Shown: positions 1 through 41,827 of the stretch, in pieces | How positions within the stretch are numbered: position 1 is the first letter of the stretch | How the letters are laid out: each line of letters opens with the position of its first letter | Virus genome (UHGV): UHGV-0360402 | Origin: a virus | DNA length: 41,827 nucleotides | Strand: one strand, 5' to 3' | Made by a program: the position numbers and the translations under genes | Notes under the pieces: model-generated | What the model saw: only the letters and a program-made list of their open reading frames with translations | Databases searched by the model: none | What the model was told of the DNA's origin: nothing

Positions 1-83
1 ATTCCTTTATACGCAATACATTTACTTTCCTCTTTTGATGATCTTAAATGTCTTATTTTTCGTAATGTGTATAACAAGGAATA

Positions 84-602
84 GTGATGAAATTAAAAAA
101 ATGTCTTCTGCCTGTGGCAATGTTAGCGTCATTTACTCTGGCAGGATGCCAGTCAAATGCTGATGATCATGCCGCCGATGTTTATCAAACCGATCAACTG
201 AATACCAAACAAGAAACTAAAACCGTTAATATTATTTCCATTCTTCCCGCAAAAGTTGCCGTAGACAACGCCCAAAATAAACGGAACGCACAAGCCTTCG
301 GCGCGCTTATTGGCGCTGTCGCTGGCGGTGTTATCGGCCACAACGTCGGGTCTGGCAGCAATTCCGGAACGACAGCAGGTGCAGTTGGCGGCGGAGCTGT
401 TGGCGCAGCAGCGGGTTCTATGGTGAATGATAAAACCTTAGTGGAAGGTGTTTCTTTAACATATAAGGAAGGCACCAAAGTGTATACCTCCACCCAGGTG
501 GGTAAAGAGTGCCAGTTTACGACAGGTTTAGCCGTTGTTATTACCACGACGTATAACGAAACGCGTATTCAGCCAAATACCAAATGTCCTGAAAAGAGCT
601 AA
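84..602 (+). CDS. yfgH: Host outer-membrane lipoprotein, glycine-zipper type (YfgH-like)
   Basis: ATG at 87 with AAGGA RBS (GTG at 84); signal peptide with lipobox LAGC; Gly/Ala-rich zipper GALIGAVAGGVIGH; 172 aa and position before a 179-aa gene match E. coli yfgH-yfgI as I recall them. Confidence 0.6.
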   Translation: MMKLKKCLLPVAMLASFTLAGCQSNADDHAADVYQTDQLNTKQETKTVNIISILPAKVAVDNAQNKRNAQAFGALIGAVAGGVIGHNVGSGSNSGTTAGAVGGGAVGAAAGSMVNDKTLVEGVSLTYKEGTKVYTSTQVGKECQFTTGLAVVITTTYNETRIQPNTKCPEKS

Positions 603-617
603 TAATCAGGAGGAGTC

Positions 618-1157
618 ATGAAGAAAGTTTTTCTTTGCGCCATCTTAGCCTCCTTAAGCTATCCGGCTATCGCCTCATCATTGCAGGATCAACTCTCGGC
701 TGTCGCAGAAGCGGAACAGCAAGGTAAAAATGAAGAGCAAAGGCAGCATGACGAATGGGTCGCGGAGCGCAACAGGGAAATCCAGCAAGAGAAGCAACGT
801 CGCGCAAACGCCCAGGCCGCGGCTAATAAAAGAGCGGCAACGGCAGCAGCGAATAAGAAAGCTCGTCAGGATAAACTGGACGCCGAAGCCACTGCGGACA
901 AAAAACGCGATCAAAGTTATGAAGATGAGCTACGTAGCTTAGAGATTCAGAAGCAAAAACTGGCGCTGGCGAAAGAAGAAGCCCGCGTTAAGCGCGAAAA
1001 CGAATTTATCGATCAGGAACTGAAGCACAAAGCTGCGCAAACCGATGTGGTGCAATCTGAAGCTGACGCAAACAGAAATATGACTGAAGGCGGTCGCGAT
1101 CTGATGAAAAGCGTGGGTAAAGCAGAAGAGAACAAATCGGACAGCTGGTTTAACTAA
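618..1157 (+). CDS. yfgI: Host secreted coiled-coil protein (YfgI-like)
   Basis: AGGAGG RBS 7 nt before ATG; N-terminal signal peptide; 179 aa; followed by intrinsic terminator; symbol from recalled size and synteny. Confidence 0.55.
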   Translation: MKKVFLCAILASLSYPAIASSLQDQLSAVAEAEQQGKNEEQRQHDEWVAERNREIQQEKQRRANAQAAANKRAATAAANKKARQDKLDAEATADKKRDQSYEDELRSLEIQKQKLALAKEEARVKRENEFIDQELKHKAAQTDVVQSEADANRNMTEGGRDLMKSVGKAEENKSDSWFN

Positions 1158-1195
1158 GCGATGTCAGTAACTTCAAGCCTATGATTCGTGAGTAT

Positions 1196-1229
1196 AAAAA
1201 ACCCTCTGTAGTAACAGAGGGTTTTGTTC
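1196..1229. terminator. Bidirectional rho-independent terminator (host intergenic)
   Basis: A-run, stem ccctctgt/acagaggg, T-run. Confidence 0.7.
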
Positions 1230-1250
1230 ATTCATAGTACAGGGTTCAAA

Positions 1251-1265
1251 TCATTCCCACTCAAT
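1251..1265 (-). other. Candidate att core: displaced copy of guaA 3' end (reverse strand reads ATT GAG TGG GAA TGA = I-E-W-E-stop)
   Basis: Minus strand encodes IEWE-stop, the conserved GMP synthase C-terminus, but is preceded in frame by a stop, so only the last codons are present; sits exactly at the host/phage boundary. Confidence 0.5.
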
Positions 1266-1352
1266 TATTTACGGCATGCATAACCAATTGACTGGTAACA
1301 ACTTTCTATAACCTTATTTTCACCGTACCGTTTTATATACCGTCACCGGAAA

Positions 1353-1850
1353 TCAGTGCCACGATTTTTGCTTCTTCAGTGAATCGTATTGCTGCTCGCA
1401 GAATTCCCCTGCGATACGATACTTTTCAGCCTCAGCTGCTGTTGCGTTGTAAACTCGGTTGCTTTCTTCAAGCATGTCGGCGAGCACACCGATGACCTTG
1501 CTGGCTGGCGTGCCAGGGGGGAAAGATCCGGTATAGTGTTCGGCGAGCCGCCTGGTTTTGTCAAGCTCGGCGCGCATGCTATCAGCAGCGGAATTAGCAT
1601 ACTCAGCATCAGCACGCGCCGCATCGATACGGGATTGTGCTTCACGTTCAATTTGTGTTTTCTCCTGCTCACGCTGTGACCTTAACTTATCATCAGCCTG
1701 TTTCTGATCTTCCTTCGCCTGAGCATACCCGGCATCGTACTGGCGGCTGCCATGCACATTCCAGGCAACAACGCAGCTGGCCACCAGAGCAGCAAGCATC
1801 GACACGATAAGCAACTGTTTCCAGTATGCTTTCACGAATGCCTTGATCAT
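1353..1850 (-). CDS. Rz-like i-spanin
   Basis: N-terminal TM helix then charged coiled-coil; last gene of lysis cassette; ATGA overlap with upstream gene; contains embedded +1 lipoprotein ORF. Confidence 0.75.
   Translation of the reverse strand: MIKAFVKAYWKQLLIVSMLAALVASCVVAWNVHGSRQYDAGYAQAKEDQKQADDKLRSQREQEKTQIEREAQSRIDAARADAEYANSAADSMRAELDKTRRLAEHYTGSFPPGTPASKVIGVLADMLEESNRVYNATAAEAEKYRIAGEFCEQQYDSLKKQKSWH
1376..1624 (-). CDS. Rz1-like o-spanin lipoprotein embedded in Rz (+1 frame)
   Basis: MRRVLMLSMLIPLLIAC signal with lipobox LIAC followed by Pro-rich mature region; entirely inside Rz; no strong SD, start uncertain. Confidence 0.55.
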   Translation of the reverse strand: MRRVLMLSMLIPLLIACAPSLTKPGGSPNTIPDLSPLARQPARSSVCSPTCLKKATEFTTQQQLRLKSIVSQGNSASSNTIH

Positions 1851-2071
1851 ATACTTACCTTCGGCTGAAATCGGCGAACGTTAATTGGCTCACCATATGG
1901 CCATGACCAATTCAGCCAGGTAAATGTTTTCAGCTCGCACATCGCATCGAAAAATTCACCAGGATCGATGTCGGAATAGCTGCAAACTATTTCCAGACCA
2001 CGTTCTGTTTCTTGCAAAGCAACTGTATCTGTTTCCCAGCGGGGAATGAGCAAAGAAAATAGTTTATTCAT
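1847..2071 (-). CDS. Hypothetical 74-aa protein in lysis cassette
   Basis: ATG 2071 overlaps endolysin stop (ATGA); AAGGTG RBS; coupled to Rz start. Confidence 0.5.
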
Positions 2072-2694
2072 AAAAGCACCTTCTTGGCCGAAAGATACCG
2101 TACACGGCGATCGTCGATGCCGTTCCGGCCACCATTGATAATCAGAGTTACACGTGCAATATCGCCGGTATACTTCATGCATCCTTTGCTGGCGAAGAAC
2201 CACGCCGCGCTACGAGCCGCGTATTCGTCCTGCACCAACAGTTCAGGATTCTCCAGCAGGTCCACTTTCAGGCCGTTTCCGCAATCACGATAGTTATTCA
2301 AACCGGTAATCTGGATAAGTCCGCGGCCACGGTAATTCCAGCCATCACCAGAGGCATTGTTCCCCATGCGTTTGCTGTACACCAGATTGGCAATCGCACG
2401 CTGGCGCTCAGGTGGCAATGGTGGCTCACCTGCACGACGACCCAATGCGTTAGCCTGTCCCTGAGTAAGACGACCGGCACGAACGAAGTTAGCCAGTCCG
2501 GTGACGCTGTAATTGAAATTCTCCTGCAACCTGGTGAAGCCACCAGACTCATGCCCGACCTGAGCAATAAACATTGCCTGATCTTCGGGTTTTCTGATAC
2601 CAAACTCTTTCATCGCAGAAGTTATATGCGAGAACCAGCGTGCGGCCAGAGCCTCGCTAATACCAGCAGCTCGCTGGAATTGTTTAATCTCCAT
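2068..2694 (-). CDS. Endolysin, GH19 chitinase-like fold
   Basis: Start ATG 2694 (MEIKQF) with GAGGT RBS; motifs [12 protein letters not shown] and [11 protein letters not shown] typical of family-19 lysozyme-type endolysins; long ORF-track version is an N-terminal over-extension. Confidence 0.8.
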
Positions 2695-2992
2695 GTTTAG
2701 ACCTCGATGTTTTGAAAATCTGAACAACGTTACCGCGTGTTTTAATAACCGCGGCAAGCATGACAGCGTTGATAATGACCTCAGATAAATCCACAGCCAT
2801 TGGCGTACGTAACCAGATTGCATAGGCGACACGAACAGGAATACTGGCCGCAGCAACAATAAGGAAATAAGCAAGCCACCCTCCCCATCTTCGATGTTGA
2901 GAGCCGTTACGCCGGAATGTGACAACGCGAATTGCTATGCCAGTACAAATAATTGCATTGGTGATAAGCAAAACAAGCTCATTAGTTACCAT
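2684..2992 (-). CDS. Small membrane protein, holin or antiholin-like
   Basis: 102 aa with 2-3 predicted TM helices; overlaps both neighbours. Confidence 0.6.
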
Positions 2993-3383
2993 CGCCTTTT
3001 CTCCCAGGAATTAACTGGCGTGGATTATCAGAACGGTGATAGAGCCATATACCAATTCGCACTGCGACAATTGCTGACACGAATGCGCCAGCAGAGAAAA
3101 CAATCCCTTTCTCGAAAGAGTCCTGCGTGATGGTAGGTATCATGCTGGCTATTCCGATAAGAATTGATGTTGTTGGTTTGTAAAAGAGAAGACCACAAAG
3201 AAAGCTGAGTATCGACAAGAGTACACGACGACGAACAGGATACTCTACAGCAGAGGTAACAAATATTACCGCACCAGCCAGAGCACCGAGAGCCACCTCT
3301 GGCGGAACGCCGTAGACGACAGAGGCCAGCGCACCCAAGCTTAACCCTTGATTCAGTGAATCCGCCGTAACCGTGCCATTCAT
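2982..3383 (-). CDS. Holin-like membrane protein
   Basis: 133 aa from ATG 3383 (GTG alternative at 3392); several hydrophobic helices; first gene after tailspike. Confidence 0.6.
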   Translation of the reverse strand: MNGTVTADSLNQGLSLGALASVVYGVPPEVALGALAGAVIFVTSAVEYPVRRRVLLSILSFLCGLLFYKPTTSILIGIASMIPTITQDSFEKGIVFSAGAFVSAIVAVRIGIWLYHRSDNPRQLIPGRKGDGN

Positions 3384-3480
3384 GGTAACCACCGTTTATT
3401 GTGCATAAAAACCCCCTTAGAAGATGAGGTCCATCATACACAATAAACCATTTACGGATAATAATTACCTAAACTTGGTC

Positions 3481-6132
3481 TTATTTTGATTCCAATAGTT
3501 CGAGTCGCTCTTCAATACGATCGCATCGGCGGCGCTGATATGCAGCCTCAAGCCAAGCGCACTGGTCAGGCCGTATGCCCCATGAACTACCCGCTTTTTT
3601 AACCAGCCTCTGTTCTCCGGTGTCATATTCGACGGTGACCAACTCACCAGACGCATCGGTAATCTCTTTAGTCGCGATTACCGGCTCAAAAATATCGTCC
3701 CACTCGTCATAGCAAAGAAGGCCAAATCTGGTTCCATCAATTCCGTGCGCCAGGAATACATCTCTTACCTGCTGAGCCATGACGCCAAAATGCCATCTGG
3801 CACCATCGCCCTTCATGGATATAGCGTCGAGCCATCGATACGCCACAACAGAAATATCGCCCCAGGCATCAAGAATGCTGTCTCTATCAGAAGAAAGCAT
3901 TTCACTTAAATCTGATATTGCCTCGGGATTGGTTTTCAGCGTGGCATCTGATGAAACGGTTGGGGCATTTGCAAAGTAGGCGTCTTTAATACGAAACGAT
4001 GCCTGACCAAAATTATAGGTATTGTCAGCAAACGGGCGAAGACCTGTATTATAAAACCGCCAGCGTATGGTTCCTCCCAATGCTGTCGGGTCGCTGTTGC
4101 ATGCAATATCCACCGTGGTGGCAGACCTAAACACAGAAGAACTACCGCCCAATACCAAGCTATTTGCGCTAGCTGTAGCCTGCTGGTCAAGGACCAATAT
4201 TTTCTGAGAGTTTGTAGTTGCACCGGCATATGATGATGCAGTGATGCGGTTTAATTGGTTTGTATCAGGATCTGCGTTTTGCTGAATGGTTAAGTTAGAT
4301 GCCCACTGTGCCGGTCGCTGGCGCACAAATACAAAGTCACCAGAAGGATTAGTTGCAACCAAATAACTAATGCCACTATCAGATGAATAATAGTTGACTA
4401 TAAAAGTCTGATTATTCGCATTCAGTATTTCAACATATGTGCTGGAAGGGATTGCCACGCCAGATATATCAGCAATGCTGACAGTCCCTGTGTAAAAATT
4501 AAATGCCTTCTGACTCATCTCCTGCATATAGCGAAGAATTTCAGTCATGTTAGTGAACAACGTACCATCTACAGGGTTAACAATCCCCTTCGCACTACGG
4601 GGATATACCCCAATGCTCGCGTGATCGATATCAAATCCGCGGTAAAGCCTGGATGCAGGTGTAAAATCGATAGCATCTTTATCAGTGGAGAAATCTTCGA
4701 AAATAACCAAACCTGAATTGTAAGGTTCAGAGCCAGTTCTTTCCTGATGAATGTAAAGTGAATAAATGGATTTTCCATCCTGAGAAACACAAACGCCTTC
4801 ATTTTCTATGCGAGTGACGTTCAATCCTGCGGCTTTCATTAAATCCATCATGGCCTGAGGATGAAGCATTGATTCAGTTCGCTTTGTACCGTCAGGGTTA
4901 AAAACTTTGCTGCCCTGATATTCGTTATATCCTGCGCTTCCTGCCCCATCAGCTATGAAGCCGCCATAGCCGCAGACAAAGTAGTTATCACCTACCGCAA
5001 TACCCTGACGCTTGTTGAAATAAGGCGCATAAGGTGAGGTGCTTTTAGTTACATACCCAACATCATGTAACGGCAGCGTTATAGTTGACAGGCGATTGAA
5101 ACCACTGTCGAACACTGCAAGTACAGTTCTTGTGATTTTCTGTCCTACTTCTGGCGCATTCTGCTCAACGAGCCATATACCTCTTCTGTAGCTGAACTGG
5201 TTGAATAATCCAACATCATGGTTTTGTACAAGAGGCAGATTGCTTCCGTATAATGCCCCCTCCATATTAAATTCACGCAGTATTCCGTTTGTGTGACCAA
5301 CAAACATTTTTTTTGGGCCATAGTCTGACGTAACCACGATTCCTTCAGCAGCGAAGCCTGGGCCGCCAGCCTGAACATAGAAATAACCTTGATAAATACC
5401 AGATATGTTAAATACTGCGACGACATTATTCGTCTGTTTAGGCTCAAATGGATAAGTGATGTATATCAAATCTTCGCTAACGCAGAATCCTTGAGGATAC
5501 ATATAAGTTGCTGACGGGTTAGCAGCCATAATCGCATCATATTCAGGAAAAAGAAGCGGCATCGTAGCTACAATCTTTCTTTGGTGATTTGTAAAAATAT
5601 CGTTTTTAGCGCTGTTAGGTGTAGGCGTTACACCTCCAGTAAAAAGATCATCAACATAACCTTTATTGACAGCATCGTTTCTGTCAGTGGCATTTGCTAG
5701 ATTTGATATCTTATTATTTTTTGCATCATAATAGTTAGCCAGAATGCTTGGTTTTATAAGTGCTAACCTCATCCATGAAAAACACTTTTGAATAAGCATT
5801 GTCAGTTTATCGAACGCGTCTTCATGTACCTCAGCGAAGAACTTACCCTGATTACGCAAATCAGTATCCTGCGTAACCGGGAGCTCTCGTGATATAGAAA
5901 TATGATAACCGTTAGCCAACGCCTTCGACAGAATTACATTACCGCCATTATATCCTCCAGCATTGGTTACTGTGTAGTCAGTATCCAGAACCAATTCTGT
6001 TACGTTCCCGTTCAGGTCAGACACCTGAACAACCAGGTCGGATTTTTTGAAAATACGGAAGGTATACGGAAATGATGTCGTAGCTCCGTTACCAGTGTAT
6101 TCGTTGTGGTCAACTTCGGTTGAGACCGTCAT
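3481..6132 (-). CDS. Tailspike / receptor-binding protein (883 aa)
   Basis: GGAG RBS; N-terminal ~150 aa resemble the T7 gp17-type adaptor-binding domain (FPYTF, TDYTV motifs); long C-terminal part likely receptor-binding or depolymerase. Confidence 0.8.
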   Translation of the reverse strand: MTVSTEVDHNEYTGNGATTSFPYTFRIFKKSDLVVQVSDLNGNVTELVLDTDYTVTNAGGYNGGNVILSKALANGYHISISRELPVTQDTDLRNQGKFFAEVHEDAFDKLTMLIQKCFSWMRLALIKPSILANYYDAKNNKISNLANATDRNDAVNKGYVDDLFTGGVTPTPNSAKNDIFTNHQRKIVATMPLLFPEYDAIMAANPSATYMYPQGFCVSEDLIYITYPFEPKQTNNVVAVFNISGIYQGYFYVQAGGPGFAAEGIVVTSDYGPKKMFVGHTNGILREFNMEGALYGSNLPLVQNHDVGLFNQFSYRRGIWLVEQNAPEVGQKITRTVLAVFDSGFNRLSTITLPLHDVGYVTKSTSPYAPYFNKRQGIAVGDNYFVCGYGGFIADGAGSAGYNEYQGSKVFNPDGTKRTESMLHPQAMMDLMKAAGLNVTRIENEGVCVSQDGKSIYSLYIHQERTGSEPYNSGLVIFEDFSTDKDAIDFTPASRLYRGFDIDHASIGVYPRSAKGIVNPVDGTLFTNMTEILRYMQEMSQKAFNFYTGTVSIADISGVAIPSSTYVEILNANNQTFIVNYYSSDSGISYLVATNPSGDFVFVRQRPAQWASNLTIQQNADPDTNQLNRITASSYAGATTNSQKILVLDQQATASANSLVLGGSSSVFRSATTVDIACNSDPTALGGTIRWRFYNTGLRPFADNTYNFGQASFRIKDAYFANAPTVSSDATLKTNPEAISDLSEMLSSDRDSILDAWGDISVVAYRWLDAISMKGDGARWHFGVMAQQVRDVFLAHGIDGTRFGLLCYDEWDDIFEPVIATKEITDASGELVTVEYDTGEQRLVKKAGSSWGIRPDQCAWLEAAYQRRRCDRIEERLELLESK

Positions 6133-6236
6133 GTTAAATCTCCAGATAGTCGCAGCACCCGTTGCGCCGCATATCTGGTTATTCTATTACCTGAAAAACC
6201 ACATATGGATAGATAATCCATAAATACGAAAAGATA

Positions 6237-6251
6237 TTACCTTTCAGGTGA
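6237..6251. promoter_or_regulatory. Operator-like site TTACCtttcaGGTGA
   Basis: Member of TTACC-N5-GGTAA family (one mismatch); 40 bp upstream of LexA box. Confidence 0.5.
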
Positions 6252-6290
6252 TTTGCAAAACGTGCTGGATAGCAAACAAATTATTTGCTA

Positions 6291-6306
6291 CTGTATAAAT
6301 ATACAG
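6291..6306 (+). promoter_or_regulatory. LexA (SOS) box CTGTATAAATATACAG
   Basis: CTGT-N8-ACAG with AT-rich centre, 18/20 to TACTGTATATATATACAGTA; 22 bp upstream of ATG 6328. Confidence 0.8.
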
Positions 6307-6327
6307 TTATTGCATGGAGAAGATAAG

Positions 6328-6585
6328 ATGCAGCAGTATCACTATCCACTGGAAGACGGATTTACCGAAAGGATTCACACGCCGGGAGGCGTCAGGTCAC
6401 TGGTGGAGGGATCGCACTTGATGAAATTACTCCGGGATCTCGATAAGGATGGATTTAATGTCGATGGCCCACTTGCCGAACTGACTGCACTGATTAACTA
6501 CGTCACCAGCTCACAGATGTCTATGCGGGATCTGCAAACACATCTCGACTATTGTGCCGAACAATTACGAAAACAAACCCGGTAA
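6328..6585 (+). CDS. Small SOS-controlled protein (85 aa), stand-alone copy of the C-terminal module shared by the two antirepressor genes; candidate antirepressor
   Basis: GGAGA RBS; LexA box in promoter; alignable to C-termini of 7736-8392 and 9256-10194 products (LM-LL-DG-AELT-RD-QTH). Confidence 0.7.
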   Translation: MQQYHYPLEDGFTERIHTPGGVRSLVEGSHLMKLLRDLDKDGFNVDGPLAELTALINYVTSSQMSMRDLQTHLDYCAEQLRKQTR

Positions 6586-6591
6586 ATTTAA

Positions 6592-6609
6592 AGGCCGCAA
6601 GAGCGGCCT
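6592..6609. terminator. Hairpin between convergent genes (aggccgc-aaga-gcggcct)
   Basis: GC stem directly after stop of 6328-6585; overlaps 3' end of minus-strand gene. Confidence 0.5.
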
Positions 6610-7336
6610 ATCGTTTCGCTTTGTGCTCATCCCAGCACGTTTTGCACCATGCCATTAAGCCGTCCGCATTTTGATTATTAGGGTAAAAGCTGGTTCGTTT
6701 TCTGCGGACATTACAAATTGGGCACCACTTCATATGGCGTGTATTCTTTGGGCCATCGAGACACCTTGCACACCATTTAGTCAATCCATCTGGATTTTTT
6801 GACGATTTCCTGAATTTTTCATATGGAAGGTTTATTCTGCATCGCAAGCACTGCTTGCTACCACTTGAAACTCTGTTAGCTGATTCTTCTTTTGGCGGCG
6901 ATACAGAAGGTATTCTTGCTGGCTCTGATATTGCCTGAGGTGCTTTTTTAGATGACTGAGACGATATGTCATCACCAGGGAATCTTCCATGATATGCCGG
7001 ACGCGTTGACACTCCAGGTGGAATCTCAGCTGTAAACGGCTTTGGCTGAATCAGTTGCCTCTCTTTTGCTAACTCCTGCTGTTTATAATATGTCTGGATT
7101 ACCGCACTATCATAAGCAGGAGGTGCGGAAATATTAGGCGCATTACCTCCAGTTTTTTGAAACTGAGTAGAGGTGTGTTCTATCACCTGTGTACGATTAA
7201 TCGTTATCTCCCCATCTTCGGTCTTTATCGTTTTGTTATGATTAACGACCGTACGATCAGAGATCTTAGTCTTGTTCTGGTTGATAACGTAAATAATCAC
7301 CGCAACCACACCAACAACTATCCAGAAAACTTCCAT
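6608..7336 (-). CDS. Membrane-anchored protein with two C-terminal CxxC...WCxxC zinc-ribbon repeats (242 aa)
   Basis: GAGGA RBS; N-terminal TM helix; tandem Cys motifs CLRC...WCARC and CPIC...WCKTC; operator at 7357-7371 just upstream. Confidence 0.65.
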   Translation of the reverse strand: MEVFWIVVGVVAVIIYVINQNKTKISDRTVVNHNKTIKTEDGEITINRTQVIEHTSTQFQKTGGNAPNISAPPAYDSAVIQTYYKQQELAKERQLIQPKPFTAEIPPGVSTRPAYHGRFPGDDISSQSSKKAPQAISEPARIPSVSPPKEESANRVSSGSKQCLRCRINLPYEKFRKSSKNPDGLTKWCARCLDGPKNTRHMKWCPICNVRRKRTSFYPNNQNADGLMAWCKTCWDEHKAKR

Positions 7337-7356
7337 TGCTTTTCCTCACAATAACA

Positions 7357-7371
7357 TTACCTTAAAGGTAA
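7357..7371. promoter_or_regulatory. Operator-like palindrome TTACCttaaaGGTAA
   Basis: Perfect half-sites; between divergent genes 6608-7336 and 7736-8392. Confidence 0.6.
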
Positions 7372-7449
7372 TATCTTGCTTTCAGGTGATCAAGCGTTAA
7401 ACGCAATCAACCAAATACGGTTGATTTTAATATTTCTTCGCGTTTATCA

Positions 7450-7464
7450 TTACCTTTGCGGTAA
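7450..7464. promoter_or_regulatory. Operator-like palindrome TTACCtttgcGGTAA
   Basis: Perfect half-sites; abuts candidate promoter TTACAT-18-TAGTAA at 7467-7496. Confidence 0.6.
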
Positions 7465-7497
7465 ATTTACATTGCACTCCTCTTGTGCCATAGTAAT

Positions 7498-7577
7498 CGG
7501 GCACTGGCAAAATCCAGTGCCGGGATTGGTCTCCCGGATTACTAAGTGGCGCATACCACGCCAGACGTGGTTTTTTT
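7498..7577 (+). ncRNA. Candidate small RNA or terminated leader upstream of antA-like gene
   Basis: Promoter-like elements 7467-7496; two stable hairpins (gcactgg/ccagtgc; cggga/tcccg) then terminator hairpin ccacg/cgtgg plus T7; the overlapping 110-aa ORF lacks an RBS. Confidence 0.4.
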
Positions 7578-7735
7578 ATGCGTATAGCACAGTCATGCCA
7601 GAATTATGGTGGGCTGAATGGGGGTCCGAAAGGACGCCGGTACCACTTAGGCCGGTAAGACCAACTCCGTTCAGTTCACCACCATCTGATTGGTCTCAGC
7701 GGTGGTGATGTAATTCGCTAAGTGGAGACGCCATC

Positions 7736-8392
7736 ATGAACGCTCAACTCATCCCCGTATTCAACGGCACTATATCTAACGAAACAGCCCTACTTTGTAA
7801 TGCCCGCGATCTGCACGCTTTTTTAGGTGTTAAAAAGGTGTTTGCAGCATGGATTACAAATCGCATATCAGAATACGAATTCATTGAAAATCAAGACTAT
7901 ATTTTGCTTTCCAATTTGGGAAAGCAAACATCTGGTAGAGGCGGCCACAACCGCAAAGAGTACCACCTCACCCTTGATACAGCCAAAGAGCTGGCGATGG
8001 TCGAGCGTAACGAAAAAGGTCGCCAGGTGCGACGCTACTTCATTGAATGCGAGAAACGTTTAAGACAACAAGAAACAAAAGTGGAGAAGGTCTTGTCAGG
8101 CTTCATGCCCGCCATTATGGAGGCGATCAAGCTGGAAGACAAAAAAGAATACAGCGCCCCACTGAAGCCCGGCTACCGTAGCCTGATTCATTCGCCGTCT
8201 GGTGTTCTCGGCCTGACGGAGAACTCACTGCTGATGAATTTGCTGAACCAGTTACAGGAAGACGGGCACGACGTATCGGGCGCGGCGGCGGAACTGACCA
8301 CCATGTTCTGCTACATCGTCGGTGTGAGCAAATGCCTGCGTGATATCCAGACCCACGCGGAGTACATCAACGACAAGGCAGGGTTCTTCTGA
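7736..8392 (+). CDS. Antirepressor-type protein: AntA-like N-terminal domain fused to shared C-terminal module (218 aa)
   Basis: GGAG RBS; N-terminus matches AntA-type pattern ([39 protein letters not shown]); C-terminal 78 aa near-identical to C-terminus of 9256-10194 product. Confidence 0.8.
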
Positions 8393-8416
8393 CAGAACGG
8401 CGGCACAGGGATGTGC
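8163..8416. repeat. Inverted repeat, left arm (pairs with 9232-9486)
   Basis: About 254 bp, roughly 96% identical to reverse complement of right arm; covers the 3' coding end of the antirepressor plus 25 bp past its stop. Confidence 0.85.
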
Positions 8417-8464
8417 CTTTAAATAATTCTGTACGATTGCAGACTGGGGGTGAATAGCGTACTA

Positions 8465-8479
8465 TTACCTTAAAGGTAA
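8465..8479. promoter_or_regulatory. Operator-like palindrome TTACCttaaaGGTAA
   Basis: Identical to site at 7357; overlaps -10 of candidate promoter TTGCAG-17-TACTAT (8437-8465). Confidence 0.6.
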
Positions 8480-8491
8480 AGGAGGCGCGAT

Positions 8492-8659
8492 ATGACAGCG
8501 TTGAAAAATCGTACTCAGCACAATGAACAAGCCAAGCAATGCTGGGATGTCATTGGAAAAGTTATGCTTGGCCGCGCAAGCAAAGAGCGCGACAAGGATA
8601 TGGTTTACCAGACAGGAACATCTTTCAGCGACTTCAAGGCGGCATTTCGCTCCAAATAG
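8492..8659 (+). CDS. Small hypothetical protein (55 aa), first gene of IR-flanked cassette
   Basis: AAGGAGG RBS; below ORF-track size cut-off; GC and codon use phage-like (CGN arginines). Confidence 0.55.
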   Translation: MTALKNRTQHNEQAKQCWDVIGKVMLGRASKERDKDMVYQTGTSFSDFKAAFRSK

Positions 8660-17962: not shown

Positions 17963-18426
17963 TATTTTCTCTCCATGTGAAATCTGTGGAAATTAAGACC
18001 AAGAGCACCATAAGGCGCGGCTTCTTCAAGCCTGAATCCAAGCCAGTGCAGCCATGCTTTGGCAACATGGTTTCGCTCGTCGACGTAGTTTTCCAGGCGC
18101 GGATAAACTGCCAGCATCTGCTGCAATACAGGGCGGCAGTGGCGAAGAAATGTCTTCTGATATTTTTCAATACGGCTGGTTCCTACCAGCCAGGGCGTAC
18201 CATTGCCACCGATCATTGACGCCGGAGATACGCCAAACATGGTTACCAGTTCTCCGTTCGCAAATCCTGACCAGGCCATAGTCGCAGTGCGAAGACCAAC
18301 ACGCAGCGCATCTTCGGTAGTCATCAGCGATACCGCATACAGTTCGTCAATATCAGCCTGACGAACATCCGGCAAAATCATCTGAAGATGCTCTTCGGTA
18401 GCGGGAACAATTCGAACATCGATCAT
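17962..18426 (-). CDS. Virion protein (T7 gp13-like position; 154 aa)
   Basis: Coupled between tail and core genes. Confidence 0.45.
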   Translation of the reverse strand: MIDVRIVPATEEHLQMILPDVRQADIDELYAVSLMTTEDALRVGLRTATMAWSGFANGELVTMFGVSPASMIGGNGTPWLVGTSRIEKYQKTFLRHCRPVLQQMLAVYPRLENYVDERNHVAKAWLHWLGFRLEEAAPYGALGLNFHRFHMERK

Positions 18427-20897
18427 CAGAATCCCCCAACAGTAAGGCGAGGAATAACGGCAAGAACAGACAGCGGCAACGGGTCAAGCTGACGGATTCT
18501 TACACGTCCGTTTTTGCCCCAGTTACTGTCCAGTTTCACTTCTACTTTTCCGGTAGCATCATCAACAGGATCATCGTAGAACTCGAATTCACGCTGTGGA
18601 TATTCGTACCATTTACCGCCGGGCGTAGTCGCCCAGATGCCGCGGCTGGCATTCACAACCAGAGTAACGGATGGGATCACCTGTTTTTTGTCCAGCAGCG
18701 TTTCCTGTCCGTTAATGTTGATATCCAGTGTTTCGAATTCAGCAGTTATTGGCAGGCCGATGTGCACTACAGCCCCCGGTGATTCCAGCGTGACGGCACC
18801 TCCGGAAACTACTTTCTGTGGTTCCACGTTCGCATCAGAGAGGATGTTTACGGTCTGACCTTCAAGATGAGACAAGCCGCCAAATGCCCGGCGCGCCATC
18901 TGCCAGTTCGTGGTGGCCACATTCCTGAGGGATGGCGGGACGTTCCTGTTAGCACGAACCACTACAGCGGTGTTGCTGGTTACAGAAATAATGTCGCAAC
19001 GTAATTCTTTTGACACTTCATCGCCAGTATCAGGATCAGTTCCGGTATAAGGGAACTGTAGTTGCGCACCGACATCACTACTGGTGAAGTACGCACCACC
19101 AGAAATACTGATTGTATATTCCGCGCGGTAATCCCATTCGCCAGAACCACCAGTGATGGTCATCGTTCTGTCAGACGTATTTCTTCCATCATAGCTAAGG
19201 CCAGAATCAACAAAGAAAGCATCTTCATCGCTGGTAAATAAACGGCTGGACAGTCGCTCGATGTATCTCACTGTTTGCCCGTTAACGGTTCGGTTAACGA
19301 CGAAATACACTGCATCTTCATTTCCTTCGCTGATACTGCATGTGCTTTCATATTTTCCGGTACTGGATTGTGGTGCCCATGCAAAAACCTGCTGATCACG
19401 CAAATAGGTCATCACCAGTAATTTACCGTCATCACGAATGCAGAAGGCGCTGGAGTAAGGGACAATAGAGAAGCACCAGTCAACAATGCTGTGCTTCTGA
19501 AAAAGATGATTGGCAAGGATGGTCAGGTCGTTCCCCTGATAGCCGTCAACATCGAATGAGTAGGCCAGATCACGGACAACACTGCCTTTCTCCTGGACGA
19601 ACAGAGCAATATTCGCCACGGCAATTGGTGGGACATTGCTAGAGCCATTTGATCCCTGAGAGCTGAATGCAAATGATGATGGGGTTAACACTTTGTTCTG
19701 GTCGCCGGTGATGACGTACTCACCTCCAGAAGTCAGTGCCACCAGCGAACCGACATCAATCAGGTGGCGGATCTCATTAACCTGACGCCCGGCATAGGTG
19801 TAGATAATTCTGTCGTCATCCTGCGTAGGATTGCTTTTGCCAAAATCCTTATAATCCCCGGTACGGCTGGCCCAGATAGTCTGAGGGAACGCAGTCGATG
19901 CGGCGAAGTAAAGACGTTGTTGATAATAAACAACAGTGCCAGGATAACCATTAACACTGTTCCAGGCATATTTAGCCCATTTATAGCTGGCATTATCCTC
20001 GCCAACTACCTGCGAAGGGATATAGGAAATCACCTCGGCAGTTGCAGTAGTTCCATTTGCAGCAGTGATACGGGCAATGCCAAAACCACTGTGCAGATAT
20101 TCCCACTCAATGCCAGTATCATCATCACCGGATCCGCCCCAGCCATCCCATGATGTGCCTTCTGTATGCGAAGGGCGCAAAGTACCTGTTTTGCCTGCTG
20201 TAACGGCGCGATAGTAGTTACTGTCTGCACGGCGAATATCGCCAATCGACGTACTCTTACTGGTTTCCCATACCGGCACTGAATCCACTGCAGGCTGTTC
20301 CAGATAGAACAATTTGCCTACCTGCTCCGCGCCAAAAATAGAGGCGCTTGCCGTTAACGTAATTGTCCCGGTGCTGGCGCTGGCATAAACCGTCACTGAC
20401 TCGTCAATATTGATATCTTCAAATGGCCCGTTCTTCGTTACCACATCAACCAGTTGCCAGTTGTCATGAGCATATCGGCGCAACTCTTTCGGCGGGTATG
20501 CCGGGTGAACCAGCGTAAGCACGTCGGCGCTTTGCGTGAATTTAATTCGGAACAGATCGGCTTCAGTATATGGCGTGGCAATTTCATAAATAACATTGCT
20601 GCTGTTCAGCACCAACGCACCATCTTTGATAACGCGCATGTACTGGTGTCCGAACTCCAGAGCATAGGTCTGAACCGTCGAGAACTGGAACGGAATCAGG
20701 CGGCATTTCCGATTTGGGTATTTGGCGGCACCGACAAAACGCGTACCAGGTCGATTCTCAACGCCGCCATACTGCCGCACGATAAAGTTATCGCACTTGC
20801 GCAATGCCACCTGGTACTTCGCCATGTCGATACGACCGTACAACGACGGTCCAATCTCACCACCGGCAAAGCTGGGCTGGATCCAACTGATAGCCAT
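18426..20897 (-). CDS. Tail tube / nozzle protein (T7 gp12-like; 823 aa)
   Basis: Size and position after a gp11-sized gene; N-terminus MAISWIQPSFAGGEIGP resembles podovirus tail tubular B starts. Confidence 0.6.
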   Translation of the reverse strand: MAISWIQPSFAGGEIGPSLYGRIDMAKYQVALRKCDNFIVRQYGGVENRPGTRFVGAAKYPNRKCRLIPFQFSTVQTYALEFGHQYMRVIKDGALVLNSSNVIYEIATPYTEADLFRIKFTQSADVLTLVHPAYPPKELRRYAHDNWQLVDVVTKNGPFEDINIDESVTVYASASTGTITLTASASIFGAEQVGKLFYLEQPAVDSVPVWETSKSTSIGDIRRADSNYYRAVTAGKTGTLRPSHTEGTSWDGWGGSGDDDTGIEWEYLHSGFGIARITAANGTTATAEVISYIPSQVVGEDNASYKWAKYAWNSVNGYPGTVVYYQQRLYFAASTAFPQTIWASRTGDYKDFGKSNPTQDDDRIIYTYAGRQVNEIRHLIDVGSLVALTSGGEYVITGDQNKVLTPSSFAFSSQGSNGSSNVPPIAVANIALFVQEKGSVVRDLAYSFDVDGYQGNDLTILANHLFQKHSIVDWCFSIVPYSSAFCIRDDGKLLVMTYLRDQQVFAWAPQSSTGKYESTCSISEGNEDAVYFVVNRTVNGQTVRYIERLSSRLFTSDEDAFFVDSGLSYDGRNTSDRTMTITGGSGEWDYRAEYTISISGGAYFTSSDVGAQLQFPYTGTDPDTGDEVSKELRCDIISVTSNTAVVVRANRNVPPSLRNVATTNWQMARRAFGGLSHLEGQTVNILSDANVEPQKVVSGGAVTLESPGAVVHIGLPITAEFETLDININGQETLLDKKQVIPSVTLVVNASRGIWATTPGGKWYEYPQREFEFYDDPVDDATGKVEVKLDSNWGKNGRVRIRQLDPLPLSVLAVIPRLTVGGF

Positions 20898-21502
20898 CAG
20901 GACAACCTCGCAATGGTAAACTCGTCAACCGGTGGCTGTGGTTCCTGTGATTCATTCTGGCTATGCGAGCCAGCACTAAGAATCACGCGATTGTACATAT
21001 TGAGGGCAAACGTACCGAGGTCTGCATTCCCAGTCAGCGCCATGTTAATAGCTGCCGCAAGACGCCAGGCCAACGCCTCCATAAAAATGGCATCAAACAT
21101 GTTCACATCTGTAACGCGAGAGACATACTTGAGCCATGCCTGAGGCTGGTCTGTGTAGATCAACTTTCCTGTTCCGTTGGTGTCTGCACCAACTTCGTAC
21201 TGAACGCGCATTGATGCTGTTGGATTGCGTACACCAGGAAGCATAATTTCAGTAATGCGCAGACAATCTGACGGGTACTGGTACGCATATTCCCAGTCAG
21301 GCGGTGGATTGCTCGTATCTGCAAGCGCCACGCGTTTGGTAGCAAAGTTCCAGTCAAAATCAGAAAGCACAGCATCACGGCAGGCCTCAAAGTGCAGCGA
21401 ACATTCCCCCGCTTCCTTGCTGGCTTCCGTCAGGCTGTTAATGCTGCGGCTGTTGCCAATATTGGACAGCGCACGATTACAGATCTCTACTACAGAGGCC
21501 AT
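20897..21502 (-). CDS. Tail adaptor / tubular protein A (T7 gp11-like; about 201 aa)
   Basis: ATG 21502 with GGAGGTGA RBS (GTG at 21505); size and synteny. Confidence 0.55.
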   Translation of the reverse strand: MASVVEICNRALSNIGNSRSINSLTEASKEAGECSLHFEACRDAVLSDFDWNFATKRVALADTSNPPPDWEYAYQYPSDCLRITEIMLPGVRNPTASMRVQYEVGADTNGTGKLIYTDQPQAWLKYVSRVTDVNMFDAIFMEALAWRLAAAINMALTGNADLGTFALNMYNRVILSAGSHSQNESQEPQPPVDEFTIARLS

Positions 21503-21825
21503 CACTCACCTCCGTTACCGTACAGAGTTTCAGCCGCTGATTTTTCTACATCCCCGGAAACAGGAGCGATCGCCATATCAGTGATCTGCAGATCGGCGCT
21601 GCGATTAACGCCATCGTCAGTTTCTCTGGCAGACAGGCCTCGAATAACAGCCTTTGCAGTTATCATCACTTCCGTTCCGACGCCCTGAGGTTGCGCCTTC
21701 AGCTTATTCAATGTGTCGTTATTAAGAGTGATGCACAGCCCCCACGGGTATTCATCGCGAGTTCTGGTTTCTCCGCTCTCATCCTGGTAGCTGTCAGTGC
21801 CGGTTTTGAGGTTTACGAGTTCCAT
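21502..21825 (-). CDS. Hypothetical head/tail protein (about 107 aa)
   Basis: ATG 21825 with AGGAG RBS; preceded by attenuator hairpin. Confidence 0.5.
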   Translation of the reverse strand: MELVNLKTGTDSYQDESGETRTRDEYPWGLCITLNNDTLNKLKAQPQGVGTEVMITAKAVIRGLSARETDDGVNRSADLQITDMAIAPVSGDVEKSAAETLYGNGGE

Positions 21826-21837
21826 ATACACTCCTGC

Positions 21838-21860
21838 AATAAAGGGGCCGAAGCCCCTTG
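21838..21860 (-). terminator. Intra-operon hairpin plus U-tract (putative attenuator inside late operon)
   Basis: ggggc-cgaa-gcccc stem then TTTATT on minus strand, immediately before next RBS. Confidence 0.45.
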
Positions 21861-21875
21861 TCTGATTCGCGAGGC

Positions 21876-22220
21876 TTACACGCCCAGTTCTTTACGCTTA
21901 TCTGCGATCTTCTCGCGGAGCGTTTCGGCTTTGGCGTTATGGTGTGGCTTCTCGTTAAAGAGCAATTCGTACTCTTCACGGAGCTTATCCAGTTCACCAT
22001 CATCTGACACATCGTTGATGATTTTGGTGCTGGTTGCTGCCATTGACACCTTTCCTGCAACTTTTGCTTTTGCCTGTCTGGCTGCATCGTTAACAGGTTC
22101 CAGTGCGCTACCAGGCTCACCTTCGTATTCGATTTCTGCCCCCTCCGGCCACAGAGTGTTATGGATATGAGAGAGGCGCAGAACGCGGTATCTTGGTTTC
22201 TCACCTGACATCGATATCAC
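21876..22220 (-). CDS. Hypothetical head protein (114 aa)
   Basis: Position in head gene block. Confidence 0.5.
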   Translation of the reverse strand: MISMSGEKPRYRVLRLSHIHNTLWPEGAEIEYEGEPGSALEPVNDAARQAKAKVAGKVSMAATSTKIINDVSDDGELDKLREEYELLFNEKPHHNAKAETLREKIADKRKELGV

Positions 22221-22221
22221 C

Positions 22222-22659
22222 TTAACCAGTTACTTTTGAGCGGATCGGATACGGCGTATTGGCATCAACATCAAGACTGATACCAGCAGTGAATTCGCCA
22301 GCCGTTAGTGGACCAGTTGCGACGGAGTAGTTAACACGCAGATATCGCTGAACACCGGCAGGCACCTTTGCAGAAACAACTCGTTTACCTGCTGTCAGGG
22401 CGGTCTTTGCCAGTGCGCCACTATCATAAATAGTGGTCCATGAGCTGTTATTCTCACTCGTCTGCAACTGGATGTTTACAGTTGCATCACCGCTTGCCGC
22501 GGCGGCTGTGTTAACCAGCGCCCAAAACTCAAGCGGGTAACCAACGCCGATATCACGACGTTTTCCGTCAATTGGACCGAGATCGATTACGTCAGTAGAA
22601 GCCGCGGTATTCGTAACCGCCTGAGCTTCGGAGAACATCAACAGTTTGTCGGTGATCAT
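22222..22659 (-). CDS. Putative capsid decoration / accessory protein (145 aa)
   Basis: GGAGAAAG RBS; directly after major capsid gene and a hairpin. Confidence 0.5.
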   Translation of the reverse strand: MITDKLLMFSEAQAVTNTAASTDVIDLGPIDGKRRDIGVGYPLEFWALVNTAAAASGDATVNIQLQTSENNSSWTTIYDSGALAKTALTAGKRVVSAKVPAGVQRYLRVNYSVATGPLTAGEFTAGISLDVDANTPYPIRSKVTG

Positions 22660-22710
22660 CTTCTTTCTCCATTAGTGGGTCTGTTACGACCCACAGGTTA
22701 ATAACAGGCG

Positions 22711-23703
22711 TTACACCACGCGGGCTTCTGTTTCCAGAAGCGCATCAGTTTCACGGATTGGTACACCACGGAATGAAGTCCACCACTCGCCTTCTGTCTC
22801 TTTTACGCTGATCGCCAGAGATGTTTTCTCCAGAGATTGCAGATCAAGAGCCTGGCCTACAGTGCGGTTCATGTAGAACACCGGGCGACCCATGCCACGA
22901 TTTGGAATGCGATGCAGTGCTTTAACCATCAACTTCGCAATATTTGCGGCAGAGGAAGGTTCTGAAAGATTGCTGACATCGATGTTTGCAATGCGAACAA
23001 CATAACGCCAGTCACGCAGAGCAAGTCCGTTGTCCCATTTGTAATGGGTACGGTAGCCTTCGTACTTGCCGCCATTCGCATCTTCCAGTGTCACCTGGCC
23101 TTTATCTTCCATCTGGATACCAGCCTTCTGCCCTTTCGGGAAGATGCCATGCACGGTGTTTTCGCCCCACACCACTAACCAGATTGAGGTGTTATCTGTA
23201 CCCGTGCCACCAGCATCAATGATGTTCTGAGCATTACCCGCAGACAGGCTGGAATAGCGGGAGGACAGTCCCATAAACTGCTGAGGGTTAACGCTGGAAT
23301 CACCATAAAACAGTGTCTGCGCCATCTGCTGATTCATCGCTTCAATAAATGCGCGGTCTTCAGACAGGCGGAATTCGGCGGTATTACCGTTCAGATCAGC
23401 CAGTGACTTATCGACTTCAGCATAGGTTTCCAGCATGCCAACGGAATCGGTTACCTGCACTGTGGTTGATTTGCTTGGCTGTACGCCATAGTTCAGCAAA
23501 CGCCAGGTAGCTGAAGGTAAACCAGAACGAATGGTGGTTCGGTGTCCGGTAGGAAGGTTCCCTTCGACAAAAGGCATATCCTGAAGGATCGGGTTTGTTT
23601 GACCGAGAAGCTCGATAATCTTATCGACTTTCCCGTTTGGATCGACGCGCTTACCCCAGTCAGCCAGCGTTAGCGCAGTTAAGCCTTTAACAGCCATTGT
23701 CAT
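22711..23703 (-). CDS. Major capsid protein (330 aa)
   Basis: GAGAGGAA RBS; follows scaffold gene; size typical of HK97-fold capsid proteins; hairpin 22675-22694 downstream. Confidence 0.75.
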   Translation of the reverse strand: MTMAVKGLTALTLADWGKRVDPNGKVDKIIELLGQTNPILQDMPFVEGNLPTGHRTTIRSGLPSATWRLLNYGVQPSKSTTVQVTDSVGMLETYAEVDKSLADLNGNTAEFRLSEDRAFIEAMNQQMAQTLFYGDSSVNPQQFMGLSSRYSSLSAGNAQNIIDAGGTGTDNTSIWLVVWGENTVHGIFPKGQKAGIQMEDKGQVTLEDANGGKYEGYRTHYKWDNGLALRDWRYVVRIANIDVSNLSEPSSAANIAKLMVKALHRIPNRGMGRPVFYMNRTVGQALDLQSLEKTSLAISVKETEGEWWTSFRGVPIRETDALLETEARVV

Positions 23704-23711
23704 TTCCTCTC

Positions 23712-24407
23712 TTATTTGCCATAGAGCACTTCGGCCGCACTACGCTGGCCTTCATTACCACCGGTGACCATGCCATCTTCAGACATCGCCTTTCCGATTT
23801 TCACGAACGTTTTGACCAGATCAGGGTGATTACCCAGCCCGGTGGTGTTCAGATATTCTTTGAGTTCAGGTGTCCCGAACTGGTCAAGCGCACGCTGTGC
23901 GACGCTAAGGTTAGAAATCAACTTGTCGCCACCGATTTCTTTGTCAGCTTTTACATCCGCAGCCCACTGCTCGGTTGTTTTCTGCCAGGCTTCTGCCTGG
24001 CGCTGCTGAACACCTGCCAGAATCTTCGGATAAGCATCAACCAGCTTTTGCGCTTGCTCGTTGGTCAGGTTAAGTTCTCGCGCCACCGGCTCGAATTCCT
24101 TCAACGCTTCTGTATCCAGCTCTACGCCTTCGGCAGCCTGAAACTCGTACTTCTCAGGCGCCCCCTCTGGTTTATCGCCGCCCTTTTTTTCATCCTGCTT
24201 ATCGTTTTCAGGCTTTTTGTCATCAGCAGGTTTATCGCCATCAGCAACAGGTTGTGGCTTATCGCCTTCCTGTTGTGATGGATCACCAACTGGAGCAGGG
24301 GTATCACCTGCAGGCGCTGACGGTTCTGACGCAGCCGGAGCTGCTCCACCATCGACTGGTTGCTCATTGCAAAGACGGCGATACAGCAAACGCTCAAATA
24401 AATTCAT
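23712..24407 (-). CDS. Scaffolding protein (about 231 aa)
   Basis: ATG 24407 with AGGAG RBS; Pro/Ala/Asp/Lys-rich low-complexity N-half, helical C-half; between portal and capsid. Confidence 0.65.
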   Translation of the reverse strand: MNLFERLLYRRLCNEQPVDGGAAPAASEPSAPAGDTPAPVGDPSQQEGDKPQPVADGDKPADDKKPENDKQDEKKGGDKPEGAPEKYEFQAAEGVELDTEALKEFEPVARELNLTNEQAQKLVDAYPKILAGVQQRQAEAWQKTTEQWAADVKADKEIGGDKLISNLSVAQRALDQFGTPELKEYLNTTGLGNHPDLVKTFVKIGKAMSEDGMVTGGNEGQRSAAEVLYGK

Positions 24408-24409
24408 GA

Positions 24410-24706
24410 TCACTCCTGTTCACTGGCCTCTTTGGCCATCTTCAAATACTGTTCAGGGCAATGCGCCATAACGCGCTGAAACAGTTCCAACGCCAGATTG
24501 CGTTGCCCCTCATTAAATGCCATTGCCATAGCGTCCATCGGTGAGATAGCGGAAAACACACGGCCTTTCTCCAGCACCGACCAGACAACGCGACGCCCCT
24601 GTTCACTGCTCATGACAAAGCGAATGTCATCAATTTCACGCTGCGCCATGTCACGTTGCTTACGGGCGTTTTCTTCTTTCAGTTGATCGTCTTCGTAATC
24701 TGTCAT
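24410..24706 (-). CDS. Hypothetical acidic protein (98 aa) between portal and scaffold
   Basis: ATGA overlap with portal stop. Confidence 0.5.
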   Translation of the reverse strand: MTDYEDDQLKEENARKQRDMAQREIDDIRFVMSSEQGRRVVWSVLEKGRVFSAISPMDAMAMAFNEGQRNLALELFQRVMAHCPEQYLKMAKEASEQE

Positions 24707-26382
24707 TGTGATTGCCCACCCTGACCACTAACTGCATTCGCCATAGCTGACAAAACACTCGGATCCGAAGTTTTAGCTTCGCTTAGCGTCTTGGCACCCT
24801 GTGCCGCCGCCATCCCCATCGCCATCATTTGTTGCTGCTGTTGCTGCTGTGCCCGTTGCTGGCGAGCCTGCTCAACCTGTTCCTGCGGAACAATGACGGT
24901 TGGAGACACTCCGGACATATCAGCGAATGCATCGATCGCCTGATCAACGTTGAGTTTGTCGAGAGCTTCTGGTTTCGCTTGCGCAAGTTGACCAATGAAG
25001 TTAACCGTGGACGCCAGACTGGACAGGCCGATAGACTTCTGCGCCTGAGCCATGACGGAAATGTATTCGACCTTCAGGGGCATGCCTTCCATCGCGTCAG
25101 GCGGTGGCGGCAGCATGTTTTTACGCACCATCATCGAGAAAGCGCGGTCAATGAGAGGATTAAGACATTCGTCGTTCAGACGCTCCAGAACCGGCCCCAA
25201 CATCAGAAGTTTTTCTTCTTTCATTTCGATCACCGCTTCAACAGGCATCGAGCGGGTATTGATGTTCTGCAACATCATGAACAGATCGACAAAGTAGGCG
25301 CTGTTAATGATTTGACGAGTGTCCTGAATGTCTGCCACCAAATCTGCTGTACTGGGGTTAACCAGATAAGCAGGCCTGAAGCCATCCTGACCAGTAATCT
25401 GATCGATATACGTGATGTCGCCAGGAAGAAGGGAGGCGCGCTGATTCTTGAGGGAAGTCGGAGCAACCATCGGCGGATTGGTGGCTTTATCAATCAACTG
25501 CGACTTGCGCTTCTGGAGAAGCTGCAATGCCTTAACAGGTCCAAGCGCCAGCATACCCGGGCATGATGATCCATAAACATCTTCGCCGTTAACTTCCCAG
25601 CGCGGAGCCATAATTGGAAACTCATCGAATCCGGACTCACGCAACAACTTGTCGTTATCGCCACCAATCTCGTAATAAACCGATTTGAATGGCTTGTTCT
25701 TGCTATCCAGCTTCGATGTATCACGGTCAATGTTCGGGTAAACCGAATGCATCACTTCAATCCACTTCTCGTAGGTGCCGCTTTCCCACATGCTTTTTAC
25801 GGATTCGCTGACGTTATTTAGCCCGAACTCCTGAACAAGCTGACGAACAGTCATAGAGAACTTGCGAAAACAGGTGTCCACACTGCCACGAGGTGAGTTA
25901 GCCAGGTAGTAACTGCCTATCGGGAATGGCATTGTGCGAATGATGTCCTCGTCATCCTCCAGCACTGCCATTGCACCAGTGCTGTATGTGCCGAGGCTTC
26001 CGTATAACTGCGGCAGCGACTGATAGAGATTCGACTTATTGAACATATCGTTCATGCGGTTCTGCACCGCCTCAAGCCACAACTTAACAGGGCCATAATC
26101 CATCATTTCAGGATCTGGCGTAGCCAGGCGAAACCACGGACGCGCGGGGCTTGTGATGCCTGACATCATGCCGCTGGCGAGAGTGCGCGCCGCCATAGTC
26201 CCGGTCGAATCAATAATGCGTGTATTGCGTCGATCGTTACGGTTGACCTCAGAAGTCAGAAAGCGGGAACCACGCGGATTGATGTAATCACTCAACTCGC
26301 GCCAGTGCGGCTCGAACGACTGACGCTCGCTTTCAAGTTGTGCGAACTGTTTGTTCAATCGCTCTTTAGTTGTTTCCGCCAT
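24703..26382 (-). CDS. Portal (head-to-tail connector) protein (559 aa)
   Basis: GGAG RBS; Q/A/M-rich C-terminal tail and overall pattern resemble T7 gp8-type connectors; precedes scaffold and capsid. Confidence 0.75.
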   Translation of the reverse strand: MAETTKERLNKQFAQLESERQSFEPHWRELSDYINPRGSRFLTSEVNRNDRRNTRIIDSTGTMAARTLASGMMSGITSPARPWFRLATPDPEMMDYGPVKLWLEAVQNRMNDMFNKSNLYQSLPQLYGSLGTYSTGAMAVLEDDEDIIRTMPFPIGSYYLANSPRGSVDTCFRKFSMTVRQLVQEFGLNNVSESVKSMWESGTYEKWIEVMHSVYPNIDRDTSKLDSKNKPFKSVYYEIGGDNDKLLRESGFDEFPIMAPRWEVNGEDVYGSSCPGMLALGPVKALQLLQKRKSQLIDKATNPPMVAPTSLKNQRASLLPGDITYIDQITGQDGFRPAYLVNPSTADLVADIQDTRQIINSAYFVDLFMMLQNINTRSMPVEAVIEMKEEKLLMLGPVLERLNDECLNPLIDRAFSMMVRKNMLPPPPDAMEGMPLKVEYISVMAQAQKSIGLSSLASTVNFIGQLAQAKPEALDKLNVDQAIDAFADMSGVSPTVIVPQEQVEQARQQRAQQQQQQQMMAMGMAAAQGAKTLSEAKTSDPSVLSAMANAVSGQGGQSQ

Positions 26383-26396
26383 TTCAATGACTCCGG

Positions 26397-26603
26397 TTAC
26401 TGACCAAGTAGCGTTTTACCGCTGGTATTAGCGGTTGATGTGTCGCCCTGAGAACCGGTAAGCAGCGTAGAACTACGACCAGCAGCAGCGCGACGGCGAC
26501 GTGTTTCTTCGTCGCGGGCATCAACAACGGCGGCATCCTGCTCCTGTGGTGCTGCCTGAACTTCTGGTGTTGCAGGCACTGATGGTGAGCTACCCATGCA
26601 CAT
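26397..26603 (-). CDS. Small hypothetical protein (68 aa) upstream of portal
   Basis: RBS GGAGTCATTGAT-ATG nearly identical to portal RBS. Confidence 0.5.
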   Translation of the reverse strand: MCMGSSPSVPATPEVQAAPQEQDAAVVDARDEETRRRRAAAGRSSTLLTGSQGDTSTANTSGKTLLGQ

Positions 26604-26693
26604 ATCAATGACTCCGTACGCAATTAAATTATTACCAATTTAACCACATATGATTTATCTATCGTAGATAGTTGACATTTAACGCACGAATTA

Positions 26694-26708
26694 TTACCTT
26701 TCAGGTAA
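26694..26708. promoter_or_regulatory. Operator-like palindrome TTACCtttcaGGTAA
   Basis: Perfect half-sites; about 90 bp upstream of 26603 start. Confidence 0.6.
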
Positions 26709-27030
26709 GCAAAGAGTTCATTCCGGTTATTAACCTGACTGGCTTGTCGTTAAATTAAACAGGTGGGGTGAGCTTTTATTTTGAGCAGTACGGCGTATGG
26801 CACATGCGCCGATAGCGGTCTGGATACGTTTAAGGGGCACCCTCCCTTGCTCGGGCAAACGAACCAGGTAGCCGGAATGTGCAAGTCGAGCGGTTTTATT
26901 CCGCGCACGGGGATTCACCATCCCGGCGATTCGGTGTGACGCCTCGGAAGAGACGAGGGTACAACGATGAGAGCATTTATGGAGCCGCGACAAAGTGTGG
27001 CGCCTTAACAGGCTAAGTGCTCTCAGCGTT

Positions 27031-27107
27031 GTGGCATTAGCTCAGTTGGACAGAGCAACCGCCTTCTAAGCGGTTGGTCGCAGGTTCGAATCCTGCATGC
27101 CACGCCA
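27031..27107 (+). tRNA. tRNA-Arg (anticodon UCU)
   Basis: Full cloverleaf folds by hand: 7-bp acceptor stem, D stem gctc/gagc, anticodon stem accgc/gcggt with loop cuUCUaa (anticodon 27065-27067), T arm gcagg-TTCGAAT-cctgc, encoded CCA. Confidence 0.9.
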
Positions 27108-27150
27108 GAATCACGCCTAAGGACCGTGATGCCAGAAGTTCCAGGTGCTT

Positions 27151-27192
27151 GGCGGTGATAGTTTCCCTTGAAGGACTATCACCGCCCTTTTT
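27151..27192 (+). terminator. Rho-independent terminator after tRNA
   Basis: 12-bp stem ggcggtgatagt/actatcaccgcc plus CTTTTT. Confidence 0.8.
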
Positions 27193-27270
27193 ACAGCAGG
27201 ACGCCATTGCGATGACTTCATGCTGTAAACCAGTACAGCCACGGAAGGCATAACTCATTGCTTCCAGTTC

Positions 27271-27294
27271 GCCCGGTTCGCCGGGCATTTTTTT
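27271..27294 (+). terminator. Hairpin plus U-tract immediately upstream of moron RBS (attenuator-like)
   Basis: gcccgg-ttcg-ccgggc then ATTTTTTT, ending 1 nt before AAGGTGAG RBS. Confidence 0.6.
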
Positions 27295-27305
27295 AAGGTG
27301 AGATC

Positions 27306-27725
27306 ATGAAGACAATTGATATGTTGGCTAAGTATCTAAATGAATGGCCATTAAAATATTCTCGTATCGTTCAGGCTGAAGACTGCATTTTTTATGGCGT
27401 TCTTGCTGGTAATGAAATGCATTACGAAGTAATTCAGAGTGAGGGACTGGCTGGGTTAACTCTTAGCGAAGACCATGGTACTAGCGTTACGTTCCATGAC
27501 TGGATAACAGCACAACGTTCTGAAATGGAAAAAGGCGATGTTTTTGATATTTCTCGCGCTGTTTACGCTAAAGCAAAAAGTGATAATGATTACATGAGCG
27601 AACACTTATACAACATGAAGTTGCAATGCCTGCATGCGGCGCTTATTCAGAATGGGCACTTCGATAAAACAAGTGCCATCAATATTGCGGAAGCCATCAA
27701 CGCTGGATTTAATGCCATTAAGTAA
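27306..27725 (+). CDS. Hypothetical moron protein (139 aa), opposite strand to packaging genes
   Basis: AAGGTGAG RBS; own terminator downstream. Confidence 0.65.
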   Translation: MKTIDMLAKYLNEWPLKYSRIVQAEDCIFYGVLAGNEMHYEVIQSEGLAGLTLSEDHGTSVTFHDWITAQRSEMEKGDVFDISRAVYAKAKSDNDYMSEHLYNMKLQCLHAALIQNGHFDKTSAINIAEAINAGFNAIK

Positions 27726-27729
27726 CACC

Positions 27730-27741
27730 GTGACATGTCAC
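27730..27741. repeat. 12-bp palindrome GTGACATGTCAC (copy 2 of 3)
   Basis: Exact; preceded by TAACACC as at copy 3. Confidence 0.8.
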
Positions 27742-27745
27742 AAAC

Positions 27746-27772
27746 AGCCAGCCGATGAGCTGGCTTTGTTTT
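27746..27772 (+). terminator. Rho-independent terminator
   Basis: agccagc/gctggct stem plus TTTGTTTTA. Confidence 0.75.
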
Positions 27773-27815
27773 ATCCTCATCAGAGGATATCAACGACATT
27801 ATCCCCACCAGCAGA

Positions 27816-29291
27816 TTAAGCATATGGATCGTAATCTGTGATGGCCTTGCCTTGCTGGTTCTGCTGCCCGGGAATTCGCAGACGCTTCGACACAGGGAAC
27901 GCAAACGTCAGCAGTAGCGCATCGCCTTTACCAGGAGAACGCCCAAGCCGCTCCTTGATATCTTCCTTCGGTTCGATAACGATTTTACCGTCCACTCGAA
28001 CTTTGTACTCTGCCGCCGACAGGTCGTCCGCTGTTTCCTGGTCATCCAGCATGCCGCCCAGCCTCAGCCATGTCTTACATGAGTTGAACATCTCCCCGCG
28101 CTTGTTGAGCATCTGAGGGTCAGTTGACGCACCACCGAACGGAACAAGTTGCCATGTACGACCCCAGCCATCACCGATTGACTTCAGACCGGTTCCGTAA
28201 CCGAAGTCGATGAACACCGCGTCAGCATTGTACTGGTCTTCAAAGTCAGCGATACGCTTCGCCATAATCAGATCGTCGGTGGTCTTGTTACCAGTCCATA
28301 GCACCTTACTGTGCAGCCCCTGCCGCAGGTATATCACCGCGTCATCAACGCCTGAGTATGCCGGGTCAACGCCGATTATCACCGGAGCATGTGCAACCTG
28401 CGCAGCGGTGACCACCCGTTTCATTGCCTCGTCAGTAAGTCCGGTAGGGATAAACTGCAATTCAGATGCATCCGGGAATATGCCGCGCACACGGATTTTA
28501 ACGAAGTCGCTGTCTTCCCCGTAGTCATCAACCCATTTCTGCAACTGCTGTTTGTTAGTGCCTTCCACCGTCCGGCTGTCAATCTGCGCAGTTTTCCAGC
28601 GGTGTTTGTATTTGCGGAAACATTCGCGAAAACGCCCGGTATTACGTGTAGGGTTTCCGAACGCCACCCAGATAATCTCAGTGTCTTCGTCCGTAAGCGC
28701 ACCCTCAGCAACTTCCCACACCAGATCCGCAATGTTCGACGCTTCATCGAATACCACGATGATGCGTTTTCGCTCGTTGTGTAGTCCGGCGAATGCCTCA
28801 GTGTTGTGCTCAGACCAGGGGATTGCGTCAGCTCGCCACCGCTTGTCGTGCCCAGGATCATTGCTGTACATCGCGGTAGCGGTACAGGTAAACCAGTCTT
28901 TCGTGATAGCAAGGTTCGACCACTTGATAATTTCCGGCCAGGTCTTCGTTCGTAGCTGGTTGTCGGTGTTGGCGGTCACCACGACCTTACAATCCTCGCA
29001 AGTGGACATGCCCCAGTTGATCAACATTGAGATGTATGCTGATTTACCAATACCGTGACCCGAAGCACGTGCCAGCATAAGCGGCTGATAGCGCGTCTCG
29101 GGATTCTGCAGGTGATCACGTATCTCTCGGAACGCATCGGCCTGCCACTGACGTGGGCCGGTAGCATGTGCCAGTTCAGTCCCCTCTTCCCCCCACGGGA
29201 ACGCATAGAGGGCATAGCCAAGCGGATCGTGAGTGAACCCTGCAATATCCTCGATCAACTGCTCTTCAGGAGATAACGCTGCATCTGTCAC
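27816..29291 (-). CDS. Terminase large subunit (491 aa)
   Basis: GTG start coupled to terS stop; Walker-A-like GHGIGKS, acidic VVFDEAS and nuclease-region motifs. Confidence 0.85.
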   Translation of the reverse strand: MTDAALSPEEQLIEDIAGFTHDPLGYALYAFPWGEEGTELAHATGPRQWQADAFREIRDHLQNPETRYQPLMLARASGHGIGKSAYISMLINWGMSTCEDCKVVVTANTDNQLRTKTWPEIIKWSNLAITKDWFTCTATAMYSNDPGHDKRWRADAIPWSEHNTEAFAGLHNERKRIIVVFDEASNIADLVWEVAEGALTDEDTEIIWVAFGNPTRNTGRFRECFRKYKHRWKTAQIDSRTVEGTNKQQLQKWVDDYGEDSDFVKIRVRGIFPDASELQFIPTGLTDEAMKRVVTAAQVAHAPVIIGVDPAYSGVDDAVIYLRQGLHSKVLWTGNKTTDDLIMAKRIADFEDQYNADAVFIDFGYGTGLKSIGDGWGRTWQLVPFGGASTDPQMLNKRGEMFNSCKTWLRLGGMLDDQETADDLSAAEYKVRVDGKIVIEPKEDIKERLGRSPGKGDALLLTFAFPVSKRLRIPGQQNQQGKAITDYDPYA

Positions 29292-29893
29292 TGATTGCCA
29301 TCCTGACGTTCTTTGAGTCGCTTCCTGGCTGCTGCTATGCGATCAGCAATTGTCACATTCACATTAACATCCAGGCGTTCTTTGAATGCGTTGACGTCGA
29401 CGTGCTTACCAATCAGTTCGAGGTTCTTCACCTTGTCAGGCCATTTAATTTTTTTGAGGATTGTCTCTATCGAATCCTCGTTCATGTTCATGATGGTCGA
29501 TGACAGATCAAAGCCACTAAGCGTAGTGCGCCAGATTTTCGGCCACTCGCGGATTGGCTTAAGGCTCCCATCGTCGTTGAGGATATCGATCACGTCCATC
29601 TGGTCGATCTCCACCAGGCGCATGAGAACGTAATCAGCACTGACGCGCATTCGTTTGTTGCGCTCCTCCATCAACTCGGCAATCCGTTTTTGAATGCGTT
29701 CATCGCGCATCATGACACTGGCTTTAACTGCCGCTGTATTTGGGGAGAATCCTGCGTTAATCGCTGCCTGAGTCTGGTTTTCAGGCGTTTTGATGTATGA
29801 CTGGCAATAAGCCTCCTGCATTGCTGTGAGCGGCTTAAATTGCGTTGATTTGCGTTTATAGGTTTTAGGTTCAGCAGGCATCATAACCACCAT
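29288..29893 (-). CDS. Terminase small subunit
   Basis: Immediately upstream of and coupled to terL; start taken at ATG 29893 (alternatives 29884/29881); the ORF-track TTG 29962 start would put an operator inside the coding sequence. Confidence 0.65.
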   Translation of the reverse strand: MVVMMPAEPKTYKRKSTQFKPLTAMQEAYCQSYIKTPENQTQAAINAGFSPNTAAVKASVMMRDERIQKRIAELMEERNKRMRVSADYVLMRLVEIDQMDVIDILNDDGSLKPIREWPKIWRTTLSGFDLSSTIMNMNEDSIETILKKIKWPDKVKNLELIGKHVDVNAFKERLDVNVNVTIADRIAAARKRLKERQDGNQ

Positions 29894-29901
29894 GGTAATA
29901 G

Positions 29902-29916
29902 TTACCGTTGTGGTAA
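29902..29916. promoter_or_regulatory. Operator-like palindrome TTACCgttgtGGTAA upstream of terS
   Basis: Perfect half-sites, flanked by direct GGTAATAG repeats. Confidence 0.55.
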
Positions 29917-29958
29917 TAGTACCATGCAAAATAAAGCCGCCATAGTTGGCGGCAGTAT

Positions 29959-30171
29959 TCAAAGTCCATCAAATTCATCGTAAAAACTCTCGTCAAGATA
30001 CCCTTCCCATTTACCGCGAATGAAAATTACATCCTCGCCGCAAGGGTGCTGACTGTCGATAACTATATCCCTCCTGGCGCAACCATACTTATGCATGAGA
30101 AATTTAACCTCTTTCGGAAAATTTGCTGAGTTATCTCTCATATCTTCAAGGTCGTAGCGTATTTTTGGCAT
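29959..30171 (-). CDS. Hypothetical protein (70 aa)
   Basis: ATG 30171 with AAGGTG RBS; directly downstream of palindrome copy 3. Confidence 0.5.
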   Translation of the reverse strand: MPKIRYDLEDMRDNSANFPKEVKFLMHKYGCARRDIVIDSQHPCGEDVIFIRGKWEGYLDESFYDEFDGL

Positions 30172-30180
30172 AACACCTTC

Positions 30181-30192
30181 GTGACATGTCAC
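30181..30192. repeat. 12-bp palindrome GTGACATGTCAC (copy 3 of 3)
   Basis: Exact; overlaps stop of 30189-30527 gene; preceded by TAACACC. Confidence 0.8.
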
Positions 30193-30527
30193 ACTATTAA
30201 TTTCGTTTCATGCCAGCCTTTAGTCACCCAGCATTGCGAGTCACCATTACACGGGCATGAATTTACAGGAACTCTCTCGCCGCACTTACCGCAACGTTTT
30301 CTGCTGATCGATTTTATACGCCCGTGCACGCGTGCATCATCCTGGCGGATCAGTAACGCTATATACTCACCAAATTCGTAAGGCGCACGCCCGGGGCGAC
30401 GCGTGGCACAGTTACGCTCCAGCATTTCAATTTCCTGAGCATCAAGCACAATCTCCAGCTTACGCACACCAGATGCAGCTTGTCTGGCTCTCTGAGCGGC
30501 TTTGCGCTCTGCTGCTGATTTAGCCAT
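30189..30527 (-). CDS. Hypothetical protein with C-terminal Cys cluster (112 aa)
   Basis: AGGA RBS; basic N-terminus; CGKCG...CPCNGDSQC motif; last gene before the late block. Confidence 0.5.
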
Positions 30528-30861
30528 TCTGATTTTCCTGCATCATGAGAAATACAATCATGGCGGCGCGGAGAGGTCTGGTATCAAATATTGGTCTTAC
30601 GCCTTTTGCATCAACACACCATTCAGTTAACTGGTCTAAGATAGAAATCCTGTGTTTCTCAATAATCGGCCATGAGGCGCTAGGATCATTGCAGTAGTCA
30701 GGTAAAGGGTTTAATGGCTCAAAAGTTGTATCAGTATTTCCGTAATACCATTTGTTGGTGTTATTCCCTGATGTTTCCGGTTTACATGCCCAAAGGCCTT
30801 TAAAAATTATGTCTCCTACCATTCTGTTAATTTCAAAATCACTTAACTGTGAATAGTCCAT
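30520..30861 (-). CDS. Hypothetical nin-region protein (113 aa)
   Basis: AGGAGG RBS before ATG 30861. Confidence 0.5.
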
Positions 30862-31667
30862 CACTTCACCTCCTGCGGCGGTTCCGGTAGCGGCATCCAG
30901 TGAGTTACTTTCGATGCCGGTTCTTCCCCATCGTCAGTAACTGCCCACCATTTGTTTCTCGACCAATCGTAATACCCTTCGAAGGTATTGCACTCAGTCC
31001 AGCCGTAAGACTTACCCCAACACCAAACATACTGTTTATCGTTCGGCATTCGCTCACTACAGCTTATCCAACCATCCGGAGTCACCGGAAGCGAGAACGG
31101 CAGCACATCTCTGTGAACAAGTTTTTGCTGTGACAGGTTATCCAGAACTTTCTGTACTGCTGCATCACCGAATACACCAAGCGCATCTGCCATAACTCCT
31201 ACAACCTGATAAGCCTCAGCGCATACCGTGGATAAACCATCCGGAATTACCGGAGAGTTGCCGGGTTCTTTAATGTGCAAGCGAGGCTCACCATCTTTTG
31301 GTTCAGGCCACTGGCGCTCCATGTTGATCTTCAATTTATCTTCCATAGCAGCGGTAATTTCAGCATCGCTGATGCCAGCACGGCGCTGTGCATCCCACAA
31401 CAGGAAATGCATATCAGCCCACTCGCTGAGATCGTCTGGTTCGGCTGCGGCTTCCAGAGCCTCTTTTGAGAGGTGTTTCAGTGGACCAATGGGGCCAACG
31501 CAGCCAAATGTGGAGTCAGACCATTTGGCATGCTCGTGGCGAATCAGTTCGCGTTCCAGTGATGCCAGTGCAATTCGTGCCAGTTCCATTTGTTCGCCAC
31601 GAGTAAGCCCGTTTTCAAGCGGATTTTTAATGAACAATTCAATACGTTCTTTGGTAATAGTGGTCAT
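30861..31667 (-). CDS. DUF550/DUF551-type two-domain phage protein (268 aa)
   Basis: N-terminal helical region and C-terminal W-rich domain ending HWMPLPEPP, typical of the lambdoid DUF550-DUF551 fusion. Confidence 0.6.
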
Positions 31668-31677
31668 TTGTTATGCC

Positions 31678-31875
31678 TCAATACACGAAATCTGTTTTAA
31701 ATTCATGGTTACATTCTGGACAGCATGTTTCGTAACCTTTTATTTCTTCACATGCCTGTTTAGCTCCAGAAAACTCCCAGAAATCAGCATCACAAAGCAG
31801 ATCGAAATTGTGACCGCATTTTGGGCATTCGGTATCAAGTGACAGATTCCAGTAAGCAGTGGTGTTTTTATCCAT
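31678..31875 (-). CDS. Small zinc-ribbon protein (65 aa)
   Basis: AAGGAG RBS before ATG 31875; CPKC...CPEC. Confidence 0.5.
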   Translation of the reverse strand: MDKNTTAYWNLSLDTECPKCGHNFDLLCDADFWEFSGAKQACEEIKGYETCCPECNHEFKTDFVY

Positions 31876-31876
31876 A

Positions 31877-32320
31877 TCACTCTCCTTTGATGCGAATGCC
31901 TGTTGCAATGCTGTTTATGATGCTGTCAGTGCATGGGGTAGAAAGCTGGGCATCTCCAGCAATTTTCATGACCTCAACATCTGCATATCGAATACCGAGG
32001 TGTATCAGACCGGCTATGCCTGACTTAAGCCGAGCATTTTCCATAAATAGAACTTTTGCCCGCTGTTTTTCTGCTTCAAGCTCAACGCGCAGCTTCCCTA
32101 CCGTTAGCGCAATTTCCTCGTTCTCCTGGTCGCGGGATTTGATGTATTGCTGGTTTCTTTCCCGTTCATCCAACAATACCAGCGCGATATCTGGCGAAAA
32201 GTGCTTCATAAAATCGTTAAGCGCATTAATTCGCTGATCGAAAGGCATTACAGGTGCTTCACCAGCAATTTTTGTTTTTTCAGCGATTTCACGAAGCTTT
32301 TGATAATCAATCTTGCTCAC
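31877..32320 (-). CDS. Hypothetical protein, possibly Ead/Ea22-like (147 aa)
   Basis: GTG start with AAGGAGG RBS; coiled-coil centre. Confidence 0.5.
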   Translation of the reverse strand: MSKIDYQKLREIAEKTKIAGEAPVMPFDQRINALNDFMKHFSPDIALVLLDERERNQQYIKSRDQENEEIALTVGKLRVELEAEKQRAKVLFMENARLKSGIAGLIHLGIRYADVEVMKIAGDAQLSTPCTDSIINSIATGIRIKGE

Positions 32321-32621
32321 TGGTTGCCTCCTTTGCTGGGCTTTCTATCTTCTGAGTGGTTGTATCAAACTCAAACAACTTAACCACGTCATCAAACAGG
32401 ACATAATCGCCATCAGAATCTTCTGTCATGTCAGCGCCACAATCCTGACCGCACGAGTCACAACCACCCATATCAAGCTCGTATCGCTTGAGGTTTGCGA
32501 TATTTGATAAATTCAGCGCCAGTACAGCCAGGTCATAAACCTCTTCGGCAGTGACATCGCTGTTCAGTCCCATTTCATGGCGATATATGATTTTTTCTAC
32601 TCGTTGTTTTGTGATTGTCAT
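32307..32621 (-). CDS. Hypothetical acidic protein (104 aa)
   Basis: ATGA-coupled to upstream gene. Confidence 0.45.
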   Translation of the reverse strand: MTITKQRVEKIIYRHEMGLNSDVTAEEVYDLAVLALNLSNIANLKRYELDMGGCDSCGQDCGADMTEDSDGDYVLFDDVVKLFEFDTTTQKIESPAKEATSEQD

Positions 32622-33235
32622 TTTTGCTCGCCTCCCTGTTCTTCCAGAAAAATGCGCATAGTCTCAAGCATCTCTTCGGTGTCATACGGTGACAACTTGT
32701 CACGCAGGATGTGTTCAATGCTGTTAATGAACTTTCGGATTGCTTTGCGTTCAATTTCAGTCAGGAAAGCATCGGTGGCTGGGGTTTCCGGCAATAATCC
32801 GCCAACCAGTTCTATTTCTGTTCTGAACCGGGAACTAGACACAACGCGATAAGTCAGGTTCGGCATTCTGGCTGCCACTTGCATCTCAAACTCCTCTCCA
32901 GATTCCAGCCCGGCTTCATGGGCGTAATCAAGCGGGCTTCTGACAGGCTCTGAAGCTTCGCCGCCCCAGTAAATCAGGTTCGACTTCAGCCCCGCATTCT
33001 CCGCTGCCAGCGTCGAAAACTTCTCGTGTGCCAACTTAACAGCTGCATCAGCCTGCTTAATTGACTCAATCGCTCTCTGGTGGTCTTCGGCCAGCTCATT
33101 AGCACGCACCAACTGAACTTCCAGTTGCGCTGCCAAACAGCGAACAAGCACGGATGGTGCGCCTGTCATGTCGTCAGCTAACGCATGCCCTGATGCCACT
33201 AAATCTTTGATCATACCTTCAGCCATACTTTCCAT
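32618..33235 (-). CDS. Hypothetical protein (205 aa)
   Basis: ATG 33235; coiled-coil segments. Confidence 0.5.
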   Translation of the reverse strand: MESMAEGMIKDLVASGHALADDMTGAPSVLVRCLAAQLEVQLVRANELAEDHQRAIESIKQADAAVKLAHEKFSTLAAENAGLKSNLIYWGGEASEPVRSPLDYAHEAGLESGEEFEMQVAARMPNLTYRVVSSSRFRTEIELVGGLLPETPATDAFLTEIERKAIRKFINSIEHILRDKLSPYDTEEMLETMRIFLEEQGGEQK

Positions 33236-33296
33236 CTTTACCCTCGCTTATCCACATAACTTATTGATTACATTGATAACTAAAAAGATCGTCGAT

Positions 33297-33641
33297 TCAG
33301 AACTCTTCGATGTTCCAGCCACCACCTGCTTTCTTTGGTTTAACCGTTACCCCGATGATTCGGAACGGATACTGATCTGCGGCGACTTTGGTTTTCACCC
33401 TGGCGTCGTCGGTCCAGAAACCTTTCACTTCGTGCAGTTCCATCTCGCCGGTGGCGAGCATCACAGCAAAATCGGGCGTATAGAACGTGTTGTCAGCTAA
33501 CCGCAACTTGATACCCTCAAATCGATACCAGACGATTCCCCCTGCACGTTTACGCTGCTCAAGGTGCTGGCAATACGCAGATTCTGTTTTGTTCATCTGG
33601 CCTGTTTTGAGTCGACCAAGAGCCTGTATCTGTTTTCTCAT
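33297..33641 (-). CDS. DUF1064-like phage protein (114 aa)
   Basis: GAGGT RBS overlapping operator at 33645; motifs YCQHLE...FYTPDF...HEVKG. Confidence 0.55.
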   Translation of the reverse strand: MRKQIQALGRLKTGQMNKTESAYCQHLEQRKRAGGIVWYRFEGIKLRLADNTFYTPDFAVMLATGEMELHEVKGFWTDDARVKTKVAADQYPFRIIGVTVKPKKAGGGWNIEEF

Positions 33642-33644
33642 GAT

Positions 33645-33659
33645 TTACCTCTAAGGTAA
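33645..33659. promoter_or_regulatory. Operator-like palindrome TTACCtctaaGGTAA
   Basis: Perfect half-sites; overlaps RBS of 33297-33641. Confidence 0.55.
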
Positions 33660-33706
33660 TTAAAAACCACATAAGACACGAAATCAATAGAGTTTAGAAT
33701 ATTTTG

Positions 33707-33721
33707 TTACCCAACAGGTAA
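33707..33721. promoter_or_regulatory. Operator-like palindrome TTACCcaacaGGTAA
   Basis: Perfect half-sites; just downstream of terminator after P-like gene. Confidence 0.55.
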
Positions 33722-33733
33722 TTGTAGAGACGT

Positions 33734-33753
33734 AAAAAAATGCGCTATCGCGC
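33734..33753 (-). terminator. Rho-independent terminator after P-like gene
   Basis: gcgc-gata-gcgc stem plus ATTTTTTT on minus strand, 6 nt after stop. Confidence 0.65.
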
Positions 33754-33758
33754 TGGTA

Positions 33759-34559
33759 TTACTTGATAAATCCTGCCGCCTTTCCCCGCCTGTATTCCTC
33801 CATCAGCCACTGCGCCGGTGTTATTCCCCCAAGGGTGGCGGCGTTAGGCATGCACCCGAAACTTCTCCCTGGTGGATGGTAAACGTCTCTCCCTGTGCCC
33901 GGAGGTGTACTCATGGGCTCTGGCTTTGCCTGTATGCTGATCACCGGATCGGGTATCTGCTGTCCGGAAGCCACCTTTTTCGCCCAATCATCGAGCAGCC
34001 TGCGCGCGTGTTTCTCAACCTCAATCTCGCTAAGCTGGCGCTGATACATTGCACGGCGGGTATCACATACGACCCAGTACATAACCGGATGTCGCCACGG
34101 GAATCTTTCGGGACCACCAGGATATAAACTTTTTTCCTTGCTGTACCGGTGAAACTCCGCCATCACATCATCAATGGTGACGCCAAGAACCATCTTGCTG
34201 TCTTTACACCACTTGATGAATTGCCCTGGCGACGGCCAGAACGGAGACTCACTGGCGCGGGCGTGGCGCATACCAGCAGAAACCTGTTCACGGGTTCGGA
34301 TCCCCCCTTCGGCAAACGCAGCAATCCACTGCTGTTTTGCAGCAACTTCCTGCTCTGGCGTCTTCAGGTTGGTTACCACTGCCGCCGGAAACAGTTGTTT
34401 CAGCTGTTTGAAAAGGGCATCAACAAGCCTCTCTGCTGACATGTTCACCACGTTGTCATTGTTGGTGTACTGATGCTCATAACCTGACATGCGAGAAAGG
34501 GCTTCTCCGTCACGGTTTTGTATCGCGGTAAAAACGTTGTTCACAAGAAATCCTCCCAT
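33759..34559 (-). CDS. Replication protein P-like helicase loader (266 aa)
   Basis: QWIAAFAEGGIRTREQVSAGMRHARASESPFWPSPGQFIKWCKD aligns with lambda P core QWVLAFRENGITTMEQVNAGMRVARRQNRPFLPSPGQFVAWCRE; start could be later. Confidence 0.8.
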   Translation of the reverse strand: MGGFLVNNVFTAIQNRDGEALSRMSGYEHQYTNNDNVVNMSAERLVDALFKQLKQLFPAAVVTNLKTPEQEVAAKQQWIAAFAEGGIRTREQVSAGMRHARASESPFWPSPGQFIKWCKDSKMVLGVTIDDVMAEFHRYSKEKSLYPGGPERFPWRHPVMYWVVCDTRRAMYQRQLSEIEVEKHARRLLDDWAKKVASGQQIPDPVISIQAKPEPMSTPPGTGRDVYHPPGRSFGCMPNAATLGGITPAQWLMEEYRRGKAAGFIK

Positions 34560-35332
34560 GCTTCAGGGCTGTTCCAGTGCGGAACGTTGTTATCAGGTAA
34601 TGTTGATTGCTTCTGTCTGCTAATCTGCAGCCGCCTTGCCAGCTTCTGCTCCCACTGTGCCTGATGGTATGCCTTACCCTCAGCCATCCAGTAAATTCTG
34701 AACTCTGCAAGTTCCTGTGCCGTTGGCAGACTGTCCAGGTAGATCCCCTGCAATGAGCTTTTCCGAAGAAAGTCATCTGATGGCTGCCATTGTTCATGCA
34801 TGACAAATTTGCCTAATTGCCCTGGCCCACCAGGAGGAACAAAGTTATTCATCACGGCGTTGTTTGCGCCGGGGTCATGATGCACAGAATCCCCGGTTTT
34901 TGTCCTGCTCTCCCTCTCTTGGTTAAATGACTGGTTATATGACTGGTTCTGGATCCCGTTTTTGGGATCATTCAACATCCCGTTTTTGGGTATATTCCAG
35001 TTTTCGGGAACATTACCGTTTTCGGGTTCATTACACCCTTCTAGGTTGCCTTTAATGTTCCCTTTTTTGGTTATATTAAGAGAGAAAACCCGCACTCTTT
35101 TCGTCGCTCCCTTTCTCTCTCCGGTATCTGAAATAAGCCCCATTTTCATGAGCGATATAAGCCCGGCCTGTACGGTTTTTTTATTCAGGCAAGTGTCTTT
35201 AACGAGGCGTTCTATGCTTGGGTAGCAGAGGTTATATTCATCGGCTCTGTCAGCCATCGAGAGCAGTATGAGCTTTAATGACGAGCTACCTGGATCTGTC
35301 TCCCAGGCCCAATCTGTTGCATGTCTGCTCAT
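34541..35332 (-). CDS. Replication initiation protein: N-terminal HTH, C-terminal DnaT-like domain (263 aa)
   Basis: GGAGA RBS; central Asn/Gly-rich linker; C-terminal DSLPTAQELAEFRIYWMAEGKAYHQAQWEQKLARRLQ matches DnaT-type domain; upstream of P-like gene. Confidence 0.7.
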   Translation of the reverse strand: MSRHATDWAWETDPGSSSLKLILLSMADRADEYNLCYPSIERLVKDTCLNKKTVQAGLISLMKMGLISDTGERKGATKRVRVFSLNITKKGNIKGNLEGCNEPENGNVPENWNIPKNGMLNDPKNGIQNQSYNQSFNQERESRTKTGDSVHHDPGANNAVMNNFVPPGGPGQLGKFVMHEQWQPSDDFLRKSSLQGIYLDSLPTAQELAEFRIYWMAEGKAYHQAQWEQKLARRLQISRQKQSTLPDNNVPHWNSPEAWEDFL

Positions 35333-35347
35333 GATTAATCTCCGCTA

Positions 35348-35548
35348 TCAGCTTGAATGTTGTGGGGAGGAATTAATCATGATCTGCTTAATCTCTGCCC
35401 TGATGCGACGGTTTGATTCCATGGTGCACTCAACACAGTGTCCGTTGTAAACCCAGCGTTCACTGTCATGTCCGTGCTTACATGGTTTTCCGGTGTAGTA
35501 GCGTTTAAGTCCGCGCTTTGCGGCATCAATACGTGTAATGATTTCCAT
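35348..35548 (-). CDS. Small Cys/His-rich hypothetical protein (about 66 aa)
   Basis: ATG 35548 (longer TTG version unlikely); CKHGH...HCVEC; downstream of operator 35629. Confidence 0.45.
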   Translation of the reverse strand: MEIITRIDAAKRGLKRYYTGKPCKHGHDSERWVYNGHCVECTMESNRRIRAEIKQIMINSSPQHSS

Positions 35549-35628
35549 GGTAAGCCCTGTTATTAGTATTGGGATTACGGTTATTTTGTGCTGACACAAA
35601 AAAAAGATCAACCAGATTTGGTTTTTTA

Positions 35629-35643
35629 TTACCTTTTAGGTGC
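35629..35643. promoter_or_regulatory. Operator-like site TTACCttttaGGTGC
   Basis: Two mismatches in right half; lies after the terminator that follows the cro-like gene. Confidence 0.45.
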
Positions 35644-35650
35644 GAATAGA

Positions 35651-35677
35651 TATGAAAAGACCGCCGGATGGCGGTCT
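35651..35677 (-). terminator. Terminator-like hairpin after cro-like gene
   Basis: agaccgcc-ggat-ggcggtct stem then T-rich run on minus strand. Confidence 0.5.
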
Positions 35678-35698
35678 ACAGAGGGTTGTGGCTGGATA

Positions 35699-35929
35699 TC
35701 ATGAGTAGAAGAAGTATGCCAGTTCTGCTTTTGAGCGCAGCCATTGTCTTGTTTTACAGGCTTTAAAAAGCCCATTCATCAATACCTTACCTGGCATTTT
35801 GCGCTTACCTGTTAAGTGAGTCTGGATATAGTGACTCGTCGTTCCGGCTTCCTGTGCGAAGGCTTCACGCTCATCCGGAGTAAGTGCAAGCCAGTGCTTT
35901 TTGAAATCGAAATGTCCGTTATCGCTCAT
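35699..35929 (-). CDS. Cro-like small HTH regulator (76 aa)
   Basis: Divergent from repressor gene across triple-operator region; first gene of leftward early operon. Confidence 0.6.
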   Translation of the reverse strand: MSDNGHFDFKKHWLALTPDEREAFAQEAGTTSHYIQTHLTGKRKMPGKVLMNGLFKACKTRQWLRSKAELAYFFYS

Positions 35930-35965
35930 AGCTATTGCCTGATATTTATTTCAGATAATAAATAT

Positions 35966-36028
35966 TCACCCATAAGGTAACAAAAATCAAGGATAGTTAC
36001 CTATGGGGTGCATTTACCTGTTGGGTAA
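35966..36028. promoter_or_regulatory. Tripartite operator region between cro-like and repressor genes
   Basis: Three sites: TCACCcataaGGTAA (35966-35980), TTACCtatggGGTGC (35997-36011), TTACCtgttgGGTAA (36014-36028); overlap a candidate leftward promoter. Confidence 0.65.
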
Positions 36029-36083
36029 TATTGCTTTAAATTGAATCATCTACTGATTCATATATGAGGCGATTTTCCAGAAA

Positions 36084-36668
36084 ATGAAAAGTATCCAGGA
36101 CGTCCGCAGGCAAAATCTCAACGACTTGATCGACCGTGAATTCAATGGTGTTCAGACGCGGATGGCAGAAAAACTTGGAACTCAGGCAAATCTGGTAAAC
36201 CGCTGGGCTCTTGGCAAGAAGGTTATCGGCGACCAGGTTGCGCGAAAAATTGAAGCTGCCGCCAATAAACCCCGTAACTGGCTTGATATCGATCGCTCGC
36301 TTTCTCAGGAAGGTTTTCAGCCTGTCGGCCCAAGCGACATTGGTCAGCTGGCAGCTCACAACCTGGAACGCTGGATGAGTGAAAGCCGCGACCTTTCAAC
36401 TCAGGGAAAACTTCACCGCGCATCCGGCGTCGCCCAGGTGACAATAAGCCGCCTGTTAAACAATGAGGTCAGCGTTTCCATTTCCACCCTGGAGAATGTT
36501 GCATCTGCATTCGGGCGTCACGGATATGAACTACTGATTCATCCACATGACCCTGCAACTATCAACTATGACCGCTCGCGCTACGCATTGTTACCTGAAA
36601 CAGAGAAGGCAAAGATCGAAAGTTACATTGAATTTGTCATCAACCAGAACGAAAAAAACAAACAATAA
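36084..36668 (+). CDS. Prophage repressor candidate (194 aa), HTH, no S24 peptidase domain
   Basis: N-terminal HTH (GVQTRMAEKLGTQANLVNRWALGKK) and second HTH-like segment; no Ser/Lys autocleavage motifs; divergent from cro-like gene; own terminator. Confidence 0.65.
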   Translation: MKSIQDVRRQNLNDLIDREFNGVQTRMAEKLGTQANLVNRWALGKKVIGDQVARKIEAAANKPRNWLDIDRSLSQEGFQPVGPSDIGQLAAHNLERWMSESRDLSTQGKLHRASGVAQVTISRLLNNEVSVSISTLENVASAFGRHGYELLIHPHDPATINYDRSRYALLPETEKAKIESYIEFVINQNEKNKQ

Positions 36669-36688
36669 AATCATATTTTTCAGTAAGT

Positions 36689-36713
36689 AAGCCGCCTTAT
36701 GGCGGCTTTTTTA
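36689..36713 (+). terminator. Rho-independent terminator after repressor gene
   Basis: aagccgcc-ttat-ggcggctt plus T6. Confidence 0.85.
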
Positions 36714-36725
36714 TTGCCTGTTCGA

Positions 36726-36740
36726 TTACCTAACGGGTAA
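36726..36740. promoter_or_regulatory. Operator-like palindrome TTACCtaacgGGTAA
   Basis: Perfect half-sites; upstream of -35 of rightward early promoter. Confidence 0.6.
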
Positions 36741-36759
36741 TTTTTTTAACTCATATCTA

Positions 36760-36788
36760 TTGACATCAAACCAGATACGCATAATTAT
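36760..36788 (+). promoter_or_regulatory. Candidate rightward early promoter TTGACA-17-AATTAT
   Basis: Consensus -35; -10 overlaps operator at 36788. Confidence 0.55.
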
Positions 36789-36802
36789 TACCTCAACGGT
36801 AA
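36788..36802. promoter_or_regulatory. Operator-like palindrome TTACCtcaacGGTAA
   Basis: Perfect half-sites; overlaps -10 and start region. Confidence 0.6.
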
Positions 36803-36821
36803 CAGACCGAGGTAACAAGTT

Positions 36822-36974
36822 ATGCAGTGGAAAATCATCAACGGTTGGTACTGCGTTACTGCATGCGGATTCATGAGCTGGAAGTTCCGCACCTTACAGG
36901 AAGGCATTAAGTGGGCTTTCGTCAGCAAAGAAGCTCTCGATGTAGCCAACGATAACGAGATATGGGAGGGCTGA
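36822..36974 (+). CDS. Small hypothetical protein (50 aa), first gene of rightward operon
   Basis: GAGGT RBS; below ORF-track cut-off. Confidence 0.4.
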   Translation: MQWKIINGWYCVTACGFMSWKFRTLQEGIKWAFVSKEALDVANDNEIWEG

Positions 36975-36976
36975 TA

Positions 36977-37276
36977 ATGAACGTTAATCAGCAGAAAAAT
37001 CTTCAAAAAATCATGCTGGCATTCGACAAGGACTACCGCCTGTCAGAACAGCTATATGACCGACAAGTTGAACTGATTGAGAGCATCCGACTTCATCAAC
37101 TGTCCTCAACTTTCGACGTTGTAACAGTTAAAGGCGTTCGCCAGGAAGTACTGGAGGCTGCTAAAGACAGCCCTGAGTTCGAAGAACTGATGGATGCCTA
37201 TCGGCGAGAGGCAATGGCAATTATCGCCCGCTGGGATCTGGCGGATCAGCTTGATGGACAGAGGGACGCGGCATGA
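36977..37276 (+). CDS. Hypothetical protein (99 aa) upstream of exonuclease
   Basis: GGGAGGG RBS before ATG 36977; ATGA-coupled to exonuclease gene. Confidence 0.55.
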   Translation: MNVNQQKNLQKIMLAFDKDYRLSEQLYDRQVELIESIRLHQLSSTFDVVTVKGVRQEVLEAAKDSPEFEELMDAYRREAMAIIARWDLADQLDGQRDAA

Positions 37277-38094
37277 AACCGGGAATTTATTTCGACATCA
37301 GCAACGAAGACTACCACGCCGGTGACGGCGTGAGTAAGTCGCAACTGGACATGGTTGCCAAGAATCCGGCGCTTCTTAAATGGGTTCAGGCAGCACCAGA
37401 AGACGAAGAGAAAAAGTCTGCACTGGATATGGGAACCGCATTGCACTGTCTGCTTCTGGAGCCTGGAGAGTTCGACAAACGCTTCATTGTTTCACCGAAA
37501 TTCGATCGTCGGACGAAACAAGGTAAAGCTGACGAAGAGGCATTTCTTCGTGATGTGGCGGATATGGTGATTACGGTACTTGATGCCGAGCAGTGGCGGA
37601 AACTGGAGCTGATGCGTGATAGCGCAATGGCTCATCCGGCGGCACGCTGGATGTTGGAAGCACCTGGTTACTGCGAAGCATCAATGTACTGGAACGATGA
37701 AGAGACGGGTGAGTTGTGCCGAATTCGTCCAGACAAATGGCTGAACGAGCACAACGTGATCGTCGACGTGAAAAAGGTTGCAGATATGGACCGTTTTGCA
37801 CGCCACATCGAGGAATTCCGCTACCACGTGCAGGACGCAATGTACCGCGAAGGCGCAATGAGGGTTACTGGTCAGCCGCATGGTTTTTTCTTTCTTGCCG
37901 TGAGCGAAAGCATTGATTGTGGTCGGTATCCGGTACGCGTGTTCGAGCTGGATGCGCAGGATGTCGATGCCGGGCGCGCTCTGTTCCGCCGGGATCTGAA
38001 TACCTATCACGAATGCCGCATCAATGATGAATGGGGCGGTGTGGAAATCATTAAACGCCCTGAGTGGGCACGCAAACAGGATATGTACATATGA
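37273..38094 (+). CDS. PD-(D/E)XK exonuclease, RecE-like (273 aa)
   Basis: N-terminal ISNEDYHAG...SKSQL signature; D-x-K region IVDVKK; coupled to RecT-like gene. Confidence 0.65.
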   Translation: MKPGIYFDISNEDYHAGDGVSKSQLDMVAKNPALLKWVQAAPEDEEKKSALDMGTALHCLLLEPGEFDKRFIVSPKFDRRTKQGKADEEAFLRDVADMVITVLDAEQWRKLELMRDSAMAHPAARWMLEAPGYCEASMYWNDEETGELCRIRPDKWLNEHNVIVDVKKVADMDRFARHIEEFRYHVQDAMYREGAMRVTGQPHGFFFLAVSESIDCGRYPVRVFELDAQDVDAGRALFRRDLNTYHECRINDEWGGVEIIKRPEWARKQDMYI

Positions 38095-39032
38095 GCAACG
38101 ACATCGCAAACATCAACACACCAGTAGACACAGCAATCGCTGGAACTGCTGCAACTATTTTCAGCCCAGACGGCTTGAACCAACTGATGAAATTCGCCGA
38201 GGTAATGGCGCAAAGCCGCGTAACGGTACCGGCGCACCTCGCCGGGAAACCAGCTGATTGCATGGCCGTGGCAATGCAGGCTGCGCAGTGGGGAATGAAC
38301 CCGTTTGCCGTGGCTCAGAAAACCCATGTTGTGAACGGCACGCTAGGTTATGAAGCCCAATTAGTAAACGCAGTTATCTCAACAATGTCGCCAACAAAAG
38401 ATCGCATCAACTACGAGTGGTTCGGGCCGTGGGAACGCGTGATCGGTAAGTTTGTTGAGAAAACATCCAAAAACGGCAATCCGTATATCGCACCAGGCTG
38501 GACTCTAAAAGACGAAGAAGGTTGCGGTGTTCGCGTATGGGCAACCATGAAGGGCGAGGATCAACCTCGAGTGCTTGAGTTAATGCTGTCTCAAGCACAG
38601 GTAAGAAACTCCACACTTTGGGCCAGTGATCCGAAACAACAACTCGCATACCTTGCAACAAAACGCTGGTCTCGCTTGCACTGTCCTGACGTAATCATGG
38701 GCGTCTACACACCAGACGAATTACAGGAAACGGCACCGCGCGTTGAGCGAGACATTACTCCGCAAACGACCACTGCTGCGGGAATGAACAGTCTGATCAA
38801 CGCTAAACAAGTGAAAAAGCCTGATGAGCAAACGCGTAAAGCGGATAGCCGTGATCCAGAAGAAATGCTAATGGCCTTTACCAGCGCAGCGATGAATTAC
38901 AGCACTGTCTCCGAACTGGATAAAGCTTACAAATACATTGCACAAAAACTTTCAGATGATGACGAACTGCTGGCAAAAGCCACCGACGTTTACAGCGTTC
39001 GTCGGGAAGAATTAAACGAAACATCTATGTAA
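38091..39032 (+). CDS. RecT-family single-strand annealing protein
   Basis: ATG 38091 overlaps exonuclease stop; RecT-like core (NPFAVAQKTHVVNGTLGYEAQL). Confidence 0.7.
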   Translation: MSNDIANINTPVDTAIAGTAATIFSPDGLNQLMKFAEVMAQSRVTVPAHLAGKPADCMAVAMQAAQWGMNPFAVAQKTHVVNGTLGYEAQLVNAVISTMSPTKDRINYEWFGPWERVIGKFVEKTSKNGNPYIAPGWTLKDEEGCGVRVWATMKGEDQPRVLELMLSQAQVRNSTLWASDPKQQLAYLATKRWSRLHCPDVIMGVYTPDELQETAPRVERDITPQTTTAAGMNSLINAKQVKKPDEQTRKADSRDPEEMLMAFTSAAMNYSTVSELDKAYKYIAQKLSDDDELLAKATDVYSVRREELNETSM

Positions 39033-39081
39033 CCACCACCGCGGCGCCACGCGCGCCGCACTGCAACCAAGAGAGGTATTT

Positions 39082-39330
39082 ATGAAAGGTGCATTAGGTA
39101 AGAAGGAACTCCTGGCGGTGGTGCCACTGTCATGGAGCACTATCGACCGTATGGAGCGCGCAGGGGAATTTCCTAAACGCTGGTATATCACCGATAAACG
39201 CTGCGCATGGAACCGTGATGAAGTTGAGCGTTGGCTTGATGAACGTCAGGCAGCAAGTCCAGCAGAGTTCCAGGGTAAAAAGCCTCCTGTTCAGCAACGT
39301 GTATATCGTCCTGTGAGCAACGCTGCATGA
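39082..39330 (+). CDS. AlpA-family HTH regulator / putative excisionase (82 aa)
   Basis: GAGAGG RBS; LSWSTIDRMERAGEFPKR...WNRDEVERWL matches AlpA/Vis-type winged helix. Confidence 0.65.
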   Translation: MKGALGKKELLAVVPLSWSTIDRMERAGEFPKRWYITDKRCAWNRDEVERWLDERQAASPAEFQGKKPPVQQRVYRPVSNAA

Positions 39331-39439
39331 GTGTGCTGCTAAGGCACTGGAGCAAATGGTCAGGATGGTACTTATTCCTGGCCTCTGTTTCAGCATGGCT
39401 TTATCTGCTGGCATTAATTTTCAGAGAGGGTTGGATTAA

Positions 39440-39739
39440 GTGAGAAAGTTAAGCCGACTTGAAAAATATCACATGAATAAGGTTTCAATGCGCAGTCCGT
39501 CAAAGATTGTCGCCGTTACTCCTGCGGCGATAGAGATCGAAAAACGCGCGATTGAAAGAGAGAAAAAAGGGCAGTTCCGCATTGCCGCTCACCTTTGGCT
39601 TCAGTGTATGGATGTTGCTTCTGGTGATGTTGAGCGTGCAAGGATCGCGGTTCGCAGGGACCAATGTATCACAAAAGGTAACGGCCTTCGCCGTGGCGAC
39701 TATAGCGGCATAGGATGTTGTGGTGTGGTTTATGACTAA
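39440..39739 (+). CDS. PerC-like transcriptional regulator (start uncertain: GTG 39440 or ATG 39473)
   Basis: AIEREKKGQFRIAAHLWLQCMDV...RDQC pattern resembles PerC family. Confidence 0.5.
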   Translation: MRKLSRLEKYHMNKVSMRSPSKIVAVTPAAIEIEKRAIEREKKGQFRIAAHLWLQCMDVASGDVERARIAVRRDQCITKGNGLRRGDYSGIGCCGVVYD

Positions 39740-40382
39740 GAAATACACACTAATCTATGCAGATCCACCCTGGGTATACCGGGACAAAGCCGCAGATGGT
39801 AATCGCGGTGCCGGTTTTAAATATCCGGTTATGAGTGTGCTGGATATCTGCCGCCTTCCTGTGTGGGATTTGGCCGATGAAAACTGTCTGTTGGCCATGT
39901 GGTGGGTGCCAACACAACCACTCGAAGCACTAAAAGTTGTTGAAGCCTGGGGATTTCGTCTGATGACGATGAAGGGCTTCACGTGGATAAAATGTGGTAG
40001 TCGACAACCAGATAAACTGGTTATGGGTATGGGACACATGACTCGCGCCAATAGTGAAGATTGCCTGTTTGCAGTAAAGGGAAAACTACCTCCACGCATT
40101 AATGCAGGGATCGTTCAGTCATTTACCGCACCGCGGCTTGAGCATTCAAGAAAACCAGATGTCGTTCGTGAAAAACTTGTGCAATTGTTAGGCGATGTTT
40201 CTCGCATTGAACTGTTCGCCCGCCAGTCGTCTCATGGCTTCGATGTTTGGGGTAATCAGTGCGAAGACCCGGCAGTGCAACTACACCCTGGATACGTGTT
40301 GGATATTGCCAGATTAACAAATGCATTCAGCAATGCTCCGCTGTCACCAACAGACAACCAGGGACGGGAGCGTGCAGCATGA
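39732..40382 (+). CDS. MT-A70-family DNA N6-adenine methyltransferase (216 aa)
   Basis: ATG 39732 (MTKKYTLIYADPPW); DPPW catalytic motif. Confidence 0.8.
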   Translation: MTKKYTLIYADPPWVYRDKAADGNRGAGFKYPVMSVLDICRLPVWDLADENCLLAMWWVPTQPLEALKVVEAWGFRLMTMKGFTWIKCGSRQPDKLVMGMGHMTRANSEDCLFAVKGKLPPRINAGIVQSFTAPRLEHSRKPDVVREKLVQLLGDVSRIELFARQSSHGFDVWGNQCEDPAVQLHPGYVLDIARLTNAFSNAPLSPTDNQGRERAA

Positions 40383-40573
40383 ACAGGGCATCACCAGCAG
40401 ATTTAAGGAAATGCCTTGAAACTGCATACATGCTTGCACACAGCGGGATCAGGTTTGTTCCAATTCCCGCTGTCACTGATGCTGAATTTGCAACACTGTC
40501 AGCAATATTCACAGGTAAAATTGAATCACTGGCAGCAGAAGCCGAGATGGAAGAAAATCAGCAGAATAATTAA
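40379..40573 (+). CDS. Hypothetical protein (64 aa)
   Basis: ATGA-coupled to methyltransferase stop; convergent with integrase. Confidence 0.5.
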   Translation: MNRASPADLRKCLETAYMLAHSGIRFVPIPAVTDAEFATLSAIFTGKIESLAAEAEMEENQQNN

Positions 40574-40576
40574 ACG

Positions 40577-41827
40577 TTATTCCCCCGCCATCCACTTCTC
40601 AAACTTCGACGGGGAGAACGGAATCAGATCCGTATGCTCCCCGTTAATCCAGGAATCAATCATATCGGCCCACTGCTGCAACATGTAGGCGCGCTGTCTG
40701 GCGTATTCCGCTTTGTTATATACGGCGCGCACACCTTTCTGCTCATGTGCCAGAGCCTTTTCAATCCAGTCTGAAGGATAACCAGCCTCATGCAACAACG
40801 TACTGGCTGTACGGCGCATATCATGTACAGTGAAGTCCTGAATATGCTCACCATCTTCATTTATTATTTTCACCGTTCTGTCGATCAGAGAGTTCAGCGC
40901 GGCATTAGATAATGGCTTCCGGAAATTGTAACGACCAGGAACCAGATATTCACTTCCACCAGCGCACATCTGCAACCCGACCAATATATCCTGTGCCTGT
41001 TTAGGCAGGTAAATAACGTGCGCCCGGCTTCCCTTCATGCGGTCTGAAGGAATTGTCCATGTCCATTTTTTAAAATCTATTTCGTCCCACGTTGCATTGG
41101 TGAATTCGCCTTTACGAACCATAGTGATAAGCACCAGCTTTAAAGCCATTTTCATAGTGCCCATAGCACCAATGGCATCCAGCGTGCGGAAGAACAGGCC
41201 AATTTCTTCTGGTGTCAGTGTTCGCTCTCGTGGTTTAAATATGGCGATAGCCGAAGGTTTAATGTCAGCCGCAGGATTAAACAAACCATGACCACGGTCA
41301 TTGGCGTGACGGTATACGCTGCTGATGATCTCCCTGGCCTGTACTGCTGTTGCCCGACCACCGCGTTCGACAATCCGGTCACACAAATCACGAACCATCG
41401 ATGTGGTAATTTCAGCCATCATTTTGTTGCCAAGAACCGGAAGTATGTCACGGTCGATCACCGCCTGCTTCATTGCGCGGGTACTGTCAGCCAGGATGAC
41501 GTGTTTCATATAACTGTCGGTATGTACCGCAAACGTCTCGGCACCACGAATCTTTTTGATACCGTCACGTTTAGCTGCAGCCGGCGACTGGCCTGCTTTA
41601 AGCAGCTTCTTTGCAGCAATCAGTTCTTCTCGCGCTTCTGCCAGGCTGATACCGTCACGCCCATACTGCCCGATTACCAGTGTTTCGCGGCGACCGTTGA
41701 TACGGTAGTCATAGCGAAACGAGACCGTACCTGACGTAAGCACAGCTACATACAGCCCGTCACGATCGGAAACTTTGTACAGTTTGTCCTGTGGCTTGAG
41801 GTTCTTTAATTTTGTATCGGTAAGCAC
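40577..41827 (-). CDS. Tyrosine integrase, P4-family (N-terminus at or just beyond window edge)
   Basis: N-terminal LTDTKLKNLKP...DGLYVAV...FRYDYR arm-binding region; C-terminal HDMRRT and AVYNKAEY catalytic motifs; ORF open to the last base. Confidence 0.85.
   Translation of the reverse strand: MLTDTKLKNLKPQDKLYKVSDRDGLYVAVLTSGTVSFRYDYRINGRRETLVIGQYGRDGISLAEAREELIAAKKLLKAGQSPAAAKRDGIKKIRGAETFAVHTDSYMKHVILADSTRAMKQAVIDRDILPVLGNKMMAEITTSMVRDLCDRIVERGGRATAVQAREIISSVYRHANDRGHGLFNPAADIKPSAIAIFKPRERTLTPEEIGLFFRTLDAIGAMGTMKMALKLVLITMVRKGEFTNATWDEIDFKKWTWTIPSDRMKGSRAHVIYLPKQAQDILVGLQMCAGGSEYLVPGRYNFRKPLSNAALNSLIDRTVKIINEDGEHIQDFTVHDMRRTASTLLHEAGYPSDWIEKALAHEQKGVRAVYNKAEYARQRAYMLQQWADMIDSWINGEHTDLIPFSPSKFEKWMAGE

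Follow-up and report, generated by a model that had tools for sequence, protein, structure and literature searches.

A stretch of DNA recorded as a virus genome (UHGV-0360402) carries, near its left end, what reads as the last codons of a bacterial gene, which raises the question of how this fragment came to lie beside phage genes. We analysed the whole stretch of 41,827 nucleotides, hereafter the window, with a focus on positions 1196-1352. The initial annotation, made from the sequence alone, had interpreted this locus as the left junction of a prophage integrated at guaA, the gene for GMP synthase. Based on the evidence below, we conclude that 1196-1352 is almost certainly the integrase-distal junction of a ~40.8-kb epsilon15/phiV10-type (Uetakevirus) prophage inserted site-specifically at the last codons of E. 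coli guaA.

The DNA to the left of the junction is bacterial, and comprises the following features.

84-602, plus strand: yfgH, which in the host encodes an outer-membrane lipoprotein (RefSeq annotation of E. coli SCU-101, whose flank is 100% identical; Pfam glycine-zipper).
618-1157, plus strand: yfgI (DUF5384), a host gene that faces guaA in unoccupied genomes (RefSeq annotation of the SCU-101 flank; Pfam E = 4e-62).
About 1196-1227, both strands: the native two-way yfgI/guaA hairpin terminator, AAAAAACCCTCTGT-AGTA-ACAGAGGGTTTTGT (folding; part of the contiguous empty site in 4567 genomes).
1228-1248, minus strand: what is left of the host's own guaA 3' untranslated spacer (the match to empty-site genomes runs unbroken as far as 1265).

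The yfgH- and yfgI-like genes that had been proposed to the left of the junction are thus confirmed by both the RefSeq annotation of the identical flank and Pfam. The resemblance to the E. coli yfgI-guaA neighbourhood, which had also been pointed out, proved correct, as E. coli genomes with an empty site carry yfgI and guaA adjacent and contiguous. The bidirectional terminator held up as well. At about 1198-1225, the hairpin folds strongly on both strands (plus, -22.7 kcal/mol, z score -6.6; minus, -18.2 kcal/mol, z score -6.2; 0 of 200 shuffles as good), and its stem, ACCCTCTGT/ACAGAGGGT, is lengthened by A/T pairs and followed by T-runs on both strands (plus, TTTTGTT; minus, TTTTTTAT). A GC-rich hairpin with a T-run in each direction is the make-up of a two-way intrinsic (rho-independent) terminator, and termination is predicted both ways. 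A consensus terminator scanner run on positions 1000-1500 called nothing, probably as a result of the A and T runs being base-paired within the stem. Downstream of guaA, this stem is retained across Escherichia, Serratia, Buttiauxella and Citrobacter.

Immediately beyond the spacer lies the fragment that raised the question.

1249-1265, minus strand (ATTGAGTGGGAATGATT): the 17-bp att core, AATCATTCCCACTCAAT (the sole stretch identical between both junctions, and the same as the published attP/attB core, PMC9782041).

The core holds the last four codons of guaA (I-E-W-E), the stop codon and 2 nt. Its plus strand at 1251-1265 is TCATTCCCACTCAAT, the reverse complement of which, ATTGAGTGGGAATGA, encodes I-E-W-E-stop, as had been claimed; GuaA in the matching genome ends in ...KPPATIEWE. 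The initial annotation further stated that an in-frame stop precedes this fragment. The stop (TAA) is indeed present, but is not adjacent: it lies two codons upstream, separated by one additional Ile codon, and the minus strand reads ...CCG TAA ATA ATT GAG TGG GAA TGA. Because of this upstream TAA, the stub has no reading frame. The 15-mer occurs only once in the window, and the 17-mer has one exact copy and a single other match, with 3 mismatches, elsewhere, a level comparable to that of shuffled sequences. We also sought a clear dyad of core-type sites around the 17-mer, and found only an imperfect inverted repeat, insufficient to place the overlap region. This repeat (78%) joins 1254-1271 with 1281-1298, linking the conserved phage-arm block ATAACCAATTGACTGG to TATTTA and the core's right half, and may be a core-type or accessory-protein site. 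Rfam matched no RNA family on the junction.

If the stub is a displaced att core, an intact guaA closed by a second copy of the core should lie beyond the other end of the prophage. Since the window stops precisely on the start codon of the integrase, the right junction was inferred from relatives. E. coli SCU-101 is 100% identical to the window over 1-1400 and 39800-41827, and continues beyond the integrase with 190 bp of non-coding DNA followed by intact guaA (525 aa), guaB and xseA. Its guaA ends in TCATTCCCACTCAAT, 190 bp past the integrase start codon, so that both guaA and the second core copy are found where they had been predicted. Given these identical ends, guaA probably lies beyond 41827 in the window's own prophage, which would then extend from 1266 to ~190 bp beyond the window (~40.8 kb).

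We next reconstructed the unoccupied site by joining the window left of the core, the core itself and the guaA side of the other junction. This predicted attB is present, contiguous and 100% identical, in Nissle 1917, CFT073, ATCC 25922, ABU 83972 and others, so that the empty yfgI-guaA locus with the core on its yfgI side, the second expectation of the initial annotation, exists verbatim. Among 5426 complete E. coli genomes, 4567 carry the contiguous attB and 568 carry the integrase-guaA junction. In the empty-site genomes, the match to the left junction stops at window position 1265, and the match to the integrase-guaA junction begins only at position 6219 of locus L001, which is the first base of the 17-mer. 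Homology to the empty site therefore breaks at the edges of the core, the boundary is resolved to the base (host DNA through 1248, shared core at 1249-1265, phage DNA from 1266), and strand exchange must fall inside the 17 bp. These results support the interpretation of the stub as a displaced att core. They also bear on the claim that the phage supplies the gene terminus at the other junction, which it does with the last five guaA codons, identical in sequence to those of the host.

The same breakpoints speak to the reading that the IEWE-stop 15-mer is a chance or unrelated phage sequence, and that the prophage merely sits between yfgI and guaA without including guaA codons. A 15-nt stub without a reading frame can do nothing by itself, and the right junction falls outside the window, both of which would suit a coincidence. 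However, the 17-mer is the exact stretch common to both junctions, thousands of empty sites break at its edges, it is invariant in the attP of 8 phages and identical to the published core, and shuffled sequences yielded a mean of only 0.16 matches to it even at <=3 mismatches. We consider the probability of a coincidence to be negligible.

The site was then reconstructed from the phage side, by joining the integrase-side arm, the core and the window from 1266 onward. Two features to the right of the core are needed here.

1266-1352: the integrase-distal attP arm (in free phages it runs unbroken into the core and the integrase-side arm).
1353-1850, minus strand: an Rz-like spanin gene (DUF2514), which closes the lysis cassette and is the first prophage gene (Pfam E = 5e-22; so annotated in phiV10 and Tyrion).

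The predicted attP is contiguous over its full length in the free phages Phi05_2388 B (96.7%), Tyrion, PAT1, 65FD and 66FD, while its first 309 bp are found at about 92-93% in phiV10, O157 typing phages 9 and 10, ZX5 and others. In free phages it sits between the int and Rz genes, with the core 190 bp from int. An alignment of attP from 8 Uetakeviruses of four host genera (Escherichia, Salmonella, Enterobacter and Klebsiella) revealed four elements that are invariant or nearly so, namely GGTAATACCGTCA, GTACCGTTTTATATACCGTCAC, the 23-bp block ATCATTCCCACTCAATTATTTAC and a hairpin, whereas the sequence around them varies. Within the integrase-distal arm, the invariant blocks are TATTTAC, ATAACCAATTGACTG and GTACCGTTTTATATACCGTCAC, the last of which includes ATACCGTCA at 1337-1345. 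The window contains 4 copies of ATACCGTCA where 0.2 are expected, one in this arm and three in the 5' region of int, and two further copies lie in the integrase-side arm (L001 6056 and 6085). The invariant blocks of the distal arm are candidate arm-type sites for the integrase, which has an Arm-DNA-bind_3 domain, or for an accessory protein, and the ATACCGTCA-type repeats in both arms look like arm-type integrase sites.

The structure of attP is also what decides against the stub being a relic of a guaA duplication, a pseudogene or a rearrangement rather than a site-specific att core. The stub does sit beside the original guaA terminator, as a truncated gene copy would. Yet only 17 bp are duplicated, with no more guaA sequence, the DNA from 1266 is phage DNA that is contiguous with the core in free phages, and between 179 and 568 genomes, as well as other genera carrying this integrase, show the same junction. 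This origin has virtually no probability in our estimation. Overall, the breakpoints rule out coincidence, a duplicated or decayed guaA copy, and insertion between genes without the involvement of guaA codons.

With the stub established as an att core, we turned to the enzyme and to the element as a whole.

40577-41827, minus strand: a tyrosine integrase of the epsilon15/phiV10 type, 416 aa (Pfam Arm-DNA-bind_3, Phage_int_M and Phage_integrase).

The protein is identical to the phiV10 integrase at 412 of 416 residues (99%), and shares 88% identity with its counterpart from a Citrobacter werkmanii prophage that occupies this guaA position. This integrase is present in 554 E. coli genomes, compared with the 568 that carry the integrase-guaA junction, indicating that practically every copy of it resides at guaA. 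The three exact ATACCGTCA copies in the gene are within its 5' third (41307-41315 on the minus strand, 41559-41567 and 41649-41657 on the plus strand), and two of them specify, codon for codon, the same recurring peptide, RDGI. Across 6 Uetakevirus integrase genes the GATACCGTCACG blocks vary little or not at all, while third-codon positions close by do vary. These internal copies could be extra integrase-binding sites or just conserved coding sequence.

The prophage aligned with the following phages over the left or right part of the window.

TL-2011b, left part: 78% coverage, 96.3% identity.
phiv142-3, right part: 86% coverage, 97.2% identity.
vB_EcoP_PAS61, right part: 84% coverage, 97.0% identity.
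vB_EcoP_ZX5, right part: 78% coverage, 97.3% identity.
phiV10, left and right parts: 33% and 45% coverage, 93.7% and 98.0% identity.

The database record of phiV10 places it in the genus Uetakevirus, and ZX5 has been assigned to the same genus, with epsilon15 and phiv142-3 treated as close relatives (PMC9782041). The statement that epsilon15-type phages integrate at guaA is thereby substantiated, as the prophage is a Uetakevirus with an integrase 99% identical to that of phiV10, and the same core is published (PMC9782041; PMC8138268). Taken together, we find the 17-bp core, a second core closing an intact guaA (in SCU-101), a contiguous attB, a contiguous attP beside int, a P4-like, arm-binding integrase of the epsilon15 cluster and a genome collinear with TL-2011b, phiv142-3, PAS61, ZX5 and phiV10, all of which define a Uetakevirus junction at guaA.

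Whether the junction is a working attachment site or the fossil of a defective, immobile remnant is a separate matter. The prophage is mosaic relative to its closest relatives. The SCU-101 and C25 prophages have ends that are 100% identical to those of the window, yet they are 1230 and 1255 bp shorter; the window's element is thus ~1.2 kb longer than that of SCU-101, and differs from it over ~8.3-17.5 kb. The large internal virion-protein genes differ in length between the window and these two prophages, and a search of complete E. coli genomes with window 8300-17500 gave no 100% match (best, 99.8% identity over 92%). Such mosaicism might be taken as a sign of decay. However, both att arms, the core and the full-length integrase (99% phiV10) are intact, the ~40.8-kb element carries the full Uetakevirus gene set, and the close relative ZX5 induces spontaneously from the same guaA site (PMC9782041). 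We therefore regard a dead remnant as unlikely, and favour an attachment site that is still functional.

Several other features of the prophage came to light in the course of this analysis. Rfam identified isrK (7501-7577, plus strand, 67.7 bits) and a C4 antisense RNA (7602-7686, plus strand, 61.2 bits) directly upstream of an Ant-type antirepressor gene (7736-8392, plus strand, phrog_377), a set that looks like a P1/P7-style or Gifsy-style RNA-controlled antirepressor module in a podovirus prophage. A P22-type sar antisense RNA (10196-10263, plus strand; its 45.2 bits narrowly exceed the gathering score) directly adjoins the start of another Ant antirepressor gene (9256-10194, minus strand, phrog_524/245), with an Arc-like regulator gene nearby (10525-10986, plus strand). 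With the isrK/C4 and sar sets, the prophage carries two antirepressor modules, each with a different antisense RNA control. A phage-borne tRNA-Arg gene (anticodon TCT; 27031-27107, plus strand) lies between the packaging and replication regions, and is also annotated in the SCU-101 prophage.

How would integration at this site proceed? Arm-binding tyrosine integrases such as those of lambda and P4 exchange strands across an overlap of 6-8 bp, and their N-terminal domains bind repeated arm sites. By analogy, the integrase would recombine phage attP with bacterial attB across the 17-bp core ATTGAGTGGGAATGATT, with strand exchange in a 6-8-bp overlap inside it. The recombinant junctions are host flank-core-phage arm, at 1196-1352, and phage arm-core-guaA. 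As the phage-borne core is identical to that of the host, the guaA coding sequence is unchanged, and the phage contributes to the gene only its last five codons, a 3' untranslated stretch and a terminator. After integration, guaA is trailed by the 190-bp integrase-side arm with a hairpin of the native stem, while the other core copy is left at 1249-1265 as a five-codon stub between the guaA 3' spacer with its native terminator and the phage arm with the lysis genes.

The consequence for transcription is an apparent exchange of terminators. The hairpin of the integrase-side arm, AAAAACCCTCTGT-AAAA-ACAGAGGGTT (AAAAACCCTCTGTAAAAACAGAGGGTT), folds at -17.4 and -16.6 kcal/mol and is an annotated terminator in phiV10; the native yfgI/guaA terminator has the same 9-bp stem. 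In the lysogen, the native hairpin is separated from guaA and is now downstream of the phage lysis genes. guaBA is transcribed in the direction of int, both being on one strand; the phage hairpin would terminate that transcription and shield int from guaBA read-through, and the lysis operon, ending at 1353, would run into the displaced native hairpin. Integration would in this way swap like-for-like terminators.

To ask where such an arm might have come from, one genome per species was scanned for the stem, N4, the stem, 20-50 nt and the core, which yielded 14 loci. Two Escherichia-length matches, L020 (another E. coli locus) and L018 (a contig of 336 bp), stayed outside the alignment of these. 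The loci grouped as follows.

Native, no phage arm, 27-28-nt spacer: E. coli ECMA0423, E. ruysiae and Escherichia sp. MOD1.
Native, no phage arm: Serratia montpellierensis (47-nt spacer) and Buttiauxella sp. B2 (37-nt spacer).
Prophage junction with a Uetakevirus arm: K. pneumoniae ATCC 13883, Kluyvera sp. STS39-E and C. werkmanii.
Core occupied by other elements: Serratia nevei and Pseudescherichia sp.
47-nt spacer ~85% like that of the phage, with unrelated sequence upstream of the hairpin: Citrobacter sp. NCU1 and Citrobacter sp. Awk 4.

The contig L018 (coverage 0.76, labelled Brevibacterium sp. UMB10442) has the hairpin and core with the match length of native Escherichia, and was taken as E. 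coli contamination. In Serratia nevei (L012, 4762-4885) and Pseudescherichia sp. (L015, 7198-7318), the guaA core is followed by arms unlike those of Uetakevirus (TATCAATTACC... and TATTAACCATAAG..., respectively), suggesting that other integrative elements use the site in other genera, in line with guaA being a hot spot (GIsul2, CMGI-3).

The two Citrobacter loci (NCU1, L011 1370-1462; Awk 4, L021 3822-3905) have the order guaA-core-47-nt spacer-hairpin and are ~85-90% like the inner integrase-side arm of the phage. When the phage inner arm is compared with this apparently native flank, the spacer is ~85% identical and the stem is identical. Upstream of the hairpin in NCU1, reading of the sequence revealed an apparent chromosomal ORF that runs off the end of the locus, followed by an AT-rich spacer, and no integrase, phage DNA or Rfam match was found there. 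The NCU1 and Awk 4 flank may be either the native source of the phage arm or the scar of a prophage; most simply, the inner integrase-side arm would be derived from the guaA 3' flank of a bacterium. We tentatively propose, at somewhat below even chances, that the inner arm (core, 47-nt spacer and hairpin, ~90 bp) is a captured, Citrobacter-like enterobacterial guaA 3' UTR and terminator, that integration exchanges homologous terminators, and that the ATACCGTCA copies inside int could serve integrase autoregulation. If true, guaBA stays terminated, int is shielded from guaBA read-through and the lysis operon inherits the native terminator. We did not find terminator capture or int autoregulation stated in the accessible literature, although the epsilon15 and phiV10 genome papers may cover them.

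The attachment site itself is well documented. Its core was reported as attgagtgggaatgatt, 190 bp from the 5' end of int, with the same 17-mer serving as attP in phiV10, epsilon15 and vB_EcoP_ZX5 and as attB at the guaA 3' end, and PCR with Sanger sequencing of attB, attL and attR confirmed the integration of ZX5 (PMC9782041). All members of the epsilon15 integrase cluster target the guaA 3' flank (PMC8138268), and a phiV10-like phage was found inserted in guaA of an O103:H25 strain (PMC3293862). The published 17-mer and 190-bp distance are exactly those found at this junction, which is the standard phiV10/epsilon15-type attachment site at the guaA 3' end. Since that site is already published and experimentally verified, the finding is an ordinary one. 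It fixes the left prophage boundary to the base and assigns the element to the podoviruses of the phiV10/epsilon15 type, in their usual guaA site, which is useful for annotation, for prophage typing (the junction is in ~10% of complete E. coli genomes) and for the design of attB, attL and attR PCR. No new biological question is opened, and the terminator swap and arm repeats are modest refinements of textbook integration.

Compared with known systems, the window's prophage most closely resembles phiV10, vB_EcoP_ZX5, TL-2011b and phiv142-3, which share the core attgagtgggaatgatt at the guaA 3' end, the 190 bp to the integrase start and the gene order of int, attP and Rz/lysis, with 78-86% of the genome aligning at 96-97%. 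Relative to these phages the accessory regions of the window are mosaic, with the two antirepressor modules and their sar and isrK/C4 RNAs among the differences, while the att site itself shows no difference; the integrase-distal arm and Rz region are nearer to those of Tyrion or Phi05_2388 B than to phiV10. Salmonella phage epsilon15, the type of Uetakevirus, belongs to the same integrase cluster and has the same guaA 3'-flank target (PMC8138268, citing Kropinski 2007; PMC9782041). The epsilon15-like Salmonella phages VB_ST_E15, SPN1S and PAT1 have the invariant core block, hairpin and arm repeats in common with the window, whereas the epsilon15 group differs in host genus and in an attP that is ~82-86% identical outside the invariant blocks. 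GIsul2 and related islands likewise insert at the guaA 3' end, at a site, GAGTGGGA, inside this 17-bp core (PMC9376610), but they are non-phage elements with a different integrase and different arms. More broadly, the system resembles integration of the lambda/P4 type in its Arm-DNA-bind_3, core-binding and catalytic domains, its short common core, its flanking arm repeats and the restoration of the target gene by phage sequence, but differs in that its target is the end of a protein-coding gene rather than a tRNA gene or an intergenic site.

Follow-up and report, generated by a model that had tools for sequence, protein, structure and literature searches.

A recurrent palindrome confined to intergenic DNA

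Which protein reads the palindrome TTACC-N5-GGTAA, which recurs along the viral genome UHGV-0360402 (the 41,827 nucleotides analyzed here, hereafter the window), and do the sites act as operators at promoters or as stoperators of the mycobacteriophage L5 type? An exact scan of the whole window found 10 perfect matches, compared to 0.01 expected from shuffles, at the ten positions reported in an initial annotation. Allowing up to one mismatch gave 13 matches compared to 0.83 expected (additional copies at 6237, 35966, and 29884), and copies at 35629 and 35997 carry two mismatches, for a total of 15 sites (10 perfect and 5 degenerate). All 14 sites of the initial annotation were recovered, including its four imperfect ones (6237 and 35966, one mismatch; 35629 and 35997, two), and its count was short by one, since the copy at 29884 had been overlooked. 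The intergenic bias that it proposed was borne out by the whole-window scan: 15/15 sites lie outside the gene model, in which non-coding DNA makes up 8.05% of the window, and none lies in coding sequence. The chance of all 12 strong sites falling in non-coding DNA is ≈7e-14. This all-intergenic count requires that terS starts at ATG 29884 instead of the phiV10-style TTG 29962; we favor the ATG because the TTG-29962 frame crosses a terminator hairpin (29953-29936) and the annotated ε15 and Tyrion starts agree with the shorter gene.

The motif widens to 17 bp (A-TTACC-N5-GGTAA-T) with an A/T-rich center, so that the perfect inverted repeat of 5+5 bases extends to 6+6. A 21-bp weight matrix, trained on other genomes only and with flanking and center bases symmetrised, scored 11 window sites at 19.4-25.2 bits and 35966 at 15.2 bits. 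The weak sites scored 11.2 (29884), 10.0 (35629), and 6.5 bits (35997), the last of these within the range of the shuffle maxima (4.7-16.3). Because of these low scores, the assignment of these three sites rests on their conserved position in relatives.

Conservation of the sites in Uetakevirus genomes

The window is a phiV10-like Uetakevirus (ε15 family). In an unbiased count of all 5-N(0-9)-5 palindromes, this motif ranked first in 7/7 Uetakevirus genomes, which span four host genera (Escherichia, Salmonella, Enterobacter, and Klebsiella) and carry 8-11 copies each, a 200-300-fold enrichment; SPC32H contains 10 perfect copies. Compared among relatives, the sites are conserved islands amid diverged intergenic DNA, and their distances to genes are kept (4-6 bp to DUF1064/RuvC, 43 bp to int, and 106 bp to p27). 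A spacing of 62 bp accounts for 11/27 neighbor spacings. In nearly all of 80 IMG/VR loci with a Rep repressor identical to that of the window, the OR site and the PL pair occupy the same coordinates, and most of these loci have a second 62-bp pair as well. The sites form eight operator regions in the window, so that nearly every transcription unit has one at its start, and nine or more in relatives.

Seven ATTACC-N5-GGTAAT sites carry a protein_bind "repressor" feature in the records of Salmonella phage ε15 (AY150271.2 / NC_004775.2), at terS, gp3, ant/tail fiber, PL (three), and the post-replication promoter, in synteny with the window sites; these features may be computational predictions themselves. 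Our scan of ε15 also found OR, lysis, int, and second post-replication sites, which are unmarked in the record. The palindrome as a repressor site is thus a rediscovery, already annotated in ε15. New here are the operators that move with accessory genes, the site at 29884, and a second conserved element (AACCATATATGGTT-like).

Rep as the predicted reader of the palindromes

The prophage repressor Rep (36084-36668, plus strand; 194 aa) comprises an N-terminal HTH, a middle Xre-type HTH_3 (Pfam; residues 106-147), and a C-terminal oligomerisation/Ant-binding part. It is 100% identical to phiV10 p40 and ZX5 ORF21, and residues 1-190 match PDB 5D50_A (crystallised SPC32H Rep) with E=4e-42. Identity to Rep of ε15, SPC32H, and phiV10 is 42-100%; although overall identity drops to 42% (in ε15), the helix NLVNRW of the N-terminal region is invariant in 6 lineages. 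Moreover, the gene for a distant homologue of the Rep N-terminal domain, cI of Pseudomonas phage PseuP_224, has three flanking TTACC-N4-GGTAA palindromes. When the identical ZX5 protein was overexpressed, free phage disappeared and holin and endolysin mRNA fell by >99.9% (PMC9782041), and PMC9638917, citing Kim 2016, describes Rep as a tetramer on palindromic sites.

The window has what characterizes an ε15/SPC32H-type Rep operator system, namely a full-length Rep homologue, syntenic ATTACC-N5-GGTAAT sites, and a small Ant with a LexA box. As a whole, the evidence is best explained if the palindromes are operators of Rep, which we consider very probable. The proposal of the initial annotation that one phage regulator, the 36084-36668 product, acts genome-wide gains support from repressor homology, the ε15 "repressor" features, and genus-wide positional conservation.

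Sequence conservation does not separate Rep from the divergently transcribed Cro-like protein (35699-35929, minus strand; PHROG 35, transcriptional repressor), as both HTHs are invariant. This small HTH protein is 100% identical to phiV10 p41, and its segment AGTTSHYIQ.HLT is as invariant across the genus as the motif. In lambdoid phages, Cro and CI use common operators. The Cro-like protein, or p55 (30189-30527), a conserved "transcriptional regulator" encoded directly before the late genes, might therefore be the main reader, for lytic-phase shut-off or activation and not for prophage silencing. However, this reading is improbable, given that the ε15 annotators credit the sites to the repressor, that the same half-sites flank the gene for the Rep-related protein of the Pseudomonas phage, and that sites ahead of int, ant, and accessory genes are expected targets of a prophage repressor. 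Cro sharing operators at OR would not contradict reading by Rep.

Predicted operators at early promoters

Promoters were assigned as consensus matches only, most of them below the scanner threshold. Between the cro-like and rep genes, the OR-like cluster of three sites noted previously was confirmed. The perfect predicted operator at 36014-36028 overlaps a TAATAT -10-like hexamer (36026-36031) on the rep side. The weak site at 35997-36011 (two mismatches) is 17 bp from 36014, and its position carries a perfect site in ε15, SPC32H, and BUCT711. The third predicted operator (35966-35980; one mismatch, TCACC) lies within the spacer of the putative leftward cro promoter (TTGATT 35990-35985, 17 bp, GAATAT 35967-35962), where TTGATTTTT is invariant in 6 genomes.

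The consensus TTGACA promoter described as flanked by two sites is indeed flanked by them and corresponds to PL (36760-36788, plus strand; TTGACA, 17 bp, AATTAT), where CTATTGAC is invariant across genomes, with A or T as the sixth base. The predicted distal operator (36726-36740) lies 20 bp upstream of the -35, directly past the rep terminator (36689-36708). The predicted proximal operator (36788-36802), 62 bp from the distal one, has its first T in common with the -10 hexamer and spans the start site. A degenerate operator with two mismatches (35629-35643) lies between the cro terminator (35677-35658) and the p42/DnaT/P replication operon downstream; phiV10, Tyrion, and BUCT711 have a one-mismatch copy at this place. 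The putative promoter of the DUF1064 ("nin-like") operon (TTGATT 33687-33682, 17 bp, TTTAAT 33664-33659) has two perfect operators, one distal (33707-33721) and one proximal (33645-33659); the latter stops 4 bp short of the ATG, and the GAGG ribosome-binding site comes from its right half.

Predicted operators at late, ant, and accessory genes

The remaining sites had been placed at transcription-unit starts, including those of terS and the gene ahead of the portal, and conserved positions and the ε15 features agree with this placement. The predicted terS operator (29902-29916; ε15 repressor site 12-27) lies directly past the terminator at 29953-29936 and adjoins a conserved extended -10, TGgTACTAT (29924-29916, minus strand); the second, degenerate site (29884-29898; one mismatch) is 18 bp downstream of 29902 and touches the terS ATG. 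Upstream of p06 (ε15 gp3), which opens the portal/head operon, the predicted operator at 26694-26708 (ε15 repressor site 2931-2947) is 91 bp from the gene, and this distance is 91-92 bp in 7/7 genomes. The predicted operator of the divergent tail-fiber/ant region (6237-6251; one mismatch; ε15 site 19895-19911) is perfect in phiv142-3 and lies ≈15 bp upstream of the -35 of the putative ant promoter (TGGATA 6266-6271, 17 bp, TACTGT 6289-6294). Over the -10 of this promoter lies a LexA box, TACTGTATAAATATACAGTT (6289-6308), whose CTGT-N8-ACAG (6291-6306) precedes the ant ATG by 22 bp and is conserved across 7 genomes. Ant (6328-6585, plus strand), the small antirepressor of Rep, matches PDB 5D50_E ("Anti-repressor protein") with E=1.4e-46.

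Three predicted operators accompany accessory genes. That at 7450-7464 adjoins a rightward promoter (TTTACA 7466, 17 bp, CATAGT to 7494), which leads through a terminator (7555-7571) to the AntA/Ant-fusion gene 7736-8392, and has counterparts in phiV10 (20497) and Tyrion (21393). Besides Ant, the window encodes two proteins in which an Ant-like C-terminal domain follows an AntA or P22_AR_N head. The operator at 7357-7371 is 21 bp upstream of gene 6608-7336 (minus strand; PHROG 6762, zinc-finger/endonuclease VII-like C-terminus), and phiv142-3 lacks both this gene and its operator. The operator at 8465-8479 adjoins TACTAT (8460-8465; TTGCAG 8437, 17 bp) and is followed by AGGAGG and the ATG of gene 8492-8659. 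The second conserved element (26642-26655) keeps fixed distances from operators, and similar copies lie at 3446-3459, 6197-6210, 7409-7422, and 35610-35623.

Probable operators rather than stoperators

Because sites abut or overlap promoter -10 elements, they probably act as classical operators and not as L5-type stoperators. In four cases (PL, the DUF1064 promoter, terS, and the 8465 promoter), one base is common to the operator and the -10 hexamer, and the start site lies within the operator. An operator in this position, or in the -35/-10 spacer as at cro, implies that bound Rep should exclude RNA polymerase. Farther away, by ≈58-70 bp upstream of the putative start sites, are the full operators of p06, tail fiber/ant, and, in relatives, lysis, so that there simple occlusion would not work and repression would need a core-promoter partner.

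This upstream location, the dispersed distribution, and the terS pair, which lies between a terminator and a start codon and could also halt polymerase reading through from the early-right operon, would suit a different reading, in which the sites beyond the immunity region block elongating polymerase instead of initiation. L5 stoperators are asymmetric 13-mers in short intra-operon gaps, where a repressor monomer bound to them blocks elongation in an orientation-dependent manner (PMC9283540). As with L5 gp71, many predicted repressor sites of the window lie beyond the immunity region, some of them in the structural-gene region, and to this extent the comparison with L5 in the initial annotation holds; it fails for asymmetry, orientation, and intra-operon position. 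The window sites are perfect palindromes without orientation, whereas stoperator orientation follows transcription, and no site lies between co-transcribed genes; each is at a unit start, often directly past a terminator, beside conserved promoter-like elements. Consistent with this, the lysis genes of the window directly follow the tail-fiber gene, and a full lysis operator is absent from the window. The repressor would be a dimer or tetramer, to judge from what PMC9638917 says of its homologue, in contrast to the monomeric L5 repressor with its HTH and "stoperator" domain. We rejected membership in the L5 type, and stoperator action is very unlikely. It is scarcely credible that the motif lacks a phage-encoded reader and is instead a binding site for a host transcription factor, an RNA hairpin, or a repeat produced by chance or recombination. 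RNA could fold a 5-bp stem with a 5-nt loop, and a recombination boundary at the lysis promoter coincides with a half-site, but the 200-300-fold enrichment holds in 7 genomes whose hosts belong to four genera, the arms are constant across sites while loop bases vary freely, and the LexA box is a separate element. RNA pairing is disfavored by the mismatched variants TCACC (lysis) and GGTAT (int), which persist among genomes with no compensating change.

Comparison with known repressor systems

With ε15 (gp38 repressor), the window shares the 17-bp palindrome, its syntenic places, and the genome architecture; the differences are three PL sites in ε15 compared to two in the window, only 42% Rep identity, and the extra operators ahead of accessory genes in the window (7357, 7450, and 8465). 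The Rep-Ant switch of Salmonella phage SPC32H corresponds to PDB 5D50/5D4Z (Kim and Ryu, 2013; Kim et al., 2016). Like that switch, as described in PMC9638917 and PMC9986798, the window has a full-length Rep homologue, an Ant homologue, and a LexA box on the ant promoter, and it differs in its two extra Ant-like C-terminal fusion proteins.

The likeness to lambda CI/Cro consists of divergent rep and cro genes with 2-3 operators between them, a PL with operators, and half-sites with an ACC/GGT core. By contrast, lambda has operators in two regions, OR and OL, compared to about nine in the Uetakevirus genus, and uses an N/Q antitermination cascade, where here each unit has an operator of its own and is set apart by terminators. 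No S24 (LexA-like) autocleavage domain was found in Rep, for which Pfam gives HTH families only; this implies induction by antirepressor, unlike lambda CI. A lambda-type CI was ruled out by the missing S24 domain and the operators beyond OR/OL.

The closest functional analogy, as a functional resemblance only, is to the dispersed C1 operators of phage P1, a plasmid prophage. In P1, one repressor acts at 22 dispersed operators of many separate operons and is countered by antirepressors (PMC8546580). The window sites are similarly dispersed, each with its own operon, and differ in that they are palindromic, whereas the P1 operator is an asymmetric 17-mer, ATTGCTCTAATAAATTT. No relationship between Rep and C1 emerged, as PDB matches were to SPC32H Rep only and Pfam hits to Xre-type HTH families.

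A model for silencing and induction of the prophage

The N-terminal HTH domains of Rep would bind the two TTACC half-sites. Binding as a tetramer would fit the 62-bp phasing, the account in PMC9638917, and the repression seen with the identical ZX5 protein; the 62-bp pair of PL, like that of the DUF1064 promoter (≈six helical turns), could place its two sites on one DNA face for a single tetramer. Bound Rep would then occlude RNA polymerase. Since every unit has its own promoter and a terminator at its end, each would be silenced by Rep independently: cro, PL, replication, the nin-like operon, terS, head, tail fiber/ant, and accessory genes, and in relatives lysis and int as well. On DNA damage, LexA would leave the ant promoter, and Ant would strip Rep from the DNA, so that all units would open together.

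Distribution of the TTACC-N5-GGTAA palindrome in the window

The window is a circularly permuted genome of a phiV10-like podophage of the genus Uetakevirus (ε15 family), with its late genes on the minus strand. An exact scan recovered ten perfect copies of TTACC-N5-GGTAA (7357, 7450, 8465, 26694, 29902, 33645, 33707, 36014, 36726, and 36788), where 0.01 were expected from dinucleotide-preserving shuffles, and 13 sites matched with at most one mismatch, compared to 0.83 expected. The imperfect copies proposed at 6237 and 35966 were both recovered in the one-mismatch scan, and those at 35629 and 35997 have two mismatches each. The initial annotation counted 14 sites, all of which were located, but it overlooked a one-mismatch site at 29884, which brings the total to 15. 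A 21-bp weight matrix trained on four other genomes, with the window left out, scored eleven window sites at 19-25 bits and the site at 35966 at 15.2 bits, and gave an extended motif, A-TTACC-N5-GGTAA-T, with an A/T-rich centre. The scores at 29884 (11.2), 35629 (10.0), and 35997 (6.5) fall within the range of shuffle maxima, so these three sites are supported by their conserved position and not by score. A gene model built from phiV10 homology and ORFs leaves 8.05% of the window non-coding, and this fraction holds every one of the 15 sites (p ≈ 7e-14 for the 12 strong sites alone), in agreement with the intergenic bias claimed before. The observation of a repeated intergenic palindrome is confirmed.

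The gene model places the start of terS at ATG 29884 instead of the phiV10-style TTG 29962. Translation from TTG 29962 would read through a terminator hairpin (29953-29936) and both terS operators. The phiV10 terS start is probably mis-annotated (window 29884-29962; 41-110 in the relative L001), because the annotations of ε15 and Tyrion fit the shorter gene, which starts at ATG 29884 or 29881. A further difference from phiV10 concerns its RecE-RecT fusion p37, which matches two overlapping window ORFs (37273-38094 and 38064-39032), reflecting either a frameshift difference or separate genes as in ε15.

Conservation of the palindromes in related phages

The ε15 GenBank and RefSeq records carry seven features labeled "protein_bind, repressor, lysogeny", whose sequences are ATTACC-N5-GGTAAT. 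One lies ahead of terS (window equivalent 29902), one ahead of gp3, the homologue of the first portal/head operon gene p06 (26694), one between gp19 (ant) and the tail-fibre gene (6237), three between gp37 and the repressor gene (36726/36788), and one after the replication genes (33707). Nothing specific came from literature searches on the motif sequence or on operators in Uetakevirus, and the paper on phage ZX5 predicts four promoters and no operators.

In a census of all 5-N(0-9)-5 palindromes in the window, phiV10, ε15, Tyrion, SPC32H, BUCT711, and BUCT554, TTACC-N5-GGTAA ranked first in all seven genomes, with 8-11 copies and 200-300-fold enrichment. Its positions are kept across genomes: a doublet with 18-20 bp spacing that touches the terS start, single sites 91-92 bp ahead of p06 and 75-86 bp ahead of ant, a pair 62-63 bp apart at the TTGACA promoter PL, two or three in the rep-cro interval (OR), one after the cro terminator, and a pair 62 bp apart that ends 4-6 bp before the ATG at DUF1064/RuvC. 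The 62-bp spacing accounts for 11 of 27 neighbour distances, and in alignments the palindromes form conserved islands within otherwise diverged spacers. A role as an RNA hairpin is rejected, because mismatched arms are kept across genomes without compensation. An IMG/VR scan with the Rep alignment recovered only loci with 100% identical Rep, which are therefore of no use for a covariation test; nearly all of 80 such loci have the OR site and PL pair at unchanged coordinates, and most have a second 62-bp pair.

Two further positions were found in relatives. Every relative has a one-mismatch site, TTACC-N5-GGTAT, 43 bp ahead of int in a highly conserved block (L001 26870, L003 26882, L004 28568, L005 26960, L006 12620, and L007 19769). 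The window ends at the start codon of int, so its own copy is expected just past the right end. Relatives also have one site 106 bp ahead of the first lysis gene (p27). No operator passes the weight-matrix scan at the lysis promoter of the window, where the region 3393-3480 retains the conserved TGTATGATG block, a GGTAAT right half-site, and a second conserved element described below; the left half is gone because a different tail-fibre gene immediately precedes the lysis genes here. The boundary coincides with this different tail-fibre gene and with a missing O-antigen modification gene.

Rep as the candidate reader of the palindrome

The 36084-36668 product, the prophage repressor Rep, and the divergent Cro-like product of 35699-35929 each have a 100% identical counterpart in phiV10, p40 and p41, respectively. 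Rep matches the crystallized SPC32H repressor (5D50 chain A) over its full length (E=4e-42), and the 85-amino-acid product of 6328-6585, the small antirepressor Ant, matches the antirepressor chain of 5D50 (E=1.4e-46). A later paper summarizes SPC32H Rep as a tetramer that binds palindromic sites (PMC9638917). Overexpression of the same Rep in phage ZX5 abolished free phage and lowered holin and endolysin transcripts by >99.9% (PMC9782041).

The N-terminal helix NLVNRW of Rep is invariant even where Rep identity drops to 42%, matching the invariant half-site. Moreover, a distant homologue of this domain of Rep, the cI protein of Pseudomonas phage PseuP_224 (L089), has a different recognition helix, and three TTACC-N4-GGTAA palindromes flank it (L089 1422, 1461, and 2323) within a 3.2-kb locus; the half-site is identical to that of the window and the spacing is one base shorter. 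Degenerate TTACC-like palindromes also precede the gene of a Moraxella phage homologue. Together, these flanking palindromes tie the half-site to the helix-turn-helix (HTH) family of Rep. It is possible that the Cro-like protein also uses the OR sites, as its HTH is likewise invariant across these phages. LexA was rejected as a reader of the palindrome, as a single strong LexA box is present, at 6289-6308, and it is distinct from the palindrome. This near-consensus box (TACTGTATAAATATACAGTT) lies just upstream of ant, over the inferred -10 hexamer, and is kept in seven genomes. Its location on the ant promoter implies SOS induction through the antirepressor and not through repressor cleavage.

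Promoter geometry and proposed repression

Rep binding, promoter occlusion, looping, and the induction path are inferred. PL reads as TTGACA (36760), 17 bp, and AATTAT (ending at 36788); one operator starts at the final T of the -10 hexamer, and a second lies 20 bp upstream of the -35 hexamer. A PL-like layout, in which the operator follows the -10 region, recurs at the DUF1064 (nin-like) promoter (TTGATT, 17 bp, TTTAAT), at the terS promoter with its conserved extended -10 TGnTAyTAT, and at the 8465 promoter (TTGCAG, 17 bp, TACTAT). At the cro promoter, site 35966 lies within the spacer, between an invariant TTGATT and the -10 hexamer. The threshold of the promoter scanner was reached only by PL and a few weak candidates, and the other promoters named here are inferred from conserved hexamers. 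Operator placement at the PL, DUF1064, terS, 8465, and cro promoters fits promoter occlusion.

The 62-bp pairs correspond to about six helical turns, a spacing that fits one Rep tetramer holding the two operators together. The early-right operon, rep, and cro are each followed by a terminator, so every unit requires a separate promoter, and every unit also has a separate operator. Induction would proceed as in SPC32H, from LexA cleavage to Ant synthesis and release of Rep. The strong operator is far upstream of the inferred start at p06, tail fibre/ant, and lysis, where repression probably needs a second element or a half-site as partner.

A second conserved element near the operators

The exact word TATGTGGTT occurs three times, always beside operators. 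With one mismatch allowed it is not enriched (13 compared to 9.6 expected), and it was therefore recast as a 14-bp element, AACCATATATGGTT-like with the core CATATrTGGTT, which is enriched and occurs in seven genomes. Copies in the window lie at 3446-3459, 6197-6210, 7409-7422, 26642-26655, and 35610-35623, and a perfect copy is found at 26452-26465 in the relative L004. With up to three mismatches, 7, 9, and 6 matches were obtained compared to 1.3-1.7 expected. All 22 copies with up to two mismatches in the seven genomes lie at 19.5, 40.5-43.5, or 52.5 bp from a Rep site, and for three of these copies the Rep site has at least two mismatches and is absent from the list of the one-mismatch scan. 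These fixed distances correspond roughly to helical turns. The distance is ≈42 bp in most cases; at PL and the nin-like promoter the proximal operator is 19.5 bp away, and at p06, where the element is part of an invariant ≈29-bp block, ATATGTGGTTAAATTGGTAATAATTTAAT, the distance is 52.5 bp. Many copies lie inside a core promoter. The element is not annotated in the ε15 record.

One Rep tetramer could link a strong operator to a weak site in the second element (ACC-N6-GGT compared to ACC-N5-GGT), or alternatively to a second operator 62 bp away. Such bridging would silence promoters whose strong operator sits near -60 to -70. That every promoter in the genus is a composite region, in which a Rep tetramer bridges a strong palindrome and a second element, is a tentative proposal that we consider rather unlikely as a whole. 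Alternatively, the second element belongs to the Cro-like protein or to the p55 regulator (30189-30527). If the composite reading is true, one protein would silence the early, late, lysis, and integration units directly, without a cascade.

Accessory genes

Three operators, at 7357, 7450, and 8465, are tied to accessory genes, which is a new detail of this window. Sites 7450 and 8465 are shared with phiv142-3, and site 7357 arrives with an inserted gene (6608-7336). In the segment 7466-7571, a promoter-like TTTACA, 17 bp, CATAGT directly follows operator 7450, an intrinsic terminator (7555-7571) lies ≈60 nt past this promoter-like site and well before the AntA gene, and phiV10 has an annotated terminator at the equivalent place. 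This segment could encode a small RNA or an attenuated leader.

The window also has AntA (7736-8392, plus strand), P22_AR_N (9256-10194, minus strand), and Arc-like (10525-10986, plus strand) genes. The two larger proteins, with AntA and P22_AR_N heads, end in a domain 43% identical to small Ant (E ≈ 1e-16), which brings the Ant-domain proteins of the phage to three. The P22_AR_N and Arc-like genes are divergent, with a TTGACA promoter at 10498-10470; this arrangement resembles a P22 immI-like module and has no Rep operator. Plus-strand accessory genes between the lysis cassette and the int side (84-602 and 618-1157) encode a glycine-zipper/TraT-like lipoprotein and a DUF5384 protein. The weight-matrix scan of the window placed no Rep operator near these two genes, which may therefore be expressed in the lysogen.

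Comparison with known systems and implications

By every feature that could be tested, the window belongs to the ε15/SPC32H Rep system. The earlier interpretation of one repressor acting at dispersed sites is supported, but the likeness to the stoperators of mycobacteriophage L5 holds only for the dispersed distribution, and this is not a stoperator system. L5 stoperators are asymmetric, orientation-dependent, monomer-bound 13-mers that act by stopping elongation within operons (PMC9283540), whereas the window's sites are palindromes at promoters. The closest functional analogy is P1 C1, which has 22 similarly dispersed operators that, unlike those here, are asymmetric (PMC8546580); no relationship of Rep to C1 emerged from PDB and Pfam searches. 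In contrast to lambda, Rep has no S24 cleavage domain, and its operators extend beyond OR and OL.

The palindrome is an element of a kind already described, assigned to the repressor in the ε15 records and found here in a new genome. For a common family of E. coli O157-associated prophages, these results provide a ready operator map. It can be used for annotation, as the phiV10 records are without these features and their terS start is apparently wrong. It can also help to predict which accessory genes a lysogen keeps silent and to design expression parts under Rep control. As read from sequence, a phiV10-type prophage would be kept silent directly at every unit by one antirepressor-controlled, non-cleavable repressor, in contrast to a lambda-style cascade. 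Finally, Reps with only 42% identity share the operator and the recognition helix. This suggests that Ant-Rep pairing, and not operator specificity, may distinguish the immunity groups of the genus.

Follow-up and report, generated by a model that had tools for sequence, protein, structure and literature searches.

In the stretch of DNA analysed here (the window, 41,827 nucleotides), a small gene, ant, lies between a divergent tailspike gene and a convergent gene for a 242-aa protein. It is preceded by an operator-like palindrome, a predicted promoter and a LexA (SOS) box that ends 20 nt upstream of its start codon, and it is followed by a GC-rich hairpin (Table 1), at the equivalent of which a terminator is annotated in phage epsilon15. 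RefSeq lists the same coding sequence as WP_001188254.1, a “hypothetical protein”. The immunity repressor gene, rep, and a divergent cro-like gene are located far from ant, and two further genes, ant2 and ant3, encode larger proteins with a C-terminal domain of the Ant type.

Integrated at guaA, the window represents an Escherichia coli prophage of the phiV10/epsilon15 type (Uetakevirus), and both its att core and its integration at guaA agree with those of phiV10 and ZX5. Its limits are the host genes yfgH/yfgI on one side and the beginning of the integrase gene of the prophage on the other. Identities of 95–99% were found to the phages TL-2011b, phiV10, ZX5, and PAS61, the latter two being assigned to the genus Uetakevirus (epsilon15-like podophages). 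Matches to E. coli chromosomes were obtained as well, with 531 of the 5,426 complete E. coli genomes containing a matching stretch. The match to E. coli SCU-101 (99.7–100%) is confined to positions 1–9207 and 17220–41827, the middle part being different.

Table 1. Features of the Uetakevirus prophage, with positions as counted in the 41,827-nt window
Feature	Position	Strand	Basis or remark
att core ATTGAGTGGGAATGATT	1249-1265		core reported for phiV10, epsilon15 and ZX5
operator-like palindrome TTACCTTTCAGGTGA	6237-6251		one mismatch (GGTGA); between divergent tailspike gene and ant
predicted -35 hexamer of the ant promoter, TGGATA	6266-6271	+	17 nt upstream of the -10; inferred from conservation
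predicted extended -10, TGcTACTGT	6286-6294	+	conservation and match to 186 p95
LexA (SOS) box TACTGTATAAATATACAGTT	6289-6308 (core CTGTATAAATATACAG, 6291-6306)		spans both the -10 and the predicted start of transcription
ant, 85-aa SPC32H-type antirepressor (predicted)	6328-6585	+	ATG 6328, TAA 6585, Shine-Dalgarno GGAG 6316-6319
GC-rich hairpin AGGCCGCTCTTGCGGCCT	6592-6609		between convergent ant and 242-aa gene; likely bidirectional terminator
exact operator palindrome (7450-7464) abutting promoter-like site TTTACA-17-TGcCATAGT (7466-7494)	7450-7494	+	
isrK-type sRNA with terminator	7501-7577	+	Rfam RF01394, 67.7 bits (gathering score 50)
37-codon upstream ORF of the ant2 leader	7595-7708	+	
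C4-type antisense RNA	7602-7686	+	Rfam RF01695, 61.2 bits (gathering score 45)
ant2, 218 aa, N-terminal AntA and C-terminal Ant domain (residues 135-216)	7736-8392	+	Pfam AntA, E=4e-26
ant3, 312 aa, P22_AR_N and C-terminal Ant domain (residues 230-310)	9256-10194	-	Pfam P22_AR_N, E=2.5e-45
sar antisense RNA	10196-10263	+	Rfam RF00262, 45.2 bits (gathering score 43); exactly between arc-like ORF and ant3
arc-like ORF, 55 aa	10267-10434	-	phrog_228 “Arc-like repressor”, E=3e-5 (weak); no Pfam match
divergent mnt/arc-like gene	10525-10986	+	Pfam Arc, E=1e-14
operator-like palindrome	26694		ahead of portal operon
phage tRNA-Arg	27031-27107		
pair of operator-like palindromes	29884, 29902		small-terminase gene
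pair of operator-like palindromes	33645, 33707		between replication-protein gene and next early gene
cro-like regulator, 76 aa, divergent from rep	35699-35929	-	phrog_35 “transcriptional repressor”, E=6e-13; RefSeq CDS at matching place
three operator-like palindromes	35966-35980, 35997-36011, 36014-36028		between rep and divergent cro-like gene
rep, 194-aa immunity repressor, SPC32H Rep type	36084-36668	+	full-length homology
two exact operator palindromes	36726-36740, 36788-36802		3′ of rep and before the recombination-gene operon

A preliminary description of this DNA had pointed to a match with the E. coli SOS box that overlaps the promoter of the 85-aa gene, and both observations were borne out. 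The 20-mer has two mismatches to the 20-bp E. coli consensus TACTGTATATATATACAGTA, and in none of 100 shuffles did any site come within three mismatches of this consensus. The bare core pattern CTGT-N8-ACAG alone is not rare in the window, since its three occurrences (0.53 expected) were also reached in 2 of 100 shuffles. No second SOS box was found in the 41.8-kb window, as all other CTG..CAG 20-mers carry at least eight mismatches. The core-pattern matches at 22681 and 27223 were dismissed as chance because they have GC-rich centres, at least eight mismatches to the 20-mer and no counterpart in phage SPC32H, where no site comparable to the SOS box was found except the one upstream of ant.

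The region upstream of ant was aligned for nine sequences (the window, TL-2011b, SPC32H, SPC32N, epsilon15, Tyrion, BUCT554, and two Klebsiella phages), whose hosts belong to Escherichia, Salmonella, Enterobacter, and Klebsiella. The SOS box occupies identical columns in all nine, while the flanks diverge; the left half of the box reads ATGT rather than CTGT in the two Klebsiella phages. SPC32H and SPC32N differ here by a single base, a C to A change in the CAG half-site at the position equivalent to C6304. According to what Kim and Ryu are said to have found in 2013, this box mutation leads to constitutive Ant synthesis and commits SPC32N to lytic growth.

The same alignment suggests a promoter for ant that would consist of the -35 hexamer TGGATA, a 17-nt spacer and the extended -10 TGcTACTGT; both this -10 and the predicted start site would lie under the box. 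Within TGGATA, the bases T, G, G, A, and the final A are invariant, as are TG (6286–6287) and TA.TGT (6289–6294) of the extended -10, and the sequence between the conserved promoter elements varies. The string TGcTACTGT recurs in phage 186, where it is annotated as the -10 of p95, a promoter under LexA control. A -35-like hexamer directly after the palindrome (TTGCAA, 6253–6258) was considered as well and rejected in favor of TGGATA/TGcTACTGT because the hexamer 17 nt downstream of it is not conserved.

The product of ant is a predicted antirepressor and the orthologue of Ant from SPC32H. It is 86.7% identical (tblastn) to the product of SPC32H ant, which is labelled “anti-repressor protein” in GenBank, and its residues 2–84 match chain E (“Anti-repressor protein”) of the PDB entry 5D50, a crystal structure of SPC32H Ant together with its repressor, with E=1.4e-46; it further matches phrog_450 (E=7e-48). 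When 50,697 phage records were searched with Ant (tblastn, E≤1e-5), the matches listed were confined to phages classified as Uetakevirus, to E. coli phages that are unclassified and to some Klebsiella prophages. An Ant domain was found in 35 of these records, and all 35 are among the 37 that contain a homologue of Rep. Neither Pfam nor NCBIfam holds a model for the Ant family, phrog_450 is listed in PHROGs as “unknown function”, and most of the named homologues in a large protein collection are called “hypothetical protein”, as are nearly all named database copies, the RefSeq copy of this gene included; the practical value of the present analysis lies in the annotation of this family.

Rep shares 41.8% identity with the rep product of SPC32H over 98% of its length and matches chain A (“Repressor”) of 5D50 over residues 1–190 of 194 (E=4e-42) as well as the entry 5D4Z, and it is 100% identical to the repressor of phage ZX5. 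Repressors of the SPC32H type comprise a DNA-binding domain, a dimerisation domain and a C-terminal domain for tetramerisation and Ant binding, for which the identities between the two proteins are 52% in the N-terminal part, 32% in the middle and 43% in the C-terminal part. The N-terminal domains share the segment NLVNRW, probably the recognition helix, without any change, and the aromatic residues F187/F190 at the tetramer interface of SPC32H Rep correspond to Y181/F184. In Pfam, Rep matched HTH families only (HTH_3 at residues 106–147 and a weaker N-terminal HTH match at 21–61), and no match to an S24 peptidase domain was obtained. Rep was thus rightly described beforehand as a repressor with HTH motifs that lacks the S24 autocleavage domain, and RecA would therefore be unable to trigger its self-cleavage.

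A classical route of induction, in which RecA stimulates the self-cleavage of Rep and the LexA box upstream of ant is incidental, is accordingly very improbable in our judgement. No point in its support was found. Apart from the missing S24 domain and the full-length homology to SPC32H Rep, it is at odds with the fixed position of the box across host genera, and two articles attribute the inactivation of SPC32H Rep to Ant and not to cleavage (PMC7380047, PMC9638917).

Candidate operators of Rep are spread over the window in the form of a 15-bp palindrome, TTACC-N5-GGTAA, that occurs in ten exact copies, where 0.025 would be expected, and in three copies with one mismatch. They are found in the rep/cro region and ahead of most operons. 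Among the three between rep and the cro-like gene, one is exact, one has one mismatch and one has two, and SPC32H carries three palindromes at the matching position. More generally, SPC32H has TTACC-N5-GGTAA at syntenic sites, and these sites are annotated as repressor-binding in the GenBank record of epsilon15, which includes the counterparts of the copies at 36726 and 36788. The palindrome beside ant is kept in nine of the nine aligned upstream regions, and the equivalent site in epsilon15 carries the annotation protein_bind “repressor”.

A repressor-type site so close to ant raises the question of dual control, in which both LexA and the prophage repressor, the latter bound at 6237–6251, would act on ant. 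The switch might be sharpened by the resulting double-negative feedback between Rep and Ant, or ant might be coupled through Rep to the tailspike promoter on the other side. The conservation of the site in all nine phages, the strong excess of exact palindromes, which cluster around rep/cro and precede most operons, the repressor annotation in epsilon15, the further copy that abuts the -35 of the isrK/ant2 promoter and the shared recognition helix NLVNRW all favor such an arrangement. However, the copy beside ant has one mismatch, and it is centred near -57, outside the core promoter predicted from TGGATA/TACTGT, so that it may serve the divergent tailspike operon only or may add control by Rep. 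We regard dual control of ant as possible but rather unlikely.

The E. coli prophage very probably uses a mechanism of the SPC32H type, in which Ant that is released from LexA control disables a non-cleavable Rep. The sequence elements, their conservation and the orthology are observed in the prophage and its relatives, and the biochemical steps are carried over from SPC32H. Rep, a tetrameric HTH repressor without a peptidase domain, would maintain lysogeny, and ant would be kept silent because the LexA box covers its extended -10 and start site, both of which host LexA bound at 6289–6308 would occlude. Upon DNA damage, RecA would be activated, LexA would cleave itself and ant would be transcribed. 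Ant would then bind the C-terminal tetramerisation domain of Rep and split the tetramer into dimers that hold DNA poorly, after which the TTACC-N5-GGTAA operators would be freed and the lytic genes expressed.

These steps correspond to what the literature relates of such switches: that an antirepressor is made once LexA has been cleaved and inhibits the repressor through protein–protein contact (PMC7380047), that Rep binds DNA as a tetramer, which tetrameric Ant breaks by binding two Rep dimers (PMC9638917), and that the C-terminal tetramerisation domain of Rep is at the same time its Ant-binding domain (PMC9986798). Induction by LexA-derepressed antirepression had been proposed in the preliminary description, and the proposal gains support from the SOS box, the 87% identity of Ant to its SPC32H counterpart and the homology of Rep. 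The box, TG-n-TACTGT and TGGATA are invariant or nearly so in nine phages from four host genera. Phage ZX5, with an identical Rep and an identical LexA box, is inducible by mitomycin C, and overexpression of its repressor blocks lytic growth (PMC9782041). For prophages of the phiV10 species, a DNA-damaging microcin gave 21- to 47-fold induction, and recognition of the switch would explain the response of phiV10-type prophages to DNA-damaging agents and bacteriocins. No observation contradicts this mechanism. Because this Rep is only 42% identical to that of SPC32H, its binding by Ant is put forward as presumptive; likewise, the E. coli copies presumably behave in the same way, and the exact promoter hexamers are predictions.

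The two additional genes carry the Ant domain behind other N-terminal domains and under other controls. In ant2, the C-terminal part is 43% identical to the small Ant over 74 aa (E=6e-17) and matches phrog_450 (E=4e-36). Transcription from the promoter-like site upstream is predicted to start at the first base of the isrK match (7501), and the a1/b1 target match in the ant2 leader reached 39.9 bits, below the gathering score of 46.7. The Ant domain of ant3 was detected by a tblastn search of the window with Ant and also matches phrog_450 (E=3e-35). The last 255 bp of ant3 recur, inverted and with 96% identity, at the end of ant2, as seen against the SCU-101 copy, which itself matches ant2 of the window at 99.99%. 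Residues 1–222 of ant3 are shared with the Ant proteins of CUS-3 and Stx phages; residues 223–312 found no match in either, and this C-terminal part is common to TL-2011b only. A control cassette resembling that of P22 immI accompanies ant3 and spans positions 10196–10986.

Since the Ant domains of ant2 and ant3 are intact, these genes could add to or replace the small Ant in induction. In the stronger form of this idea, the small Ant would be dispensable and induction would proceed mainly via ant2 or ant3, whose C-terminal domain is the same. When ORF4 of ZX5, the homologue of ant2 with a Bro-N and an Ant domain, was overexpressed, lysogeny fell about 1000-fold, in a study that assayed only this large Bro-N antirepressor and never mentions LexA (PMC9782041). 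The LexA box, however, is located at the small ant only, and ant2 and ant3 stand behind RNA and Arc/Mnt controls. In the immI regions of P1 and P22, such RNA and Arc/Mnt controls serve superinfection immunity and are not known to serve SOS induction. Moreover, phiV10, SPC32H, and epsilon15 show a single place with an Ant domain in tblastn, namely the small ant, and the annotated records of SPC32H and epsilon15 contain neither ant2 nor ant3. We therefore consider it improbable that the small Ant is dispensable, and retain LexA-controlled Ant as the inducing antirepressor.

As ant2 and ant3 share the Ant domain on differing N-terminal domains, this domain looks like an exchangeable module that would specify the target repressor. 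Going further, we tentatively suggest, while holding it to be somewhat less than an even chance, that the Ant fold of about 75 aa is a portable Rep-targeting domain that the prophage uses three times: alone under LexA, fused to AntA under isrK/C4 and a promoter with a Rep operator, and fused to P22_AR_N under Mnt, Arc, and sar. A Rep-controlled ant2 would then provide a lock-in stage after Ant made in the SOS response has started derepression. If true, three unrelated inputs, i.e., the SOS response, antisense RNA immunity, and Arc/Mnt immunity, would converge on one non-cleavable repressor. The occurrence of three Ant-domain genes under three controls is the part of this prophage that deserves a modest follow-up.

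Among known systems, the closest relative is the switch of SPC32H (Uetakevirus SPN1S), a lytic switch of Ant and Rep that was reportedly described by Kim and Ryu in 2013 (J Virol 87:11775) and Kim et al. in 2016 (PNAS 113:E2480). Kim and Ryu are said to have found that LexA represses ant and that Rep, which stays uncleaved in the SOS response, loses its activity through Ant. Judged by its sequence, the element in the window is the orthologue of this switch, which has already been described both genetically and structurally in the same phage genus; the switch recognised in the preliminary description is thus right but not novel, because its true relative is the Ant/Rep pair of SPC32H. Ant (87%) and Rep (42% over the full length) are both orthologous and the three-domain layout of Rep is the same. 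In both epsilon15-like genomes, ant diverges from the tailspike gene and is remote from the immunity region, the LexA box lies equally far from the start codon and TTACC-N5-GGTAA palindromes occupy syntenic sites. The two systems differ in the central 8 bp of the box (ATAAATAT in the window vs ATGTTTAT in SPC32H) and in the host, which is E. coli here, and Rep has diverged much more than Ant. SPC32H also lacks the two extra Ant-domain antirepressors and their control cassettes.

The preliminary description had likened the switch to Tum of coliphage 186 and to the antirepressors of Gifsy-type phages, and the likeness holds for the regulatory logic, which makes both functional analogues, but not for homology to Tum. 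In phage 186, a small antirepressor is likewise under LexA control and acts against a repressor that cannot be cleaved, and the p95 promoter has a near-identical architecture, its SOS box enclosing TGcTACTGT as the -10. Between the boxes of 186 and SPC32H, 1 of 20 positions differs. However, 186 is a P2-like myovirus with a repressor of another family. No significant similarity between Ant and Tum was found by BLASTP (16.9 bits, E=0.056), and 186 was not among the tblastn matches of Ant although it is present in the collection of 50,697 records; the product of ant2 gave E=3.9 against Tum. Gifsy-1, Gifsy-3, and Fels-2 (Lemire et al. 2011, PMC3121763) share an antirepressor that is repressed by LexA, is encoded away from the immunity region and targets an uncleaved repressor, a likeness of described regulation rather than of aligned sequences. 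Among the tblastn matches of Ant listed (E≤1e-5), there was no Gifsy or Fels record. Ant thus works like the antirepressors of 186 and the Gifsy phages but belongs to a protein family other than that of Tum, and presumably also other than that of the Gifsy antirepressors (GfoA/GfhA).

The E. coli phage ZX5 (PMC9782041) is much closer, with a Rep (ORF21) that is 100% identical, a small Ant that is 98.8% identical and an identical LexA box. Its anti-repressor ORF4 is the counterpart of ant2, with the same C-terminal Ant domain and the same isrK/C4 leader, and it differs by a Bro-N domain where ant2 has AntA; in ZX5, moreover, no gene lies between ant and the isrK promoter. In the study of ZX5, the small ant was annotated as hypothetical, and neither this gene nor its LexA box was recognised (PMC9782041). 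With respect to the larger antirepressors, ant2 stands behind isrK and C4 RNAs and a short ORF as in immI of P1 (c4 RNA, icd, and ant) and in isrK-orf45-anrP of Gifsy-1 (PMC4825925), and ant3 resembles immI of P22 (mnt, arc, sar RNA, and ant) in its P22_AR_N domain, in a sar RNA over the ribosome-binding region of ant and in an arc-like ORF with a divergent Arc/Mnt-like gene. In contrast to P22 and to P1/Gifsy-1, the C-terminal part of both ant2 and ant3 has been replaced by the Ant domain of the Uetakevirus type. While the LexA/ant/Rep switch as such is already known from SPC32H, the arrangement of three antirepressors may be new.

The palindrome TTACC-N5-GGTAA is present in the window in 10 exact copies, against 0.025 expected by chance, together with three near-exact copies, and each of these 13 lies at or close to an operon start. 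The same palindrome occupies syntenic sites in the Salmonella phage SPC32H and is annotated as repressor sites in epsilon15, which implies that the early and late operons would be under the direct control of one repressor. It also implies that the SPC32H immunity repressor Rep and that of the window may read the same operator, although the two proteins share only 42% identity.

Features of the antirepressor region and positions of the operator-like palindrome
Feature	Coordinates	Strand	Description
242-aa Cys-rich protein	6608-7336	minus	phrog_6762, unknown function
ant2 cassette	7450-8392		AntA domain and C-terminal Ant domain; second antirepressor gene
ant3 cassette	9256-10986	minus (ant3)	P22_AR_N and C-terminal Ant domain; third antirepressor gene
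Segment	9208-17219		ant3/mnt cassette and two large virion genes
TTACC-N5-GGTAA, exact and near-exact copies	6237, 7357, 7450, 8465, 26694, 29884, 29902, 33645, 33707, 35966, 36014, 36726, 36788		

Besides the SOS box in front of the small antirepressor gene ant, the window contains CTGTAAACCAGTACAG at 27223-27238; this site is upstream, by about 70 bp, of a gene on the opposite strand (27306-27725; phrog_4846, unknown function). This site was set aside as probably due to chance because it departs from the 20-bp SOS consensus at eight positions and because nothing comparable occurs in SPC32H apart from the site upstream of ant. The two Klebsiella members, phages BUCT711 and Kp4865-1, have an SOS box about 40-60 nt upstream of ant that carries ATGT rather than CTGT as its left half plus one extra base. 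LexA may exert weaker or altered control in these members.

The Cys-rich protein, with weak matches to endonuclease VII and a Lar-like zinc-ribbon, is encoded between ant and the isrK promoter, whereas no gene intervenes there in the E. coli phage ZX5, so that transcription from ant on into isrK/ant2 is possible in the latter. In the window, a hairpin at 6592-6609, a putative terminator, would block such read-through.

The segment with the ant3 cassette looks like a mosaic replacement: megablast found no counterpart to it in E. coli SCU-101, and the remaining prophage of that strain is 99.7-100% identical. Among complete E. coli genomes, just 12 contain the arrangement of 6150-11650 as a whole at a coverage of at least 80%. 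The 3' end of ant3 (9232-9486) is an inverted duplicate of that of ant2, with 96% DNA identity to the SCU-101 copy of ant2, itself a 99.99% match to the window's ant2, which would place the partner at about 8163-8417. This near-identity suggests that the common domain has recently undergone recombination or gene conversion.

Upstream of ant2 lie a promoter adjoined by the Rep-operator palindrome, an isrK-type sRNA, a C4-type antisense RNA and an upstream ORF of 37 codons, and the cassette resembles both P1 immI and Gifsy-1 isrK-anrP. ZX5 has the same leader, but its antirepressor carries an N-terminal Bro-N instead of AntA domain. An arc-like ORF, a match to sar RNA and a divergent gene of the Mnt/Arc type accompany ant3 and make up with it a cassette resembling P22 immI, in which the C-terminal part of Ant has been swapped.

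Follow-up and report, generated by a model that had tools for sequence, protein, structure and literature searches.

Which role does a membrane-anchored protein with paired cysteine motifs play inside the antirepressor island of an E. coli prophage? The window, i.e., the whole stretch of 41,827 nucleotides that was analysed (UHGV virus genome UHGV-0360402), is an epsilon15/phiV10-like (Uetakevirus-like) prophage inserted beside yfgI. We studied its minus-strand gene at 6608..7336, which a preceding sequence-only reading had described as a moron of unusual architecture whose product could sequester a regulator at the membrane or sense the envelope state.

The open reading frame is a genuine gene that is conserved but uncharacterised. 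It encodes 242 amino acids, ends with a stop codon at 6608-6610 and carries a Shine-Dalgarno motif (GAGGA, 7343..7347, minus strand) 6 nt 5' of its ATG. A GC-rich hairpin terminator (6592..6609, minus strand) abuts the stop codon and is common to the gene and the convergent 85-aa gene. Within the ORF listing, no overlapping frame is longer than 65 aa. The overall dN/dS is 0.24. PHROG 6762, which has no functional label, matches the protein from end to end. In E. coli SCU-101 the product is annotated as WP_021537563, "hypothetical protein", and the identical 242-aa protein is found on 840 contigs, where every source labels the product hypothetical. Among the PADLOC-DB 2.0 defence HMMs, no family matches the protein at E <= 0.1, and no match is obtained from the NCBIfam models.

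The protein consists of four parts. Residues 3-20 (7277..7330, minus strand) form the predicted transmembrane (TM) helix, which AlphaFold2, given the family alignment, models confidently (pLDDT about 90). Residues 1-19 are the sole hydrophobic segment with a mean Kyte-Doolittle hydropathy of 2.33, while later windows, sampled at every tenth start position, do not exceed 0.14. The helix is followed by a juxtamembrane segment (residues 25-57, SDRTV..TIKTEDGEI.I.RTQV; 7166..7264, minus strand) that is conserved in the alignment of the Enterobacterales homologues as well as in that of the wider family. Here, AlphaFold2 predicts at low confidence a long beta-hairpin made of strands 26-39 and 42-55. 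Residues 58-157 (6866..7165, minus strand) constitute a variable linker rich in Pro, Ser and Ala (14%, 12% and 11% of residues 61-157, respectively), which is predicted to be mostly disordered (pLDDT <50) with only a lower-confidence helix at 77-93 (block means 53-69). The span between TM helix and fingers ranges from 44 to 144 residues across the family. Finally, the C-terminal domain (residues 160-242) is modelled with pLDDT >90 and comprises two zinc-finger units, i.e., finger 1 at residues 161-195 (6752..6856, minus strand) and finger 2 at residues 203-237 (6626..6730, minus strand). Hydropathy, composition and structure prediction thus bear out the single N-terminal TM helix, the Pro/Ser-rich linker and the two cysteine repeats noted in the sequence-only reading.

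With regard to selection, the homologues fall into 33 clusters at 90% identity, all of them from Enterobacterales (Escherichia, Superficieibacter, Enterobacter, Citrobacter, Salmonella, Serratia, Providencia, Pectobacterium and Buttiauxella). Across these clusters conservation covers TM helix, juxtamembrane segment and fingers; the linker differs in both its length and its sequence. The regional dN/dS values from 69 distinct alleles are 0.16 for the TM helix, 0.14 for the juxtamembrane segment, 0.65 for the linker and 0.06 for the fingers. A profile of TM helix plus hairpin, with which other C-terminal fusions were sought, matched nothing beyond truncated pieces of this gene.

The orientation in the membrane can be predicted from the residues flanking the helix. 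The extracytoplasmic N-flank is only 0-5 residues long in 42 of 43 diverse members (the exception, P0075, has 15) and usually consists of just Met-Glu, as in the protein studied here, which has no positive n-region. The 15 residues C-terminal to the helix contain a median of 4 Lys/Arg among the 43 members, and the C-flank of the target has a net charge of +2 to +3. That is, a single TM helix, a positive-inside bias and no cleavable signal peptide are all predicted, as in a bitopic anchor. We therefore predict with high confidence a bitopic inner-membrane protein in N-out/C-in orientation with its fingers in the reducing cytoplasm. Given the short N-flank and the positive C-flank, no periplasmic sensor is predicted, and the idea that the protein senses the envelope state loses its basis: almost no member has room for a periplasmic domain.

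All eight cysteines fall into four CxxC pairs (163/166, 189/192, 205/208 and 231/234), an arrangement found in none of 100,000 shuffles of the 242-aa protein. The two CxxC/WCxxC repeats described earlier are thus real, but their spacing is not the x17-20 given there; both units read C-x2-C-x21-W-C-x2-C (C163, C166, W188, C189 and C192 in finger 1; C205, C208, W230, C231 and C234 in finger 2). The label "zinc-ribbon" may likewise need revision. In each modelled unit, the first CxxC lies in a knuckle that joins two strands, whereas a helix starts at the second (H36-40 and H78-87 in domain numbering), so that the predicted fold resembles a treble clef more than a classical zinc ribbon. The finger domain modelled alone reaches a pLDDT of 88. 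It is strongly basic, with a pI of 10 in the target and net charges of +7 to +19 across the 43 members.

To which known domains are these fingers related? The sole Pfam match of the protein at E <= 1 is Stc1 (PF12898) with 21.1 bits and E 4.7e-4, which is below the gathering threshold of 24.8 bits. All eight zinc-ligand positions and the tandem arrangement that characterise Stc1 are present, and in the alignment of the wider family all cysteines and the fingers' tryptophans are invariant. Searching with a profile of the finger domain yields 3,292 cluster representatives (E <= 1e-3). Among the best 150 of these matches, at least 41 distinct 50%-identity clusters share the complete layout of N-terminal TM helix, hairpin, linker and two C-terminal fingers within 150-240 aa, so the architecture is less unusual than had been claimed. 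The other proteins among the best 150 are soluble with 2-14 fingers. Domain matches among 94 soluble profile relatives are to Stc1 in 57 cases (best E 2.8e-18), to HNH in 12 and to Endonuclease_7 in 11, while others carry Bro-N, KilA-N or T5orf172 domains. Since 57 of the 94 profile-detected relatives match Stc1, the finger domain is, as judged from profile similarity, a divergent Stc1 relative and not a formal member of PF12898.

The same direction is indicated by other comparisons. PHROG matches are to endonuclease VII, HNH endonucleases and a primase, all aligned through accessory finger segments only, and finger 2 matches the finger regions of the endonuclease VII and HNH PHROGs. A Foldseek search against viral models retrieves HNH, beta-beta-alpha-Me, EndoVII and Stc1 proteins with E-values between 1e-6 and 1e-4. 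The full-length model yields nothing below E 1 against the PDB because the disordered linker spoils the query. Zinc-ribbon domains are known as accessories that adjoin the HNH nickases of phages (PMC3592412). The protein itself has no HNH or Endonuclease_7 match in Pfam and lacks the catalytic motif, and no histidine occurs within either finger, so HNH catalysis is not expected. Compared to the Stc1 modules of phage HNH/endonuclease VII homing-type nucleases, it shares the finger unit C-x2-C ... F ... DG ... (W)C-K-x-C, which frequently occurs in tandem copies, but differs in having no nuclease, Bro-N or enzymatic domain; an anchor, a hairpin and a long linker are found instead. Remote homology and structure prediction, which had been proposed as checks, thus provide Stc1/nuclease-finger relatives and a treble-clef-like model, but no function-bearing family. 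We infer that the finger domain binds nucleic acid, by analogy to these relatives; this is not assured, given that the fingers of the founding S. pombe Stc1 mediate protein-protein contacts.

Three other identities were considered for the fingers and rejected. A RING match from searching solved structures with the finger-domain sequence is a chance hit (E 0.96). For the PHROG label "Lar-like restriction alleviation", only the generic finger aligned, and Pfam shows no Lar family. With ZAS anti-sigma factors the protein shares an H-x3-C-x2-C string (H201-C205-C208) and a membrane anchoring known from some anti-sigma factors. Unlike them, it has no conserved histidine (the His of the string varies in the wider family), no fourth ligand upstream at ZAS spacing and no extracytoplasmic sensor, its predicted fold consists of beta-rich fingers instead of helices, and no Pfam zf-HC2 or anti-sigma match is obtained.

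The genomic context provides a second line of evidence. The gene is flanked by a tail-fibre gene and internal-virion-protein genes and lies, as had been noted, inside a variable antirepressor island and divergent from antA. Sequence homology to phiV10 (blastn) ends at 6579 and restarts at about 7450, such that the roughly 870 bp in between (6580..7449; terminator, gene and promoter/operator), absent from phiV10, behave as one insertion/deletion cassette. Phages of the phiV10 type match only its flanks. Matches to the flanks occur in 543 E. coli genomes, 128 of which also have the cassette, and phage TL-2011b contains an intact copy of the gene that was left unannotated. In Serratia, Providencia, Enterobacter and Pectobacterium the homologues lie in the equivalent island; their orientation differs between loci, and antirepressor genes are neighbours in some cases only. 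Further homologues are found in one myovirus-like prophage, far from any repressor, and in one small integrative island. We also considered a holin or spanin role and rejected it, as the gene is located outside the lysis cassette (1353-3441) and the predicted topology is wrong.

How would such a cassette be regulated? The motif TTACC-N5-GGTAA occurs 13 times in the window, compared to 0.83 expected occurrences. Two pairs of these sites (35966/36014 and 36726/36788) flank a repressor gene (36084..36668, plus strand) and the divergent cro-like gene, which identifies the motif as the immunity operator. The repressor has two HTH domains (Pfam HTH_3 and related) and no S24 peptidase domain, and is presumed to act in trans on the operators. 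A homologous repressor and an island antirepressor are functional in phage ZX5 (PMC9782041).

A perfect 17-bp palindromic copy of the operator, ATTACCTTAAAGGTAAT (7356..7372), overlaps the -10 element of the putative sigma-70 promoter of our gene (7365..7393, minus strand), which is composed of the -35 element TTGATC (7388-7393), a 17-nt spacer and the -10 element TACCTT (7365-7370). This promoter is not called by a stricter scan for a simple sigma-70 consensus, and is derived from a comparison of five genera, in which TTGAnn-16/17-TA(A/C)C(C/T)T is conserved 5' of the homologues. The palindrome over the -10 element recurs in Serratia, Enterobacter/Citrobacter-type, Pectobacterium and Providencia prophages. 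Here, the palindrome of the Providencia phage is a variant of its own (TTAACC-N5-GGTTAA), and at the Pectobacterium locus the same motif also flanks the repressor gene of that phage. No LexA box was found near the gene.

The palindrome reported by the sequence-only reading at 7357 is therefore real, but it is not shared with antA. It is the gene's own operator, whereas the antA side is served by a second site, ATTACCTTTGCGGTAAA (7449..7465), 93 bp from the first. At this second operator a divergent promoter drives an isrK-like RNA (annotated at 7501-7577), a C4-like antisense RNA (7602-7686) and antA, i.e., both small RNAs are located between our gene and antA. Because a perfect immunity operator overlaps its -10 element, we expect with moderate confidence that the gene is off in a stable lysogen of epsilon15-like prophages and on right after infection or derepression. 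The term "moron" is thus apt with regard to the self-contained accessory cassette, but not with regard to the silence in the lysogen that the operator over the promoter predicts.

Among more remote lineages, the homologues are found in a different regulatory setting. In Aeromonas phiARM81mr, Marinobacterium and Neptunomonas, the homologue is encoded 3' of a cI gene with HTH and S24 domains, on the same strand and after a gap of 15-18 nt that contains only a ribosome-binding site, which implies a bicistronic operon with cI. In Acinetobacter it follows closely behind cI (gap of 17-54 nt), and in Oceanobacter and Pseudoalteromonas it is arranged tail-to-tail with cI. Rha or KilA-N genes are its neighbours in Edwardsiella and another Acinetobacter. 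In total, 7 non-enterobacterial lineages have the gene next to cI or in one operon with it, i.e., beside a repressor as is typical of exclusion genes. The position directly behind cI is that of lambda rexAB and of lactococcal sie2009-type genes. Judged by gene order and operators, the family's link to the immunity system has opposite signs in different phages, namely predicted co-transcription with cI in some and predicted operator repression in epsilon15-like ones.

Our best reading, which we hold only tentatively, is that the gene may encode a repressor-linked superinfection-exclusion or abortive-infection factor that would bind nucleic acid at the membrane. The exclusion function is deduced from the domain relationships and the gene neighbourhood. 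Residues 3-20 would anchor the protein and leave almost nothing in the periplasm, and the conserved beta-hairpin would sit directly beneath the membrane. The disordered tether of about 100 residues would hold the basic domain of two Cys4 fingers in the cytoplasm, where the fingers could seize nucleic acid, or a nucleoprotein complex on its way in, beneath the membrane where foreign phage DNA arrives. The TM/hairpin module would either merely localise the block or oligomerise in order to damage the membrane.

The regulatory contexts of opposite sign are reconciled only by assuming a function that is useful in both, and a benefit to lysogens and to early lytic growth alike would fit best. Exclusion genes are known from both regimes, e.g. 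lambda rexAB and lactococcal sie2009 in lysogens and T4 imm and T5 llp in the early phase. If the gene is silent in lysogens of the epsilon15-like prophage, a resting lysogen could not be protected by it. Furthermore, the strong conservation of TM helix and hairpin hints at a dedicated partner, a point against the exclusion model, which names none.

Among known systems, lambda rexA/rexB and the lactococcal Sie2009-type genes are likewise membrane-associated prophage accessory genes located behind or under the control of an immunity repressor. They differ from our gene, which is a single gene, encodes zinc fingers, shows no sequence similarity to them and is predicted to be repressed in epsilon15-like prophages. 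[quoted passage not shown] It resembles the protein studied here as the product of a prophage accessory gene with these two features, but its sequence is unrelated, its host is Gram-positive, it has no zinc fingers and its gene is linked to lysis genes instead of the immunity region.

An unlikely alternative to exclusion is a modulation of the lysis-lysogeny decision, where the tethered fingers would sequester a regulator of the phage (its repressor, an antirepressor or a CII-like protein) or present it to a membrane protease such as FtsH. The sequestration proposed by the sequence-only reading belongs here, and it gains some weight from the family's link to cI genes and operators. That is, homologues are operonic with or adjacent to cI or have antirepressor-type neighbours (Rha, KilA-N, AntA or Bro-N), an operator covers the gene's own -10 element, and early expression after infection is expected from both regulatory contexts. 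Stc1-type fingers can, moreover, bind protein. Adjacency to cI is, however, equally typical of exclusion genes, and one homologue, that of the myovirus-like prophage, has no repressor nearby. The gene is also dispensable, as phiV10, epsilon15-type phages and ZX5 run their switch on repressor and antirepressor without it. Sequestration also loses weight through the fingers' relatives, which are overwhelmingly nuclease-associated; such accessory domains of phage nucleases point more towards nucleic-acid binding than towards the sequestration of a regulator.

It is quite improbable that the protein tethers the phage's own entering or replicating DNA to the membrane. The precedent would be p16.7 of phi29, an early protein of the replication machinery of a lytic phage with an N-terminal TM segment, a coiled coil and a helical C-terminal DNA-binding domain. 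Our protein resembles it in its N-terminal TM helix, its putative C-terminal DNA-binding domain and its predicted early expression. A tether would be consistent with this early, repressor-controlled expression, with a basic finger domain of the nuclease-accessory type and with the long flexible linker. On the other hand, p16.7 combines a helical domain and a coiled coil with a role in replication, whereas our gene belongs to an optional cassette, patchy within one phage lineage, and is co-transcribed with cI in some phages. Such co-transcription in at least 3 lineages means that the protein would be made in lysogens without phage replication, and the gene is also present in unrelated phage types with different replication modules.

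Even less probable is a host-takeover factor that would tether or compact the host nucleoid at the membrane, or disturb division or segregation, early in the lytic cycle. An early-type promoter with operator and a membrane anchor joined to a basic, putatively DNA-binding domain are compatible with it. Yet a toxic factor that is co-expressed with cI in other lineages would harm their lysogens, and neither Pfam nor PHROG reveals similarity to inhibitors of the Kil/DicB type. An opposite topology, in which an uncleaved signal anchor would expose the eight cysteines as periplasmic disulfides that block a receptor or entry step, is highly improbable: many exclusion proteins do act in the periplasm and eight cysteines could make four disulfides, but the Met-Glu N-flank and the Lys/Arg-rich C-flank predict by the positive-inside rule a cytoplasmic C-terminus in nearly all 43 members, the finger module is common to cytoplasmic nucleases, and nucleic-acid-binding proteins typically carry a charge such as the net +14 found here.

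Returning to exclusion or abortive infection at the membrane as the preferred reading, parts of the picture are of already known kinds, namely the Stc1-like, nuclease-associated finger unit and membrane-anchored prophage accessory proteins beside repressor genes. Their combination, i.e., a catalytically empty finger pair with an N-out/C-in anchor and a conserved hairpin that is coupled to immunity, was not found described in PADLOC, NCBIfam or the literature; our literature search, which included superinfection exclusion and phage Stc1, found no study of the membrane-anchored two-finger family. It is possible, though rather doubtful on present comparisons, that the family forms a widespread class of one-gene exclusion or abortive-infection systems in prophages of gamma-proteobacteria, i.e., a nuclease-derived "DNA catcher" without catalytic activity that would be coupled to the immunity switch and would sense or block incoming DNA at its entry.

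The gene is common in E. coli, as the 840 contigs with the exact protein illustrate, and also occurs in Serratia, Providencia, Enterobacter, Acinetobacter, Aeromonas and marine gamma-proteobacteria. If its proposed function is true, a compact one-gene mechanism would be added to the prophage-encoded systems of phage-phage competition, and a role would be assigned to the abundant "Stc1-like" finger module of phage nucleases, for which the profile search finds the 3,292 cluster representatives mentioned above. The regulon of the epsilon15-like repressor would then reach many separately promoted accessory genes. The finding would also bear on the host range of phages in phage therapy and on the annotation of a recurrent "hypothetical protein".

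Within the window, we identified 13 immunity operators of the form TTACC-N5-GGTAA, which are distributed over at least 8 intergenic regions. Five of them are single (positions 6237, 7357, 7450, 8465 and 26694), while the remaining ones are paired (29884/29902, 33645/33707, 35966/36014 and 36726/36788). Given this distribution, the repressor appears to directly control many separately promoted genes beyond the two early operons. The operator at 26694, which is followed by a tRNA gene (27031-27104), shows the same TTGACA-17-TACCTT layout as found at the gene for the predicted membrane-anchored zinc-finger protein (6608-7336).

An imperfect operator (ATTACCCGATAGGTGAT) is also located upstream of oac in phage phiV10 (222-238), i.e., of an O-acetyltransferase gene with a described role in superinfection immunity. 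Thus, a nearby operator does not by itself prove that a gene is silent in the lysogen. Phage TL-2011b encodes a copy of the zinc-finger protein gene as an intact ORF of 242 aa (4408-5136, minus strand); the deposited record labels this region solely as misc_feature 'similar to hypothetical protein'.

The region separating the two divergent promoters next to the zinc-finger protein gene contains a further, separate element, namely the inverted repeat TCAACC-N6-GGTTGA (7407-7424). Its 3' arm overlaps the -35 box (TTGATT) of the antA-side promoter, and the repeat is also called as a terminator-like hairpin.

The leader of antA (7736-8392) harbors two RNAs on the plus strand that both score above the Rfam gathering threshold, i.e., an isrK-like, Hfq-binding RNA that has a terminator of its own (7501-7577) and a C4-like antisense RNA (7602-7686). 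Together, antA and its leader RNAs are a P1 immI-like RNA-controlled antirepressor module within an epsilon15-like prophage. At 9256-10986, the prophage carries a further antirepressor module, this one of the P22 immI type, which comprises a P22-type Ant with a P22_AR_N domain (9256-10194, minus strand), a sar antisense RNA (10196-10263, plus strand) and an Arc-like repressor (10525-10986, plus strand). The prophage therefore carries two antirepressors, each under different regulation, and the C-terminal ~85 residues of AntA and P22-type Ant are identical. For the 203-aa ORF at 11029-11640 (plus strand), no Pfam family was found; it weakly matches a TIR-like (ThsB) model of the PADLOC defence catalogue (E 0.006) and may be a defence-related accessory gene.

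The C-terminal ~85 residues common to both antirepressors are homologous to a small epsilon15p19-like protein of 85 aa (phrog_450) encoded at 6328-6585. Upstream of this gene, we identified a near-consensus LexA box (CTGTATAAATATACAG; 6291-6306, plus strand), with the ATG 22 nt after the box. The prophage repressor is without an S24 cleavage domain, which makes the 85-aa protein a candidate for an SOS-controlled antirepressor.

Follow-up and report, generated by a model that had tools for sequence, protein, structure and literature searches.

What lies between the promoter and the antirepressor gene at this locus, and does it control that gene? Within the window (the whole 41,827-nt stretch of virus DNA that was analysed), a sequence-only reading had singled out an approximately 80-nt segment upstream of an antA-like gene, with two stable hairpins and a canonical terminator, and had proposed two alternatives, a small RNA in its own right or a leader with conditional termination. 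Judged by its homology to isrK of prophage Gifsy-1 the segment is both together, but that reading missed the central regulator of the locus. The stretch between terminator and RBS, which had passed as a spacer, holds a full-length C4 antisense RNA at 7602-7686. We consider it likely, with a probability of roughly 80 %, that the region upstream of the antirepressor gene ant is an antisense switch of the P1-type immI/Gifsy-1 isrK kind, governing that gene. The tandem of an IsrK-like RNA and C4 upstream of ant is a system already known, and the phage that carries it here is of the Uetakevirus type.

A scan of the whole window with Rfam at gathering thresholds returned four matches, to isrK, C4, sar and tRNA-Arg, of which the first two are separated by 24 nt. 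The IsrK-like RNA scores 67.7 bits against RF01394 (threshold 50) and C4 scores 61.2 bits against RF01695 (threshold 45), and both matches span the complete model (positions 1-77 of 77 and 1-87 of 87, respectively). RF03163, the c4-a1b1 model for the a1 and b1 targets of C4, comes up only when the threshold is relaxed: at 7488-7540 it scores 39.9 bits (E = 1e-8), against the 46.7 required. Because the same hairpins pass the isrK model, and because the isrK and c4-a1b1 models overlap on one element in Gifsy-1, this miss is a matter of threshold and reflects no structural difference. The gene downstream had been correctly recognized as antA-like (PF08346 AntA, 91.8 bits), and its counterpart in Escherichia phage phiv142-3, a Uetakevirus, is annotated as a putative anti-repressor. 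A 251-bp query covering the module (7495-7745) is 100 % identical to phiv142-3, in whose record the IsrK-like and C4 RNAs are both unannotated; similar DNA was found in 251 phage records. The features of the locus are collected in Table 1.

Table 1. Coordinates of the isrK/C4/ant module and its surroundings in the window
Feature	Position	Strand	Basis or remark
Operator-type palindrome TTACCTTAAAGGTAA	7357-7371		Lies towards the divergent gene 6608-7336 (minus strand)
110-aa ORF	7376-7708	+	Mechanical TTG-start ORF only; runs across both RNA genes
Operator-type palindrome TTACCTTTGCGGTAA	7450-7464		Adjoins the -35 hexamer of the isrK/C4/ant promoter
Sigma-70 promoter-like site	7466-7494	+	-35 TTTACA (7466-7471), 17-nt spacer, extended -10 TG-n-CATAGT (7489-7494)
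IsrK-like RNA (equivalent of the c4 a1b1 leader)	7501-7577	+	Rfam isrK match and fold
IsrK hairpin 1	7501-7520	+	Fold
IsrK hairpin 2	7521-7536	+	Fold
a1 TTGGTCT	7526-7532	+	Loop of IsrK hairpin 2; complement of a'
b1 CTAAGTGG	7542-7549	+	Single-stranded IsrK linker; complement of b'
Intrinsic terminator	7555-7577	+	ACCACG/CGTGGT (7555-7571), T-run to 7577; picked up by terminator scan
C4 antisense RNA	7602-7686	+	Rfam C4 match and fold
b' CCACTTAG	7643-7650	+	Loop of second C4 hairpin
a' AGACCAA	7658-7664	+	Internal loop of C4
Conserved hairpin, 8-bp repeat TCACCACC (7676-7683)/GGTGGTGA (7701-7708)	7676-7708	+	Exact match
a2 TTGGTCT	7690-7696	+	ant leader; complement of a'
b2 CTAAGTGG	7718-7725	+	Overlaps Shine-Dalgarno GGAG (7724-7727), 8 nt before ATG 7736
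ant, 218-aa antirepressor	7736-8392	+	Regulated target; PF08346 AntA

Both of the hairpins described earlier are present in the predicted fold of the 77-nt IsrK-like RNA, which has an energy of -29.4 kcal/mol (z = -2.9 against dinucleotide shuffles). The terminator also lies where it had been placed, 159 nt before the ant ATG against an estimate of about 160. Across an alignment of 14 homologous modules, hairpin 1 is 97.9 % paired with compensatory change in six of its seven pairs, hairpin 2 is 94.3 % paired, and the six columns of the T-run are invariant. The terminator helix is only 49 % paired in the MAFFT alignment, which is an alignment artefact. Folding of single sequences recovered the terminator hairpin in all homologues but one, the P1-like 673R5. 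In Gifsy-1, IsrK is a short RNA that ends at its own terminator and binds Hfq, while some transcripts read through to become the antirepressor mRNA (PMC4825925).

The 85-nt C4 RNA is the most stable structure of the region (-41.2 kcal/mol, z = -5.5). Its 17-bp basal stem (7607-7623/7665-7681) surrounds two hairpins, P2, with a GAAA loop, and P3, and is 100 % paired in the 14 aligned sequences, with compensatory changes in 4 of the 17 pairs; CCA or CCC follows the stem in all 14, an indirect sign of processing. In P1, RNase P reportedly processes C4 from the operon transcript at its 5' end. The first hairpin enclosed by C4 RNAs is often capped by a stable tetraloop (Weinberg 2010). For Gifsy-1, a processed species of approximately 80 nt, STnc1160, has been mapped (PMC4825925), at a position that coincides with the Rfam placement of C4, and orf45/STnc1160 of Gifsy-1 can be identified as C4.

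In the C4 fold two segments remain single-stranded, b' (CCACUUAG) and a' (AGACCAA), and each finds a perfect complement at two places on the same strand. On the + strand of the window, the b-site sequence occurs only at 7542 and 7718, and the 10-mer GATTGGTCTC is found only at the b1 and b2 places, against 0.04 occurrences expected. Judged on these sites, the element has all the sequence features of a P1-type module, with a' and b' complementary to a2 and b2, one of the target sites overlapping the RBS, and a second site pair, a1/b1, upstream of c4. It falls short only in the orf45 feature of Gifsy-1 and, narrowly, at the c4-a1b1 score threshold.

Evidence for these pairings also comes from homologues. 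We compared 15 modules: those of the window, a P1-like Punavirus, Gifsy-1, phiV10, TL-2011b, Tyrion, a Klebsiella phage, APSE-2, VT2-Sakai, phi345, phiP27, SW-37 and three IMG/VR contigs. All 15 carry the tandem of isrK and C4, downstream of which lies an antirepressor-type gene or, in modules of the P1 type, icd. The b' loop exists in 12 versions among them and the a' segment in 5, and all three sites always change together. Thus b1/b2 reads UCACCG in Gifsy-1, where the b' loop is CGGUGA; the corresponding pairs are CUAAAAGG and CCUUUUAG in phiV10, UAACAAGG and CCUUGUUA in APSE-2, GCUCRAGG and CCUUGAGC in phiP27, and GUCUAAGG and CCUUGGAC in the P1-like phage. In a search confined to the loops, the longest contiguous complementarity of b' was 7.7 bp with a module's own b1 and 8.0 bp with its own b2, against 4.2 and 5.0 bp with the sites of other phages; for a' it was 7.0 bp with its own a1 and likewise with its own a2, against 4.2 bp in both cases. 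The b2 site lies within about 30 nt before the start codon in 14 of the 15 modules, usually as part of the Shine-Dalgarno (SD) sequence, and in SW-37 it abuts the start codon.

Pair counts were taken from the MAFFT alignment of 14 modules, in which the b loops and the terminator are out of register, and the b sites were analysed without alignment. Both a1:a' and a':a2 are 100 % paired in the 14 sequences, with three of six pairs changed on both sides in the former and four of seven compensatory in the latter. In each of the two runs, the whole structure scored above every one of the 500 shuffles and every slid control. An RNAduplex matrix of whole C4 segments against whole target regions was dropped as noisy, with cross-pairing between GC-rich hairpin stems. 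Family membership, structures, three-way complementarity and covariation all hold for this window. With 12 b variants among 15 phages, the a/b sequences appear to behave like interchangeable immunity specificities.

A scan of viral contigs for ATGGTGGGNNNNATGGGG gave 125 matches, mostly due to chance; about 20 lay in an IsrK/C4 context and represented 16 unique sequences. Two IMG/VR contigs, L025 (1478-1561, minus strand) and L006, differ downstream of C4: the sequence after the conserved hairpin is replaced, with no b2 or ant following. L025 carries an Rfam sRNA-Xcc1 match (77.4 bits) and a tRNA cluster downstream of C4. Both contigs look like C4 modules detached from an antirepressor.

The conserved hairpin itself had been noted as an 8-bp inverted repeat preceding the RBS. 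The repeat is exact, but it is not a free-standing feature, as its 5' arm belongs to the 3' strand of the C4 basal stem, of which it comprises the last six bases plus CC. The 3' arm repeats, further downstream, the sequence of the stem's 5' strand, and a2 lies in the loop. The hairpin folds at -16.3 kcal/mol (z = -4.0) and is 95.5 % paired in 14 sequences, with two pairs changed on both sides; one such two-sided change, CCACCGC/GCGGTGG, occurs in the P1-like phage and in IMG/VR contig L020. The level of pairing and the two-sided changes therefore mark it as a real, conserved element. It would show a2 in its loop, as IsrK hairpin 2 shows a1. Its formation is predicted only in the transcript before processing and would take up 6 of the 17 pairs of the C4 stem.

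The operator and promoter-like elements proposed upstream of the hairpins are likewise present, and the position of the promoter is conserved in 15/15 homologues. The predicted transcript start, approximately 7501, was set by alignment to Gifsy-1, and the published mutant numbering (G28, G31, C159, C162) fits the first base of hairpin 1. Thirteen sites in the window match the palindrome TTACC-N5-GGTAA with at most one mismatch, where 0.83 would be expected, and none of 100 shuffles gave as many (sites at 6237, 7357, 7450, 8465, 26694, 29884, 29902, 33645, 33707, 35966, 36014, 36726 and 36788). Copies in pairs flank the replication genes and the gene for a 194-aa HTH_3 repressor (36084-36668), some lying between the cro-like gene and the repressor gene (35966-36028) and more of them downstream of the latter; the copy at 8465-8479 precedes the next small ORF. 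Because the same palindrome sits between the cro-like and HTH_3 genes, we infer that the copy adjoining the -35 hexamer is an operator of the prophage repressor. Five phages of the Uetakevirus type retain the half-sites TTACC/GGTAA upstream of the -35 but vary in the 5-nt spacer, the signature of a protein-binding site. The 13 sites are probably a set of prophage repressor operators, dispersed over the genome like the C1 operators of P1, and by analogy the repressor would control the isrK/C4/ant promoter as C1 does the P1 operon (PMC8198154).

A first operator pattern was dropped for its wrong spacing, with matches at chance level, and weak Rfam matches over the operator region, to lysM-TM7 and CRISPR-DR57 (E about 0.4), were taken as chance. 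The divergent promoter region also contains, between two operator copies, an 8-bp inverted repeat at 7405-7426 (AATCAACC-aaatac-GGTTGATT); it was flagged in the terminator scan but is AT-rich and upstream of the promoter, and may be another protein-binding site. The divergent gene (6608-7336, minus strand), with an operator copy at its 5' end, is a 242-aa ORF with a hydrophobic N-terminal segment, a Cys-rich C-terminus and a weak, below-threshold Stc1 match.

How might such a module work? The mechanism that is best supported, by analogy with P1 and Gifsy-1, is that b' occludes the ant SD directly and that IsrK competes with it. Transcripts would start at about 7501 from a sigma-70 promoter with a repressor operator beside its -35, and the majority would end at the terminator to yield the 77-nt IsrK-like RNA. 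The read-through fraction would carry C4 and the ant mRNA. C4 would be excised from this precursor, its long stem displaying the unpaired b' and a', and these would pair with b2, on the ant SD, and with a2, so that ribosome binding is blocked and no antirepressor is made. Transcription of ant would then probably be stopped through Rho-dependent polarity, as in P1. The IsrK-like RNA, which carries identical a1 and b1 sites, would compete for C4 as an anti-antisense RNA, and a burst of IsrK would free the ant RBS.

Four of these steps are proposed on the strength of experiments on P1 and Gifsy-1: the processing of C4, the occlusion of the SD, a decoy function for IsrK, and control of the promoter by the repressor. 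The C4 RNA of P1 pairs around the RBS and thereby represses synthesis of Ant (PMC8546580, PMC12197685), the operon is also repressed by C1 (PMC8198154), and, as recorded in Weinberg 2010 Additional file 1, the P1 work proposed that a1b1 and a2b2 compete for C4. In Gifsy-1, IsrK supplied in trans raised anrP translation 139-fold (PMC4825925), and the published pairs G28:C162 and G31:C159 are exactly a1:a' positions when numbered from the transcript start. A pure decoy model does not fit Gifsy-1, as a1 mutations in cis raised anrP translation and did not lower it, and constitutive STnc1160 gave no relief of IsrK toxicity (PMC4825925). A further contribution probably comes from pairing in cis between a1b1 and a'b' within the read-through transcript. 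As IsrK and C4 share one promoter, C4 can win only if it is much more stable than IsrK, which is assumed here.

The Gifsy-1 paper takes the C4 region as a 45-codon orf45 coupled to anrP (Hershko-Shalev 2016, PMC4825925). According to that model, the read-through transcript is inactive through cis pairing of IsrK, and IsrK in trans opens the RBS of orf45, whose translation is coupled to the antirepressor. Start- and stop-codon mutations in orf45 lowered activation in Gifsy-1 (PMC4825925), and the window would allow the cis pairing a1b1:a'b' just as well; nevertheless, we regard this explanation as unlikely for the present locus. The ORF that begins at the AUGG homologous to the orf45 start (7606) is closed after 3 codons (ATGGTGGGCTGA), approximately 120 nt before the ant ATG, and across the 15 homologues its equivalents vary from 3 to more than 45 codons and encode unrelated peptides. 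Coupling through orf45 therefore cannot operate here, and C4 most likely blocks ant translation directly. Moreover, this ORF falls wholly within the C4 structure, and the published mutations of orf45 therefore change the C4 stem as well. In Gifsy-1, repression was not regained in the compensatory double mutants (224 and 327 units versus 4; PMC4825925), a result expected if a' must also pair with an unchanged a2. On this reading the window carries a natural orf45-null IsrK locus. If ant is still regulated in it, the P1 mechanism, in which C4 (STnc1160) occludes the SD and IsrK acts as decoy, might be common to all IsrK loci, a proposition to which we give even odds.

Attenuation of the kind described for P4 CI, which corresponds to the conditional-termination leader proposed from the sequence alone, would shift the point of control to the terminator: C4 acting on nascent a1/b1 would set the termination frequency at 7555-7577, and occlusion of the RBS would be of minor importance. 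The b1 site ends 5 nt before the terminator stem, the Gifsy-1 authors themselves raised the analogy with P4 seqA/CI/seqC (PMC4825925), and a transcriptional fusion in that prophage rose 8-fold with IsrK in trans (PMC4825925). However, the covariation of b2 with b', and its overlap with the SD in nearly every homologue, would go unexplained, and no alternative antiterminator pairing was found in the fold. The translational effect in Gifsy-1 (139-fold) is also far above the transcriptional one, which fits relief of polarity. We consider attenuation an improbable account of this module.

That the region encodes the 110-aa protein, with the hairpins incidental, is scarcely credible: a 110-codon stop-free frame is present, but it begins with TTG and passes through the intrinsic terminator, stop-free stretches over the region have a different frame and length in each homologue, substitutions compensate RNA pairing, and two covariance models score above their thresholds. 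The sequence-only reading was right to dismiss this ORF as a gene. Public phage records contain hypothetical proteins annotated across IsrK/C4, namely L16 of phiP27 (1131-1790; L127) and two CDS of phi345 (1113-1235 and 1232-1399; L132), and in L131 a minus-strand CDS (1345-1542) is annotated over the two RNAs. All of these probably repeat the kind of mis-annotation represented by the 110-aa ORF.

The module stands beside several known systems, immI of P1 and P7 being one of the closest. The order of elements in immI is said to be a1b1 leader, c4, a2b2, icd and ant1/2, as attributed to Citron & Schuster (1990). The window shares with it the element order, the C4 fold, the antirepressor downstream and (as inferred here) an operator for the main repressor, together with the complementarity of a' and b' to upstream and downstream site pairs and the position of b2 on an SD. 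The P1-like phage aligns from IsrK hairpin 2 through C4, and scores 49.5 bits for isrK and 75.9 bits for C4. Unlike P1, the window is without icd, and b2 lies on the SD of ant itself, as in Gifsy-1. Its Ant is an AntA-domain protein of 218 aa, unlike Ant1/2 of P1, and the a/b specificity is CUAAGUGG/UUGGUCU as against GUCUAAGG/UUGGCC in the P1-like phage. The module resides in a Uetakevirus-type podovirus, whereas P1 is a plasmid prophage.

The isrK-orf45/STnc1160-anrP region of the Salmonella prophage Gifsy-1 has the same layout, with approximately 236 nt from the transcript start to the ant ATG here and approximately 241 nt in Gifsy-1. In both, IsrK has two hairpins and a terminator, b2 lies on the antirepressor SD, and C4 occupies the place where STnc1160/orf45 was mapped. 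The two differ in that orf45 is not open in the window (3 codons), in a/b specificity, and in the putative repressor operator carried by the promoter here, the Gifsy-1 type and other lambdoid versions having a consensus-like promoter (TTGACA-N17-TATATT) without the TTACC-N5-GGTAA palindrome. Neither antQ nor isrJ is found near the module in the window.

Antisense control of an antirepressor is also known from sar of P22 immI (RF00262), which likewise blocks translation at the RBS. It is a true cis-antisense RNA from the opposite strand, whereas C4 is transcribed from the strand of its target and pairs by short loop sequences. P4 CI, with seqA and seqC, is likewise a processed, leader-derived RNA that pairs upstream and downstream of itself (as cited in PMC4825925), but it causes premature transcription termination of replication genes, whereas the target in the window is an SD; no Rfam match to a P4 CI-type family was found in the window.

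A copy of sar, with an ant gene of its own, lies 2.5 kb away from the module. This second, P22-type antirepressor module comprises ant2 (9256-10194, minus strand; 312 aa, P22_AR_N) and the sar RNA (10196-10263, plus strand; 45.2 bits, threshold 43) opposite the 5' end of ant2, which is itself downstream of a small, Arc-like ORF of 67 aa without a Pfam match (10267-10470, minus strand). With the AntA module under C4 and the P22-type ant2 under sar, the phage has two antirepressors, each under a different antisense-RNA system. An inverted repeat of 240 bp (8159-8398/9250-9489, 229/240 identical) forms the ends of the two convergent ant genes and encodes the same C-terminal domain of approximately 75 aa in both; a 110-aa ORF at 6253-6585 is a diverged stand-alone copy of this domain.

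For annotation, two RNA genes take the place of one spurious 110-aa ORF, and the module would account for the silence of one of the two antirepressors in this Uetakevirus-type prophage. The point of wider interest concerns the reading of the literature more than this window: compared at the sequence level, IsrK of the Salmonella literature, the c4-a1b1 motif of Rfam and the leader of the P1 immI operon appear to be one and the same module. The 2016 IsrK paper (PMC4825925) nowhere cites P1 c4, and a 2025 review (PMC12197685) gives IsrK and c4 as separate systems. Should ant prove to be regulated here without orf45, the orf45-coupling model of Gifsy-1 would need revising, and IsrK and c4-a1b1 would form one family.

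Follow-up and report, generated by a model that had tools for sequence, protein, structure and literature searches.

A tRNA-linked island in a phiV10-type prophage of Escherichia coli carries a conserved, apparently undescribed structured RNA that may act on host transcription

Introduction

Within the eps operon of Bacillus, the EAR element, a conserved pseudoknotted RNA of ~120 nt, promotes read-through of downstream terminators, and phages and prophages carry structured RNAs that lie beside or contain tRNAs, among them GOLLD, ROOL and the 'species 1/2' RNAs of T4. In phage HK022, which lacks N, the put RNA (~70 nt, two stem-loops) is an RNA-only processive antiterminator: it acts as nascent RNA after a repressor-controlled early promoter, and it needs no phage protein to work on the RNA polymerase of the host (PMC9378689).

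The locus described here was found in UHGV virus genome UHGV-0360402, the whole 41,827-nt stretch of which (hereafter, the window) is an E. coli prophage of the phiV10/epsilon15 type (Uetakevirus). Comparative analysis shows that positions 26672-27302 make up a conserved, putative non-coding transcription unit on the strand opposite the late genes, the constant part of which is a predicted pseudoknotted RNA of ~175 nt (hereafter, the core), with tRNA-Arg, a cargo ORF and several peripheral hairpins as its exchangeable accessories.

The island and its tRNA

The island occupies the gap separating terL (27816-29291, minus strand) from the portal gene (24703-26382, minus strand; Pfam Head-tail_con, E 3e-187) and its neighbouring 68-aa gp3-like ORF (26397-26603, minus strand), and its plus-strand direction opposes that of these late genes. 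The phiV10-type lysogen E. coli SCU-101 matches the window at 100% identity over the island. A tRNA-Arg(UCU) at 27031-27107 on the plus strand, starting 68 nt 3' of the core, was identified by ARAGORN (anticodon TCT) and by Rfam (RF00005, where its 73.3 bits exceed the gathering score of 29), and its CCA is encoded at 27105-27107. A first-pass annotation of the window had proposed a well-formed tRNA with an encoded CCA in this position, on the strand opposite the packaging and head genes; both searches bear this out, the tRNA looks functional, and the annotation of phiV10 agrees on the opposed orientation. The annotations of O157 typing phages 9/10, SPN9TCW and a Klebsiella ST512 phage likewise put a tRNA-Arg at this site. 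Across 42 Uetakevirus-type loci it is present in 28 and absent from 12 with enough sequence to judge; Tyrion and mEp460 lack it and have in its stead a domain that GUGGUGA...CACCAC closes.

Arginine codon usage tells us something of what the tRNA may serve. The prophage is AGA/AGG-rich, with AGA making up 12.8% and AGA plus AGG 22.5% of its 764 arginine codons. The earlier claim that moron genes use AGA/AGG for nearly all of their arginines holds for a few small low-GC ORFs only (17 of 28 arginine codons): large virion genes, together with genes of the non-structural block, account for most of the 98 AGA codons, and the 139-aa ORF of the island (ORF139) has none. This distribution speaks against a tRNA serving moron expression; most likely, it would supply AGA decoding for AGA-rich lytic genes.

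A conserved RNA core upstream of the tRNA

The core, delimited by covariance model R1 and by covariation, spans 26788..26962 on the plus strand and is the sole match of R1 in the window (146 bits, E 6e-45). Its predicted fold begins with helix P1 (26791-26796/26806-26811) and helix P2 (26819-26822/26865-26868), which encloses a variable hairpin, followed by an invariant 19-mer, GGUAGCCGGAAUGUGCAAG, at 26867-26885 and a second variable hairpin at ~26889-26906. Helix P4 (26910-26913/26921-26924) presents the loop UUCACCA, from which CACC (26916-26919) would form a pseudoknot with GGUG (26933-26936), and helix P5 (26942-26946/26954-26958) is capped by GAAGAGA. Many unpaired nucleotides are also invariant.

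In the aligned homologues, 97-98% of cells in the core helices are paired, against 27-53% in slid controls, the set of 76 distinct sequences giving 98% against 27-50% with 12 compensatory pairs; overall, 11-12 pairs show compensatory change, and the covariation score of 0.28-0.32, compared with 0.12-0.14 after shuffling, was reached by 0/500 shuffles. The comparative signal is thus very strong. Folding of the single sequence tells little, its signal being marginal (z of -1.7 for one strand and -2.0 for the other). G-U pairs are frequent, in keeping with an RNA transcribed from the plus strand. The first-pass description of the 300 bp upstream of the tRNA as structured is thus vindicated by the covarying helices, and so is its finding of no credible ORF there: no conserved open frame runs across the core, any one frame being open in at most 29 of 75 distinct homologues. 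A hidden protein on either strand, with an 87-aa ORF on the minus strand (26730-26993) and the annotated mEp460_037 as candidates, was rejected for this reason and because the variable hairpins differ in length from one homologue to another; 'hypothetical proteins' that overlie the core, mEp460_037 among them, are probably spurious.

Rfam 15 returned no tRNA, tmRNA or any other family from 26700-27030, even at E<=10, and none of its matches in eight related loci overlaps the core. With ARAGORN calling a single tRNA, the tRNA-like stems and decayed tRNA that had been suspected in this stretch find no counterpart; nor is it a mere processing leader, as it has its own conserved RNA family, which is also found in phages without an adjoining tRNA. 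Literature searches found no description of the core RNA, and on these comparisons it is apparently an undescribed RNA family of its own without an Rfam match. Its invariant blocks, shared by phages that otherwise differ in gene content, point to a possible host partner. Two host-factor motifs were considered and set aside: GGUAGC in the 19-mer fits 6/12 bases of the RfaH ops element by eye, with the C that ops requires missing, and a count by eye of ~10 GGA in ~490 nt, where ~8 would be expected, does not suggest a CsrA sponge.

On either side of the core, conservation takes other forms. The 5' leader of the putative transcript (26709..26787, plus strand; delimited by alignment of relatives, with a presumed start) is less conserved and holds, in degenerate form, a hairpin module (..GUCGUUAAAU..GG(U/C)GG(A/G)GUG(A/C)GCUU..) that is intact in relatives. 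Downstream, a 3' extension hairpin (26963..27030, plus strand) is closed by GAGAGCAUU (26969-26977) pairing with AGUGCUCUC (27016-27024), after which the junction AGCGUU leads to the tRNA. By eye, the same closing stem recurs in mEp460, Stx2a_1447, Klebsiella and Tyrion around inserts very different in length and sequence, and in relatives L041 and L076 it becomes GAGCGCACU/AGUGCGCUC, a compensatory change with respect to the window.

Early promoter and repressor operator

A putative early promoter and repressor operator can be read from the sequence at 26672..26708 on the plus strand: a -35 box TTGACA (26672-26677), a 17-nt spacer and a -10 box TACCTT (26695-26700), the latter overlapped by the palindrome TTACCTTTCAGGTAA at 26694-26708. 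TTGACA-N17-TACCYT and the palindrome occur at identical positions in phages Tyrion and PAT1, with a different spacer sequence. The island promoter escaped a consensus scan because its -10 matches 3/6 consensus bases and, given both facts, the promoter is one that we infer. Where 0.83 copies of the palindrome TTACC-N5-GGTAA would be expected, the window has 13, and pairs of it (35966/36014 and 36726/36788) flank an HTH repressor gene at 36084..36668 on the plus strand (194 aa; PHROG transcriptional regulator/repressor; Pfam HTH_3). The palindrome therefore appears to be that repressor's operator, and we infer that the repressor would regulate the island promoter. The repressor of ZX5, stated to be identical to that of phiV10, blocks lytic development in experiments (PMC9782041).

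With this apparent operator on its promoter, the unit should stay off in the lysogen and come on early when lytic growth begins. That would make the island a non-coding unit of the early lytic phase rather than a moron expressed in the lysogen, and the earlier moron framing does not fit on this point, since the sole visible promoter-like signal (26672-26700) overlaps the apparent operator.

Terminators and a conserved cargo site

The tRNA trailer (27108..27193, plus strand; terminator scan) comprises a small hairpin (27110-27115/27125-27130), a single-stranded stretch and a first terminator, t1, with a 14-bp stem at 27151-27186 and U5 at 27188-27192. This layout is that of a 3'-end small RNA, and 12 Uetakevirus-type loci share the t1 segment, its stem showing compensatory changes among them. 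DicF was considered as its identity and rejected, the full-length match (RF00039, 27140-27187) reaching 16.9 bits and E 1.5 against a gathering score of 48; an alignment of t1 to a DicF sequence is suggestive only.

The following segment (27194..27302, plus strand; terminator scan and alignment of relatives) ends in a second terminator, t2, whose stem at 27271-27286 contains six G-C pairs and whose U7 (27288-27294) is directly followed by AAGGTGAG and then by ATG at 27306. The ribosome-binding site, AAGGUGAG at 27295-27302, thus abuts the U-run of t2. A strong terminator followed by a second hairpin and U7 abutting the ribosome-binding site of a 139-aa gene had been described before, and every element is present. 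The supposition that the second hairpin belongs to that gene did not survive comparison: the t2 stem covaries (GCCCGG/CCGGGC, GCCCAC/GUGGGC, GCCCGC/GCGGGC), homology among 12 aligned relatives runs through the t2 U-run and then ends, in 8/12 after including a conserved ribosome-binding site abutting t2 with different ORFs behind, and t1, t2 and this site are conserved in relatives with other ORFs or none. A third terminator, t3 (27746..27772, plus strand), closes the island before the convergent terL, and the phiV10 annotation places a rho-independent terminator at the equivalent site. Each of t1, t2 and t3 combines a G+C-rich hairpin with a U-run and is thus a predicted intrinsic terminator; all terminator-like sites in the scanned stretch (4/4) lie on the plus strand. 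Both t1 and t2 were found, conserved, in the Uetakevirus-type loci with enough downstream sequence and, more widely, 82/111 distinct loci have a strong intrinsic terminator 220-650 nt beyond the core. The tRNA-Arg and both terminators are real but ordinary.

ORF139 itself (27306-27725, plus strand) matches PHROG 4846, 'unknown function', at E 2e-88 and no Pfam family, and its AlphaFold single-sequence model is unusable (pLDDT 41). Relatives carry at this site a Sf6 gene-66-like ORF (phiV10), DUF2829 or a Gp49 family gene; locus L103 has the core RNA and both terminators with no ORF behind, and L067 only a 9-codon remnant. Because its ribosome-binding site abuts t2, ORF139 has no space for a promoter of its own. 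It therefore does not fit a moron, defined by its own promoter and terminator and by expression in the lysogen: the promoter upstream overlaps the apparent operator, and t3 alone of these features is present. The 'moron' slot behind t2 would rather be a conserved site for cargo that is expressed when polymerases read through the terminators.

Distribution of the core

Carriers of the core include 86 phage records, 590 plasmids (mostly P1-like), 24 species representatives, at least 120 IMG/VR contigs and 1839/5426 complete E. coli genomes (about one third). P1, the phiV10/epsilon15 group and Shiga-toxin phages have been closely studied, yet the core is among their most conserved shared sequences and, save for a few 'hypothetical protein' ORF calls over it, it is unannotated in the listed records. 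The e14 prophage, the sole K-12 prophage searched, has no copy.

Three unrelated types of phage carry the core, in every case within an early operon and in the sense orientation. In Uetakevirus it lies in the island between terL and portal. In lambdoid phages, including some Shiga-toxin phages, it lies just after PL, downstream of CI-type repressor genes, beginning 10-140 nt past a PL-like promoter that itself follows the terminator of the CI-type repressor gene. In P1 and P7 it is situated between tRNA-Ile and ban, in an operon whose annotation bears the C1 operator Op72; in P1, where the trnI-ban spacer measures 286 bp, tRNAs and tci genes separate the core from Pban, 2.4 kb away, and the terminator search gave nothing ahead of ban. 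A single copy is present in 99/100 sources, with nothing corresponding to putR. A tRNA is directly adjacent to the core in 45/130 loci, including tRNA-Ile(CAT) ending ~12 nt 5' of it in 17/17 P1-type loci; the core stands without an adjoining tRNA in 12 Uetakevirus-type loci and in all lambdoid loci examined. Other RNA genes or motifs occur nearby in relatives, namely an int-alpA RNA in Tyrion and, in L041, an RprA-like module that scores 49.7 bits where the gathering score is 70, and the annotation of the P1 ban operon includes a 'dicF-like region'.

How the core may act

The explanation that we favour, if tentatively, is that the core works in cis, on the host RNA polymerase that is transcribing it, as an antiterminator resembling put and EAR. 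After loss of the repressor, host RNA polymerase would start at ~26708 and transcribe the core, the extension hairpin and the tRNA, and cleavage by RNase P at the tRNA 5' end would separate the core from the tRNA. Transcripts stopping at t1 or t2 would yield the tRNA and small-RNA-like 3' fragments, and a part of the polymerases would pass the conserved terminators and go on to transcribe downstream genes that have no promoter of their own: ORF139 in the window, the whole early-left operon in lambdoids lacking N, and ban in P1. Arguing for this are the strong terminators after the core, the conservation of t1 and t2, the ribosome-binding site abutting t2 with varying ORFs behind it, the invariant blocks pointing to a host partner and the genome of mEp460, which has a Q-like gene and no annotated N before an early-left operon of ~14 genes. 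Early control of the core is suggested by the operator palindrome over the -10, by Op72 on the ban operon of P1 and P7 and by the PL-proximal position in lambdoids. Other observations weigh against antitermination in cis. The cargo-less L103 and the remnant-only L067 keep the core without an obvious target; the core shows no similarity to put (R1 on HK022 24000-32000), is single in 99/100 sources and in P1 lies far from Pban with no terminator before ban; and the consensus scan missed the island promoter.

An RNA that is released and acts in trans would account just as well for the tRNAs that directly adjoin the core on one side or the other. According to this alternative, the main rival though somewhat unlikely, tRNA processing and termination would cut the core from the early transcript as a structured RNA that binds a conserved host protein or complex during early take-over (RNA polymerase holoenzyme, a ribonuclease, a tRNA-binding enzyme or a defence protein), much like T4 species 1/2 or GOLLD and ROOL. 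The directly adjacent tRNAs in 45/130 loci, the retention of the unit in cargo-less loci, its closure by terminators, the invariant blocks suggesting a host partner and the other RNA genes or motifs nearby (the int-alpA RNA of Tyrion, the RprA-like module of L041 and the 'dicF-like region' of P1) all accord with it. However, a trans-acting RNA leaves unexplained why the core always takes a promoter-proximal, sense position ahead of terminators and coding genes, and the lambdoid early-left operon would still need a way past the terminator after the RNA.

Several small ribozyme classes associate with phages and tRNAs, as the core does, and its compact pseudoknotted fold and many invariant unpaired nucleotides would suit a self-cleaving or otherwise catalytic RNA with a part in maturing the early polycistronic transcript, such as releasing the tRNA or setting an mRNA end. 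We consider this improbable, given that no Rfam ribozyme family matches even at E<=10, that no conserved candidate cleavage site was identified and that transcript ends are already accounted for by RNase P and the terminators. A riboswitch-like leader, sensing a ligand or a tRNA to set early transcription past t1 and t2, would accommodate the 5' leader position ahead of terminators and the high conservation of the core, but is very improbable with the terminators 190-550 nt away, a tRNA or other domains between, no alternative core-terminator pairing evident and unrelated downstream genes in the three contexts. That the region is a decayed tRNA or passive processing leader in a lysogen-expressed moron, for which its contact with the tRNA and the T-arm-like hairpins (GGUUCGAUUCC) in peripheral inserts of relatives L008 and L076 might be cited, is scarcely credible against the absence of any tRNA-model signal, the occurrence of the family without a tRNA in the lambdoid loci examined and 12 Uetakevirus-type loci, conservation and covariation far above those expected of a pseudogene, and a promoter carrying the apparent operator of the prophage repressor.

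Should the core modify RNA polymerase, as antitermination in cis would have it, this would explain how lambdoids lacking N, some Stx2a and Stx2c phages among them, pass the early-left terminator, and RNA-only antitermination would extend far beyond HK022. Should it instead act in trans, it would offer a genetically tractable E. coli model for tRNA-linked structured phage RNAs.

Comparison with known systems

As a phage tRNA-Arg(UCU) gene, that of the window is canonical in its encoded CCA and its AGA-rich phage; what sets it apart, and is a new point, is that it forms an insert in a larger conserved RNA unit. The dicBF operon of Qin offers a likeness in layout, being a repressor-controlled early operon with a small RNA and its own terminator before protein genes; the t1 segment loosely resembles DicF, whereas the core is unrelated to it. 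A lambda-type N/nut site was considered and rejected: mEp460 has no annotated N, and the first ORFs after the core in six loci are not N-like by eye. BoxA-like strings are not enriched (109 against 134 on the reverse strand) and, in contrast to boxB with its pentaloop, the P5 loop has 7 nt (GAAGAGA).

With GOLLD and ROOL, the core shares a prophage location, adjacent tRNAs and a variable periphery around a conserved centre, a resemblance of context; it differs in lacking an Rfam match to them, in its much smaller conserved core and in its hosts, which are Enterobacterales. EAR lies mid-operon, as does the P1 copy of the core, but belongs to another phylum, is chromosomal rather than phage-borne and shows no sequence relation, with no match of the core to the Rfam EAR family.

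In HK022, put confers terminator read-through by binding the beta' zinc-binding domain of RNA polymerase. The likeness to HK022 is one of position, lambdoid copies of the core sitting exactly where putL does, in phages lacking N and with terminators after them. Unlike put, the core is ~175 nt long with four helices and at least one pseudoknot, occurs once per locus and not at both PL and PR as putL and putR do, and is also found in podoviruses and P1. Model R1, run with filters off on HK022 24000-32000, in which the put sites were not located, gave a best score of 4.1 bits (E 2.3); with no significant R1 match and a different size and fold, homology to put was rejected. The core could be the first of a class of regulators made of RNA alone that act on host transcription but have no relation to put, placed in early operons by at least three unrelated temperate lineages (P1-like myoviruses, epsilon15-like podoviruses and SfV/mEp460-like lambdoids), a proposal that we put forward with some reserve. 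If true, phages would have a second route to processive antitermination, far more widespread than the first; or else the core may be an ornate host-factor-binding RNA in the manner of GOLLD and ROOL, in a host, E. coli, that is amenable to genetics.

A conserved non-coding RNA upstream of tRNA-Arg

The sequence immediately upstream of tRNA-Arg in this prophage belongs to a non-coding, plus-strand RNA family of defined fold whose place is in an early operon. It is this family that gives the island its main value: it appears to be undescribed, although P1 carries it and so does a third of complete E. coli genomes. The first-pass annotation had seen tRNA-like stems and a possible decayed tRNA in 26730-27030; ARAGORN and Rfam (E<=10) returned no tRNA-like signal there, and that origin is rejected in favour of a conserved RNA core of ~175 nt (26788-26962).

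Depending on the cut, the homologous loci yielded 96-99 distinct cores, which form 39 clusters at 92% identity. In an alignment of 27 representative cores, invariant blocks (UGGCACAUG, AGCGGUC, a 19-mer at 26867-26885, a CACCA loop, GGCG and a GGAAGAG loop) alternate with helices that change in compensatory fashion. The elements, all on the plus strand, are P1 as tested (26791-26799/26803-26811), P2 (26819-26822/26865-26868), P4 (26910-26913/26921-26924), P5 (26942-26946/26954-26958) and a pseudoknot of CACC (26916-26919) with GGUG (26933-26936), which becomes AACC:GGUU in the lambdoid group. Pairing held in 97.1% of cells, against 29-53% with slid partners, and eleven pairs changed on both sides; the covariation score was 0.316 against 0.135 when shuffled, with none of 500 shuffles reaching 0.316, although kinship among the sequences inflates such shuffle statistics and the comparison with slid partners is the more reliable one. 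A second alignment of 76 distinct sequences, fitted to a covariance model of the core (R1), gave 98.1% paired cells, 12 compensatory pairs and a score of 0.283 against 0.122; the pseudoknot, which is not part of R1, was still paired in 99% of cells, and 17 sequences showed compensation there. R1 scores 146 bits on the window, with no second match in it, its quick calibration making E-values rough. Apical P1 is contradicted by uncompensated changes in the 27-sequence alignment; its loop GCACAU could pair instead with AUGUGC, a stretch of the 19-mer, both sides of this pairing being invariant. The frequent G-U pairs (e.g. 26793:26809 and 26910:26924) are consistent with an RNA of the tRNA's strand, and the share of distinct sequences in which any one frame is open across the core never exceeds 39%.

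Beyond P5 lies a plus-strand extension hairpin (26969-26977/27016-27024, closed by GAGAGCAUU/AGUGCUCUC), whose inserts range from 40 to >150 nt across phages, some with T-arm-like hairpins, and whose closing stem shows a compensatory change in L041/L076. Such T-arm-like hairpins (CUGGUUCAAUUCCAG, GUCCGUUCGAUUCGGAC, CCCGGUUCGAUUCCGGG) lie in peripheral inserts in or after the extension hairpin of L076 and of Stx2a_1447 (L008); in the latter, the one scanned with ARAGORN, no tRNA was found despite them. Some lambdoid and Salmonella PAT1 loci (L035, L036, L006) carry ~500 nt more conserved non-coding sequence, ~100-620 nt past the 19-mer, in which a CCCAGACGAUAUCUGAGUGG module accompanies additional copies of a module of GAC plus a hairpin with a GGAAGAG loop. 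The RNA seems to be built of modules and can far exceed its core in size.

Distribution and genomic context

Positions 26790-27035 are 70-83% identical to unannotated DNA of very different phages: lambdoid SfV/mEp460-like phages (mEp460, cdtI, 2H10, Ayreon, twelve Stx2c phages, Stx2a_1447/WGPS2, 1720a-02); P1, P7, D6, SJ46, RCS47 and 590 plasmids, mostly non-mobilizable P1-like; and Salmonella SPN1S and PAT1, Enterobacter Tyrion and Klebsiella phages. BLAST found the 175-nt core in 1839 of 5426 complete E. coli genomes, with up to four copies per genome and 554 on plasmids; among the matches listed, ten of ten lacked an annotated feature. The 19-mer (GGTAGCCGGAATGTGCAAG) occurs once in the window against 0.01 expected, and exact scans matched at least 120 IMG/VR contigs and 24 species-representative genomes, the latter all Enterobacterales but for two probably mis-binned metagenome bins; metagenome-assembled genomes labelled Oscillospiraceae and Bacillota (L139, L151) carry it exactly, likely through contamination or mis-binning. 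Its invariance is partly by construction, the IMG/VR sample having been seeded by exact matches to it; it is nonetheless nearly invariant in BLAST-derived homologues and in a second copy on one IMG/VR contig (GGAAGCUGG...). That contig (L026) carries two tandem cores on the minus strand of the locus (4803-4960 and 3996-4155), ~650 nt apart, the second with GGAAGCUGG for GGUAGCCGG and GGCC for GGUC.

Rfam 15 at gathering thresholds offered no family for the core anywhere in the window, at E<=10 the tRNA was the sole real match in 26300-28000, and in eight related loci nothing overlapped the core. In the heavily annotated P1 record, with its 534 features, nothing is marked in the 286-bp trnI-ban spacer where the motif lies, and some records place 'hypothetical protein' ORFs over the core (e.g. 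mEp460_037). Literature searches, which took in a 2025 review on small RNAs of phages, turned up no description of it, though the 2004 P1 genome paper may contain an earlier remark. Hypothetical ORFs antisense to the tRNA and terminator (PhiV10p04) or to the core (mEp460_037) are probably spurious (window 27037-27288 and 26730-26993, both minus strand; L002 3434-3685; L001 2943-3311).

Of 130 loci classed, 42 are Uetakevirus-type, with the core on the strand opposite to the gp3-like/portal genes and the terL that flank it, and 17 are P1-type, where it starts ~12 nt past tRNA-Ile(CAT) and stops ~100 nt short of ban or, in a variant, of a different gene. In a further 28 an mEp460-like cI gene lies 140-240 nt upstream of the core. 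Among the remaining 43, the nine examined have a plus-strand ORF that stops 140-340 nt ahead of the core, with a small divergent ORF beyond; six ORFs in this upstream position, drawn from loci that diverge from one another, encode CI-type repressors (HTH with S24 peptidase, or HTH alone). In lambdoid loci the repressor gene has a terminator of its own, then comes a PL-like promoter carrying operator-like repeats, and the core starts 10-140 nt on, at the position that putL has in HK022; by eye, these promoters read TTGACC-17-GATACT (L013), TTGACA-17/18-TACATT (L036), TTGACC-17-TAATAT (L041) and TTGCAT-17-TATCTT (mEp460). On this reading, which sets the lambdoid core behind a PL-like promoter, the core lies in an early operon in all three contexts. 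Repressor control is annotated in P1 and P7, where operator Op72 of C1 governs the operon with the core; in the window, operator palindromes point to it.

The island and its promoter

The island delimited by the first-pass annotation is exactly the plus-strand insert between terL (27816-29291, named from phiV10) and a 68-aa gp3-like ORF (26397-26603); these late genes, with terS (29288-29962, Pfam Terminase_2) and portal (24703-26382, Pfam Head-tail_con), lie on the minus strand. All 1212 bp are 100% identical to several E. coli strain chromosomes (e.g. SCU-101), and aligned parts are 94-99% identical to phiV10, TL-2011b, O157 typing phages 9 and 10, ZX5 and HEMP4, members of the phiV10/epsilon15 group (genus Uetakevirus).

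As read from the plus strand, the putative island promoter comprises TTGACA (26672-26677), 17 nt and TACCTT (26695-26700); its -35, spacing and -10 are kept in Tyrion and PAT1. A consensus promoter scan did not call it, the -10 having 3/6 matches. This -10 overlaps a palindrome, TTACCTTTCAGGTAA, and the window contains 13 copies of TTACC-N5-GGTAA where 0.83 would be expected (6237, 7357, 7450, 8465, 26694, 29884, 29902, 33645, 33707, 35966, 36014, 36726, 36788). A pair of copies flanks the HTH repressor gene (36084-36668) on either side, several copies lie in the antirepressor region and some at the 5' end of terS; at the promoter just 3' of the repressor gene (TTGACA 36762) the operator abuts the -10, much as at the island promoter. 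The copies, dispersed over the prophage as P1 C1 operators are, probably constitute the repressor's operator set, and the pattern gives good support to a putative island promoter under repression.

The antirepressor region is immI-like, with Rfam RNAs adjoining an AntA-domain antirepressor (ORF 7736-8392): isrK (67.7 bits), C4 antisense RNA (61.2 bits) and sar RNA (45.2 bits), at 7501-7577, 7602-7686 and 10196-10263. C4 and isrK are also present in mEp460 and Stx2a_1447.

tRNA-Arg, terminators and a cargo slot

The sequence features first reported are real. The tRNA-Arg(TCT), at 27031-27107 (+) between terL and portal, is canonical with an encoded CCA. It is optional, present in 28 Uetakevirus-type loci and absent from 12 with enough sequence; Tyrion and mEp460 have a GUGGUGA...CACCAC-closed domain at the place of the window's acceptor stem (GUGGCAU...AUGCCAC). 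AGA+AGG make up 22.5% of 764 Arg codons in the prophage, high beside the few per cent of E. coli. The suggestion that moron genes draw on AGA/AGG for nearly every arginine is partly borne out: a few low-GC ORFs (8680-9120, 10525-10986, 11029-11640 and others) reach 61%, though on just 28 Arg codons, 17 of them AGA/AGG. Large virion genes (3481-6132, n=10; 11652-14666, n=10; 14666-17383, n=13), together with genes of the non-structural block (e.g. 34541-35332, n=6), account for most AGA codons, and the 139-aa ORF has none. AGA decoding for phage lytic genes best explains the tRNA, and fits an island that is on early rather than expressed in the lysogen. The three named low-GC ORFs, adjacent on the plus strand (GC 0.32-0.36; AGA/AGG 50-100% of their few Arg codons), look like recently acquired cargo.

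A terminator scan confirmed the strong terminator and the following hairpin with U7 just ahead of the 139-aa gene's RBS: t1 (stem 27151-27186, then U5) and t2 (stem 27271-27286, U7 ending 27294), with t3 (27746-27765) 3' of that gene. The scanned stretch has four terminator-like sites, every one of them on the plus strand. Directly 3' of t2 comes AAGGTGAG, then the ATG (27306) of the ORF (27306-27725), which is PHROG 4846, of unknown function, with no Pfam domain. Across Uetakevirus-type phages t1, t2 and the ~80 nt between are conserved, as is the RBS in most relatives, and both stems show compensatory changes; homology stops at the start codon. Since different ORFs, or none (L103; a 9-codon remnant in L067), follow the conserved t2 and RBS, the 139-aa ORF is one cargo of a conserved promoter-less slot, and t2 is no gene-specific attenuator. 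Nor does the idea of a lysogen-expressed moron fit, the slot having no promoter of its own and the island promoter overlapping an apparent operator.

A strong terminator stands 220-650 nt past the core in 82 of 111 distinct loci; P1-type loci have none ahead of ban. In some lambdoid loci the terminator module after the core resembles the host sRNA RprA, scoring 49.7 bits at L041 7558-7677 where the gathering score is 70; the string GCUGUGUGUAGUCUUUGCCC, which the two share, belongs to the seed and terminator part of RprA. The window's t1 module is weakly DicF-like (16.9 against 48). Both fall below family threshold and may be 3'-end small RNAs; the former, also seen after the core in L076 and L013, could be a phage-borne RprA mimic. 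The P1 record marks a 'dicF-like region' (L157 369-470) in the leader of the core-carrying ban operon, where Rfam DicF did not reach E<=1. Tyrion's terL-portal island (L005 3708-3772) contains an int-alpA RNA motif (44 bits, above its gathering score of 35.8), a further indication that such islands gather non-coding RNAs.

How the core may act

We tentatively favour action in cis, in which the core would work on the transcribing polymerase in the manner of put or EAR. Firstly, it always precedes its operon's coding genes. Secondly, in two of three contexts conserved intrinsic terminators separate it from promoter-less genes, and a conserved RBS abuts t2. Thirdly, in mEp460, with a Q-like gene but no annotated N, it stands before an early-left operon of ~14 genes. 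Blocks invariant across phages otherwise differing in gene content would suggest a host partner. Against a cis role count the lack of similarity to put, the single copy per locus, the retention of the unit in cargo-less loci (L103, L067) and the P1 arrangement, which does not fit. The main rival, a released RNA acting in trans, is somewhat less likely and draws on the core's adjoining tRNAs on either side, where RNase P or 3'-end processing would release it, and on the analogy of GOLLD/ROOL and T4 species 1/2 RNAs. A ribozyme is improbable, and a riboswitch more so still.

Follow-up and report, generated by a model that had tools for sequence, protein, structure and literature searches.

The closest described counterpart of the locus analysed here is the Rep-Ant switch of the phages SPC32H, epsilon15 and phiV10. 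Related strategies of repressor control are known from more distant phages. The C1 repressor of phage P1 directly controls many separate operons via dispersed operators, including an immI-type operon that comprises the c4 RNA and ant. The stoperators that are bound by gp71 of mycobacteriophage L5 are asymmetric and orientation-dependent, lie inside transcribed regions and block elongation. A preprint that cites Kim et al. 2016 reports that Rep binds DNA in tetrameric form and that one tetramer is enough for repression (bioRxiv 10.1101/2021.09.07.459249). Another study describes the tetramerisation domain of SPC32H Rep as sharing its fold with the DNA-looping domain of pLS20 Rco (PMC9986798). 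In phage ZX5, overexpression of a Rep protein identical to the one described below reduced endolysin and holin transcripts by more than 99.9% (PMC9782041).

The window, i.e., the whole stretch of 41,827 nucleotides that was analysed, is a phiV10/epsilon15-type (Uetakevirus) prophage. Its gene order agrees with the phiV10 and epsilon15 records, and its DNA is 97-98% identical to phiV10, PAS61 and BP9 over 3.8 kb. The region of interest is read on the minus strand and starts with a cro-like gene (35699-35929; 76 aa; phrog_35, 'transcriptional repressor'), which corresponds to phiV10 p41 and epsilon15 gp39. It continues with a gene for a small, Cys-rich, gp40-like protein of 66 aa (35348-35548; phrog_1081, function unknown; phiV10 p42) and with the replication genes (33759-35332), which are DnaT/O-like (34541-35332) and lambda-P-like (33759-34559) according to the phiV10 annotation of p43 and p44. 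A DUF1064 gene (33297-33641; PF06356) opens the next transcription unit. A preliminary description of the sequence spoke of a leftward early operon, but this merely reflects the orientation of the window; in lambda terms, it is the PR-type cro-O-P operon.

The hairpins and repressor sites in this region are probably the standard boundaries of separately repressed transcription units that are already annotated for epsilon15/phiV10-type prophages, and the design is readable from the existing GenBank annotation of these two phages. The phiV10 record carries both the post-cro and the post-P hairpin as terminators, and the epsilon15 record contains repressor sites ahead of terS, the late operon, the tailspike gene and PL, as well as at the post-replication junction. 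The prophage shares its operator sequence with the SPC32H/epsilon15/phiV10 switch, its scattered operators lie at the positions marked in the epsilon15 record and its terminators at those marked in the phiV10 record. Nothing essential differs, and the present prophage adds two larger antirepressor modules (isrK/C4-ant and sar-ant).

The prophage repressor Rep (36084-36668, plus strand) is a 194 amino acid long protein with two HTH regions and no peptidase domain. Its residues 1-190 align to the SPC32H repressor (PDB 5D50_A, E = 4e-42), which identifies it as a full-length homologue, and Pfam recognizes HTH domains only and no S24 self-cleaving peptidase domain, as in repressors of the SPC32H type. 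Copies that are 100% identical are present in 80 viral contigs. Three operators between rep and cro (35966-35980, 35997-36011 and 36014-36028) constitute OR, and three operators are also found at the equivalent position in epsilon15 and SPN1S. Small Ant, the product of 6328-6585, matches PDB 5D50_E (E = 1.4e-46), and the LexA box TACTGTATAAATATACAGTT ahead of its gene (6289-6308) marks it as a LexA-controlled antirepressor.

The perfect operator TTACC-N5-GGTAA occurs 10 times in the window, while 0.01 copies are expected (0 of 100 shuffles). All 10 copies are intergenic or located at gene starts, and they are scattered over the whole prophage. The same motif is the top hyphenated palindrome in nine other genomes, i.e., Tyrion, epsilon15, SPN1S and six enterobacterial prophages, and the Rep proteins of these six prophages are 41-78% identical to Rep of the window. 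Every full-length Rep relative that was found, down to 41% identity, has this operator, and no enriched palindrome accompanies five Rep homologues that consist of the N-terminal domain only (Paraburkholderia, Hydrogenovibrio, Thiomicrospira). The sites thus combine the properties of an operator set: an over-represented palindrome, location at promoters, positions kept in 10 genomes, constrained half-sites and free spacers. Operator-like sites with two mismatches are frequent by chance, with 12 expected in the window. At PL, the DUF1064 promoter, terS and the isrK promoter, a -10 hexamer that ends in AT continues into the TACC of the operator. The distances between paired operators (31, 62 and 93 bp) correspond to integral helical turns, and the conserved pairing at 62 bp is consistent with tetramer binding by Rep.

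The preliminary description had linked operators to the hairpins after the cro-like and the P-like gene; it missed that the motif is prophage-wide and that the order of terminator and operator recurs after rep and before terS. After rep (36689-36802, plus strand), a terminator (36689-36708) is followed by operators at 36726-36740 and 36788-36802. Their distance is 62 bp in the window and ranges from 61 to 63 bp across all 10 genomes, and the PL promoter at this position, on the same strand, has a -35 TTGACA (36760) and a -10 AATTAT (to 36788). Before terS (29884-29953, minus strand), a terminator (29936-29953) precedes operators at 29902-29916 and 29884-29898, and an extended -10 element, TGgTACTAT, adjoins the first of them. 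Both hairpins are strong, canonical terminators in the same hairpin-then-operator order. The lysis promoter of this prophage contains a half operator only.

At the junction between the P-like and the DUF1064 gene, the hairpin that had been noted at 33734-33753 on the minus strand is present as described, albeit with a stem of only 4 bp, whereas an intrinsic terminator is expected to have a GC-rich stem of at least 5 bp with a U-tract directly behind it. It consists of GCGC-GAUA-GCGC (33742-33753), followed by A and U7 (33734-33740), and is best regarded as a weak putative intrinsic terminator: its -5.9 kcal/mol fold is no better than those of shuffled sequences (z = -1.3) and it was not called by a generic terminator scan. 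The stem and the U7 tract are invariant in 10 related genomes and the loop is variable. A perfect operator (33707-33721) begins 12 nt past the U-tract, and its positional equivalent in the epsilon15 record is annotated as 'protein_bind repressor' (35906-35922). Among 56 close variants, its half-sites are invariant and its N5 spacer is free. A second perfect operator (33645-33659) lies 74 nt past the U-tract, and the right half of this operator, GAGGTAA, serves as ribosome-binding site for the DUF1064 start codon (ATG at 33639-33641). The two operators are 62 bp apart from centre to centre, and this distance is 61-62 bp in 10 of 10 genomes. The claim that operator sites follow each hairpin within 60 bp therefore holds for the first post-P site and for the post-cro site, which lies 15 nt past its hairpin, but is slightly exceeded by the second post-P site.

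Between the two operators, a candidate promoter for the DUF1064 operon (33659-33687, minus strand) is formed by a -35 TTGATT (33682-33687), a 17-bp spacer and a -10 TTTAAT (33659-33664), which adjoins the downstream operator and does not have the usual A at position 2. CTATTGA, which includes the -35, and the A/T-rich -10 block are kept in 10 genomes, and the operator pair brackets the -35/-10 elements in a layout identical to PL in 10 of 10 genomes. The entire module, comprising the hairpin stem, U7, four half-sites, -35, -10 block and ribosome-binding site, is kept in 10 genomes, although the flanking genes vary between P-like and DnaT-like upstream, and between DUF1064 and RuvC-like downstream. 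Even between genomes with unrelated flanking genes, the mean column identity of this approximately 120-bp junction is 74%, and among the 56 close variants, variation is confined to the operator spacers and linker sequences. As operators flank conserved -35/-10 elements in the same way as at PL and are kept next to different neighbours, a separate Rep-repressed promoter at this junction is well supported by comparative sequence evidence. A generic promoter scan called neither this candidate nor the post-cro one described below. It returned promoter-like matches on the plus strand at 33673-33700 and 35675-35702, both of which are treated as chance; the first was compared with relatives and is not kept in them.

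The hairpin after the cro-like gene was confirmed at 35658-35677, with a partly U-rich tail that extends the putative intrinsic terminator to 35648 (minus strand). Its sequence, AGACCGCC-AUCC-GGCGGUCU, forms an 8-bp stem with six GC pairs, and its predicted fold of approximately -15 kcal/mol (z = -3.9) is matched by none of 200 shuffles. The tail, UUUUCAUAUCU, is only moderately U-rich and its U-tract is interrupted. All 10 genomes have a hairpin here, built from four different stem sequences, but the tail contains few U residues in half of them (epsilon15 type). Since the U-tract is missing there, the hairpin may not terminate transcription in the epsilon15 type. The operator that follows (35629-35643) is degenerate and reads TTACCTTTTAGGTGC, or GCACC-N5-GGTAA on the minus strand, with two mismatches. 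Because such sites are common by chance, it is not significant alone, and the case for it comes from comparison: the GGTAA half does not change across 10 genomes, and among phages whose repressor is identical, approximately 40% of the sequence variants have a version with one mismatch, GTACC-N5-GGTAA. OR2 contains the same GGTGC variant half-site. A second conserved palindrome, AACCAGATTTGGTT (35610-35623), which belongs to the family AACCATATATGGTT/CATATnnGGTT, is nearly invariant in 10 genomes. It is accompanied by a candidate gp40-O-P promoter (35583-35611, minus strand) with a -35 TTGATC (35606-35611), a 17-bp spacer and a -10 CAAAAT (35583-35588). The agreement of this candidate with the consensus is limited to 8 of 12 positions. 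All 10 genomes share TTGAT and AAAAT, whereas the spacer differs between them. In the phiV10 type, the half-operator downstream of the candidate either varies or is missing. Because the conserved palindrome and a weak promoter-like pair come after the invariant GGTAA half, a promoter at the cro/gp40 junction is plausible, but the case is weaker than at P/DUF1064.

From the sites, their conservation and spacing and the homology of the repressor, all of which were computed here, we infer termination efficiency, promoter activity and looping in the following scheme. With a probability of about 0.6, the hairpin-plus-operator clusters are boundaries between separate Rep-controlled transcription units, each of which is freed upon Rep release, and antitermination is not required. 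The hairpin at each boundary would end or attenuate the upstream transcript, and the next element would be a promoter controlled by Rep, a probably tetrameric repressor of the SPC32H type that is predicted to recognise TTACC-N5-GGTAA. At P/DUF1064 and PL, one operator is placed approximately 20 bp upstream of the -35, and the second, 62 bp or six helical turns away, adjoins the -10 and would cover the transcription start, and at P/DUF1064 also the ribosome-binding site. One Rep tetramer probably bridges both operators, which would shut the promoter. The cro/gp40 boundary would represent a weaker version, with one degenerate operator, the second conserved palindrome and a weak -35/-10 pair. Once an antirepressor inactivates Rep, PR, PL, possibly gp40-O-P, the DUF1064 operon, terS, the late genes, tailspike/lysis and the ant operon would each be freed at their own promoter, and antitermination would therefore not be required.

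It was proposed previously that either every segment has its own repressible promoter or an antitermination mechanism is needed. The first option is well supported at P/DUF1064 and less so at cro/gp40, and nothing was found that supports the second. The early ORFs do not match any N-like or Q-like family in Pfam, PHROG or NCBIfam, no nut-, qut- or put-like element was found, and Rfam gave nothing relevant for 33000-37200, where a permissive threshold added chance-level matches only, on the rep terminator. These searches bear out the initial impression that no lambda-N-like or Q-like antiterminator is recognisable. The only candidate put forward by position was a basic, Cys-rich protein of 112 aa, whose gene (30189-30527, minus strand) is among the last of the DUF1064 operon and precedes terS by two genes. 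It matches phrog_536, 'transcriptional regulator' (E = 1.5e-54), but no antiterminator family, and thus stands as an uncharacterised putative regulator only. It has no match in Pfam, NCBIfam or PDB, all of the 120 listed among its 720 homologues are named 'hypothetical', and its AlphaFold2 model is poor (pLDDT 56.6). A strand-helix-helix secondary structure only hints at a ribbon-helix-helix domain. The 82-aa PF05930 'AlpA' protein of the PL operon (39082-39330) was considered as an antiterminator of the Pseudomonas AlpA type and rejected. Its only match is 8C3T, a small protein labelled 'AlpA family phage regulatory protein', and even at E values of up to 10 it did not match the chain of any antiterminator. 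AlpA of Pseudomonas aeruginosa is a much larger, eight-helix, Q-like antiterminator, with residues cited to at least 142, that binds an element between -35 and -10 (PMC9371919). More likely, the 82-aa protein is the excisionase partner of a P4-type integrase.

It is unlikely, in our estimate, that internal promoters are absent and that cro, gp40, O, P, DUF1064 and the genes beyond are all transcribed from PR. Polymerase would then pass the hairpins because they are leaky, or with the help of a phage factor or RNA element that escaped recognition, and the extra operators would serve only as auxiliary or looping elements, or would reinforce repression in the lysogen as roadblocks. The weak stems or poor U-tracts of the hairpins and the low consensus match of the internal promoter candidates would agree with this, as would the distance of approximately 2.3 kb between the post-replication operators and OR, which is similar to the lambda OL-OR distance, the conserved phrog_536 protein at the end of the operon and the second palindrome at lytic junctions. 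Against it stand the negative family and Rfam searches for N-, Q- or put-like elements and the lack of relationship between the 82-aa protein and Pseudomonas AlpA. In addition, the 112-aa protein would be of no help in the first round of transcription through the hairpins, because its gene lies downstream of both, and the PL-like bracketing of conserved -35/-10 elements in 10 of 10 genomes would be superfluous for a pure looping site or roadblock. Quite improbable is a role of the hairpins mainly as 3'-end stabilising or processing structures or as conserved module boundaries used for recombination between mosaic phages, with the operators belonging to the next promoter; the conservation of the P/DUF1064 junction amid unrelated genes, the U-poor tail of the structurally conserved post-cro hairpin in half of the genomes and the RNase III sites in other intergenic regions of the epsilon15 record would fit, but the perfect U7 directly after the post-P stem in all 10 genomes and the same hairpin-operator order at the strong, canonical terminators after rep and before terS argue for termination.

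Within the scheme of separate Rep-controlled units, the CATATnnGGTT family deserves attention. Copies are found at the post-cro junction, the DUF1064 promoter and the late, tailspike, lysis and isrK-ant promoter regions, where they adjoin or closely trail a Rep operator, and most of these regions are without a recognisable -35. A fixed distance from the -10 was considered, but the distances are inconsistent and, therefore, no mechanism is assigned. Tentatively, the motif may be the target of a phage-encoded factor that turns on or modifies delayed lytic units, which would add a temporal cascade to direct Rep control. Candidates for this factor are the 112-aa protein, the gp40-like protein of 66 aa and a PerC-like protein that the PL operon encodes.

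In comparison with other phages, this organisation resembles the dispersed-operator control by P1 C1, and a C4 RNA homologue is present at 7602-7686. In contrast, Rep is unrelated to C1, the operators are palindromic and not asymmetric 17-mers, and no Lpa-like late activator was identified in this prophage. As for the L5 stoperators, repressor sites are numerous and extend far beyond the immunity region, but here they are palindromic and located at promoters or gene starts, and not asymmetric, orientation-biased or within transcribed regions. The order of cro, terminator, replication genes, terminator and nin-like genes recalls lambda with tR1 and tR2, whereas equivalents of N, nut, Q and qut are missing and the terminators instead precede operators and a promoter-like element. 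The fold that SPC32H Rep shares with pLS20 Rco and the helical-turn spacing of the operators also link the system to loop-forming tetrameric repressors, such as Rco, PrgX and lambda CI at OL-OR, but the implied loop of 62 bp is very short.

Thus, a common prophage type of E. coli and Salmonella is organised unlike lambda. Each transcription unit of this prophage type appears to be under the direct lock of a single tetrameric repressor that is sensitive to an antirepressor, and because the hairpins would insulate the units from one another, no antitermination cascade would be needed. As the boundaries themselves are already annotated, the remaining value of the analysis lies in the strictly conserved 62-bp operator pairing and in the second promoter-associated motif. 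This organisation is relevant for predicting prophage expression in lysogens and after SOS induction.

Sequence identity and gene order place the window among the phiV10/epsilon15-type (Uetakevirus) prophages: the Escherichia phages phiV10, vB_EcoP_PAS61 and BP9 are 97-98% identical to it across 33200-37000, and its gene order agrees with the GenBank records of phiV10 and epsilon15. On the minus strand, the cro-like gene (35699-35929) is followed by a gp40-like gene for a 66-aa protein (35348-35548), a DnaT/O-like gene (34541-35332), a lambda-P-like gene (33759-34559), a DUF1064 gene (33297-33641), a run of small genes ending with a 112-aa gene (30189-30527) and a 77-aa gene, and, beyond these, terS and terL. 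The repressor gene rep (36084-36668) and the recombination/PL operon lie on the plus strand. The operon termed leftward early in the preliminary description is cro-O-P, and "leftward" reflects only the orientation of the window. The interval from terL to the late operon contains a tRNA gene (27031-27104, +; Rfam, 73 bits), encoded in the orientation opposite to that of the structural genes.

The operator motif TTACC-N5-GGTAA is borne out by ten perfect sites in the window, where chance would give 0.01, and it is dispersed across the entire prophage. Besides the sites at the P/DUF1064 and cro/gp40 junctions, operators are found between rep and cro (OR, three sites, 35966-36028), at PL (36726 and 36788), upstream of terS (29884 and 29902), the late operon (26694) and the tailspike gene (6237, adjoining a LexA-controlled ant gene), on both sides of the isrK-C4-ant operon promoter (7357 and 7450) and before a small ORF (8465). 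Among hyphenated palindromes, this motif also ranks first in frequency in Tyrion, epsilon15 and SPN1S and in six enterobacterial prophages with about 41-75% identical Rep proteins, and the operator positions are common to all of them. The epsilon15 record (AY150271.2) carries "protein_bind: repressor" before terS, the late operon, the tailspike gene and PL, and also at the equivalent of window position 33707 between the P-like and DUF1064 genes. Perfect sites at OR (33341-33402), at the downstream member of the post-replication pair (35969-35983) and at the lysis promoter (24704-24718) are unannotated there; the published operator set is therefore incomplete. Centre-to-centre spacings of 31, 62, 62 and 93 bp (35966-36028, 36726-36802, 33645-33721 and 7357-7464) are multiples of about three helical turns, and neighbouring sites at OR and at terS lie 17-18 bp from each other. 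Next to attP, upstream of int, three phage genomes share a conserved operator-like site with one mismatch (GTATTACCCTAAAGGTATA; 26882 in the epsilon15 record, 26986 in L004 and 28568 in L002); its equivalent is not visible in the integrated window.

Rep (194 aa) aligns over its full length to the SPC32H repressor (PDB 5D50, E = 4e-42). Passages in later papers, which relate these facts second-hand, describe SPC32H Rep as a tetramer in which DNA-binding domain pairs are drawn from different dimers and of which a single copy is enough for repression (bioRxiv 10.1101/2021.09.07.459249; PMC9986798). Overexpression of the Rep of phage ZX5, identical in sequence to that of the window, lowered endolysin and holin transcripts by >99.9% (PMC9782041). 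The prophage contains three antirepressor modules. In the first, a LexA box (6289-6308) precedes a small SPC32H-type Ant of 85 aa (6328-6585), whose match is the antirepressor chain of SPC32H (E = 1.4e-46). The second, P1 immI-like and with flanking Rep operators 93 bp apart, consists of isrK RNA (7501-7577), C4 RNA (7602-7686) and an Ant gene (7736-8392). In the third, which is P22 immI-like, sar RNA (10196-10263) lies beside a further Ant gene (9256-10194, -). The phrog_450 domain of the small Ant recurs as the C-terminal domain in each of the two large Ants.

The hairpins reported after the cro-like and P-like genes were both found, and the phiV10 record already lists putative rho-independent terminators at both positions. 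The element after the P-like gene (33742-33753) reads GCGC-GAUA-GCGC, followed by A and U7 (33734-33740); its stem has just 4 bp, and shuffled sequences fold equally well. Two perfect operators follow (33707-33721 and 33645-33659). In an alignment of ten genomes, about 120 bp at this junction are conserved as a module: a GCGC-N4-GCGC stem, A and U7, about 10 variable nt, operator 1, about 20 nt, CTATTGA (-35), a spacer of 17-18 bp, an A/T-rich -10, operator 2 abutting the latter, and the start codon, with the right half of operator 2, GAGGTAA, doubling as ribosome-binding site. The flanking genes vary, being P-like or DnaT-like upstream and DUF1064 or RuvC-like downstream. PL has the identical layout (operator, about 18 nt, TTGACA, 17 nt, AATTAT, operator), and the operator pairs are 61-62 bp apart at the P/DUF1064 junction and 61-63 bp apart at PL, centre to centre, in all ten genomes. 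In a set of 56 variant sequences, all from phages whose Rep is identical, changes are confined to N5 spacers and linkers, while half-sites, -35, -10 block, stem and U-tract are unchanged. Module conservation, spacing and variant pattern together make a good comparative case for a promoter under Rep control, the activity itself being deduced from them. A -10 hexamer ending in AT that runs straight into the operator TACC is a layout common to several promoters (36783-36792, 33655-33664, 29912-29921, 7445-7454 and 8460-8469; AATTAT-TACC, TTTAAT-TACC, TACTAT-TACC and TATCAT-TACC). The order of hairpin, about 10 nt and operator recurs at two further places, after rep (strong terminator 36689-36708, then the operator at 36726) and before terS (terminator 29936-29953, then 29902 and 29884), where an extended -10, TGgTACTAT, abuts the first operator.

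At the cro/gp40 junction, the hairpin (35658-35677, -) has an 8-bp stem (about -15 kcal/mol, z = -3.9) and a tail, UUUUCAUAUCU, that is U-rich in part only. All ten genomes have a GC hairpin here, with four different stem sequences, and its tail is U-rich solely in the phiV10-type half. The operator claimed downstream is present (35629-35643) but has two mismatches, and alone it falls short of significance, since chance predicts 12 sites of this kind. In its favour, the variant half GGTGC recurs in OR2, the GGTAA half is unchanged across the ten genomes, and about 40% of the variants from phages with identical repressor have a one-mismatch site. Four nt past this operator lies a palindrome that is nearly invariant (AACCAnATnnGGTT); after it come an invariant TTGATC, a T run and, 16-18 nt past TTGATC, an invariant AAAAT, which continues into the half operator TACC in six of the genomes compared. 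One reading of these elements is a weak promoter (-35 TTGATC, -10 CAAAAT; 8/12 consensus positions) with one and a half operators, the downstream half-site not being kept in the phiV10 type; the odds that a promoter lies here are roughly even. The Dam-type GATC within TTGATC (35606-35609) is invariant in 9/10 genomes, the exception being the Erwinia prophage with GATA. An adenine methylase is among the phage's own products (39720-40382), and methylation-sensitive activity of the candidate promoter is conceivable.

A second conserved quasi-palindrome, the AACCATATATGGTT family with the core CATATnnGGTT, occurs at lytic promoter regions. With at most one mismatch it has 20 matches against 9.3 expected, and its 14-mer form 7 against 1.7. 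It is found at the junction after cro, at the DUF1064 and isrK promoters and in the late, tailspike and lysis promoter regions (copies at 35610-35623, 33665-33675, 26642-26655, 6197-6210, 3446-3459 and 7409-7422). The perfect copies in epsilon15 and SPN1S are confined to the late, tailspike, lysis and post-cro regions and point in the direction of lytic transcription. The lysis promoter region of the window (3437-3470, -) directly adjoins the tailspike stop codon and retains just a GGTAAT half operator, the second motif and TATTGTGTATGATGG, whereas an upstream operator, complete or nearly so, is present at this position in Tyrion, epsilon15 and SPN1S.

The preliminary description had left a choice between separate repressible promoters and antitermination. 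The former is supported strongly at P/DUF1064 and moderately at cro/gp40. For the latter, no early ORF matched N-like or Q-like families in Pfam, PHROGs or NCBIfam, as had been noted from the sequence, and an Rfam search returned nothing relevant. For the 112-aa protein, which is conserved across the phage group and encoded downstream of the two hairpins, the match is phrog_536 "transcriptional regulator"; the 120 homologues among the matches listed are all named hypothetical, no PDB match was found and the structure model is poor. An 82-aa PF05930 "AlpA" protein was rejected as unrelated to the Pseudomonas AlpA antiterminator. Antitermination is neither needed nor supported, and the hairpins with their operators form regulatory punctuation that is standard for a known phage group and already annotated in its reference records.
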